Origin: Heptranchias perlo
Taxonomy: Eukaryota
Direction of reading: 5' to 3'
Assembly: GCF_035084215.1 (NCBI RefSeq)
Contig: NC_090340.1
Span: 3,534,001 to 3,598,000 of the forward strand
Length of the DNA: 64,000 nt
The position numbers and the translations under genes are program-made. Under the pieces are notes generated by a model, which worked only from the letters and a program-made list of their open reading frames with translations, did no database searches and was not told where the DNA came from. This document shows positions 1 to 64,000 of this stretch, one piece after another. How positions within the stretch are numbered: the first letter of the stretch is position 1; the number at the start of each line of letters is the position of its first letter.

Positions 1-29
1 CGCTGTCCTCAAAGCTCTCATGTCTGCAC

Positions 30-1580
30 GAAGCCTCCCTTTAAATGCATCAATGCTATCTGCTTCAGTCACTCTTATGTGGAAACGAGATCCACATTTT
101 CAACACTATCTGTAAAATGAAATGTATTCTCAGCTCTTTATTTGATCTATTAGTGGCTGTCTTATAGCTGTGCCCATTCGTCGTGGACTCATCAGTGGAA
201 ACAATTTCTCCTATCGAATCCTTTCATATTTTTATAGACCTCTATCAGTCCTCCTCTTACTCTACGCATTTTCGAGAGAAAAGAGCCGCAGCCTGCATAA
301 ATCTTTCCTGCTATTTGCATCATCTCAATTCTGGTAATAACATTTCAAATCTTTTCTACACTTTCTCCAGTGGTTCTATACGCTTTTTATAATATGACGA
401 CCAGAACGTCGCACATTACTCCAAGTGTGGTTCTAAATCAATTAAATATTACCTTTCCGCTTTTTTGTTCTATTCTTCGAGAAATGAACCTTATTGCTTT
501 GTTTCTACTCTTTATGACCACCTGAACTTGTGTAGCTACTTCGAACGATTTATCTATCTTTCCTCCCTGACGTCTTTGCCCCTCTGGTGTTAGCTATGGC
601 TCAGCGGTAGCACTCTAGCCTCTCAGTGAGAAAATTGTGGGTTCAAGTCCCATTTCTGAGAATTGAGCACATAATCTGAGCTGACACTCCAATACTGAGG
701 AGTGCTGCTCTGTCGTGAGTTTTGCTTTTTTCTGATGAGACGTTAAACTGACACCCTGTCTTTCCTCAGAGGTGAAAACACCCCATTGCACTATTCGAAG
801 AAGAGCAAAGGATTTCTTTCGTTGTCCTGGCCACTATTTATGCTTCAACCAACATCATTAAAACAGATTATCTTGTCAGTAACACATTGGGACATTACTG
901 TGCGCAAATTAGTTGCCGCGTTTTATAAATTACAACAGTGACTACACTTCAAAAGTATTTCATTGTCTATAAAGTGCTTTAGGATGTCCTGATTTAGTTT
1001 CTTATCCTCCAAGGAAAATGTTGCTTCTTCCATTCTCCTACCTAAATGAACCACCTCACAGTTGCCTACATTGAATTTCATTTACCATTTATCAACCAAA
1101 TCTGCAACCCTGTTTATGAATTAATTTATTTTGGTTTTCCCCTCCACACTGTTAGCTATATCCCTCCAATTTGATACCATCTTGAAATTTTGTCACCATG
1201 CTTCCAGTTACTGCGTACAAATGATTTCCATATATGGTGAAAAATAATGGTCCCACAACCGATCCTCTGTTTTCTGTTATGTAGCCATCTTTCAATCCGT
1301 TCTGCTAACTGGTCCATGACTCCACACTCCCTGACCTTTGTCATGAGTCTCGCATGTGGCACCTTATTGAAAACCTTCTGAAAACACATGTATGCCATAT
1401 TCATTGCATTGTCCTTGTCTACTGTTTGTGTTATTTCGTCAAAGAATTGAATAAGGTTGGATGAACATGATATCTTCCCTATAGAAATCCTTGCTGACAT
1501 GTTTTGTTATGTTCTACTTCTCTGGATGATTTGTTTTCTCATATTTTAGCAAAGATTCTTGCATATTTCCTTTTTCTGAC
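30..1580 (-). mobile_element. Decayed CR1 LINE RT fragment, split by a SINE
   Basis: ORF 1156-1500 carries FQKVFNKVPH, WLHNRKQR; the CR1 3' part continues at about 30-585. Confidence 0.75.
590..991 (+). mobile_element. tRNA-derived SINE with Deu-like core
   Basis: A box tggctcagcggt, B box ggttcaagtccc, core gcactattcgaagaagagc...tcaaccaacatc; other copies in the window. Confidence 0.8.
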
Positions 1581-2656
1581 ATTAAGACATCGCATTGTTC
1601 ATAATATTTATTTTCAGCCAGTTATTTCAAAGTAAGACAGCGTGCTACCATGAAGTGATGAATAAACTGGAATTTACAATTGATAACTTTACGTAAGTAT
1701 ACAAGTGTAATCGTTTTATACATTGCGACGGTGCACGGCCCTTTTACCTTTAGATTGAGATTGAATCTACCCCGACTGATCCTGAACGCCTCTCCAGTCT
1801 ACCTGTTGTGCAGGTGTTGGGCAAAATGTTCTTCTGCTGAGTTCCCAACGAGTGTAGGTCTACATTGTGAAATTGACATTGAATTGGTAAACAAGTTTTA
1901 AGGGCACAAGAATGGTGGGTACAGGAATTGCCAATGTCACACTTTAACAAGGCATATTTTGAGATACAATAGAAGGTGCTCTACTGTGCCACCTATATTT
2001 GCCCTGGTAAGGCATGAGTCGAACATGGGTAGCATGAATAAACAAAGTAGTTTTATTGGCCAGAACTTTTACACTTCAACTGAAAACAAAAGCTTTATTA
2101 GTGGAACGCTAAATACTTTAAACAATTGATTCACGGAATACTCAATTAAACATTACTAGCAAGGAACAACATATTGACTTTAATATTAACTGGAGATCTC
2201 TAACATAAGTCTATGCCGCTTGCTGTCCTGACATTCCACCTTTTAATAGATTTCTCACCAGACCGGAAGTCAAGAAAGCATGTCATAATGTTAATATAAA
2301 CACTTCGGAAACATTTCACTTAACCAGAAATAAACTGTAGATCAGCATCTGATAAACAAAGCTAGGTTGATGTCTGGGATGGAACGCCTCATAGGAAGCA
2401 TTGATATCAGATTGTGTTGTGGTTGTCTACTATTAACGATTTAAGTTTGAGATTGACAGAACTGAAGGTTTGGCTGTTTTTAAATGTATATGTAACAGGG
2501 ATAGAGACGGCCCGCACGGACCAGTGAAATGGTACATCCACCAGTAGCCACATTTCGCTTTTTGTTCTCTTAGATAATCCGCGGTTCTTTCCTTATTGAT
2601 TCGCTGACGCGTTTCATTCTCTTCAGGTTTCCGACTTTGATTGCAACATATGCCAT

Positions 2657-2692
2657 CTACAGCAATCTATCTTCAACCGTCTCTTTCATGGT
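2657..2692 (-). CDS. Gene A exon 6, terminal cytoplasmic exon TMKETVEDRLL-stop
   Basis: attttacag|ACC acceptor resembles the gene B last exon (atttcacag|ACC); TAG at 2657-2659. Confidence 0.6.
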   Translation of the reverse strand, partial: TMKETVEDRLL

Positions 2693-5600
2693 CTGTAAAA
2701 TTGAAGCGTTTTCCGGTTAGCTGGATTAGTCAGCAGAGTGATGCATGGAACAGAACGCGGTCGGCTGTAACTAAATTAATGTTTCAACGAATATGTCATT
2801 TGAATAAAGAATATATCATAGCAGTATATCATTATTGAAATTTCACAACTTTTATTTCTGACCGCATCGTGCTTAACATTTTCCGCCTGATCAGAGCGTC
2901 TTACAATCACCAAGAAGTGTAACAAAACACCATTACATTCCTTCGAATTCTAAAAAATCCTAGAAGCTGAAAAACAGTATAATTTTCTTCTACACTCAGT
3001 GAACAACTGCATTGTGCCCAGAATGTGTGCCTCAGACATGGGTTCAATGACACACAAAGAGGTGTTTTATCAATATTGAGAAGGAGATGCCGAAGTGAAG
3101 TCGTGCATTGGGACCTGGAGTTTGAGTTCAGCCTGTACTGATAGATGACTCTCCTTTTCTTGACCCATCTCGATCTCACTCATCATGTGGTGGTTTTCAG
3201 CGTCAAATATACAATTTATTAAAAATCGACATGGAAGAATTATTAACCTCACTCAGAGAAGCCAGCGATGAGTAGGCCGGAGAGTAGGGATGATACTTAG
3301 GGGCCAGATGTCTTGTTTTTCATCAGGTGGAGCTTTAGGCATTTTATTGAAGCCTAATAAATTAATCAGTTAATCAGTCTGTATCTAACTCTACTGCACC
3401 AGACCTCGGGGTGTTAAATGGGGGAGTGTCGACGAAGGTCTACTCTGCTCTGGGAGTGTTTGATGGGACAGTGTAGAATGAAATTTGTTCCCAATCCACC
3501 CCCTGCTGTAAATGACTGGAAATGTTTAAAGCCGGAAATGGGACTGATGGGGATTTATTGATTTTGTACAGTGGCCCCTCGTGGACATGAGCATAAACAT
3601 TTACCAACAATCTAAATGTGAAAAATACGGGATAATCGCATAAGGCAGAAATTTCAAATATGTTCAGTTTTAGATCACATTCTTTTAAGACCTCAAGCAT
3701 TTTCGAAAATGTGCGAGAGAAACATACCCGTTCTTCGAAGTGTTGAGATTCCTCTTCTTTTCTGCGTGCGCCTGGTGAAATACAACATTTATCTTTCAAC
3801 ATATATCAGGAAGTTAGGCACTGAGAGCAGGGGAATCCGACTTAGTCTCAGCCAATAAGACCTTCAGGATCGCAGCTCATGACAAGTTTTGAAAATTTAA
3901 TCGCAACGCCGCCTTCCTTTGAACAATTTTGAATTAAAGTTCCCGCAATGCATTCGGCCCATAACACAAGGAATTACTGATTGCAATCTATGAAAAGCAC
4001 CGAAAAATGCAAATAGCTGTTCTCGTTAATCATTTATTTTAAGTTCATTTGAATGACACTTGGACAAATCATCAATGTCACATCGTGGAACCAATTAAAG
4101 CTGTTCAACAAATCAACAGAATTCGATTCCTGTAGCAGTTTTAACGCGTCTTAATCAGCCTGCCGTCATATTGTTCTCTTTTTTATTACAAATGTATCAC
4201 AATGAAACTGCAGATTTGGCTCCTTACCTTTACAGTTACTGAGTTGGCAACTCTTCCCAATGACGGCGACGAGGGCTAGAAGTATCAATGCACCCACTGT
4301 ACATCCAGAAATCAGTAGGTAATGGGGGATGTGTTCATTGCCTATAATAATAATAATGTGTTAGTTGCACGATTTATGTAATCAGTGCCTCCATAATGAG
4401 ACTGTTAACTCGGGCAAGCTGATTTAGTTCTAGATATCATATATACGTTTATTGATTCTGGTTTTCCCTTCAGCAGAATCCGGCATGTGAATTGTCTGCA
4501 TTACAGGGGCAAAACATAATTTTTCGATTTTCATTGACACGACAATGATGAACTTTGAAGCTAAGAAGACTGTGGCGCAAATTGCAGCCGCATTATTCAT
4601 CCTTGGTTGATGCCTCCCGGAGACCATCAGCTGAAACAGGAATTGACTTGGATCGGCAGGGTATCAATAAAGGGAAATATTTAATTAAATGAGAAAAATA
4701 CATTCTACGTATTTCTCTCTTTATTAAAATACCAGGAATTGAATCTGATGAACATTAATATAATTCAGTTCATAATTATAATCTTTATAGATTAAAATCT
4801 TTTCCTCTGATGGAGAAATTTTACTTTTTTTCATCTGTTATACAAATCCGCAAATAGCAACAATCTTTAAATGAAAACTCTTTAAATTTATTGTCTGCCA
4901 AAAACAAAACAGACTGATGGCAAATAATCAGATTTATAGTTAACGATGGCTGCCAATATCTGTAAAAATGTCAACATTTTACCTGGGTCAGAAGTGGAAT
5001 CAAAGTAAACCGCTACGGCTGGACTCTGCAGTGTGAGGTGAGACACCACACAGGTATGTATTACCCCGCTCTGGGCTGGCTGTGTCGCTTTAAAACTGCT
5101 GGAAGCTTCATACATTCCCTCCGAATTCAGCTTTATAATGGTGGTGATTCCTGTCACAATGTTGATGTCATTTTTATACCAAGTGAAGGTGAGAGGCTCT
5201 GGATAGAACACAGCCGTCGCACACACAAGAGTTCGAGCAGATGAGTTGGTTCCGAACACTTTGGGAGACAGACTCACGGGTTCTGGGGAAGCTGTGGAGC
5301 AAGGCAGGGAATACATTGTCTCGATGTGGCGAACTTAGTCCGATTTGGCGCTCAGTCTTCTTGAATGTAACAGTGTGACTCTAGGTCACAGGTACTGAAC
5401 TAAACCACTGACTGGAACTGACCTGGATCTGCAGGGTCGCCATTTGCTTGTTGGATGGTACTATGAATCAAATTCACACTTTGGATACTGAACAATTCGA
5501 ATTAAGCTACTTCGCATAACTTTCTAGACTAAAATGCGGACGATTCACAACCGTGTTGCAGTAACAGGAGAATGTATTTCAATGCGAGTAAACATTCAGG

Positions 5601-8600
5601 GCGTCGGTGCTTCGTGCTTAGTCCAGGGAAAGAATTAAATTTAGCTTTTAACTCAGCAGATGTTTGCTCTGCTTTCTTATTGGGCAGCGTTTAGTAAATA
5701 GGCAAAACGTATTCAGGTAATATTTGCTTGAGTTCTTTGAGGACATAACGTACAGGGTGGATAAAGGGGAACCAGTGGACGTACTGTATTTAGACTTCCA
5801 GAAGGCATTCGACAAGGTGCCACATAAAAGATTATTGCTCAAGATAAAGAATCAATGGATTGGGGGTAATATTCTGGTATGGGTGGAGGATTGGTTATCT
5901 AACAGGAAGCAGAGAGTTGGGATAAATGGTTCATTCTCAGACTGGCAACCAGTAGCCAGTGGTGTTCCGCAGGGGTCGGTGCTGGGTCCCCAACTCTTTA
6001 CAATCTATATTAACGATTTGGAGGAGGGGACCAAGTGTAACATATCAAAGTTTGCAGATGATACAAAGATGGGAGGGAAAGTAGAGAGTGAGGATGACAT
6101 TAAAAACCTACAAGGGGATACAGACAGTCTGGGTGAGTGGGCGGAGATTTGGTAGATGCAATACAATATTGGAAAATGTGAGGTGATGCACTTTGGCAGG
6201 AAAAATCAGAGAGCAAGTTATTATCTTAATGGCGAGAAACTGGAAAGTACTGCAGTAGAAAGGGATCTGGAGGTTCTAATGCAAGAAAATCAAAAAGTTA
6301 GTATGCAGGTGCAACAGGTGATCAAGAAGGCCAACGGAATGTTGGCGTTTATTGCTAGGGGGGCAGAATATAAAAACAGGGAGGTATTGCTGAAGTTATA
6401 TAAGGTATTGGTGAGACCACACCTGGAATACTGCATACAGTTTTGGTGTCCATACTTAAGAAAAGACATACTTACTCTCGAGGCAGCACAAAGAAGGTTC
6501 ACTCGGTTAATCCCGTGGATGAGGGGGTGGACATATGAGGAGAGGTTGAGTAGATTGGGACTCTACTCATTGGAGTTCAGATGAATGAGAGGCGATCTTA
6601 TTGAAACACATAAGATTGTGAAGCGGCTTGATTTGGTGGATGCGGTAAGGATGTTCCCAAGGATGGATGAAACTAGAACTAGGGGGCATAATCTTAGAAT
6701 AAGGGGCTGCTCTTTCAAAACTGAGATGAGGAGAAACTTCTTCACTCAGAGGATTGTAGGTCTGTGGAATTTGTTGCCCCAGGAAGCTGTGGAAGCTACA
6801 TTATTAAATAAATTAAAAACTGAAACAGACAGTTTCTAAGTAAAGGGAATAAGGAGCGGGCAGGAAATTGGATATGAAGCTGAGTTCGGATCGGTCAAGG
6901 CCCTGTGGGTGGCGGTGCGGGCCCAGGGGCTGAGTGGCCCGGTCCTGCTCCTACTTCTTGTGTTCTTTAGATTTGAGGTTAGGATCTGATCAGCCATGAT
7001 CTTATTGAATGGCGGAGCAGGCTCGAGGGGCCGATTGGCCTACTCCTGCTCCTATTTCTTATGTTCTCATGTTCTTAATATAATTTCAAACTGTTCGCGT
7101 TAAGAATTGCAAATTTGGAACAAAGGGGCAAAATCATTACCGCCCAGAGTAGTGGTACTTTAAAGCCGGGAGTATTGTCGGGACATTATAAATAGAGTCA
7201 CAGAGTACAAAAGCCAGGAAGTTATGCTAAACATTTACAAATCGATGGTGAGACTTCAGCTGGTGTATTGTGTCCAATTCGGGGCACCATATTTTACGAA
7301 GAATGCAAAGGGTGTCGACGCGTTTGCCAGAATTATACCACGGATGAGGGACTTCAATTCTGTGGAGAGACTGGAGAAGCTGGGATTGTTTTCCTTGCAG
7401 CCGAAAAGGTTAACGGGAGATGTAATTGATATGTGCAAGATGAGGTGGGGTTTTGCACGAGTAAATAAGGAACAACTGTTTCCTTTGACAGGAGGATCCG
7501 TAAACAAAGAACATGGATTGAAGACAATTGGCAAGAGAACTAGACGAAACAAGTGGAAATTTATTTTTTAAACAGCGAGATGTTATGTTCTGGAATGCAC
7601 TGAGTGAACCGGTGGTGAAAGCAGATTCAATAGTAACCTTCAAAAGAGATTGGATATATACATGAAATATAATTTTGTAGGGTTATGGTTGAAGGGCAGT
7701 TGAGAGTGACAAATGGGATAGCTCTTTCAAAGAGCCGACACATGCACGATGGGCGGAATGGCCGCTTTGTCTGCTGTAAGATTCTATGAAATTAGAGGCA
7801 GGTGCTTTCATTGTGACAAGAGTTTTTAAACACACAGGAACAAGTGCATAACACAGGAAGGATCTGAAAATACTCAATAGCCCAGCTGTCCATTCCATAA
7901 ATCTAATACCTCTGAAGCGTCCACTCCATCAAATATCGATTCAATTCTCCCGTAAAATTTTCAACATTATCTGCGCCCATCGGACAGTCCGTTTTGCATG
8001 TTTACCACCTTCTGCGATATATATATACATATATATATATATATAAATCAGTTAAATCTAATGTCTCTGCCCACCTTCCCTCCGAGAAGTTTCAGCCATT
8101 GTGCGTTGGCTGCCGTCTTTGTGGAAATTTCGAGCTAACTATCCATTCCCTTAATAGTCTTGAACACTTGAATAAAATCCTCCATGCGCCTTCTGTGCTC
8201 CAAAATAAACACGCCCGGGCTCCGCAATGTCTCATCGTTACACAGGTACCTTAAACTAGTCTTCAGTTTGGCTGCCTGGTTGAAAAAAGCGTCCAATGCT
8301 TGTTTGTCCTCAATGTCGTTTTTTGATAGAATTGTACACCGTATTCAAGGCGTCGGCGTACCAGTTCCCCAATAATTTTACAATGCTAACACCAGGGATG
8401 AATTCAGTAAATAAGCAAAACAACTGATGATACAACATATTTAACTCTAGATACTTAAAACACTTTAAATATACCTGTACTGTAACTATCCATATATAAA
8501 TATACTACAGATTGACTGTTAGCCATGTTTGAAAAAAAGAAAACTCATAACGTGGCCCTCTGCCTCTTTTCGTTATTGTGGAATGGCGGTAGTGCAATAC

Positions 8601-9150
8601 CAACGATCGCATTTTTCTGCAAGGTCGCTTACCGTGCACAACAAGCTTCGATTCGGTTCCATTTACGATCCGGTTTCCAGTGTATCTCACTCCACAGTAA
8701 TAGAATCCGGAGTCTGGGACACGAACATTCACGATCTGGAAGGAAGCCTCTCCGTTTTCCAAAGGGAAGAATCGTTTACTGCCGTCAGAACTTGGTTTTA
8801 ATAAGTGTTTGTCGCCAAGTCTCCACCAATAAACATTCACATCTGAATTATCATGGACGGAGCTCGTCAGGCATTTGAAAGTAACGTCTGCACCTGAAAT
8901 CACACTGGTGATTTCAGGGGTTTGGAAAACTTCAGCGGGAGCAACTATAAAACAGTCAAAAAACATTAATTTCAAAATAGGGATAAATCATATTTAGGCA
9001 CGGATAGATAAATTGATCGCCAAATAAAGAGATAGATGGATAAATAGATAGAGATAGTATATAGATCGAAGAAAGAAAGAATGGTCCATTATAGCAGAGA
9101 ATACCTTTGTAAATAATCCCTAGCACCCATATGTACTGACACACAAACAT
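2657..9150 (-). CDS. Gene A: non-rearranging VJ-C1-TM Ig-superfamily receptor (SIRP/NKp30-like), 6 exons, 286 aa, short tail without tyrosine motif
   Basis: Exons 9150-9105, 8944-8633, 5291-4983, 4341-4228, 3771-3728, 2692-2657 have AG/GT borders and matching phases (1,1,1,1,0). They sum to 861 nt (286 aa + stop). Exon sizes are mirrored by gene B. Confidence 0.85.
3728..3771 (-). CDS. Gene A exon 5, 44-bp cytoplasmic exon (GARRKEEESQHFEER)
   Basis: tttcaccag| ... CGG|gtatgt; same 44-bp length and phases as gene B exon 5. Confidence 0.8.
4228..4341 (-). CDS. Gene A exon 4, transmembrane (YLLISGCTVGALILLALVAVIG-KSCQLSNCK)
   Basis: Not in the ORF track; ttattatag| acceptor, hydrophobic helix, donor AAG|gtaagg; homologous to the gene B TM exon. 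Confidence 0.88.
4983..5291 (-). CDS. Gene A exon 3, C1-set Ig domain
   Basis: ctccacag| acceptor; LVCATAVFYPEPLTFTWYKN...YEASS...TCVVSH C1 motifs; donor G|gtaaaa; 309 bp. Confidence 0.92.
5722..7076 (+). mobile_element. 5'-truncated, relatively young CR1 LINE in gene A intron 2
   Basis: Three consecutive same-frame ORFs (GVPQGSVLGP, KFADDTK) separated by single stops; 3' UTR ends in an ATGTTCT-type repeat. Confidence 0.95.
7190..7790 (+). mobile_element. CR1 3' fragment
   Basis: YKSMVRLQLVYCVQF...ERLEKLGLFSL; ends in gattctatga. Confidence 0.85.
8017..8046. repeat. (TA)n microsatellite
   Basis: Direct reading; one interruption. Confidence 0.9.
8633..8944 (-). CDS. Gene A exon 2, V-set Ig domain with germline J-like G strand
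   Basis: ttttatag| acceptor; VTFKC...VYWW...DSGFYYC...NGTESKLVVH; donor G|gtaagc. Confidence 0.92.
9003..9066. repeat. Degenerate (GATA)n tract in gene A intron 1
   Basis: gatagata...gatagatggataaatagatagagatag. Confidence 0.6.
9105..9150 (-). CDS. Gene A exon 1, signal peptide MFVCQYIWVLGIIYK(V)
   Basis: ATG at 9150, hydrophobic stretch, phase-1 donor AAG|gtattc; homologous to the gene B leader (VLQCISVLGIIFT). Confidence 0.75.
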
Positions 9151-9635
9151 TGTACAATGGATATTGATCAGCCAATGAACCACGGCTCTAATGGTTTGTA
9201 AGTATCTGTAGATAATGCGATCTGATTTGTGATGTGATGAGGTGTCGTATCATGTGCCTAAACCTGCTTTCGATAAGCTATTTTAAGTGGCGAGATGTGA
9301 ATGCAAATGTCATTTAATATGCATGAGAACCTGACCTCAACAGAAACTGTAATCTGAAGTTAAACCAAAGCCTCTCTGGTTGGCCTGTATGCGATTTATC
9401 TCACTGACGTATGATTAAGCAAGTAACAGGTTCTCGACACGTTGATGAAATTCACTGACTTCCTAGAAGCAGTTCATATTATACAGAAGATGTCGAAAGG
9501 AAGGGATGTGGGTGGTCGGATTGCCAATAAGCGAAAGTCGGAAAGCTTCAGCAAGAAGACAATTTGTGCTGAGTCTGGTCCAAGTGACCCTGCCCCAAAC
9601 CCGTCAGTATTTCCTCCCTCGGTCTGTATTATCCA

Positions 9636-10006
9636 TGCGGACACGATGGGCCGAATGGCCTCCTTCCGTGCTTTAACCTTTCTATGATTCTATGATTATG
9701 TGGTCAAGAACCAGACGACATAGATTTAAGACGAATGGCAAAAGATCCAGAGGTGACATGAGGAAAATGTTTTTTACACAGCGAGTGGTTATGATCTGGA
9801 ACGCACTACCAGAGGGGGTGGTGGAGGCAGATTCAATCGTGGCTTTTAAAAGGGAACTGGGTAATTACTTGAAAGGAAAATAAATGCCGAGGCACGGGGA
9901 TAGGGCGGGAGAGTGGGACTCGCTGGACTGGTCTTGCATCGAGCCGGCACAGAGTCGATGGGCCGAATGGCCTTCTTTCGTGCTGTAACCTTTCTACAAT
10001 TCTATG
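9636..10006 (+). mobile_element. Two tandem CR1 3' ends
   Basis: gatgggccgaatggcct...ctatgattct tail present twice; FFTQRVVMIWNALPE. Confidence 0.85.
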
Positions 10007-10213
10007 ACCCGATGCGGGACGTATTCGGAGCGGTAAAACGATGAAGCTGCAGATTTCCAAAGGCTGCGGCCAGGTAAAGGAGGACATCAGAGCATGGATT
10101 CTCCTCTTCGGGTCGCAGTTCCTTCAGGATGGTATTTCCACCTGTCCGTCCGAATCCAACCCGATCCTGATCCAATTTTTTCTGGTCGCGCTTCATCTGA
10201 TGCACAGGGCAAC

Positions 10214-10390
10214 TCCCATCATGCACTCGTGGAGGTATTGCTGGCTCAGGTCAAAGCGAGAAGGGATTGACTGTTGAGACTTTAGGTTAGGCAGCCTCAA
10301 AGGAGGGTGGTTCAGGCTGTTTTCAGGGAGGCTGCTGAGGATGTCTGTGCAACGTCACTACCAAAGTACTGCAGGAAGAGATTAAATGTA
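10214..10390 (+). mobile_element. Decayed Myb/SANT-like ORF of a PIF/Harbinger transposon
   Basis: Translates ALVEVLLAQVKARRD*L...EAAEDVCA...CRKRLN, similar to the Myb-like ORF at about 51540. Confidence 0.55.
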
Positions 10391-11484
10391 CCACTGAAAC
10401 TTCACTGACCACCTTGCCTCAAACTCTTTCTGATGATCTGAGTGTTGGGAAAAGTAACGCATGCATAGGCAAACCTCTTCAAGTACTCCAGCGCCACTTA
10501 AACTGAGAATCACTCTGTAAACTCACATAAGCTGTCACATTGGTTCTGTGCGTCTTCAGGGACATTTCCTTTAAAGACCTAATTCCCCAGCAACTCTCAT
10601 CATCACATGAGTGATGTATCCACTCAAATTGGTGAAAACAACATCGCTACCCCTGACCATTTAACAATATCTTCTCCTACCACAAAACGAAAGGGAAGTA
10701 CACAAACCCCAAGGGGGTATTCGGTCTGTCATGACACTGACACTTACGTGATACATAGTGTCATAAAATAGGTTAATAAAAGAGCATCACGGGTTAATTA
10801 GTTTGAGGGGCTGCAGTGAGATAGAAAGAGAAAGAGGGTGCAGCACGTGCCAGAAATATCTCTTTGCAAAACAGACAGCTTGAGCAAGATAAAATACAAT
10901 CGCAGATTTAAATGTAGCTGGTGTAGAAGTAATGAACAGTATTCCTCTAAAATTGAGCTTGGACACTAGAATCTTAGATGAATCTTATATCACAAGACTT
11001 TAGGAGTGTATCAGTTAAAGTATTTAAGGGTGGGCAGGTGATGTTACTATGGAACAGACGAGTCTAAGTATAATGGAAAATTAGCTGGAGAAACAAGAGC
11101 TACAAGATGAAATAACCCTGACAACGAGATAAGAGATGGGGCCTTATATCTAACGATTTCACCCTGCGATTAACTAAATGATGCACTGCCGAGCTGGACA
11201 AATCAGGTTCGAGTCAGTTTTCAGACAAATGGATAACAATTGGTGCTAACGTTAGATCATATCTTATGACCAAAAGTGTGTGTATTATAGTAAAAGTCAA
11301 AATGTGGAACGCAATTTATCTTGTTGGGGGGGGCGGGGGGGGGGAGGTGGTGTGAGTGGAGGGGGCTGAGGACTTCTGATCAAGAACGGCCTGGTAAAAA
11401 TTATAGGGAGTTGCTTGCTTATAATCACCTGTGCGTTCAATAAATCTTGAAAGATGAGTTGTCTCTTGATAAGTTGATAAGAGG

Positions 11485-12292
11485 CCATAGTGACCAGAGT
11501 TCAAGTGAGTGGGCAAAACTTTGGTAGATGTATTTCAGTGTGAGGAATTTTGAAGTTTGCACTTTGAATTAAGAAAGATAGATCAAAGTATGTTATAAAT
11601 GGTGAGAAGTTGGGAACTGTGCAGGCACAGAGAGATTTATGGGTCCAAGTACAGGAATCGTGAAAAGCTCGTGGACAGGTAGAAAAATAATTTAAAAGGC
11701 TAATGGAATGTTCGATTCATCTCAAGGGGGCTGGAATACAAGTGGGTGAAATTTATCCAACAGTTACATAACGCTCTGGTTCGACCTGGGCGCCACATCT
11801 CAGGAAGGGTAGAATGGCCATGGAGGGGGTGCAGTGCAGATTCATCAGAATGATACCAGGGCTAAAGGGATTAAATTATAAGGACAGGTTGCACAGACTC
11901 GGCTTATATTCCCTTGAGTATAGAAGGTTAAGTGAGGATTTAATGGAAGTTATTAAGATGATTAAATTATTTCATAAGGAAGCTAGAGAAAAACGATTTC
12001 CTTTGGTCGTAGAGTCCTGAACAAGGGGGCATAATCTTAAAATTAGATCTAGACCGTCCTTGGGCGATGTCAGGACACTTTTCTGCACACACTCTGTCCG
12101 TCAAAAGGCTGTTGAAATTAGGTCAACTGGAAATTTCAAAACTGAGGTTGATAGATTTTTGTTCGGTGAGGTTATTAAGATCTATGAAACTAAGGAGGGT
12201 AAATGGATTTAAGATACAGATCGACCATGATTTAATTGAAAGGCGGAACTTTCTCAAGGAGCTGAATGACCTCCGCCTGTTCTTATGTTTCT
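11485..12292 (+). mobile_element. CR1 3' fragment
   Basis: MEGVQCRFIRMIPGLKGLNYKDRLHRLGLYSLE; CR1 tail. Confidence 0.88.
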
Positions 12293-26600: not shown

Positions 26601-27265
26601 GGACAGGTAGATAAGGTGGCTAAAAAGGCATAGGGGATACTTTCCTTTATTAGCCAAGTCGTAGAATGTAATAGTAGGGAGTTTATGCTGGAGCTGTATA
26701 AAACATTGGCTAGGCCACAGCTTGAATATTATGTACAGTTCTGGTCACCACATTACAGGAAAGATGTGATTGCACTGGAAAGGCGACAGAGGAGCTTTAC
26801 GAGGATGTTGCCAGGGCTGGCGAATTTTAGCAATGGGAAAAGATTGGATAGGCTGGGATTGTTTTCTTTGGAACAAAGGAGGCTGAGGGGAGATTTAATT
26901 GAGGTATACAAAATTATGACGGGGCGAGATAGATTGGATAGGGAGGACCTATTTACCTTAGCAGAGTGGCAATCACCAAGGGGCATAGATTTAAAGTAAT
27001 TGGTAGAAGGATTAGAGGGGAGCTGAGGAGAATATTTTTCTTGGGGATATTTGGTGCTCTGGAAACTCACCGCCTGAAAGGGTGATAGAGGCAGAAACCC
27101 TCAATTTATTTAAAAATAACTTGGATGAGCACTTGAAGTGTCGTAACCTGTAAGGCTATGGACCAAGTGCTGGAAAGTGGGATTCAGCTGAATTGCTCTT
27201 TTTCAGCCTGCACGAACACGATGGACCGAATGGCCTCCTTCGGTGCCTTACTATGATTCTATGTT
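23680..27265 (+). mobile_element. CR1 nested in the previous element, itself split at about 24106-25960
   Basis: ...ELLKSILRDSI | RHLE*HRLIKDSQHGF continuity across the insert. Confidence 0.88.
24106..25960 (-). mobile_element. Innermost nested CR1
   Basis: ORFs 24042-25906 show KSPGP, FADDTK and the tail. Confidence 0.9.
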
Positions 27266-29416
27266 TCTACGATCCGGAGATTTTTATCCTCTCTAATTTA
27301 TTAATTTATTAGTTAATCAATTTCTTCCCCTTTTCTATCCTAAATGTCTGTATATCGTTTTTGATCTCTTCTTCTATTGTCATGCCCACCATGTTAGTTT
27401 TCCTGCCAAATACTGAGGCAAAGAAATTATTTAATATTTCTGCCATTTCTCTGTCATCACCTGTGAGTTTATCACGTGCAGCCTTTAGTGGCCCTTTCCC
27501 TATCCTGATTTTACTTTTGCTATTTATGTGCCTGTACAATACTTTACTATTTCTTTTAAAATTAACTTGGTAATTTAATTTTGTAGTTTCTATTTGCCTT
27601 CCTAATTCTTTTTTATACTTCTTTCCTAACCTTTTCATGTTCCCTTTTGTCATCCTCTCCTTTGTTGTCCATGTACTCAATGTATGCCTTTTTCTTTCGT
27701 TTCAATTTTGCCCTTATTTCTTTATTCATCCATGGTGTATCATTACTGGTTAATTTGAGCTTGCTTTTCAGTTGGGTTATATTTTTCCAGGGCTCCACTG
27801 ATCACCGTTTTAAATGTTTCAATACTGCTGTTCTGTTTGTTTCTTTCTTTATCAGTAAATTTTCCAGTTTATTTCCCCTCATTCTATTCTCATCTGCTGA
27901 ATATCATATTTTTTCCAATTTACTACTTTGCTTTTTGACTTACTTATGTCCTTCTCAATTTTAATCTGAAGCCTTATTTTGTTGTGATCGATTTTGCCTC
28001 GATGTACCACTAAACTTACTTCTCTTATCTGTTCACGTTCATTGGCCATTAGTCGTTCCAGCAGCGCTTCCTCTATTCTTGTGCTTTTTACATCCAGGGT
28101 AAGAAAAGAGTCCTGCACATATTATAATAACTTAATTCCTTGTACGCCTTTACCTACCTCTTCTTGGCAATTTTTTGGTGATAGTTAAGATCTCCCATTA
28201 TTATTATTGTTTGTCCTTTACTCGTTTCACATATTTGCTTGCATATTTCTTCCTCCATCTCCTTTTCACTATTACGTGGTCTGTAGTATACCCCTATTGG
28301 CGTGATCGGTCCATTATCTTTTGTTTCAATCCATATGGATTCTGTTTCTATCCTTCTATTAGTTATGTCCCCTTTTACTGCTGCTGTTCTGTTATCTCTA
28401 ATTAGTATAGCTACTCTATCTCCTACTTCCTTCCCTATCCTTACTGATTATGTTATAGCCTGCAATATTTAGTTGCCAGCCCTGTCCTTTATATCGCCAT
28501 GCTTCAGTTTTCCCTACTACATCTGGTTCCTGACTACGGATCATTGCCTCCAGTTCCTCCGTTTTATTTTGGACGCTATGTACATTGCTGTACATGCAGC
28601 TTAATTAATTTTTAATAATTCTTCATTTTACTATATTTTTAACAATACTTTTAAACTTCTGTTTTATAACTGTATTTTTACCTTGACCGTTCATGTCATC
28701 GTCATTCGTTGCCCTGCTCTGACCTTTACATTCATTTCCTGTTCCTCTTAACTTTAAGCTTTTGTTATTCCTACCAGAACCGCTCCGCCCCGCACCCCCC
28801 CCCCCCCCCCCACCGCCATCTCGCTAGTTTAAAGCCTTATTTATCCTTCCCGCTAGGTCTCTGGTCCCATTCCTGTTCAGATGCAGCCCGTCCCAATGGT
28901 ACAGCTCCTTCCTGTCCCAGTACTGGTGCCAGTGTCCCATGAAATGGGACACCTCTTTCCCATGCCAGTCTTTCAACGACGCATTCACCATTCTGACCTG
29001 CAAATCCCTCTGCCAAATCGCAAGTGGCTCGGGTGCTATACCTGAGATTACCACCCGTGAGGTCCTGCTTTTCAATTTAGTTCCAGTTCATTTTCAAATA
29101 ATTAAATTACTGATACCTGACCGATCACGATGATCTGTGGCCGGTTAGAGCAGAGCTTGGACAATTCTGTCATTGGGATTTCTATAATCTATTTCATCCG
29201 AAACTTCTTAAACAAGGCAAAGGGGACAGTCAGACAGGAACGCCGCTTTTTAATCCATGCTGGCCGTTAGTTATGAAATGTTAATAAACGGGTACCCGTC
29301 ACCATTCTCCTCAGAATAGTTGCAATTATTTTTCCTGTTATTGATGTTAGGCTAATAGACCTGTAGTTAGATATACAGGCACACAAATAAAACGGGTTCC
29401 GCATTGGTCACAAATA

Positions 29417-29584
29417 TTAATTGACTTTCCGTTCCGTGTAAATAACGTCTGATCTTTGGTTTTTCATCCGTAGCTGAGCGTATTCCGTGTTCTTATTCTT
29501 ATGAATAGGCTTTGCAGTCTTCTTGGAGCCAGTCATAACTAGTGAAGCATAGGTCAGCTTGTTCTCAGGTGCCCTTTGCTTGGT
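29417..29584 (-). pseudogene. Gene B exon 7, terminal tail exon with ITIM LTYASL and TEYAQL
   Basis: atttcacag| then TKQRAPENKLTYASLVMTGSKKTAKPIHKNKNTEYAQLRMKNQRSDVIYTERKVN-TAA. Confidence 0.85.
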
Positions 29585-29792
29585 CTGTGAAATCAATGGT
29601 TGGACATCTCATGAGTTCGATAATTTACCTGTATGTAGGTTAGTGTTAATCATTAGAATAGCCGGAACCTCGCAGAATCCGCGTTAAATACAAAAGATTA
29701 GCAAAGTTCTATTAACGCTAGTTCGTGCACTACCCCGCATGCCCGTTAATTACAGGTAACTCGTGTCTCTTTGATCGACTCCTCGGCCGTAC

Positions 29793-29899
29793 CTGGGCAT
29801 ATACTGTCCTCTATTCCTCAAATAATGCTTTGATCCTGGGCCTTTCCAGGAATTAGTCAAATTTACTGCAGCATAAGGCGCCATCAGAACTTCTGTTAC
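29793..29899 (-). pseudogene. Gene B exon 6, tail exon with APYAAV and, in a shifted frame, RTVYAQ
   Basis: ccatgcag| ... CAG|gtacgg; 107 bp, not a multiple of 3; TAG at 29811-29813 in the TVYAQ frame. Confidence 0.75.
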
Positions 29900-30431
29900 C
29901 TGCATGGAATAAAAGTCAAAAATATACCATTTTTATGCTGTGCGGTCAGGCGCAGAACGACGCGCGCAGGCCCAAAAATCGCGCGAAATTTCCAGGTCAA
30001 GAAAATTAAGAAAAGTAAGGGGTCAAAGTTCATTCCTGTAGTCCATTTATATGAATAGTCTGGTTGAAATAACCTGCAGCTGGCGAGGTTTATATACTTG
30101 AAGTTTCACTTTCGTTGCAGCAAAAAGTATCAAAACAATTTAGATACTTTCTAAAATTGAGGTTTATACATAAGAAGAATTGTGTTTTATAATTATACAG
30201 TGCATGGGATTGAATTAGAACAGGGACATTTGGAAAGGGGGTCTGAGGCTAACTTTCAGCAGACAGTTCACTTTCAACATACAGAAAAGTAAACATCATA
30301 CAGAATTCTGAAATCAATAATACGAACACGGAATACAAGAGGTTATTTTTAGCTATGATGTGAACACCTGGTCCACATTTAGAATCCTACCTTTAGATTT
30401 CAATTAATCCTAAATGTCACACGATCTACAG

Positions 30432-30492
30432 ATATATATATATATATATTTACTATGTTTATGTCAATTGATATATATATATATATATATAT
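30432..30492. repeat. Two (TA)n tracts
   Basis: Direct reading. Confidence 0.85.
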
Positions 30493-31129
30493 TTATGCAT
30501 ATTTAATATTTCTCTCTATTGCTTTATCCACCTCTCTCTGTCTCTGCATGATAGACTCTGATGACTCAAATGCGGAGATGAAGTAGGATCAGGGATACAA
30601 ATGGACAACAAACGTCGAAAAGATAGCGGGAAAACATTTTTACTGAGTCAGATATGTTTAACATAACTTTCTTGACGACTTGCAATTTTCTGGGACACTA
30701 GTCTGGATCGGAAATCACACGCAGTAGACGGCATATATTGGAAAATAACGAGTTATTGCACACACATTTCTGTCCATTGATTTCAATAAATGGAAAATGG
30801 CGTACAAATAACCCTCAATTTTCTGATAAGTGTTGCCGAGCTTGCTCGGACTCTCGGCTGTTGCGGCGAACCTGCAAATTGCGTACAAGAGTTGGAGGTA
30901 AAAACATCGGGATTGTTTCAATTTCAATTGGATACTATAATGGGAGAATGAGGCAATTAAACGAAATGTAAATTTCTCACCATGGGTCTCCGCGTGTTGT
31001 TAACATCGCAACAAATTCGGTTAACACACAGTAGAAAAATCAATTTCCGTACTCCGGTCACACGCGGGAAACGCAAATCGCTAAACTAGCACTGCTAGCC
31101 TGTGACTTTCTGACGTTTTCTAAAAAAAA

Positions 31130-34100
31130 ATAATTCTCGAGATGTGGGCATCGCTGGCAAGGCCAACATTTATTGCCCATCCCTGGTTGCACAAAAAAGG
31201 TGATGGTGGGCTTGATAGGACACTGCAGAGGTCAGTTAAGAGTTAGCCACACAGCTGTGGGACTGGAATCACATGTAAACTAGGAACATAGGAACATAGG
31301 AACAGCAGTCTGCCATTCAGCCCCTAGTCCCTGCCCTGCCATTTGACAAGATCATGGCTCATCTGTGATCTAGCTCCATATACCTGCCTTTGGCCCATAT
31401 CCCTCAATAACTTTGGTTGCCAAAAAGCTATCTATCTCATATTTAAATTTAGCAATTGAGCTAGTATCAATTGTTGTTTGCGGAAGAGAGTTCCAAACTT
31501 CTACCACCCTTTGTGTGCAGAAATATTTTCCAATCTCACTCCTGAAAGGTCTGGCTCTAATTTTTAGACTGTGCCCCCTACTCCTCGAATCCCCACCCAG
31601 CGGAAATAGTTTCTCTCTATCCACCCTATCCGTTCCCCTTAATATCATATAACCTTCGATCAGATCATCCCTTAACCTTATAAACTCCAGAGAATACAAC
31701 CCCAATTTGTGCAATCTCTCCTCGTAACTTAATGTTTGAAGTCCGGGTATCATTCTAGTAAACCTACGCTGCACTCCCTCCAAGGCCAATATGTCCTTCC
31801 GAAGGCGCGGTGACCAGAACTGCTCACAGTACTCCAGGTGCGGTCTAACCCGGGTTTTTTTTATAGCTGAAGCATAACTTCTGCCCCCTTGTACTCCAGT
31901 CCTCTCGATATAAAGGCCCGCATTCCATTAGCCTTATTGATTATTTTCTGCACCTGTTCATAACACTTCAATGATCTATGTACCTGAACCCATAAGTCCC
32001 TTTGGAGATCCACTATTTTTAACTTTTTACCATTTAGAAAGTACCCTGTTCTATCCTTTTTTGTTCCAAAGTTGATGACCACACATTTGTTTACATTGAA
32101 TTCCATTTGCCACAGTTTTGCCCATTCACCTAATCTATCAATATCCCGTTGTAATGTTATGTTTTCATCTACACTGCTCATATTGCCACCAATCTTTGTG
32201 TCATCGGCAAACTTAGATATGAGACTTTCTAAGAGTCTTCATCTAAGTCGTTGATAAATATTGTGAATAATTTAGGCCCCAAAACAGATCCCTGCTAGCC
32301 TCCACTAGTCACATCCTGCCAGTGTCAAAACGTACCCATTATCCCTACACTCTGTCGCCCTTTGCTCAGCCAACTTCCTAACCAAGTCCACACTTTTCCC
32401 TCGATTCCATGACCTTCTAACTTAGCTAACATTCTCTTTTGTGGGACCTTATCAAATGCCTTCTGGAAGTCAATATAAATAACATCCATTGACATTCCCC
32501 TGTCCAATACTTTAGTCACCTCTTCAAAAAATCCAATAAGATTTGTCAGGCAAGACCTACCTTCACAAATCCATGCTGGCTCTCCCTGATCAACTGAAAA
32601 TTCTCGAGGTGTTTAGTCACCCTATCCTTAATTGTAGACTCCATCATATTCCACAGAACACATGTTAGGCTTACTGGTCTATAATTCCCCGGTTTCCGTC
32701 TCTCTCCTTTTTTAAAAAGCGGAGTGACATGTGCAATTTTCCAATCTAGAGGGACAGTTCCTGAATCTAGAGAACTTTGAAAGATTATAGTTAGGGCATC
32801 TGCAATCTGCTCACATACTTCCTTTAAAACCCTGGAATGGACACAATCTGGTCCTGGGGATTTGTCAATCTTCAGTGCTATTATTTTCTTTATTACTGTT
32901 GCTTTACTTATGGTAATTTTATTGATTCCCTGTCCCCGATTCAATATTAGTTTTCTTGGGATTTTCGGCATGCTATCCTCTTTTTTCTACTGTAAATACT
33001 GACGCAAAGTAATTATTCAACATGTCCACCATTTCCCCATTGTCAATGACAATATCCCCACTTTCAGTTTTTAAGGGGCCAACAATGCTCCTGACCACCC
33101 TCTTTTTCCTAATATAACTATAAATGTTGTTTGTATTGGTTTTGATATCCCTTGCAAGTTTATTTTTATACTCTCCTTTTGTAGCTCTTACTATCTGTTT
33201 TGTGACCCTTTGTTGATCTTTCTATCTTTCCCAATCGCCAGGATCTGTGCCATGTTTTGCCTTTTTGTATACCCTTTCCTTACGTCTTATACTGTCCCTT
33301 ACCTCTTTAGTTGTCCATGGCTTTTTTTTTGGCAAGTAGAGTTATTGCCCGTCAGTGGTATAAACCGGCTCTGTATCTCGTTAAATGTTTCTTTAAACAT
33401 TTCCCACTGATCATCAGTCATTTTGCCCATTAACAGATTGGCCCAGTTTACTCTGGACAGTCTCTGTCTCGTCCCATTGAAGTCGGCCTTACCAAAGTCT
33501 AGAATCTTAGCAGCTGATTCACTTTTTTCCCTTTCAAACATTACATTGAAGTCGATCATGTCATGATCGTTATTGGATAGATATTCACGCACAGTTAAAC
33601 TGTAAGCTAAGTCTGGTTCATTACTCATTGCTAAATGTAGTATGGCTTGCCCCCTTGTTGCCTCTAGGACATACGGCTGTAGAAATCTATTCCGGACACA
33701 CTCAAGAAATTCACTACCTTTCTGAAAGTTGCTAGTCTGCTTTCCCCAATCTATGTGAAGGTTAAAGTCTCCCATTAATACCACTATGCCTTTCTTACAC
33801 GCTTATCTAATCTCTGCATTCATACAATCTAGCACTTCCGAGCTGCTGCCAGGGGTCTTATGCACAACTCCCACTATAGTCTTAGATCCTTTCCTATTTC
33901 TCAATTCAATCCATAAGGTCTCTGTTGGCTGCTTATCTCTCGTTCTATCCTCCTTTATCAATGAATTGATTTCATCTCGAATCATTAAGGCTACTCCTCC
34001 ACCTCTTCCATTTTCTCTATCTCTCATGTAGACCTTATAACCCGGTTTATTTAGTTCCCAATCCTGACCATCCTGCAGCCTTCCCTTAGTAATAGCTATC

Positions 34101-34610
34101 ATGTTATACCCTTCAATTTGATTTTGAACCTATAGTTCATTTAATTTATTCCTTATACTCCGTGCATTTGTATATAGAGCTCTTAGTTGGGCCACACACC
34201 CTAGCCTGACCTTCAGCTTTGATGCTCGGGTAATCGCCTTACGCCTTCTAGTTTTCACTTCATCTGTAGTGTCTAACTACACTTTCTTTCTGTTGCTCTA
34301 CGCTTTTCCCTTTCAATTGTTCTTGAACAACTGTTTCTACTATTTGTTTTGTAAATTTTCCCTGGGTCTTCCCTCTCTTGCTGCTCTCAACTTTACTCCC
34401 TTCTGACTCACCGCTAAGGTTCGAGTAAGGACGGCAACTTCCTTCCCTGAAGGACATTCGTGAACCAATGGGATTTAACGCTATCGAACAGCTTCATGGT
34501 CACTTTTACTGATACCAACTTTTTATTTCCAGATTTTTAGAAACTGAATTCTAATTCTCAAACTGCCCTGGTGGAATTTGAACACACGTTTTGTAGATTT
34601 ACTCCAGAGC
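31130..34610 (-). mobile_element. SINE split by a CR1 insertion (pieces at about 31130-31280 and 34420-34610)
   Basis: tRNA-like B box near 34570-34585; its tail (gggcaataaatg...gatgcccacatc) is shared with the LINE end at 63315-63360. Confidence 0.6.
31281..34420 (-). mobile_element. CR1 with nearly complete decayed ORF2 (endonuclease + RT)
   Basis: GRGGGVAL, MGDFN, KSPGPD, FQKAFDKVP, WNSLP; atgttcct tail. Confidence 0.95.
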
Positions 34611-34991
34611 TAATTAATGGGGATAACATTATGAACTGCGGTAGCAGCATTTTTCAACAAACGTGTCAGTTGTTTCCAGGAGGCAAAAGCAGATTTTTTT
34701 TATTATTCGCCATAGCTGATGGTAAGTTTTAAGCGATATGTTGTTTTACAATCCATAGGTGACTGTTCTATATCGGCTGCCACTGACCTACTGATACAGA
34801 CATTAAAAAATCTAGTGTTTCCTTGTATGTGTGTGTGTGTGTTGCGTCAGTGCTGATACTCTGCACTAGTTTTGTGAGAATCTTTACAGTGTTAGACTAA
34901 AACGGGGCAAATTATTGCATTAAATAGATTACAACTCTCTTATCTAAATATTTATAAAATAAATATATTAGGATGAATTGTGGAAACTTAC

Positions 34992-35035
34992 CGGCTGTTC
35001 GCGATGGCCTGATCTTTCAGCATCGTTCTGAGGTC
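34992..35035 (-). pseudogene. Gene B exon 5, 44-bp cytoplasmic exon (GPQNDAERSGHREQP)
   Basis: cattaccag| ... CCG|gtaagt; length and phases identical to gene A exon 5. Confidence 0.8.
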
Positions 35036-35181
35036 CTGGTAATGAATGAAGTTCAAGATTTTACATTGGAGCATTTTAACAACGTAGAAGGACACTTCCG
35101 TGTAGACTCAATGTAAAGTATAAAATGATCTTGATATCACATTTTACGGAATTGCTTGGATTCTGAACTGTGTTTGGCAAT

Positions 35182-35448
35182 AGACAGTTTCCTAGAAGTA
35201 AAGGGAATTAGGGGTTATGGGGAGCGGGCAGGAAATTGGACATGAAGCTGAGTTCGGATCGGTCAATGCCCTGTGGGTGGCGGAGAGGGCCCAGGGGCTA
35301 TGTGGCCGGGTCCTGCTCCGACTTTTTGTGTTCTTTAGATTTGTGGTTGGGATCAGATCAGCCATGATCTTATTGAATGGCGGAGCAGGCTCGAGGGGCC
35401 GATTGGCCTACTCCTGCTCCAATTTCTTATGTTCTTATGTTCTTATGT
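35182..35448 (+). mobile_element. Short CR1 3' UTR copy, same subfamily as 5722-7076
   Basis: Closely matches 6828-7076. Confidence 0.9.
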
Positions 35449-36429
35449 AATAGGGCTGGCATTGTTCAGCTGACCACGGGACATTGCGTGCAGCAGGAGG
35501 CTGATTGGAAACTCGCTGGATCACTACCCGCAATTCCATGTTCACTGTCCTGAATGGGACAGAAAATCGCACGCAATGTAAGGTGATTTTATAAAAAAGC
35601 TCCCGCTGAATGCCAGCCTCCAACGGCGGTTGTGGGACCTTGGGAAATTACGCCCCATTTTACACAACACTTTCGAAATCCGAATCTACCGCTACACCGG
35701 TAGTGCTGAAATTTTATTCAAAATATTAGTTGTTGCAATTAGTATAAATATAGCAGACTGGAATGACTCTCAAGTATCCCTCATATTTTAAACCCAAGGT
35801 CAAGCTGTTATATTCAACAATCGATCCAGTACCTGTGACACAATGTAAATGTACTTTCAACCGTTCAGTTACAATTTACTAACTTTTTCTCTCGATGTAT
35901 CATGGTATCATAGCAGGTACAGCATAGGAGGATGCCTTTCGGCCCATCCTGCCTGTGCCGGCTCTTTGAAAGAGCTATCCAATTACTCCCATTCCCCTGC
36001 ACCATAACCCTATATACTTATCTATTCAAGGATTTTTCTAATTCCCTTTTGACAGATATTATTGAATCTGCTTCCACCACTCTTTCGTTGCACATAATTA
36101 CAACTCGCCGTGTAAAATAATGTCTCCACATGTCGCCTATTGCTCTTTTGCCATCACCTTAAATCTGTGTCCTTTGGTAACCGACCCTTCTGCCACTGGA
36201 AACAGATTCTCCTTATTAATTCTGTCAAAATTGTTTATTATCTTGAACGCATCTATCCAATCTCCTAGTAACCTTCTCTGTTGTAAGGAGAACAATCCCA
36301 GCTTCGCCAGTCCCCCTACATAACTGAAGTCCCTCATCCCTGGAACCATTCTAGTAAATCTCTTCTGCACTCTCCCTAAGGCCTGACCTCCTTCCTAAAG
36401 TGCGGTGCCCATAATTGAACACAATTCTC

Positions 36430-37028
36430 CAGCTGAGGCCATAAAAGTGTTTTATGCCTTTGTTACCTCTAGACTTGACAATTCCAATGTTCCACTGGCC
36501 GTGCTCCCATCTTTCACCCTCCATAAATTTGAGCATATCCAAACCTCTGCTGCTCGTATCCTAAGTCGCAACAAGTTCCGTTCACCCATCGCCCCTACAT
36601 TGGCTCCCGGTCTGAGAAAGCCTCGAAATTAAAATTCTCATCCTTGTTTTCAAATCCCTCCATGGCTTCGCCCATCCCTAACTCTGTAACCACCTCCAGC
36701 CCCATAAAGCTTTGAGATCACTGTGCTCCTCCAATTCTTGCCTCTTGCGCATCCCAGATTTTAATTGCTCCAACATTGGCGACCGTGCCTTCAGCTGCTT
36801 AGGCCCTAAACTCTGGAATTCCATCCCTAAACCTCTCCGACTGTTATCCTTTCTATCCTCCTTTATGCCGCTCCTTAAAACCTACCTCTTTGATCAAGCT
36901 TTTGGTTACTGTTCTAATATCCGCTTATGTGACTCGGTGTCAAATGTTGTTTGATATTCGCGCCGATGAAGCGCCTTGGGACATTTTACGACATGAAAGG
37001 CGCTATATAAATGCAAGTTGTTGTTGCT
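36430..37028 (+). mobile_element. L2 LINE 3' end
   Basis: AFVTSRLDNSN...QTSAARIL...GDRAFSCLGPKLWNSIP; tail ggcgctatataaatgcaagttgttgttg. Confidence 0.88.
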
Positions 37029-38774
37029 TAGCATGAGGTCCTTGCTTTTGTACTCGATGCCTCTATTAATAAAGCCCAGGATCCCATATGTTTTTTTAAC
37101 AGCCTGGTCAAGTTGTCCTACCACCTTCAAAGCTTTGTGCATAATATGCAACACCAGGTCTCTCTTTTCTTGCACCCCTTCAAAATTGGGCTCTTTTGTT
37201 TCGATTGCCTTTCCTCATTCTTCCTACCAAAATGCATGACTTCACACTTCAATGTGTTAAATGTCATCAGCCATGTGTCTGCCCAGTCTCTCTATGTCTT
37301 CCTGAAGTCTGTTACTATCGTCCACATTTTTTGCTACATTTCCGAGTTTTGTGCCATCTGCAAACTTTGTAGGTATATCCAGTATACCCAAGTCCAGTTC
37401 ATTAATATATATCAGAGGGAGCAGTAGTCCTAACACTGACCCTTGGGGCACACCACTGTATACTTTCCTCCAGCCTGAAAAACAACCATTCACGAAATGC
37501 TCTCTGCTTTATGTCCCCTGGCCAATTTTGCATCCACGCTGCCACCGTCCCTTGAATCCTATGGGTTTTAATTTTGCTAACAAGTCTATTATGTGGTATT
37601 TTATCAAATGCCTTTTGAAAGTTCATATACACAACATCAACCGCACTTCACTCATTAACCCCTTCCGTTACTTCATCAAAGAACTCAATCAAGTTAGTTA
37701 AACACGATTTTCCTTCAACAAATCCGTGTTGACTTTCTTTTATTAACCCATACTTTTCCAAGTGCCAATTATTGTCTCGAAAAGCTTCCCCACCACCGAC
37801 GTTAAGCTGACTAATTGCCAGCTTTATCCATCTCCCTTTTTTGTGCAGTGGTGTCAGATCTGCAATCCTCCAGTCCCCCAGCACCGCCCAATATCTAAGG
37901 TTGATTGTAATATTGTGGCCAGAGCCTCCACAATTTCCCCCTTGCTTCCCTCAGTAACCTAGGATGCATCACATCTGGACCAGATGACTTTTCGAATTTG
38001 AGTAGTGCAAATCTTTTAAGTACCTCCTCATTATCTATTCTTATCCTACGCAATATCACTACCACCTCCCCCTTTACTGCTACAATGGCAGCATCGTCTT
38101 CTCTCGTGAAGACAGATGTGAATTATTCATTTAGCACCTCAGCTATGCCCTCTGCCTCCAAAAGAAGATGTACATTTTTTCCCTAATCGGTCCCATCCTT
38201 CCTTTGACTGCCCCTTTACTGTTTATATGTTGAGAAAAGACCCTTGGGTTCCCTTTTATCTTGGCCACTAATCTATTCGCATAATCTATCTTTGTCCCTC
38301 ATATTCCTTTCTTTTAGATCTCCTCCATACGTTCTGTGTTGAGCCTTGTTCTCCATTGTAGTATGAATGTTACATTCGTCATAAGCCTCATTTTCCTGTT
38401 TCATTTTAATCTCTATATCTTTATTCCTCCAGGGAGTTCAAACTTTGGATGCCCTTCCTTACCCCCTCGTGGGGATGTGTCTATTATGTATCCGAACCAA
38501 ATCCTCCTTGAATGCCTCCCATTGTTCAATTACTGTTTTGTCTACCAATTGTTGATTCCAATCCACCTGGGCATGATCTCTTTTTAACTCACTGAAATGT
38601 GCCCTCCTCCAGTTAAGCATTTGCATATTTGATTATTCCTTCTCCTTTTCCATCTTCTAAACCTAACGATATTATGATCACTATTCCCCAAATGCTCTCC
38701 CACTGAAACATGCTCCACCTGCCCCACTTCATTCTCCAGAACTTGATTCAGCAGTGTTTCCCCTTCCTTTCATT

Positions 38775-39635
38775 TGGCATGGCCCTCGACAGTGTCCGTC
38801 CCATTTCCTGCACTTCCTCACTCGTCCCGCTTCTTCCCAGAACCATGATAGAGTCCACCTTGTCCTCACCTTCCACCCCACCAGCCTCCACATTCAACGT
38901 ATCAACCTCCGCCATTTTCGCCACCTCCACCGCAATGCCACCACCAAACACATCCTCCCCTCCGCTCTGCTTTCAGGAGTCCATAGGGAACGCTCCCTCC
39001 GAGACACCCTGGTCCACTCTTCCATCACCCCCAACATCAGCTTTCCTCCCCATTGCACCTTCCCGTGCGAGTACTGGAGATGCAACACGTGCCCTTTCAC
39101 CTCATCCCTACCCACTGTTCAGGGCCCCAAACATTCCTTCTAGATGAAAAACAGATTTACTTGTACTTCATTCAATTTAGATACTGAATTCACAGCTCCC
39201 AATGCGTATCCTCTAAACTGGGGAGACCAAACGCAGTTTGATTGATCGCTTTGCTGAACAGCAACGCTCAGTCCGCAAGATTGACCCTGACTTGCTGGTC
39301 GTTTGTCATTTTAATTCCACCTCCCATTTCCACTCTGACCTCTCTGATCGCCACCTCTTATATTGTTCCAATGAAGGTCAATGGAAGCTCGAGGAGCAGC
39401 ACCTCATCCTTCGATTCGGCACTTTACAACCTTCCGGACTCAACATTAATTTCAATAACTTCAGATCTTAACCACTGCTCCCATTTTTTTCGGAGACCTT
39501 TCCCTGTCTCTGTACTTAGTTAAAAACTGTTTAATCTGTAACTTGTACCAGTTCTGATGAAGTGCTATCGAACTCTCTTTCTCCACAAATGCAGCCTGAC
39601 TTGCTGAGTATTTCCAGCGTCTTCTGCTTTTGTTA
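38775..39635 (+). mobile_element. Penelope-like element, GIY-YIG endonuclease region
   Basis: LVLTFHPTSL...RSLRDTLVHS...RCNTCP...GETKRSLIDRFAEQ...CHFN...TLQPSGLN. Confidence 0.85.
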
Positions 39636-40644
39636 TAAATGCATTCTGTCTTTGACCCCCGCAACTACATCATTGCTTTCCAGTGCAGTAATAGTTTATT
39701 TGATCAATACTGCCACCCCCGCCTTCCTTTCTACCCTACCTTTCCTGAATACATTGTAGCCAAGAATATCAATACCCAAATCCTCCCCTTCTTTGAGCCA
39801 GGTCTCTGTTATTGCCACTATGTCATAGCACCATTTGGCGACTTCAGTCTGCAGCTCTCCATCCTTATTTGCCATGGTACATGCGTTTACACAAATGCAC
39901 TCTAAACTTATCTTAAATTGCCTGGCATTTGCCCCCTATCTGATCCCTACTGATGCAGAATTATTCTTTACCCTCGTGCTACTTGTCTCTTCCAATCCTC
40001 TGTGGACCTTGTTTGCCGTCTCACATGTTTCGTCTTGGTGCTCATCCTCCTTTAGTGTAAACCCTACCCCACAGCAAGTTAACATCCCCGCAAGTACATT
40101 GGTCCCAGCTCTGTTGAGGTGCAACACATTCATCTCGAACAGATCCCATCTGCCCCAGAAATAGTCCCAATGCCCCAGGAATCTGAAGGGCCCCCTCCGG
40201 CACCATTGCTCCAGCCACTCTTTAACCTGTCTTATCCTACTAGGCTTATACCAACTAGAGTATAGAACTGGGAGTAATCCCGGGGACTCCAGTACTCCCA
40301 GGGGACTCCTGCACTGCCTGCCTGTTCTTACCAGTCTGTCTGTCCCACTTCCTCTCCGCCTCAATTCTCTGTAGCTGCGAGGTAACAATCTTCTGAAACG
40401 TGCTGTCCATGAAACTCTCAGCTTACCCTATTCATTGTAGTGACGCCAGCCGCGCCTCAAGCTCAGAAACTCTGAGCACAAGCTCGAGCAGATGGCGGCA
40501 TTTCCTGCACATGTGGTTTTCCAGGACACACCAAGTGTTCTGGAGATCCCACATGGGACAGGATGTGCATGCGACAGGCCCCTGCTGTCCTGCCATGTTA
40601 ACTCCAGTTATTTAAACTGTTTGTTTACATTTAAGCCAATTTAA

Positions 40645-42900
40645 TATAGAAAATAGGAGCAAGAGTAGGCCATTCGGCCCTTTGGGCCTGCTCCCCCATT
40701 CAATATGATCATGGCTGATCGTCTAACTCAGTGCTCTGTTCCCGCTTTATGCCCATATCCCTTGATCCCTTCAGCATTAAGAAATGTGTCTATCTCCTTC
40801 TTGAATACATCTAATGACATGGCCTCCACTACCTTCTGTGGTAGAGAATTCCATAGGTTCACCACCCTCTGAGTGAAGAAATGTCTCCTCATCTTGGTTC
40901 TAAATGATATAGTCTCTATCCTGACACTGTGACCCCTGATTTTGAGCTCCACAGCCATCGGGAACATCCTCCCTGCATCTAGTCTGTCTAGTCCTGTTAG
41001 AATTTTATATCTTTCGATGAGGTCACCTCTCATTCTTCTAAACTCCAGTGAATATATGCCTAGTCGACCAATCTATCCTCATACGTCACTCCTGCCATCC
41101 CAGGAATCAGTCTGGTAAACCTTCGTGGCACTCCCTCCATGGCAAGGACATTCTTCTTCAGATAAGGGGACCAAAACTGCACACAACACTCCAGATGTGG
41201 TCTCACTAAGGCCCTGTATAACTGCAGTAAGACATCCCTTCTCCTGTACTCAAATCCTCTTGCAATGAAGGCCAACATACCATTCGCCATCCGAACTGCT
41301 TGCTGCACCTGAATGCTGGTTTTCAGCGACTGGTATACAAGGACACCCAGATCTCGTTGCACCTCCCCTTTTCCCAATCTATCACAATTCAGCTAATAAT
41401 CTGCCTTTCTGTTTTTTGCAACCAAAGTGGATAACCTCACATTTCTCCATGTTATACTGCATCTGCCATGTTCTTGCCCACTCACGCAACTTGTCTAAAT
41501 CACATTGGAGCTTCTTTGCATCCTCCTCAAAGCTCACATTCCACCCCAGCTTTGTGTCGTCTGCAAACTTGGCAATGTTACATTTAGTTCCCTCATTTTA
41601 GTCATTGATATATATTGTGAATAGCTGGGGCCCAAGCACTGATCCCTGCGGTACCCCACTAGTCACTGCCTGCCACCCGGAAAAAAAACCTGTCTGTCGA
41701 TTAATTCTCAATCCATGCCAGTATATTCTCCCCAATCCCATGTGCTTTAATTTTGCACACTAACCTCTTGTGTGGGAACTGATCAAAAGCCTTCTGAAAA
41801 TCAAATACACCACATCCACTGGTTCTGCCCAACCTATTCCACTAGTTACATTCTCAAAAAACTCCAGTAGATTTGTTGAGCATGATTTCCCTTTCATAAA
41901 CCCATGCTGACTTTGTCCAATCCCGTTAATGCCCACCAAATGTTCTGTTATCACATCTTTTATAATATAGTCTAGCTTTTTCCCCACTACTGATGTTAGG
42001 CTAACCAGTCTGTAATTCCCTGTTTTTTCTCTCCCTCCTTTTTTAAGTAGTGGGGTTACATTTGCCACCCTCCAATCTGTAGGAACACTTCCAGAGTCTA
42101 TAGAATTTTGGAAGATGATCACCAATGCATCCACTATTTTCAGTTCAACTTCCTTTAGTACTCTGGGATATAGATTATCAGGCCCTGGGGATTTGTCAGC
42201 CTTTAGCCCCATTAATTTCCTGAGCACTTTTTTTTACTAATACTCGTTTCCTTCAGTTCCTCCCTCTCAGGAGACCCTTAGTTCCCTAACATTTCTGGCA
42301 GGTTATTTGAATCCTCCTTTGTGAAAGTATGTGTTCAATTGTTCTGCCATTTCTTTATTGCCCGTTATAATTTCCCCCATTTCTGATTGTAAGGGACCGA
42401 CGTTTGTCTTCACTAATCTTTTTAGTGGGAATTTACCCTTTATCTAACACTAAAACACTAACCACTAAAAAACAAAAACCAACCATTAAGGCACTAACCA
42501 CAACAACAATAACCACTAAAAACACTAACCAATTAACTAATTAATGGCTGACTTGCACGCGACTCTCCTCTTTGTCTTGTGACGTCACTTTTTGACTTTC
42601 TCGATTTTTGATTTCTTGCGCCGCTCCCTTCACGCTCCGCTTAATCATAGTTGTTTTTAATTAAGTTTTATAAGTTGATAGATTAGTTTACAGTTCCTTG
42701 ATTTAAATCGCGTAGCACCTCCTTCCCCCTTTGCACCTAATTCCCACACTCACCAAATTCCCAATTGAAAGTCGTCAGTTTGTCAGCAATTAATTTACCT
42801 TACTATTTACCAGTGAATTCCCACACTCTACAAATTCCTGATTGAAGGTCCTCACTCGGTTAGCAATCCACTCATTTACAGGTTCACTCTCTGTCTTTGC
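40645..42900 (-). mobile_element. CR1 LINE with internal deletion; probable 5' UTR remnant at 42430-42900
   Basis: RT ORFs at 40728-42227; low-complexity region and about 77-bp tandem duplication at 42739-42870. Confidence 0.8.
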
Positions 42901-42986
42901 CAACCTCTGTAGGCAAGCTTAGGACGTTCTCGCTCTCTCTTTGAAAGTTGTGTTCACTTTGTTAAAAAGACTAAATGATTTCTTAA

Positions 42987-43097
42987 CTTTATTTTTCTTT
43001 GAGAGACATCGCTTTCCAATGATGAGAGCCAACGCCAGGAATATCAATCCGCCCGCTGCACATGCTGAAATCAGCAAGTAACCGGTGAACTCACCAC
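42987..43097 (-). pseudogene. Gene B exon 4, transmembrane (YLLISACAAGGLIFLALALIIG-KRCLSKKNK), mutated donor
   Basis: cttgtag| acceptor; ends AAAG|ttaaga where gene A has AAAG|gtaagg. Confidence 0.85.
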
Positions 43098-43702
43098 CTA
43101 CAAGATTTAGGTGAAATGTACAAATATGAAGCAGTGCACTGTTCAATTGAACAATATCATGACTTAAAAGGTCAGCAACATTTTAATCAATTGTTGCTAT
43201 TTTAGTAATGTTATATTTAAGGTATAGTTTTATGAAACAAAATACAAAATGCAGAGCTATGTTTTTTTTCATGCGTGAGGAACACATTACTGTTATATTA
43301 TCTTGCTTGAAACTCAAATCTGATTGAAATAAGTTTGCGATATAAATGTGATAATGATTAATTTGTTACTTGTTATGACGGCTAACAGTAGTTGCTAAAA
43401 TTGCAGCATGCTGCAGATTTCGAGCAAGGTTTGAAGAATGCAGCAGGCAGCGGTCCCGCCTCTCGGCGTAACGACTTGGAACTGCAGGACGCGAGTTACT
43501 GCTCGATGTTGTCCCAGGCGTCAGTTCCATGTCTCGACCGTGACTCCCACTGAGGCAAGGGGTGCCGAACAACGTTGGCTTTGGAGCTGAACACCTGGCA
43601 GAAATCCATGGATAATTATATTTGCTCTTAGCAAACAAATGATGGGGGAGGCATCTCAGAAAATAGTTTTACTTGCAGGATAACTGAGATCTGCAATCTT
43701 AC

Positions 43703-44011
43703 CTGTTGGGTAGAGGAAAATGTGAGTGGCTATGGCAGGAGTTTCGATGGTATTGTGAGACACCAGGCAGGTATACACAGTCCCGGTTCGGACAGGCTGC
43801 GTCTCTTCCAAACGGCTGGAAGCTTCATATAGTCCATCGGTTTTGAGTTGAATAATGCTATTTATCCCTGGTGTAGTTTTAGTCAAATTTTTATACCAAG
43901 TGAAGGTGATATTCTCCGGGTAAAACGGATTTGTCGCACACACAACAGTTAGAGACGAAGATGAATCCTTTCCAGGTTCCCGAGAGATAATTTTCAGTGG
44001 AGTTGGCGGAA
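43703..44011 (-). pseudogene. Gene B exon 3, C1-set Ig domain
   Basis: tttttctag| acceptor; VVCATNPFYPENITFTWYKN...YTCLVSH; donor G|gtaaga; 309 bp as in gene A. Confidence 0.92.
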
Positions 44012-44946
44012 CTAGAAAAATGGAGGAAAATAACGTTACTGGGGCATCATTCAAGGTTATCAACATGTCGTTTTGTTTCGGCCCATTACTGACAGCACAA
44101 AGAGGGAGTTGTTCACTGTGTGTTATCCGTAGCGACATCGTTAACGGCATCTTCATAAATGTTAACTTTATATCGGGGGTAATTTAAACTTTTATCGTAG
44201 GGCGAAAAACGGGTCCAACTGATGGGAAAAATATCGAGCGGGTTCTAAAAAGGGCGGCCGATTCACTATCGCCTGTTTTGCGCTCACCGCCGAAGCCCAT
44301 ATTCACTCTCAAGTATAATAACTGACAAGAAAGTACAATTGAACAAACGCGAGGGGCTTTGGCACACAAGTTCTGGGTGATATCTTATTTACTGAAGTGT
44401 GAAAGGATGATGAAAATGTGGAGTTTGTGGTCAGGTAAGTTTTCGGAATTTAACTGTTAATAACATCGGAGTTGCAAGCATCTTAACATATAGACCATTA
44501 AATTATAAACGCGGGAAGCTGAATTTTAATAGAAACTGTCAGCCCTCCTTAACCAACGCAAACAGAATAAACCATCATACAGGGTAAGATCCGTGCTTAC
44601 CGGGCAAATGCGCGCTCGTGTGCAATTCAGTCGAGACACATCCTTTAATCAGCAATTTTACCTTCACATGCTGAATGTGCACTTTGAGGTAAAATGATTA
44701 ACTCCTGTTAATGAATATTGGTGAAATATATATCATTCTACCGGATAATTGGAATGCATACAAAAATACAACGATTGTTATTTGAGTTTCAATGTGAATC
44801 CTTCAAAGCACAACCGACAAATGCGTATACAAGTGTGAAACAGTGTAGAATGTAAACAATACTAAAGCATGATTCATGCGCTGGATAAATCTGCTGTGAA
44901 ATGTTACGGTCAGGTTGATCTTCTTCGCCGCTATTGTTAAACTTAC

Positions 44947-45267
44947 CCCATACAGTTAAATTGGATCCCCTTCCGTTTCCAACTAGACTCCCTTGATGGG
45001 AGATAGTACAATAGTATACTCCCGAGTCCTTTACACTCACATTGAGTAGCTGAAGGAAGCCGCTGAACTAAGTTCTGAAGCCAGTTAATTTTCTGTCATC
45101 CAGCCCTGTACTTAGATATTCATTGTCACCCTGTTTCCACCAGTTCACCTTCACACGTGGGCCATATCGAAAGAAGGAAATCGAGCAATGAAAGGAGACG
45201 TTTGCACCCGTATTTCTGCTCACGGTTTCGGGGAGTTGAGTCAATTTGACCAAAGTTTCAGCGGAGC
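44947..45267 (-). pseudogene. Gene B exon 2, VJ-type V domain with in-frame stop
   Basis: ORFs 45068-45283 and 44789-45040 are one frame separated by TAG; VSFHC...NWW...DSGVYYC...[11 protein letters not shown]; donor G|gtaagt. Confidence 0.92.
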
Positions 45268-45434
45268 CTATCAGAAAAGACAATCACAATATAATTAGTG
45301 AGGTTATATTTCAGGACGAAAAGCTCGAGGTTAGTGGAATCAGGCAAACAGTCCAAAAGGCAATGATACATTTTATGTGAAGGAGAATCTATGCAATTAT
45401 GCGTTTTTGCGAGAATGCAGGATATAGAAGGAAC

Positions 45435-45489
45435 CTGTGAAAATGATCCCCAGAACAGAGATGCATTGGAGTACAACACTCGCCAACAT
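45435..45489 (-). pseudogene. Gene B exon 1, signal peptide MLASVVLQCISVLGIIFT(G)
   Basis: ATG at 45489, phase-1 donor CAG|gttcct; homologous to the gene A leader; 167-bp intron versus 160 bp in gene A. Confidence 0.75.
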
Positions 45490-48289
45490 TCTGACCCAAT
45501 TGATCACTCAGACCGGGAGCTGGCTGATGGTTTGTAAGAACACTGAGTGGGCGGACTTTGAAATACGTCACCGTGAAGCGTGTCCTGTGTATGGGTACTG
45601 AAAATGCCTTTTTTGTCCCTTTTGTGAGATTTGCTGAAACAATTTTATATTCGCCAGAAGAGGGCGCAGCTCGCAATTTGAAGTTTTTACACGGAGCAGC
45701 TGGACGAGCCTCGCCCCCCGACCTTCTAACCTGAGGAAAACCATGATGCACAGCGGGAATTCGAGCTTTCAGTGCTCGGTGCCTGTAATTTCCATGCGCG
45801 CTCTGTGGCGGCAGACCGACGGTCCCTGGAAAACGGCGAGAATTGTTAATCCTGGCCATTTACCCTGTCTGTTCAGGGTTTCCGCTGATCATTTGCCGAA
45901 GAAACGGTGGGAGATTGTGAGAACTCCGTCAAAATTCTCCATCAGTGTCTTACAATAGCTCAGATGAGACAGGAGAGGTGTTTTGGACAGTGATGCAGGA
46001 AATTGTGAAAGGCTTAAAGCACTACGTTCCATAACTTCCTTGAGAAATCTCCAGATTTTCCGCGGTAGCTTCGGAGACTTGTGCTAACCTCGTAGAAACG
46101 AAACGCCACTGTTTTTAATTGATGTTAGACAAAAATATCTAGGATAATTAACAATGACTATTCGATCAGTGCTCTGTGATTGTACAATCAAGATCTCATC
46201 AGCAATGCCGATCTTTCCCATATTTAAAACACACGTTGAAGCGTCTTTATTGTTATTCAATGATGCAATTCGATTACTGTGGAAGAGGGCGGACTTGTCT
46301 GTTGCAGCATTTAACGGCTTGCAGATGCTCCAAACGGCAAGGACACACATATAAACTGAACAAATTTGTGTAAAAGCACAAAGGTTTATAGGAAAATAAT
46401 CTCTGGCACGTGTGCAGGTGGATAGAGAGGCACCAAGTGCATTAATGCAACTGATGACCTGAGACAGAGGCGGGGGTGGGGGGTGCGATATGGTGGAGGA
46501 GACACGGGGCGCTGGGCACAGAATAGCGTAGGGCCCGAAAGAAAGAAGAACAGGGAAAATAGAAGGAGATTGCCAGGAGAGTCAGTACTAAAATATCCAC
46601 CATTCCCAACAAGAAAGAACAGTTAGACGTTCAGCGAGTTTAAAACGTTAGCCAAAATCAGAGTAGCCAGCCAAAACCTAAACGAATGGACTCTTACAGT
46701 CACTTCCCCAGCTCGGCATCGTACGGTTTAAATTGTTTACCATCATGCTCAAGTGGTGGCATAAGTTTGTTATGCCCTATTCTTCATCTAACAGCCTCCC
46801 TTCACTGGGAGTTCGGTGAGACCCCAATTTTTGCCGTTTCTCCAGGATTTCCACCAAAATTCCACCGAAGTTACGGGAGGAGATTGGGAGGACCCCGTGG
46901 AAACTCTGGGCTTTTATCATGAAAGCCTAACCACTCCTTTTTCTGAAAGTGACATATCCTCAGTAGCCTATTCCAACATATCTTCATGTTTTTCTCATCC
47001 AGCTGGGCCTAAAGAGGACGAACCCGGCCATAGCAGCTTTAGCCCTGCCAACGCTTCAGAGGATGTGCTATTGCTCGTTCTCGCCATTGCAAACACTAAA
47101 CAAGAGACATGCACCGTGGGGAATTAGAGAGCAGAATGCATTGGCTGACACAGAGAACTGAAGTTGAGCAGAAGCAGCGGCTCGTGATATATGCAGAAAA
47201 GGCATTGCTTAACAGAAGGTTCGAATATAACACCCCTTGGATGCGGGGACTTGTTACTCATTTTTCATGGAACCTGATTTTTTTAATAAAGAGAGTTTAT
47301 AGATCTCAAACACACGTACAGGTAATGGAGACGATACTGGATGATGTGCACAGATGGCAGTTCATAGGGAGAACTCCACTGCCCGCATGTGCAGTATATT
47401 ATCAGATATCTTGACGGTACTGAAGTCCACTTTGGAGATTGTGACAGTTCCAAAGAGAGTCCTTAAGGGCAGTCTGTCGTTATTCCGGGAATAATTACAC
47501 ATCTGCCATAGAAGCCTAGGGTAGCATATTGGAAAGGAGCTATGTCATCCAGCGCCCAAGTTATTAGAATTGTGGTATCGAAGGCCGTCAGACGTTGTTT
47601 CGCTGAGCTTGTTGCTGCTGTTAGGCTTGTTCTTTCACACTTCAATGATCATGTGGGGGCAGCACACAGTACTCGTGGTACAAGACGAATGGAAATAGAT
47701 GATAGTGCTGCCCCTCAGAATGGCAAGCCATGTCGGCCCCTAGCAGCCATCTGCATTGCCTGCACGTGACGAAAGAATGCAAAATAAGGCTGCGCCTCAT
47801 GCAGCACAAGATTCAGTTTACGGAAAATACTTCTCAGGACTCAACTGCCACAGAATGAGGGCCATCTCAGTCCCTGAACGTCCCAATAGCAAAAGATAAG
47901 CTAGTTACCTCATGCACTCCAGTTACTTGAGCTGGCATCTAAGGGAAGTACAAGGCAATTATTACAAGCACTTTCATCATACACTAGCACCAATGGAGAA
48001 TAGCAGCGCCTGAAAGCACTGTTCTTGGTCAAAATATAGGTTTCCATTAAACGAATTGTCGCGGTTAAGCTATTGCACTACAGGTATTCTTGCAAGGTTT
48101 GACTGTTGTTTTCATCAGGTGGCACGTATTACGTGTTAGTGCAAGGTATGTTCTCCTCTCTCTGCAGATGTTGACGTTGGAGTATGAGCCACTGGTCACA
48201 GAGGAGCACTCATGTAGCTTGACCTGGCTAGTAAAGTTTGTTCGGCCCTCGTTTCCTTCCAAACATTCCCGATAGCGAGGTTACCATTG

Positions 48290-48705
48290 GGAAACCACTG
48301 GTAGCAAGCCTTTGTGTCAGAAGATCATGGATTCAAGGGCCTTTCCAGGATTTCCAGCACCTAATGCCAGCTGACACTTCAGCGCAGTACTGAGGGGGTG
48401 CTGGATTGTTAAAGCGGTAACATTAAACCGAGATCGTTTGTGCCTGTTCAAGCAAAAAATCCAATGTCACTTTTTGGAAAATAGCAGACGAGTTCTCCTG
48501 GTGGGCTGGCGAATGTTTCTGCTTCAGCTATACCATGACAACGGATTAACTGATTATTTATCCTCGCGATATTTATGATATCTTGCTGCGAGCAAATTGG
48601 CTGCTGAATTTGCTCATGTAACAATAACCACATCTCAACGGCAGTTCTTTGGCTGCAATGCGCTTTGGGACGCCTGAGAAGGTTATAGGCTATATGTAAA
48701 TGCCT
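48290..48705 (+). mobile_element. Decayed Deu-core SINE
   Basis: gctgacacttcagcgcagtactgaggg...gcgctttgggacg. Confidence 0.7.
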
Positions 48706-50044
48706 ATTTTATCTACCTTACCTTTTTTCTTTTCTTTCTTCTTTCTTTTTCTCGCTCTTTCTTCCTTTATTAATGCAGAAATGGCGCTGGGACAAACAAA
48801 AGCGGTTTTCCTGACCTCCTCTCACTCAGTCCCTTCACTAGCGTTTCCAACGGTCTCGGCTGAAATTAGTGAAGGAGACCGGCGATAACCCCATGGAATT
48901 TCAGAACCGTGACAACGGATTATAGATTGAAGTTGTGTCAGTGAAAGTGTTAATTGACTCTGGATACCTCAAAGAATCATTCGACCACTTCAACAGAATA
49001 GAATGAAACGTTGCTTCAACGCTGCAAAATAAACAATTTGCATTGATATAGCGCCTACCTCGGGACGTCCCAAAGCGCTTTACAACCAATGAAGTGCTTT
49101 GAAATGTAGGGAAACGTAGCAACTAATTTGGGCAAAGTTTATTCCACAAAAATTCAAATCATCACATCTGTTTTAGTGATGTTGGTTCTTACAATCTACC
49201 GCTGTATCTCGGGCGATGGTTGCCGATCCACTGGCGGGTTCCACTGTCCGCCCCTTCCATTACCTACTCGAGATGGTCGAGGTGAAGTCAGGGTATAACT
49301 TCCGCCTTTAAAATATTTCAACCAAATTAGCCTAAATAATTAACGTTATGAATATGTATTCTAGTTAAACATCTGTCCCAATTTTAATTTCCATTCAAGT
49401 CGATGGAGATGAAAACCGGGAGAGATGTAAAACGGGCTATTAACACCAGTTTTACAGTGTCGTCACAAATCAAATGCATCCCCTTTCTCTAATATTATCC
49501 ATAGGACGTGCTTTTCTCACTCTAATATAATCCGTTATCGATTCCTTCATGTGTCTCCATATTGTGGACGCGAGACTACCATGTCTTTTGTGAATTCTCT
49601 TTCCTAAACTCAACTCACATACAAAGAACGTTGCAGTAACTGTGCTGCTGATGAAATCTTTTATTAATTCAATCGAAGATGAAAAAGGACCTATTCCCTT
49701 CCCAGTCGTGGAGAGTATCCCAACCCCTCGCCTCTCACCTCTCGCCGAGACATCCACCCGAGCCTTCAGCCTAGCTTGCAACCATTTCGAGAAATGACCT
49801 TCCCTACAATTGGATCGACAGTTTTGGCCGCGGGACCTGCATGATTACAGAAGGAATAACAAAAGCACCTGGGCAAAAATCCCCGGCGCTGAAAGTTTTC
49901 CGACGGAAATGTCTCGCAAAAAAAAAATGTCGTTTGCTGCGAAATGAATGCTAAGCCAAGACATTCTGGAATACAAAAATGAAAGATGATAGAAGGTGAT
50001 CTGTGAGCAATTACTTCGAACACCATTTGGTTAACAGTAGGCAA

Positions 50045-50350
50045 GGAAAGAAGTTGGGTTTGTATAGCGCCGCTTAACCGGCTTTTTTGTCATGTTAGTT
50101 GAGGGATAATTTTTGGCCAGGACACCGCGGAGAACTCCACTGCTCTTCTACTAATATTGCCATGGGATTTTTTACGTTCACCTACAGGATGGACGAAGAC
50201 TTGGTTTAACGTCCCATCTGACAGTGCAGACTCCCTGAATGCTGCACTGGAGTATCAGCCTGGATTATGCATTAAAGTCGCTGGAATGAGGCTTCAACCC
50301 AAAACCTTCTAACAGAGGCGAAAACGCTACCACTGAGCCAAGGCTGACAC
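50045..50350 (-). mobile_element. Deu-core SINE, internally deleted
   Basis: Reverse-strand head ttggctcagtggtagc and core atcccatggcaata. Confidence 0.75.
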
Positions 50351-50444
50351 ACTTTAAGTGCGAAATAAATAAATTTAAGCAGTGGTGCATAGTCCTGTGA
50401 TTAACGTAGATTGGTGCTGTTTTCCACACCAAAATAAGTATCAT

Positions 50445-51073
50445 AGCATCATAGTGCCAAGGAAGGTACAACACAAGAAGAGGCCATTCGGCCTATTGTG
50501 CCTGTGCCGGCTCTTTGAAAGAGCTATCCACTCCGCCTGCTCTTTCCCCATAGCCTTGTAAATGTTTTCCCTTCAAGTATTTATCTAATTTCCTTTTGAA
50601 ACTTATTATTGAATCTGCTTCCACCACTCTTTCAGGCAGTGCATTCCAGATCATTACAATTCGCTGCATAATAAAATGTTTCCTCATTCGCCTTTGGAAC
50701 TTTTGCCAATCACCTTCAAACTGTTTCCTCTGGTTACCAACGCTTCTGCTACTGGAAACAGTTCCTCCTTATTTACTCTATTAAAACCGATCATGATCTT
50801 GAACACCTCTATCAAATCTCCCCTTAATCGTTTATATTCTAAGGAATGTAACGACAGCTTCTCCAACCTTTCCACATATCAAGAGGCAGCGAGTGGCAGT
50901 GGCATATAGTCCCTCATCCCTGGTACTATTCCAGTAAATCTCTTCTGCATCCTTGATAAGAAACTTACATCCTTCCTAAAATGTGGTGCCCAGGACTGAA
51001 CACAATACTCCATCTGATTCCTAACCAGTGATTTAGAAAGATTTAGCATAACTTCCTTGCTTTTGTACTCTAT
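50445..51073 (-). mobile_element. CR1 3' fragment
   Basis: EYKSKEVMLNL...ERLEKL...WNALPERV. Confidence 0.88.
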
Positions 51074-52705
51074 GGGGGGAAAATTCGATAGGGGTCGTTT
51101 TTCGACGCAGGTAGCGCGATGTAGTAGAACCCCATGCCGACTGGCCCCTGCACAAGCAGGACGCAAGTTTGGACACACCGGAGCACTGACCTGCAATCAG
51201 AGTTCCTTTCCAGGCCTTGCACGAGGAATCAATGGAATTCGCACTTCCCACCACCAGAGGGTGCTAAATCTCTTAACGGGAGGATGTTTCTTCGAAATCT
51301 CTTCAAGGTAGCTGGTACATTTTATTTGCTGAAAATATCAGTCCACTGCCTGCACGGAGCCTGAACGGAGATCAGACATCGCCCTCGTAAAACACAGATG
51401 CAGGTCCCATCCCTATGTTTACACACTGATGAGTTATGTTAAAACATTGAACAAAGATTGCGCACTGCTAAATCAAATAACCTCCAGATCTGCATGGCAG
51501 ACTTCACCAATCTGCCAATCTGAGTTGGTACCAGGTCTGCGAGAGTGCGTGCAGCAGGGTTCTCTGCTGATGCACTAGAGACGTTGGGTGCAAGGGGTGG
51601 ACAGAAGGAGGGACATCGTATATCTGCTGGGCGGGGGCGCGGGGGTGGTGGGTGGGGCGAAGAGGCCCTCCAAACATATACTCAAAAGGCAGTGGGAGGC
51701 AGCGGGGGACAAAGTCAATGCCAGGTGCACAGTATCATGAACCTGGATGCAGTGCAAGAAGAAGTTCAATGCTTTGACATGAGTGATCATGGAGAGTGAG
51801 GTCAACTGTCAAGTGGCGTCCCCTACCAACTGCACCACGCACTACACCCACATCCTCCACATACCAATAAATTGTTTCCATCAGTCCTGAACTCTTCCAA
51901 TCAGATGCTTCCTCTCACCCTTAAACATTACCACTGTTTCAAGCCACCCACCTACAACTCACGTGCCACACACAGACAGCTATTCAACCTTGACAGGTGC
52001 ATCATCCAGACACGCTTCCCGCTTTCTTGCAGGAGAAAGTGGCGCATATGAAGAGGCAGCGAGTAGCCGTGGCATTTATTCCCTCGAGCCTGTTCCACCA
52101 TTCAATGAGATCATGGTGGACCTGTGACCTAACTCCGCCTTTGCACCATATCCCTTAATACCCTTTGGTTCACAGAAATCTATCAATCTTAGACTTAACA
52201 TTCACAATTGAGCTAGCATCAACTGCCATACGCAGAAGAGCATTCTAACCGTCTCCCATCCTTTGCATGTAGAAGCATTTCCTAACTTTGCTCCTGCACA
52301 TCCTGGCTCTAAATGTTAGGATATGCCCCTGCATCCCAGTATTGAAGCCGAGGAGACCTCCAAATACAGTTAGAAATATCTCCACAGCCAGAAGCAATAC
52401 TCCAGCCACTAACCTGTAAATCGTGCATGGTCCCTTTTAATTGTGCCGATGGGCGTCCTCCGGGCTCTCTAAAACACGTTCAGATGGTCGGGGTTAAGAA
52501 TGTGCGTTGAGTTGAGCTTTGTCCTAAAATGGTGTCTATCACTTTAAATCAGCGTTGCGCACTCATTGAAGCCATTTTCTCCCTACGTTACATGATTCTG
52601 GCGTTCTTTATCGAAACGTGCGTGTGCATCCAAGACACCATTTGGATGTCGGAGAGGCCGAGTAGCGCTGAAACAACGGGCACTACGTGTCCCAATTTAG
52701 CGTCC
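51074..52705 (+). mobile_element. Non-autonomous PIF/Harbinger-like DNA transposon with Myb/SANT ORF relic
   Basis: RAAGFSADALETL/VQGVDRRRD...KRQWEAAGDKVNAR...WMQCKKKFNAL, intron ending ttcttgcag|EKVAH; imperfect termini ggggaaaattcg / cccaatttagcgtcc. Confidence 0.7.
52072..52335 (-). mobile_element. CR1 3' end nested in the Harbinger relic
   Basis: cctcgagcctgttccaccattcaatgagatcatgg tail; resembles 31320-31580. Confidence 0.8.
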
Positions 52706-55199
52706 TGATTCTTTTCTTGGGGCTGTTGGAAAAAAATAAATCAGTGTTTTCTTGGTGATGAGCGGGTGATGTGAGAGGGGAGTATAAGATTGAATAATCA
52801 AAATGCCGTTTGGATCCAGTGGGGGTCAACTAGGCTGAATGGAATGTTCTTGCTTCGAAATTTCGCAAATGAATTATTATCCTAGGGATAATTGGGCGAA
52901 TATTAATACAATAGTGGACTACAATCATGAATGCGCTTTTAATCTGAAGACTTCAGACGTCCGAATGTGAAGCTAATGCACGTGTTCAGAATAGTGAATC
53001 AAACGGTTGACAAATGTGTGTAAAATATGCTCCAAATGTCCAGCATGAACATAACCGTGATCTACATGTTGGGAACTGGACAGAGTTTTCCTATTATCCT
53101 TATCACTGAGATCCCTCGGAGGAGGGCAATGAATTTGAAGTCGTGAAAGAGCATAAGAAATAGGACCAGGAGTAGGCCATACGGTTCCTCGGGCCTGCTC
53201 CGCCATTCAATCAGATCATGGCTATTCATCGACCTCAACTCCACTTTCCTGCCCAATCCCCATATCCCTTCATTCCCCTAGAGTCCAAAATTTATCTATC
53301 TCAGCCGTAAATATATTCAACGACTTAGCATCCACATCCCTCTGAGGCAGAGAATTCCAAAGATTCACAACCCTCTGAGTGAAGAAATTCCTCCTCATCT
53401 CAGTCTTGAATGGCCGAACCCTTATCCTGTGACTATGCCCTGTAGTTCTAGACTCTCCAGCCAAGGGAAACAACCTTTCAGTATTTACCCTGTCAAGACC
53501 CCTCAGAATCGTATATGTTTCAATGAGATCATATCTCAGTCTTCTAAACCAAAGAGAGTATAGGCCCATTCTACTCATCCAATCCTCAAACGACAACACT
53601 CTCATCCCAGGAATTAATCTAGTGAACCTTTGTTGCACCGTCGCTAAGGCAAATATATCCTTCCTTAGATAAAGAGAGCAAAACTGTAAGCAGTACTCCA
53701 GGTGAGGTCTCAGCAAAGCCCTGTACAATTGTAGCAAGACTTCCTTACTCTTCTCTTCCAACCTCCTTGCAATAAAGGCCAACATACCATTTGCCTTTCT
53801 AATTGCATACTACCTTTTGGTGTTTCTTGTACAAGGATACCCACGTCTCCCTGAACGTCGGCATTTAATAGTTTCTCACCACTTAAAAAATAATCTGCTT
53901 TTCTATTCTTCCTACCAAAGTGAATAATCTCACAATTCCCCACATTATGCTTCACCTGCCGCGTTCTTGCCCACTCACTTAACCCGTCTCTATCTCTTTG
54001 CAAACATTTTGTGCCCTCCTCACACCTTACTTTCCCACCTAGCTTTGTATCGCCAGCAAACCTGGATAATATACACTCGGTCCCTTCATTCAAGTCATTA
54101 ATATAGATTGTAAAAAGCTGAGGCCCAAACACCGATCTTTGCAGTCCCCCAATAGATACAGCCTGCCAACCTGAAAATGAGCTATTTATCCCTACTCTCT
54201 GTTTTCTGTCCGTTAACCAATCCTCTATCCATTCAAATATGTTGCCCACAATCCCATGAGCCGTTAAGGTGCGTGACATACTTTTATGTGGCACCTTATC
54301 GAATGCCTTTTCGAAAAATCCAAAAACACGACATCCGCGGGTTCCCCTTGACCTACGCTGTTAGTTACATCCTCAAAAATCTCTAATAAATTTTTGAAAC
54401 ACGATTTCCCTTTCATAACACTATGTTGACCTTGTCCAACCATATTATGATGTCCTAAGTGCCCTATTACCACTTCCGTAATAATGGATTCCAGCACTTT
54501 TCCGTCGACGAGTGCCAGGTTAACTGGTCTGTAGTGCCCTGTTTTCTCTATCCCTCCTTTCTTGAATAGCGAGGTTACATTGGCTACCTTCCAATCCCCT
54601 GGGACCGTTTTAGAATATAGTGAAATTTGGAAGATCATAACCAATGCGTCCACAATCTCTGCATCCACCTCTTTTAGAATCCACGGATGAAGGCCATCAG
54701 GTCCAGGGGATTTATCGGCTTTAAGTCCCATTCGTTTCTCAATTTCTTTTTTTCTACTGATAATAATTACTTTTCGTTCCTCACTCTCATTAGCCCCTTG
54801 GTTCCCATTATTTATGGAATGCTTTTTCTGCCTTCTACCGTGAAGACAGACACAAATTATTTTTAATACGTCTGCCATTTCCTGATGCCCCATTATAATT
54901 TCTCCTTTCTCAAATTCTAGGTGACTTTTGCTACTCTCTTCCTTTTTATATACTTTTAGAAGCTTTTATAATCCATTTTTATATTTCTTGCTAGTTTACT
55001 TTCATATTCTATTTTCTCTGTTCTAATCAATTTTTGGTCGCCTTTCCTGGTTTCTAAAATTCTCCCAATCATCAGACTTACTAGTCTTCTTGGCAATCTT
55101 ATAGGCCTGTTCTTTTAATCTAATACCATCCTTCTATTCTTTATTTAGCCACGGGTGAATCACTTTTCCCCAGGAGTTTTTATTTCTCAATGGAATGTA

Positions 55200-57992
55200 A
55201 GGGCAAGGCTGGTAGAAGTAGGGAACCTTGGATGACTCGGGAGATTGAGGCCCTAGTCAAAAGGAAGAAGGAGGCATATGACATGCATAGGCAGCTGGGA
55301 TCAAGTGGATCCCTTGAAGAGTATAGAGATTGCTGGAGTAGAGTTAAGAGAGAAATCAGGAGGCCAAAAAGGGGACATGAGATTGCTTTGGCAGATAAGG
55401 CAAAGGAGAATCCAAAGAGCTTCTACAAGTACATAAAGGGCAAAAGAGTAACTAGGGAGAGAGTAGCGCCTCTTACGGATCAACAAGGTCATCTATTTGC
55501 GGAACCACAAGAGATGGGTGAGATCCTGAATGAATATTTCACATCAGTATTTACGGCTGAGAAAGGCATGGATGTTAGGGAACTTGGGGAAATAAATAGT
55601 GATGTCTTGAGGAGTGTACATATTACAGAGAGGGAGGTGCTGGAAGTCTTAACGCGCATCAAGATAGATAAATCTCCGGGACCTGAGGAAATGTATCCCA
55701 GGACGTTATGGGAGGTCAGGGAGGAAATTGCGGGTCCCCTAGCAGAGATATTTGAATCATGGACAGCTACAGGTGAGGTGCCTGAAGATTGGAGGGTAGC
55801 AAATGTTGTGCCTTTGTTTAAGAAGGGCGGCAGGGAAAAGCCTGGGAACTACAGACCGGGGAGCCTGACATCTGCAGTGGGTAAGTTGTAAGAGGGTATT
55901 CTGAGGGACAGGATCTAAAGGCATTTGGAGAGGCATGCACTAATTAGGAACAGTCAGCATGGTTTTGTGAGAGGAAAATCATGTCTCACAAATTTGATTG
56001 AGTCTTTTAAAGGGGTAACAAAGAAGATAGGTGAGGGCTGTGCAGTAGACGTGGTCTACATGGATTTCAGCAAAGCCTTTGACAAGGTACTGCATGGTAG
56101 GTTGTTACATAAGGTTAAATCTCATGGGATTCAAGGTGAGGTAGCCAATTGGATACAAAATTGGCTTGACGACAGAAGACATAGGGTGGTTGTAGAGGGT
56201 TGATTTTCAAACTGGATGCCTGTGTCCAGCTTTGTGCCTCAGGGATCGGTGCTGGGTCCGCTGTTATTTGTTATTTATATTAATGGTTTGGATGAGAATT
56301 TAGGAGGCATGGTTAGTAAGTTTGCAGATGAAACCAAGATTGGTGGCATTGTGGACAGTGAAGAAGGTTATCTAGGAATGCAACGGGATCTTGATAAATT
56401 GGGCCAGTGGGCCGATGAATGGCAGATGGAGTTTAATTTAGATAAATGTGAGGTGATGCATTTTGGTAGATCGAATCGGGCCAGGACCTACTCCATTAAT
56501 GGTAGGGCGTTGGGGAGAGTTATAGAACAAAGAGATCTAGGAGTACAGGTTCATAGCTCCTTGAAATTGGAGTCACAGGTGGATAGGGTGGTGAAGAAGG
56601 CATTCGGCATGCTTGGTTTCATTGGTCAGAACATTGAATACAGGAGTTGGGATGTCTTGTTGAAGTTGTACAGGGCATTGGTGAGGCCACACATGGAATA
56701 CTGTGTACAGTTGTGGTCACCCTATTATAGAAATGATATTATTAAACTAGAAAGAGTGCAGAAAAGATTTACTAGGATGAGTCATAGAGTCATAGAGTTA
56801 TGCAGCACGGATAGAGGCCCTTCGGCCCATCGTGTCCGCGCCGGCCATCAAGCCCTGTCTACTCTAATCCCATATTCCAGCATTTGGTCCGTAGCCTTGT
56901 ATGCTATGGCATTTCAAGTGCTCATCCAAATGCTTCTTGAATGTTGTGAGGGTTCCTGCCTCCACAACCCTTTCAGGCAGTGAGTTCCAGACTCCAAACA
57001 CCCTCTGGGTGAAAAAGTTCTTTCTCAAATCCCCTCTAAACCTCCCGCCTTTTACCTTGAATCTATGTCCCCTTGTTATAGAACCCTTAACTAAGGGAAA
57101 AAGCTCCTTAGTATCTATCCTATCTGTGACCCTCATAATTTTGTACACCTCAATCATGTCCCCCCTCAGCCTCCTCTGCTCCAAGGAAAACAAACCCAAT
57201 CTTCCCAGTCTCTCTTCATAGCTGAAGCGCTCCAGCCCTGGTACCATCCTGGTGAATCTCCTCTGCACCCTCTCCAAAGCGATCACATCCTTCCTGTAGT
57301 GTGTCGACCAGAACTGCACACAGTACTCCAGCTGTGGCCTAACCAGTGTTTTATACAGCTCCATCATAACCTCCTTGCCCTTATAGTCTATGCCTCGGCT
57401 AATAAAGGCAAGTATCCCATATGCCTTCTTTACCAACTTATCTACCTGTTCCGCCGCCTTCAGGGATCTGTGAACTTGCACACCAAGATCCCTCTGACCC
57501 TTTGTCTTGCCTAGGATGCTACCGGGACTTGATGGTTTGACTTGTAGGGAGAGGTTAGACAGACTGCGACTTTTTCCCCTGGAGAATAGGAGGTTAAGGG
57601 GTGATCTTATAGAAGTCTATAAAATAATGAGGGGCATAGATAATGTAGATAGTCAAAATCTTTTCCCAAAGGTAGGGGAGTCTATAACGAGGGGGCATAG
57701 ATTTAAGGTGAGAGGGGAGAGATACAAAAGGGTCCAGAGGGGCACTTTTTTCACTCAAAGGGTGGTGAGTGTCTGGAACGAGCTGCCAGATGCAGTAGTA
57801 GAGGCGGGTACAATTTTGTCTTTTAAAAAGCATTTGGACAGTTACATGGGTAAGATGGGTATAGAGGGATATGGGCCAAGTGCAGGAAATTGGAACTAAC
57901 TTAGTGGTATAAACTGGGCGACATGGACATGTTGGGCCGAAGGGCCTGTTTCCATGTTGTAACTTCTATGATTCTATGATTCTATGATTCTA
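55200..57992 (+). mobile_element. Young CR1 nested in the previous element
   Basis: Long ORFs 55190-56983 and 57507-57899; (ATGATTCT)3 tail. Confidence 0.95.
56780..57510 (-). mobile_element. Innermost CR1 flanked by the 8-bp duplication CTAGGATG
   Basis: Open 205-aa ORF 56864-57481; CTAGGATG at 56772-56779 and 57511-57518. Confidence 0.93.
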
Positions 57993-58919
57993 TATTTGTT
58001 GAGAATATTGAAATATTTCTTTAAATGCATGTCATTGCTTTTCAACCGTCATAACCTTTAATTTATTTTCCCAATCTTCCTAAGCCAACTCACCATTCAT
58101 ACCTATGGAATTGGCTTTATTTAAATTTAAGAATCTAGTTGCAGACTTAAGTGTGTCACTATCAAACCCAATGTGAAATCCTATCATATTATTATCACTC
58201 TTCCCCAGAGGATCCTTTACTTTGAGATTACTAATTAATCCTGTCTCATTACACAATACAAGATCTAAAATAGCCTGTTCCCTGGTTGATCCCATGATGT
58301 ATTGCTGTGGGAAACCGTCTCGAATACATTCCATTAACTCGTCCTCCAAACTACCTTTGTCAATTTGATTTGCCCAGTCCATATAAAGGTTAAAGTCCCC
58401 CATGATGACTGCTTTACCTCTGATAAAAGTTCCACCAATACTGATTCTACTTTCTGTTCTTCCGATCCAAGACCCTTTCTCACCATTTTCCTTCTATCAT
58501 CCTTTATTATTAGGGCTACACCACCTCCTTTTCCATTCTGCCTGTCTTTTCTAAACGTCATATACACTGGAATTTTTAGTTCCCAATCTTGGTCACGTTG
58601 CAACCATGTCTCTGTAATGGTTATTACATCAAACCCGTTTGTGCAACTAATTCATCTAGCTTGTTACGAATGTTCCATGCATGAAGATAAAGAGTCTTTA
58701 ATTTTGACTTTCTACCATTTTTCCTGCTTTGAACGTACTTGATTGGTAAACATTCTGTCACACTCTGCTTATCTTTACCCAAATCACTGCACTATTCTGT
58801 TGCCTTGAATTTTCTCATTAGATTTTTAAATTTCCCTTCGCCTGACTCCTCCCCTCCCCCGTTTTTAGTTTAAAGCACTATCTTCAGCCTTAGTTATTCA
58901 ATTCGGCAGGACGCTGGTC

Positions 58920-59420
58920 AGGGTGCAGCGCAGGATTACCAAAATGATACCGGGGCTAAAAGGGTTAAGTTATGTGGACAGGTTGCATAAACTAAGCTTG
59001 TCTTCCCTTGAATATAGAAGATTAAAGCATGTTCGAATTGAAGCGTTTAAGATGATTAAAGGATCTGATAGGGTAGATGGAGATAAACTATTTCCACTGG
59101 TGGGAGAGTCCAGAACAAGAGGCCATAACCGTAAAATTAGAGCTAGGCCGTTCAGTTTGATGTCAGAAATCACTTCTTCACGCAAAGACGAGTGGAAATC
59201 TGGAACTCTCTCCCCAAATAAGCTGTTGAGGCTCGGCCAGTTGAAAATTTCAAAGCGAGGTTGATAGAATTTGTCAGGGCAGGGTATTAAGGGATATCGA
59301 ACTAAGGCAGGTCGACGGAGTTAAGGTACAGATCAGCTATGATCGAATGGAATGGCGGAACAGACTCGAGAAGCTGAATGGCCTATTCCTGTTCCTATGT
59401 TCTTATGTTCATATGTTCCT
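58920..59420 (+). mobile_element. CR1 3' fragment
   Basis: QRRITKMIPGLKGLSYVDRLHKL; atgttc tail. Confidence 0.88.
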
Positions 59421-59489
59421 AAGCCCACTGGAATATAGAATGGGTTTTAAGTTTTGACTTCTTCTAGTCGAGTCAGAAGCCCAGTCAAA

Positions 59490-59598
59490 GGGGGCAATTT
59501 TAACTTTTGGCGATAAGAGTTATCGGGCAAGATGTAAAACGTGCGTTTGTTCCGATATCACCCGTTTCACACAATAATGAAAAGTTAAAATTACCCCC
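59490..59598. mobile_element. 109-bp MITE-like element
   Basis: Terminal inverted repeats gggggcaattttaactttt / aaaagttaaaattaccccc (18/19 match). Confidence 0.75.
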
Positions 59599-60585
59599 GA
59601 GGTGTTGATTATTCATTGCTTGAAGAAGGCCTTCTCGACATGTCTTAGCTTCTCTTTTCACCGATTAACTTGACGTATCATATCTTGCCTAATTCTGCAA
59701 GTTCCCCTCTCAGCTGGTCTTTTAAAGCTAACGGTCCCAAGCTTTTTTTCCCCCTAACTTCATCCTTTAACACAAAGAATGGGGCTTTCCCTGCGAGCCT
59801 GCAGAACATGAACTTCCCCGTAATATCTTGGTGATCAAAAACATAGTGCTCAAGGTGTGATCTAAATAAGGCATTAATATGTATTCTTTGGAATAATATG
59901 TCGCAGCTTGTACTCAACTGACGTTGCACATAATTAGGCATTCTGCTTGCTTTGATTATTGCTGATCCACAGGCATTTCACATGTTAACTGTCGGGTGTG
60001 CTGCTAAGCCCAGATATATTTCGACGCCTTTTCCTTTTGCTGTTTCCAGAACATGCAAAATAATCATCGACCAGCCATTCTCCTACCAAATGTGCAATAA
60101 ATTTCATGCCCTCGTGAAAGGCGTTTCATTCACGGGGCAAAGTGCGCACGCCCAATAAAGTGGGTTGAATTAAGTTAATAAAGTCCCTTTATGACAAAGC
60201 CTTTGAATATGTCTCTATTTGTCAGCGTATGATGCTGCAACAAATCAATGGGGACTTAGACAGATACCAGTGCCACTTACTATGAATTAAATATCTGGGA
60301 GCCAGCTGTGCCATGTGAAAGATGTAAGTCGGTTCGAAAACATTCAAAGAGAACTGAATGAATGAGGTAAATTTACTCATATGTATAACGCCGTGCATGA
60401 CGGAACAGACTAAAGCGGAGGGAAATGGCACCAAGTGGATAATTATTTCAGAGGGCCGGTACAGAAGTGTGAGGCCGAAGCCATCCTTCCGTGTTACAAA
60501 ATTAATGACTTGATCATTTTGACCAAGCTGCTGGGAACATGTTTACTCACGATGATTTACACGCGTACACACTTTTCATGCAATT

Positions 60586-61705
60586 AGAATCATAGAATGG
60601 TTACATCACAGAAGGAGGCCATTCGGCCCGTCGAGCTCGTATCGGCTCTTTGAAAGACCAATCCAGCTAGTCCCTCTCCCTTGACCTGTCCTCGTAGCCC
60701 TGCAAATGTTTTTCTTCGAGTAATTATCCAATTGCCTTTTGAAAGCCACTCTTTCAGGCAGCGCATTCTAGATCTTAACCACTCAGTACGTAAATACGTT
60801 TTTCCTCATGTCGCCTTTGGTTATTTTACCAATTACCTTAAATGGGTGTCCTCTGGTTCTTGACCCTTCTGCCAACGAGAACAATTTCTCTCTATCTACT
60901 CTGTCGAGACGTCTGATGATTTCGAACATCTCTACCAAATCTCCTCTCAAAATTCTCTGCTCTTAGGAGAACAACCTCAGCTTCTCCAGTCTATCCACGT
61001 CACTGAAGACTATCATACGTGGAACCAGTCCAGTAAATATTTTCTGCACCATCTCTAAGGCTTTCACATACTTAATAAATTGTGATGCCCAGAATTGGAC
61101 AGAGTACTCCAATTGTGGCCAATCCAGAATTTTTAAAATATACATCATAACATCCTTGCTTTTGTACTCTATGCCTCTATTTATAAAGCGAAGGATCCCA
61201 TATGCTTTTCAACCTCTTTCTCAACCTGCCCTGCCAAATTCAAAGATTTGTGCACATGTAGCCGAGGCCTCTCTGTTCAGGACCACCGTTTATTTTACAC
61301 TCTTCAGTTTATATTGCCTCTCTTCGTTCTTCCTACCAAAATGTATCATTTCACAATTCTCTGCATTAAATTTCATTTGCCACGAATCCGCCCATTCCAC
61401 CATCCTATCAATATCCTCTTGAAGTCTACTACTATCCTCCTCACTGTTAACTACACTTCCAAGTTTTGTGTCATCTGTAAATTTCGAAATTGTGCCCTGT
61501 ACACCCAAGTCCAATTCATTAATATACATCAAGGAAAGCAATGGTCCAAGTACAGACTAATGGGGAACGCCACTGTCGCTCCCCCAGTCCGATAAACCAC
61601 CTTTCACTACCATTCTCTGTTTCCTGGCACTTAGCCAATTTCGTATCGATGCAGCCACTGTCTCTTTTATTCAATAGGCTTCAACTTTGTTGACAAGCCT
61701 ATTAA
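60586..61705 (-). mobile_element. CR1 fragment
   Basis: YINELDLG...KFTDDTKLG...WQMKFN; tail at 60586. Confidence 0.9.
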
Positions 61706-61759
61706 ATAAAGCCAGATTTGCCGAGTAGATGATCCCTCTCGGCCTCCGCCCGATATCCC

Positions 61760-63380
61760 CACCATCACAGATGCCAGTCTTCAGCCAATTCGATTCACTC
61801 CATGTGATATCAAGAAACTGCTGAGTGTACTGGATACAGCAAAGGCAATGGGTCCCGACAACATCCCGGCTGTCGTCCTGAAGACTTGTGCTCCAGAACT
61901 CTCTGCGCCTCTTGGCAAACTGTTCCAGTACACATGCAACACTGGCATCTACCCGACAATGTGAAAAATTGCCCAGGTATGTCCTGTCTGAAAAAGCAGG
62001 ACATATAGAATCCGGCCAATTATTGCCCCATTAGTCTACTCTCAATCATCAGCAAAGTGATGGAAGTTGTCGTCAACTTTGTAATCAAGCGGCACTTACT
62101 CACCAATAACCTGCTCACCGATGCTCAGTTTGGGTTCCGCCAGGACCACTCGGCTCCAGACCTCATTACAGCCTTGGTCCAAACATGGACAAAAGAGCTG
62201 AATTCCAGAGTTGAGGTGAGAGTGACTGCGCTTGAAATGAAGGCAGCATTTGACCGAGTATGGAACCAAGGAGCCCTATTAATATTGAAGTCAATGGGAA
62301 TCAGGAGGAAAAATCTCCAGTGGCTGGAGTCATACTGAGCACAGAGGAAGATGGTAGTAGTTGTTGGAGGCCAATCAACTCAGCCCCAGGACATTGCTGC
62401 AGGAGTTCCTCAGGGCAGTGTCCTTGGCCCAACCATCTTCAGCTGCTTCATCAATGACCTTCCCTCCATCCTAAGGTCAGAAATGGGTAGGTTCACTGAT
62501 GATTGCATAGTGCTGAGCAACCTCTCAGATAATAAAGCAGTCCGTGCCCGCATGCAACAAGACGTGGACAACATCCAGGTTTGGGCTGATATGTGGCAAG
62601 TAACATTCGCGCCAGACAAGTGCCAGGCAATGACCATCTCCAACAAGAGATAGTCTAATCACCTCCCCTTGACATTCAACGGCATTACCATCGCCGAATC
62701 CCCCCCGCCATCAACATCCTGGTGGTCACCATTGATCAGAAACTTAACTGGAGCAGCCATATAATTACTGTGGCTACAAGTGCAGGACAGAGGCTGGGTA
62801 TTCTGCGGCGAGTGACTCATCCCCTGACTCCCTAAATCCTTTCCACCATCTACAAGGCACAAGTGAGGAGTGTGATGGAATGCTCTCCACTTCTCCGGAT
62901 GAGTGTAGCTCCAACAACACTCAAGAAGCTCGACACCATCCAGGACAAAGCAGCCCGCTTGATTGGCACCCCATCCACCACCCTAAACATTAACTTCCTT
63001 CACCGCTGATGCAGTGTATACTATTTACAGGATCCACTGCAGTAACTTGCCAAGGCTTCTTCGACAGCACCTCAAAAACCCAAGATCTCTACCACCTAGA
63101 AGGACAAGGACAGCAGGCACATGGGAACAGCACCACCTACACTTTCCCCTCCAAGTCACACACCATCCCGACTTTGAAATACATCGCCGCGGCTTCATCG
63201 TCGCTGTGTTAAAATCCTGGAGCTCCCTTGCTAACAGCACTGTGGGAGAACCTTCACCACACAGAGTGCAGCGTTTCAAGAAGTGGGCTCACCACCACCT
63301 TCTCGAGGGCTATTAGGGATGGTCAATAAATGCTTGCCTCGCCACAGATGCCCACATCCCATGCACGAATAAAATAAAAT
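61760..63380 (+). mobile_element. LINE of a different CR1/Jockey-group family (RT and 3' end)
   Basis: KAMGPDNIP, QFGFRQDHS, KAAFDRVW, GVPQGSVLGP, FTDD; distinct tail ending gatgcccacatcccatgcacgaataaaataaaa. Confidence 0.88.
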
Positions 63381-64000
63381 CCTCTACTGCCCCATGTGAT
63401 CTCCTGACACCATTCATGGCTCATCCGTTTCTGGCGGAGCCCACAGCTGCTTTTTGGTCTGCCTTAGGTGTCTTGTACTGTGGCCCTTCACAACTGCCCC
63501 TCCCCTTCTGCCGGTCAAAGATTCCCCAAGTCGATTCCCTGGGGAGCAATCTCTCCAGCCTCTTCCTTTCAGTTTTCCGCTGTCCAATTTGACGACACAA
63601 AGGCGGATCTTTAGCGAACATACAACCCTCCGAAATGTCCACTTCATTGTGAACAAGGCTGACCCCGTCCATGAGCTCACTTTGAGTTAAGCTATTTACA
63701 CTGAGCACCTGTTTACAATCTGGATAACTGTAAGTGAATTCATTCCGTTCATCAAAGCCACCTCATCTGACTATAGTTTCTACAATGCTCCCGCGCAAAG
63801 CAGAATGAAAGGAGCACAGGTCTCATCATAACGTGCTATCTTTGTCTTTCCTTCATTCTTTCAGCATTTTTTTCTCTCATTCTCGTAACGTTCTATTTTG
63901 ACACCTATTTTTAAACATCCTCATTGTCTATCGTCGTTCGATGCTCCGTGGAGATATTTCCCCGGTTAACTTGCTTTTCTCTGCTTTTGCGTTTACACTG

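Follow-up and report, generated by a model that had tools for sequence, protein, structure and literature searches.

NSFL1C is a synteny neighbour of the SIRP genes, and ITIMs follow the consensus S/I/V/L-x-Y-x-x-I/V/L. The SIRP family combines a V and C1 ectodomain with ITIM-bearing, charged-transmembrane (TM) and signal-null members, and its member SIRP-gamma, with a V and two C1 domains, has a tail of four residues without a motif, does not bind DAP12 and is regarded as a decoy or adhesion receptor (PMC12975943). A second set of described genes, UrIg, UrIg2, NKp30 and PRARP, encodes non-rearranging, germline-joined V domains with GxG; UrIg2 has the layout V-C1-C2-C3 and belongs to an antigen-receptor complex, and UrIg and NKp30 are MHC genes (PMC12227049, PMC10751288, PMC11599192).

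We analysed a window of 64,000 nt from the shark Heptranchias perlo (NC_090340.1, positions 3,534,001 to 3,598,000), in which two members of a receptor family, gene A and gene B, lie on the minus strand (Table 1). The shark family resembles the SIRP family in its V and C1 ectodomain and its classes of members, and gene A resembles SIRP-gamma in its short tail without motifs, whereas that tail has 36 residues, not 4, and the ectodomain one C1 domain, not two (PMC12975943). Gene A also shows low ectodomain identity to its ITIM-bearing siblings; the comparison with SIRP-gamma made in the initial annotation holds as an analogy only, the ectodomain differing from the three-domain SIRP architecture. 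Like UrIg, UrIg2, NKp30 and PRARP, gene A has a non-rearranging, germline-joined V domain, but it differs from UrIg2 in domain number and from UrIg and NKp30 in belonging to a large cluster of ITIM and TM-Arg genes (PMC12227049, PMC10751288, PMC11599192). Our literature search, with subscription papers and supplements mostly beyond its reach (genome-paper supplements may list the genes), returned no paper describing the shark family or the clade of gene A.

Layout of gene A and the receptor cluster

The gene A ORF is intact from the leader through V, C1, TM and the first cytoplasmic exon (cy1) to the last exon, all introns are GT-AG, and the product has 286 aa. Pfam detected one V-set (E 2.6e-10) and one C1-set domain (E 3.9e-09). 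The V segment and a J-like G strand share one exon that ends in NGT(G/E)SKLVV, with NGTES in the window copy and NGTGS or NGNGS in its copies A3, A0' and A0. The AlphaFold model had a pLDDT of 62, and the fold search returned only generic V-C1 matches, with UrIg2 as the first fold match and the second-best PDB sequence match. The tail contains no tyrosine and the TM core no K, R, D or E, which agrees with the initial annotation, where the ORF had been described as otherwise intact and the TM as free of a charged residue for an adaptor. Its reading of the minus strand from 2692 onward, TMKETVEDRLL*MAYVAI, was also exact; since splicing occurs at 2692 and the stop precedes YVAI, the product contains no ITIM.

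Table 1. Features of genes A and B in the window (positions within the 64,000 nt)
Feature	Positions	Strand	Evidence
Gene A exon 1, 5' UTR and leader, ATG at 9150	9105..9282	-	spliced X1 contig over 9105-9282; GT donor; ORF
Gene A V-set exon	8633..8944	-	Pfam V-set; contig; translation
Gene A C1-set exon	4983..5291	-	Pfam C1-set; contig
Gene A TM exon, TM core uncharged	4228..4341	-	sequence; contig
Gene A first cytoplasmic exon cy1, 44 nt	3728..3771	-	3' end is the loose end of contigs stopping at 2693
Gene A last exon, coding part, 11 codons and TAG (2659-2657)	2657..2692	-	sequence; junction in X1 and X2 contigs
Probable 10-nt deletion, approximate site	2660..2672	-	profile shift test; pairwise alignments
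Remnant of old ITIM exon, now 3' UTR; old frame is the shifted frame	2550..2656	-	register comparison
Two AATAAA candidates, at 2099 and 2057	2052..2099	-	sequence; candidate signals only
Gene B last exon, LTYASL and TEYAQL, comparison exon; starts TKQRAPENKLTYASL at 29584	29417..29584	-	
Gene B putative cy1 exon, same length as in gene A (44 nt)	34992..35035	-	read from sequence
Gene B TM exon; donor region differs from that of the copies	42985..43098	-	L106 vs L105, L110
Gene B C1 exon	43702..44012	-	
Gene B V exon, in-frame TAG at 45070-45068	44946..45262	-	

A leader for gene A at about 12.7 kb was dropped, as a contig placed exon 1 at 9282-9105. Upstream of exon 1, at a distance of about 3.5 kb, segment 12690-12860 is 77-99% conserved in the copies A2, A3 and A0 and had no contig coverage; it is possibly regulatory, or was simply duplicated along with the rest of the unit. 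Another YVAI, at 19504 (RLTYVAI followed by a stop, 19530-19490), was set aside as a chance occurrence in a SINE-like end, which we take the region to be.

The cluster is large and volatile, with 86 V matches, many of them broken, of which 85 lie on the contig of the window (C18), and 115 C1 matches. Inhibitory, activating and signal-null members with related ectodomains were all found, in the form of ITIM tails, short tails with a TM Arg and the uncharged A clade; some ITIM and TM-Arg members are near-identical in the ectodomain, and A has no such twin. No marker gene was detected in 190 kb of flank, where 84 of 238 candidate ORFs were scanned and one weak retro-element match was obtained. 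SEP-domain matches, sought as a marker of NSFL1C synteny and representing domain matches and not named genes, occurred on contigs C22 and C3 and not on C18.

Further observations concern the cluster at large. A block of about 800 kb is repeated on C18 (about 3.45-3.92 Mb versus 4.25-4.75 Mb, and 5.07-5.22 Mb); around gene A the first two blocks are 1.3% apart, and the repeat is therefore a recent segmental duplication or an uncollapsed haplotype. The TAG in the gene B V exon recurs in the copy at C18:4373376, and the V exon is open in the copy at C18:5190920. A B-type paralog with an Arg at the TM start (C18:2727820-2727921) adjoins A0'; a B-type last exon belonging to this paralog was not found. 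The tail exon seems to be duplicated in some family members, as tyrosine-motif exon matches are paired about 240 nt apart at C18:5616360-5616719, 5577658-5578020, 5694121-5694486, 3930022-3930383 and 4767096-4767456.

Register of the last exon

The initial annotation had placed the gene A stop on the ITIM tyrosine and, at the same time, had treated 9 nt before YVAI as an insertion; each claim calls for an alignment of its own, and only one of them could be true. Among 52 family last-exon matches, 30 loci were fetched and three were set aside for indels or offset, leaving 27 exons, all of which carry Tyr at codon 12. The gene A TAG occupies codon 12 of its last exon, and the Tyr codon of YVAI lies at 2650-2648. 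A family DNA profile search was significant in 7 of the 8 A-type last exons, which establishes that the exons are homologous; in six of these seven the match covered just the acceptor and the first 8-9 codons. The whole-exon family profile mostly aligned the exon start, and the register cannot be placed from the profile alone.

We tested the register with a position matrix built from 17 non-redundant family exons. Codons 1-9 fell at shift 0 in five of the six distinct A copies, whereas family codons 14-27 fitted best at shift -10 in gene A, L003, L005 and L006. In L004, which has a 5-nt deletion of its own, these codons fitted best at -15, and in L008, with its own 3-nt deletion, -13 ranked second for codons 14-27 and first for codons 14-31. 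In gene A, codons 14-27 scored +2.1 bits at -10, -24.8 at +9 and -35.5 at 0, and identities were 35/56 with a 10-nt deletion, 24/66 with a 9-nt insertion and 19/66 in a colinear alignment. The observed score was reached by 5 of 1000 shuffles for gene A, 0 for L004, 1 for L005 and 0 for L006. A net offset of -10 was modal for gene A, though in only 8 of 17 pairwise alignments (any other offset at most 4); MAFFT placed the 10-nt gap further downstream, and in its alignment the second tyrosine motif region is also about 22 nt shorter. In the shifted frame the exon is again family-like, and in A0 it ends at the family stop position; this old stop position (2552-2550) reads TGT in gene A and TAA in A0.

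Some observations favour the earlier account, in which the stop is either the ITIM Tyr codon changed to TAG or the result of a 9-nt insertion before YVAI: the TAG does sit at codon 12, and the LTYA block alone (4 codons) fitted best at +9 in gene A (+4.9 bits), L003, L005 and L006. Both the colinear and the inserted alignments are nevertheless inferior by identities and by the score of codons 14-27. The segment with the 9 nt is present in seven of the eight A copies and 3 nt shorter in the eighth, and therefore is not an insertion; no A-type copy among the eight lacks exactly the 9 nt. The YVAI Tyr codon TAT occurs only in A1 (the window copy), A2 and A3, the other copies having TTG, TAG or CAG. 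We regard this account as highly improbable. What stands of it is the position; judged by the register of the downstream codons, the match of the TAG to the ITIM Tyr codon is positional and not homologous.

The ITIM was most likely lost through a frameshifting deletion of about 10 nt, as the register comparison indicates, most parsimoniously near 2664/2663, with an uncertainty of several bases in the breakpoints. At codons 15-16 the family usually has Leu-Asp/Glu/Ala, and nt 44-46 form an out-of-frame TAG (CTA GAT) in 14 of 27 intact exons. The deletion would have removed family codons 10-13 and, by taking out 10 nt upstream, would have brought the out-of-frame TAG of Leu15-Asp16 (nt 44-46) into the former Tyr position, nt 34-36. 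A plausible cause is slippage between a pair of GCT triplets, which border the lost segment on both sides in 6 of 28 family exons, more often than any other combination. The stop at the tyrosine position is a coincidence of the deletion, and no targeting of the tyrosine is needed. Codon 12 of the eight A-type exons is TAG in one lineage and TGG or TCG in the other, so that the root of the A copies may have carried either state.

Maintenance and transcription of the A-type copies

The eight A-type last exons belong to repeated units, in which each is located downstream of a V exon of B type, and the 10-nt deletion is common to all eight, which are up to about 20% diverged (noncoding divergence of A1 from A0 or A0', 0.19-0.21). 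The loss of the ITIM from gene A is real and old. ORFs are intact in A1, A3, A0 and A0'; four of the eight copies are broken, three of them without V and with a frameshifted TM. The copy nearest to A1, A2 (noncoding divergence 1.3%), has a last exon identical to that of A1, but its ATG is changed, its leader lacks 2 nt and its C1 acceptor is damaged; it is likely a pseudogene.

Over the tree of the four intact copies, noncoding indels occurred at about 20 per kb, which predicts 16.5 in 825 coding bases, and just one, an in-frame insertion, was seen (P 1.2e-6), a deficit that is inflated by the restriction to intact copies. The A0-A0' comparison showed four coding indels over 700 nt, which we ascribe to a degenerate extra C1 copy in A0' because the exon lengths agree; this extra copy, with stops, lies inside the V-C1 intron of A0' (L050:4031-4242). 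Over V-C1-TM-cy1, dN/dS was 0.30-0.77 in 10 pairs, with 0.61-0.77 in A0 pairs and 0.30 in A1-A3 (P 0.002). dN was below dS at P<0.05 in four of the five pairs tested, A1-A0 being not significant (P 0.11), and TM-cy1 alone exceeded 1 in 4 of 10 pairs. The last exon is not maintained after codon 4, with a stop at codon 7 in A0 (5-nt deletion) and at codon 9 in A0'. The pattern of the copies is that of a maintained ectodomain and a dispensable tail, and by these substitution and indel counts the ORF has been under purifying selection after the deletion.

Transcript evidence came from three runs (X1, X2 and X3) of one sample, whose RNA status is a guess; only contigs joining exons across GT-AG introns were counted as transcripts. 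In one contig, exon 1 and the V, C1 and TM exons were joined exactly where the gene model predicts. X1 and X2 contigs stopped at 2693 with the cy1 end as a loose end, which corresponds to the 3728-2692 junction proposed in the initial annotation, and they matched paralogs, mainly A3: the X1 junction contig carried four differences over 2607-2693, as in A3, and none of A3's differences lies in the TAG. Contigs of lower depth matched A0, also spliced from cy1, and A0'. Neither of the two outcomes named beforehand as contradicting the early reading, another terminal exon and splicing at 2656, was seen; contigs splice to 2692, and none showed the hypothetical junction at 2656, which would read M-A-Y-V-A-I (contigs can miss rare forms). 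The RefSeq model of A3, XP_067853498, ends at the same stop. An mRNA with its stop in the last exon escapes nonsense-mediated decay, and the gene A mRNA, whose stop is so placed, should do the same.

X3 yielded no contig in the 2330-2900 region. None of six contigs matched the window copy at >=99% over 2330-2900, and as contigs drop variants this count is silent on A1 expression. A1 could be a silent or decaying recent duplicate, with A3 (together with A0 and A0') as the only working gene. In keeping with this, its nearest copy A2 lacks the ATG and the C1 acceptor, the neighbouring gene B has a stop in V, and A1 itself has Glu for Gly in the J-like motif. Its intact ORF and splice sites and the low A1-A3 dN/dS argue the other way, and we give this reading limited credence; it would in any case touch one copy and not the clade.

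The A clade in other sharks and rays

Proteins of Heterodontus (2 genes), Scyliorhinus, Mustelus and Pristis were 59-70% identical to A3 and the Leucoraja protein 51%; a search of proteins clustered at 50% returned no relative closer than P0008. We built a V-C1 tree of 59 rows, leaving out 12 proteins without the full V-C1 span and 8 isoforms or duplicates. One clade (support 100/100) united six genes from five other shark and ray species with the five full copies of H. perlo; its 11 rows follow the species split, with rays apart from sharks. The shark-ray split is about 270-300 million years old. The RefSeq models of the clade (XP_067853498, XP_067906082, XP_067906088, XP_038662043, XP_078066430 and XP_051884567) bear automatic and inconsistent names, namely NCR3LG1-like, SIRP-like, tapasin-related-like and Ig-lambda-like.

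Short predicted tails without a tyrosine motif occurred in all six A-clade genes of the other species. Tyrosine tails were seen by eye in just 32 of 65 non-A rows, short or partial models being common, and the six short tails, as predicted models, are suggestive and not proof. The Pristis (sawfish) tail DHERKS matches the cy1-skipped reading of gene A, DHERDG, which suggests, by sequence likeness, that the same last exon is still present there. Early decay, one of the fates first considered for gene A, is unlikely in view of the lesion shared by eight copies, the later purifying selection and the orthologs with short predicted tails in five species.

Gene A has a tail without a signalling motif, and a charged TM residue was absent from all intact A copies of H. 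perlo and from five of the six genes of other species. The Mustelus ortholog is the sole A-clade member with a TM Lys, where activating relatives have Arg. An A3-like contig covers 2924-3757, mostly intron, at a depth of 65.7, and reading through cy1 into this intron (3727-3443) leaves 95 more codons open in A1, A2 and A3, with several tyrosines. The Lys, this contig and the open frame would fit a gene A that signals via an adaptor or partner chain on a small-residue TM face, or through an alternative tail from cy1 read-through. Given the uncharged TM elsewhere in the clade, and a read-through frame that is only 13 codons long in A0 and A0' and contains no canonical ITIM, we consider such signalling unlikely.

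The V domain of A is 36% identical to that of B and about 51-54% to those of the closest other non-A paralogs, which makes a ligand shared by A and an inhibitory sibling doubtful on sequence grounds. Of the non-signalling or decoy form first proposed, the absence of both ITIM and TM charge stands; a decoy for B is doubtful, since their V domains are so dissimilar and B in the window is itself broken. A related possibility is that A is a decoy for a pathogen protein aimed at its ITIM-bearing siblings, for which the large, volatile cluster and the near-identical inhibitory and Arg-TM pairs in the family could speak. The identity of the A protein to orthologs in distant species (59-70%) exceeds the V-domain identity to siblings, and a conserved host partner therefore fits better than a pathogen decoy, which we hold to be quite unlikely. 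Since A has no near-identical ITIM or Arg twin, its sequence likewise speaks for a binder of a conserved host partner, with a role in adhesion or ligand buffering, and less for a decoy of B.

We consider it probable that A is a V-C1-TM protein whose ITIM was erased by the old 10-nt frameshift deletion and which serves at the cell surface to bind a conserved partner without signalling. The protein has neither a motif that SHP-1/2 could use nor a charge suited to an ITAM adaptor. Its V domain would putatively bind a host ligand, for adhesion or to soak up the ligand, and such uptake might tune the signals of its inhibitory and activating relatives. A broader reading, which we offer tentatively, is that sharks and rays, independently of mammalian SIRPs, built a trio of inhibitory, activating and signal-null receptors on an antigen-receptor-like VJ-C1 scaffold; the signal-null member would be one ortholog, produced by a single 10-nt deletion before the shark-ray split and since kept as a ligand buffer for its ITIM siblings.

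As a coincidence of a deletion, the stop on the tyrosine is of little interest, and the principle of a signal-null member is already known from SIRP-gamma; the remaining point is the conservation of a third class within a large receptor cluster of sharks and rays. The A clade is likely such a signal-null class, a long-kept member of an on/off receptor family. A tail-less lineage kept across sharks and rays in a family of fast turnover is good bait for the family ligand, and a conserved A clade would show that signal-null members of paired-receptor families are old and arose more than once.

Follow-up and report, generated by a model that had tools for sequence, protein, structure and literature searches.

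Within the window, by which we refer to the entire analysed stretch of 64 kb, two adjacent genes on the minus strand most probably represent members of the same family: copy A, a dead gene of its inhibitory lineage, and copy B, an intact short-tailed ortholog of XP_067853498.1, the full-length members of this family presumably acting in a SIRP-alpha-like manner. The first-pass annotation of this DNA had postulated a pair of receptors with a SIRP-like signalling tail. Its two same-strand paralogs with leader, V, C1, TM and tail exons are indeed present (Table 1), as is the equality in exon size, with 309 nt for both C1 exons and 44 nt for both first tail exons. They do not, however, form a working pair since copy A reads as a pseudogene and copy B is tail-less; the only SIRP-like signalling tail, partly broken, belongs to the dead copy A. 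Each gene harbours one C1 exon between V and TM, and the leader introns of both are short (160-167 nt). All acceptor sites are AG and all donor sites GT, except for the donor following the TM exon of copy A. In its full extent copy A spans positions 45489-29417 and lies upstream of copy B, which spans 9150-2657, both on the minus strand. No flanking genes were found in the window, the flanks of which contain LINE remains only.

Table 1. Exons of the two genes in the window; (-) denotes the minus strand.
Gene	Exon	Position	Remarks
Copy A	Leader	45435..45489 (-)	ATG at 45489; MLASVVLQCISVLGIIFT+G, phase 1; donor G/GT
Copy A	V(J)	44947..45267 (-)	321 nt; in-frame TAG 45070-45068
Copy A	C1	43703..44011 (-)	309 nt, intact; Pfam C1-set 3.5e-13
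Copy A	TM	42987..43097 (-)	111 nt; next intron bases 42986-42985 are TT
Copy A	44-nt juxtamembrane	34992..35035 (-)	G-PQNDAERSGHREQP
Copy A	First ITIM	29793..29899 (-)	107 nt versus expected 99; 8-nt frameshifting insertion; TAG 29813-29811
Copy A	Last coding	29417..29584 (-)	Intact; LTYASL, TEYAQL, VIYTER; stop 29419-29417
Copy B	Leader	9105..9150 (-)	MFVCQYIWVLGIIYK+G; 15/15 identical to XP_067853498.1
Copy B	V(J)	8633..8944 (-)	312 nt, intact; Pfam V-set 2.6e-10; 101/103 identical to P0162
Copy B	C1	4983..5291 (-)	309 nt, intact; Pfam C1-set 3.9e-9; 91/102 identical to P0162
Copy B	TM	4228..4341 (-)	114 nt; 36/37 identical to P0162
Copy B	Alternative, after TM	3862..3987 (-)	D-C-N-Q-stop; joint 4228>3987, runs X2 and X4; 3' limit 3862 inferred from a GT only
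Copy B	44-nt	3728..3771 (-)	G-ARRKEEESQHFEER; 14/14 identical to P0162
Copy B	Last coding	2657..2692 (-)	TMKETVEDRLL, stop TAG 2659-2657; 10/11 identical to XP_067853498.1 C-terminus

The leader of copy A is 74% identical to that of catshark P0020. Its V exon, matched in halves by the Pfam V-set model, groups with the A-lineage V clade (support 97 in the V tree), and its C1 domain falls into a 20-row clade of the C1 tree (support 100/99) which also holds H. perlo XP_067854359.1. The 44-nt exon, chosen as the top-scoring AG..44 nt..GT candidate when compared with the family, matches GAQNDDESSDHCKQP of P0183, while the last exon is similar to Callorhinchus P0065 (E 7e-11) and H. perlo P0038 (2e-10). 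The stop codon in the V exon aligns with a lysine conserved in Heterodontus P0170, Scyliorhinus P0020 and Amblyraja P0004 ('KTKFSGF'). At the donor site of the TM exon TT is found for GT (AAATAAAG/TTAAGA in copy A versus CTGTAAAG/GTAAGG in copy B), and the use of the sole nearby GT, one base upstream, would break the frame. Within the first ITIM exon VTEVLMAPYAAVNLTNSWKGPGSKH in frame 0 is followed by 'EE*RTVYAQ' in frame 2 where the ortholog reads ATVDVMAPYAALDMTKSRKDPRPKHQERTVYAQ. With four lesions in three exons, copy A reads as a pseudogene in this assembly. That it is functional after all, its stop codon stemming from an error in the assembly or from a rare null allele, is extremely improbable: while the reading frame is uninterrupted in its leader, C1, TM, 44-nt and last exons and its C1 branch length of 0.17 is regarded as no longer than the 0.15 of H. 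perlo P0183, the four lesions across the three exons are independent of each other, and the H. perlo model XP_067854359.1 lacks leader and V and begins in the intron before C1, which would fit with V being unusable in that gene as well. The pseudogene copy A falls within an inhibitory lineage the orthologs of which bear about four ITIM/ITSM-like tyrosines.

Copy B, as shown by sequence comparison, is the intact ortholog of H. perlo XP_067853498.1, to which it is ca. 95% identical and with which it has six exons in common. In the C1 tree it forms a sister pair with this protein (P0162, support 100/97) within a 9-row short-tail clade (100/96), pointing to a short-tailed lineage present in sharks and rays. 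A MAFFT alignment places its 'RLL-stop' opposite the 'KLTY' of ITIM-bearing paralogs; translation of the predicted tail exons reveals no tyrosine, and there is no charged residue inside the TM helix. Since both are lacking, copy B probably has a non-signalling role and might serve as a binder, decoy or partner chain, in the manner of SIRP-gamma or of a B7-type molecule. Its J-like motif, NGTES, contains a glutamate where the second glycine of GxG is invariant in the alignment of 28 family proteins, and its C1 domain a histidine in place of the tyrosine of the YxC motif. Due to the replacement of these two hallmark residues the function of copy B may itself be decaying.

In a close relative, transcripts of the copy B ortholog, or of an allele, are found with correct splicing. 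A 913 nt RNA contig of this relative, which covers 8946-8633 (V) and 4340-4228 (TM) of copy B, joins V, C1 and TM (8633>5291 and 4982>4340), as foreseen in the first-pass annotation, which had named spliced V-C1-TM transcripts as a check. The joints of the RNA contigs match the predicted GT..AG sites and all read CT..AC on the plus strand. As the contigs are 93-98% rather than 100% identical to the window they indicate expression of an ortholog or allele in the relative and not of copy B itself. The joint from the TM exon to the 44-nt exon (4228>3771) occurs in two runs, from where the RNA continues unspliced to at least ca. 2924. Since the 44-nt exon is unspliced in these contigs, the true C-terminus of copy B may differ from the NCBI model.

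It is supported that both genes consist of a germline-joined VJ plus C1 and TM, rearrangement being unnecessary. V and J reside in one exon, and the RNA contig runs colinear to the V exon of the germline before being spliced directly to C1. A recombination signal sequence, which had earlier been reported missing in and beside V, is not found anywhere in the 64 kb either (heptamer-12/23-nonamer, up to 3 mismatches: 0 hits at a chance expectation of ca. 0.8-0.9). The J-type G strand ascribed to each V exon proved to be there with both motifs that had been quoted, NGTESKLVV in copy B and the J-like strand likewise at the end of the V exon in copy A; the consensus within the family is NGTGSxLxV with its first glycine invariant. 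In the family alignment the aromatic residue with which J contributes to the packing of the VH-VL interface gives way to the asparagine of an N-G-T sequon, which argues for a monomeric V domain as in SIRP rather than for a V-V dimer of the antigen-receptor type.

Database matches, 79 V+C1 representatives among them, assign copies A and B to a V(J)-C1-TM family spread over the chondrichthyans, chimaera included, with members in Callorhinchus, Heterodontus, Heptranchias, Scyliorhinus, Mustelus, Chiloscyllium and Hemiscyllium as well as in Amblyraja, Leucoraja, Pristis, Mobula, Hemitrygon and Hypanus. Its members, non-rearranging membrane proteins of type I, are built from a split leader, a V domain with J-like G strand, one C1-set domain, a TM helix and the 44-nt juxtamembrane exon. 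In full-length members the tail contains ITIM-like (xxYAxLxL) tyrosines alternating with ITSM-like ones (TxYAQ/TEYAxL); four-tyrosine tails are seen in the full-length orthologs and paralogs P0173, P0183, P0038 and P0024. V and C1 trees yield the same groups, namely several old lineages plus species-specific expansions, supporting the earlier notion of a multigene family which probably evolves by birth and death, with copy A as an example of death. The supposition that it is poorly annotated found no support, inasmuch as close relatives possess complete NCBI models, XP_067853498.1 reproducing the six exons of copy B. The names are contradictory: the pipeline uses "SIRP-alpha-like", which is the commonest, next to "Ig lambda-like", "tapasin-related-like" and "B7H6-like", while the label for orthologs of copy B is 'natural cytotoxicity triggering receptor 3 ligand 1-like', a single paralog being listed as 'CD276 homolog'. 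In the literature searched we found no paper describing the family; it is annotated automatically and apparently unstudied.

Among the nearest known counterparts of the family are the SIRPs. Shared with them are a V domain whose J-like GxG G strand lacks the aromatic J residue and is followed by C1-set and TM, full-length tails with four tyrosines in which ITIM-like motifs alternate with TxYAxx (the comparison used the motifs of the human SIRP-alpha tail), and tail-less relatives beside inhibitory ones, as exemplified by SIRP-gamma. In contrast, mammalian SIRPs possess two C1 domains where the family has one (two in one skate model), no link to CD47 is known for the family, and it has undergone great expansion, its genes being distributed along the chromosome. 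In the C1 tree the family stands beside lungfish 'SIRP-like' domains (support 85/87, with few outgroups). Both its membership of the SIRPs and an orthology to tetrapod SIRPs are putative. By analogy with SIRP-alpha, the V domain of full-length members would bind a cell-surface ligand, and their ITIM/ITSM tyrosines, once phosphorylated, would recruit SH2 phosphatases.

In a PDB sequence search with P0173, UrIg2 ranks first, SIRP-alpha (2wng, 5.8e-16) second and CD276 third; UrIg2 (9dmx) is also the top PDB match of both C1 exons, its high score adding up from three weak matches to single domains, each of 11-26 bits. The family profile matches UrIg2 with 6e-37, SIRP-alpha with 4e-31 and Ig lambda with ca. 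1e-24 to 1e-26, suggesting that the ectodomain is about equally distant from all three. Among representative structures the best fold match of the model is B7-H6 (Z 16.2, with 23% identity over 193 residues), PD-L2, butyrophilins and B7-H3 coming next; B7-H6, PD-L2 and butyrophilins lie at Z 15-16 and SIRP-gamma (13.5) and UrIg2 (13.6) slightly below, nearly tied. In its fold the ectodomain is not separable from that of B7 proteins or butyrophilins. The whole family, or only its tail-less B lineage, might belong to the B7/butyrophilin group and act as a B7H6-like ligand of NKp30-type receptors instead of as a receptor, which we consider unlikely. The V plus C ectodomain with TM, the nominally best two-domain fold matches, the third rank of CD276 for P0173 and the NCBI names of copy B orthologs and of the 'CD276 homolog' paralog would suit this assignment, yet B7, nectin, light chain, SIRP and UrIg2 all fall within ca. 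2.5 Z units of each other. Moreover, C1-set (1e-9 to 1e-15) scores better in Pfam than the CD80-like and BTN-like models C2-set_2/C2-set_3 (0.1 to 7e-4), SIRP-alpha and Ig lambda rank high with the profile, whose list of 60 matching chains contains no member of the B7 family, CD276 included, and the paralogs bear SIRP-alpha-style four-tyrosine tails. Neither the J-like G strand nor the ITIM/ITSM tails of the family paralogs are known as features of B7 proteins.

The ectodomain had further been likened to that of antigen receptors, which is borne out by the profile aligning with Ig lambda chains end to end through V-J-C in one stretch (76 bits) and by light chains and TCR beta as top Foldseek matches. 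With Ig lambda and TCR the family has the V-J-C1 chain layout in common; it differs by its V exon already containing J, with neither RSS nor separate J segment, by its TM and cytoplasmic tail, and by the exchange of the J phenylalanine for asparagine. The UrIg/UrIg2 genes of cartilaginous fish (PMC12227049) likewise combine a split leader, a single-exon VJ and C1-set domains without rearranging, but UrIg2 contains 9-11 C domains and UrIg several (3 to 11 in all) compared to one in the family, UrIg is reported from elasmobranchs only while the family also occurs in the chimaera, and UrIg genes lack an ITIM tail. Non-rearranging VJ-C genes are also ascribed to non-mammals such as the chicken; these are termed PRARP (Fu et al. 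2019, as cited in PMC10751288).

It is conceivable, though very unlikely, that the two genes directly survive from the kin of the pre-RAG antigen-receptor precursor, with the A-then-B tandem encoding pairing chains comparable to PRARP A/B or TCR. Besides the profile and Foldseek matches, the chain layout with its single-exon VJ, one C1, TM and short leader intron would fit, as would the consecutive accessions of Heterodontus A-type (XP_067906077-81) and B-type (XP_067906082) proteins, which hint at a similar adjacency there, accession order being weak evidence for gene order. Against it stand the absent membrane-proximal cysteine, the conversion of the J aromatic of the V-V interface into an N-glycosylation sequon, and UrIg2 as an already published pre-RAG candidate backed by linkage to Ig/TCR loci (PMC12227049). 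What connects the genes with the pre-RAG ancestor is a resemblance in architecture only, in a layout common to SIRP, UrIg/UrIg2 and others. Very improbable, too, and distinctly speculative is the idea that four-tyrosine A-type and tail-less B-type genes form an old conserved tandem whose differing V-C1 chains pair at the cell surface as a non-rearranging heterodimer, one chain signalling and the other silent. If this were true, the pre-RAG chain pair would have in these genes a living model that comes closer to it than do the multi-C UrIg genes.

The exon coordinates of the two V-C1 genes, copy A being the upstream and copy B the downstream one, are collected in the table below. The first-pass annotation had claimed that the two copies agree in the size of their C1 exons and of their first tail exons, here called juxtamembrane exons since they follow the transmembrane (TM) exon, and the coordinates bear this out. 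Each intron that follows a leader, V, C1 or TM exon has phase 1, and the leader introns are short (167 nt and 160 nt). Pfam assigns a V-set domain to the V exon of copy B (2.6e-10) and a C1-set domain to the C1 exons of both copies (3.9e-9 in B, 3.5e-13 in A). Blastn aligns one C1 exon with the other over 200 nt at 71.5% and gives no match between the V exons; copies A and B are old paralogs. Twelve family proteins used as tblastn queries reveal no third copy within the window. Throughout, the window exons were analysed singly, while full-length searches and folding made use of natural database proteins.

Exons of copies A and B (window positions) and, for copy B, residues identical to the H. 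perlo protein XP_067853498.1
Copy	Exon	Position	Strand	Length	Identical residues
A	Leader	45489-45435	minus		
A	V	45267-44947	minus		
A	C1	44011-43703	minus	309 nt	
A	TM	43097-42987	minus		
A	Juxtamembrane	35035-34992	minus	44 nt	
A	First ITIM (tail)	29899-29793	minus		
A	Last tail	29584-29417	minus		
B	Leader	9150-9105	minus		15/15
B	V	8944-8633	minus		101/103
B	C1	5291-4983	minus	309 nt	91/102
B	TM	4341-4228	minus		36/37
B	Juxtamembrane	3771-3728	minus	44 nt	14/14
B	Last coding	2692-2657	minus		10/11

Copy B is intact and has an annotated ortholog, XP_067853498.1 (286 aa), which carries the name "natural cytotoxicity triggering receptor 3 ligand 1-like"; the protein of copy B is itself absent from the protein collection searched. 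The six exons originally proposed for copy B are exactly those used by this model. The tail of copy B (SCQLSNCK-G-ARRKEEESQHFEER-TMKETVEDRLL) is free of tyrosines, the TM helix contains no charged residue, and in a MAFFT alignment the terminal RLL-stop is placed opposite the KLTY of ITIM-bearing paralogs. Two hallmark positions are altered in copy B: Glu replaces the second Gly of the J-like GxG, a residue shared by all of 28 aligned family members, and His replaces the Tyr of the C1 YxC motif, which at least 90% of members retain.

Evidence from RNA is available from four runs of one sample covering 2960-8959; we regard these runs as RNA because their contigs are intron-less with exact splice joints. 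A contig of 913 nt connects 8946-8633, 5291-4982 and 4340-4228, and the splice joints 8633>5291, 4982>4340, 4228>3771 and 4228>3987 all show CT..AC ends, corresponding to GT..AG on the minus strand. Hence spliced reads joining V, C1 and TM, on which the proposed gene structure hinged, are present for the B lineage. The transcript is 98% identical to the window in V, 93% in C1, 97% in TM and 93% over 2960-3757, a pattern which parallels the differences between the protein of copy B and the H. perlo model and which indicates that a relative, or else a divergent allele, is the source of the RNA, and not the window copy itself. The higher identity in V (98%) than in C1 (93%, as in the 3' region) is the opposite of the fast-V, slow-C pattern usual for immune receptors.

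Beyond the 44-nt exon the main contig continues unspliced to at least about 2924, while a minor transcript form uses an exon from 3987 which reaches a stop after four codons; the true 3' end of copy B may therefore differ from that of the annotated model. If the donor at 3728 is left unused, the frame of the 44-nt exon continues without a stop over 109 codons (3440-3802, minus; stop 3442-3440), and the read-through tail includes the motifs SFYTV and PLYKI. Over 2960-3757, which covers this frame, the RNA of the relative is diverged by about 7%, equal to the C1 exon of copy B, so that for the 109-codon frame as a candidate tail the divergence gives no sign of constraint. In the same 3' region, a stretch of about 33 nt (3445-3477) has, in all four runs, loose ends on both sides and a summed contig depth of more than 150,000; it probably derives from some highly abundant repeat, perhaps a SINE-like one. 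Reading through the TM donor of copy B into the subsequent intron (4166-4228, minus) yields NCK-GKEPNLQF.., and the model of the Mustelus asterias ortholog ends in NCN-GKEPTKLLIF... The first intron bases are thus conserved, and certain species or isoforms may skip the TM donor.

In both copies the V exon already contains its J-type G strand: that of copy B terminates with NGTESKLVV-H, that of copy A with a J-like motif, and in either case a GT donor follows directly. A scan of the whole 64 kb for recombination signals (heptamer-12-nonamer or heptamer-23-nonamer) with up to 3 mismatches found none, 0.8-0.9 matches being expected by chance. Since, in addition, RNA contig and germline are colinear over the V exon of copy B and the contig is spliced from V to C1, a rearranging V gene is ruled out, and the initial description of a V exon with built-in J strand and no recombination signal is upheld by the exon ends, the scan and the colinear RNA alike.

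Copy A is, on the evidence of the assembled sequence, a pseudogene. Its V exon harbours an in-frame TAG (45070-45068) at a site which is a conserved Lys in relatives from Heterodontus, Scyliorhinus and Amblyraja (GFRT*FSGFLQ compared to GFKTKFSGFLQ). The intron behind the TM exon begins with TT where copy B has GT (AAAG/TTAAGA versus AAAG/GTAAGG), and use of the sole nearby GT, one base upstream, would shift the frame. The first ITIM exon comprises 107 nt instead of 99, its frame changes past KGPGSKH, and a further TAG (29813-29811) converts the conserved QERTVYAQ to E*RTVYAQ. The leader, C1, TM, 44-nt and last exons remain open, the last one retaining LTYASL, TEYAQL and VIYTER. The closest H. 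perlo protein, XP_067854359.1 (C1 74% identical), is a model lacking leader and V, with its start inside the intron that precedes C1. LINE insertions make up most of the 16 kb which copy A spans. Many decayed LINE reverse-transcriptase ORFs occupy large parts of 10-42 kb and of 46-64 kb on both strands, and others lie within the V-C1 intron of copy B (5724-7600, plus strand). Flanking genes for synteny are not found within the window, 45.9-64 kb and 1-2.6 kb holding LINE/RT remains only.

An exhaustive HMMER search with the C1 exon of copy B returned 139 representatives at E<=1e-10, and among all retrieved proteins of up to 520 aa, 79 possess one V and one C1 domain. Among the named members are proteins of a chimaera, of at least seven sharks and of at least six rays and skates. 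In the databases they go under at least six contradictory automatic names: [quoted passage not shown] (SIRP-alpha), "signal-regulatory protein beta-1-like", "immunoglobulin lambda-1 light chain-like", "tapasin-related protein-like", "NCR3 ligand 1-like", "CD276 homolog" and "class II beta chain-like". Full-length members share the product of the 44-nt exon and tails like ..VAYDSLDF..ERTVYTQ/TKQ..KLTYASLDL..NTQYAEL, for which a Pfam search gave no model apart from a sub-threshold SIT match; lungfish "SIRP-like" proteins were dropped as a tail reference as they have no ITIM tail. In the C1 tree, copy B and its ortholog XP_067853498.1 are joined at 100/97 within a short-tailed clade of sharks and rays (100/96), and copy A falls into a clade of 20 rows (100/99). 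The V tree recovers these groups and the chimaera genes form separate expansions of their own; this is evolution by birth and death, as proposed for the multigene family.

Searched against the PDB, a full-length member from Heterodontus matches UrIg2 (1.5e-18), the SIRP-alpha ectodomain 2wng (5.8e-16), B7-H3 (1.6e-15) and lambda light chains (1e-14). A profile of 28 members yields UrIg2 at 6e-37 (three C domains summed), SIRP-alpha at 4e-31 and lambda at about 1e-24 to 1e-26, the latter including one 76-bit alignment that extends from V across the J motif (vnGtGSkLvV on VFGTGTKVTV) into C. The AlphaFold model of XP_067853498.1 has a mean pLDDT of 84, rising above 90 over most of the Ig blocks; its best Foldseek matches are light chains and TCR beta. 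Against PDB cluster representatives B7-H6, PD-L2 and butyrophilins reach Z values of 15-16, a light chain 14.4, UrIg2 13.6 and SIRP-gamma 13.5. For this predicted model the values are effectively tied, and the fold search does not separate relationships to SIRP, B7, light chains and UrIg2. As sequence and fold matches thus spread across groups, the ectodomain is a generic V(J)-C1 unit, and the SIRP label, for which the tail and the sequence rank are the main grounds, stays putative. Membership in UrIg/UrIg2 is ruled out: a single C1 domain is present, and the highest PDB score arises by adding up three weak domain matches. The strongest summed matches of the C1 exon of copy B are shark proteins with many C1 domains, among them a Carcharodon "titin-like" protein (P0001; 1105 aa, 10 C1 stretches) and one from H. 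perlo (P0005; 980 aa), both of which may be UrIg2-type genes under uninformative names.

Full-length members would act as SIRP-alpha-type inhibitory receptors: a surface ligand would be engaged through the V domain, Src-family kinases would phosphorylate the ITIM/ITSM tyrosines, and SHP-1/2 would be recruited. With neither tyrosines nor a charged TM residue, the B lineage would serve, in the way of SIRP-gamma, as a non-signalling binder, as a decoy or as a partner chain. In Ig and TCR the Phe/Trp of J packs in the V-V interface; in most family members the corresponding position is the Asn of an N-G-T sequon, which argues against V pairing of the antigen-receptor type.

Single-exon VJ genes with a C1 domain are central to the debate over the gene into which the RAG transposon inserted. 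The current published candidates are UrIg and UrIg2 (PMC12227049), and UrIg, NKp30 and PRARP have been discussed as non-rearranging VJ genes (PMC12227049, PMC10751288). The shark V-C1-TM family is mentioned neither in the UrIg2 paper (PMC12227049) nor in the shark MHC paper (PMC10751288), and the full-text literature searched, whose coverage omits several key papers, describes no chondrichthyan family of the SIRP-like or VJ-C1-ITIM kind. The window genes alone, one dead and one a tail-less ortholog of an annotated gene, add little; what they do provide is a clean set of exon coordinates, a case of gene death and evidence of a short-tailed lineage conserved in sharks and rays. Cartilaginous fishes including the chimaera possess a large family with exactly the chain layout of one V, one C1 and a TM, whose lineages differ in that some bear SIRP-style inhibitory tails and others are tail-less; its proper description and naming would serve comparative immunologists.
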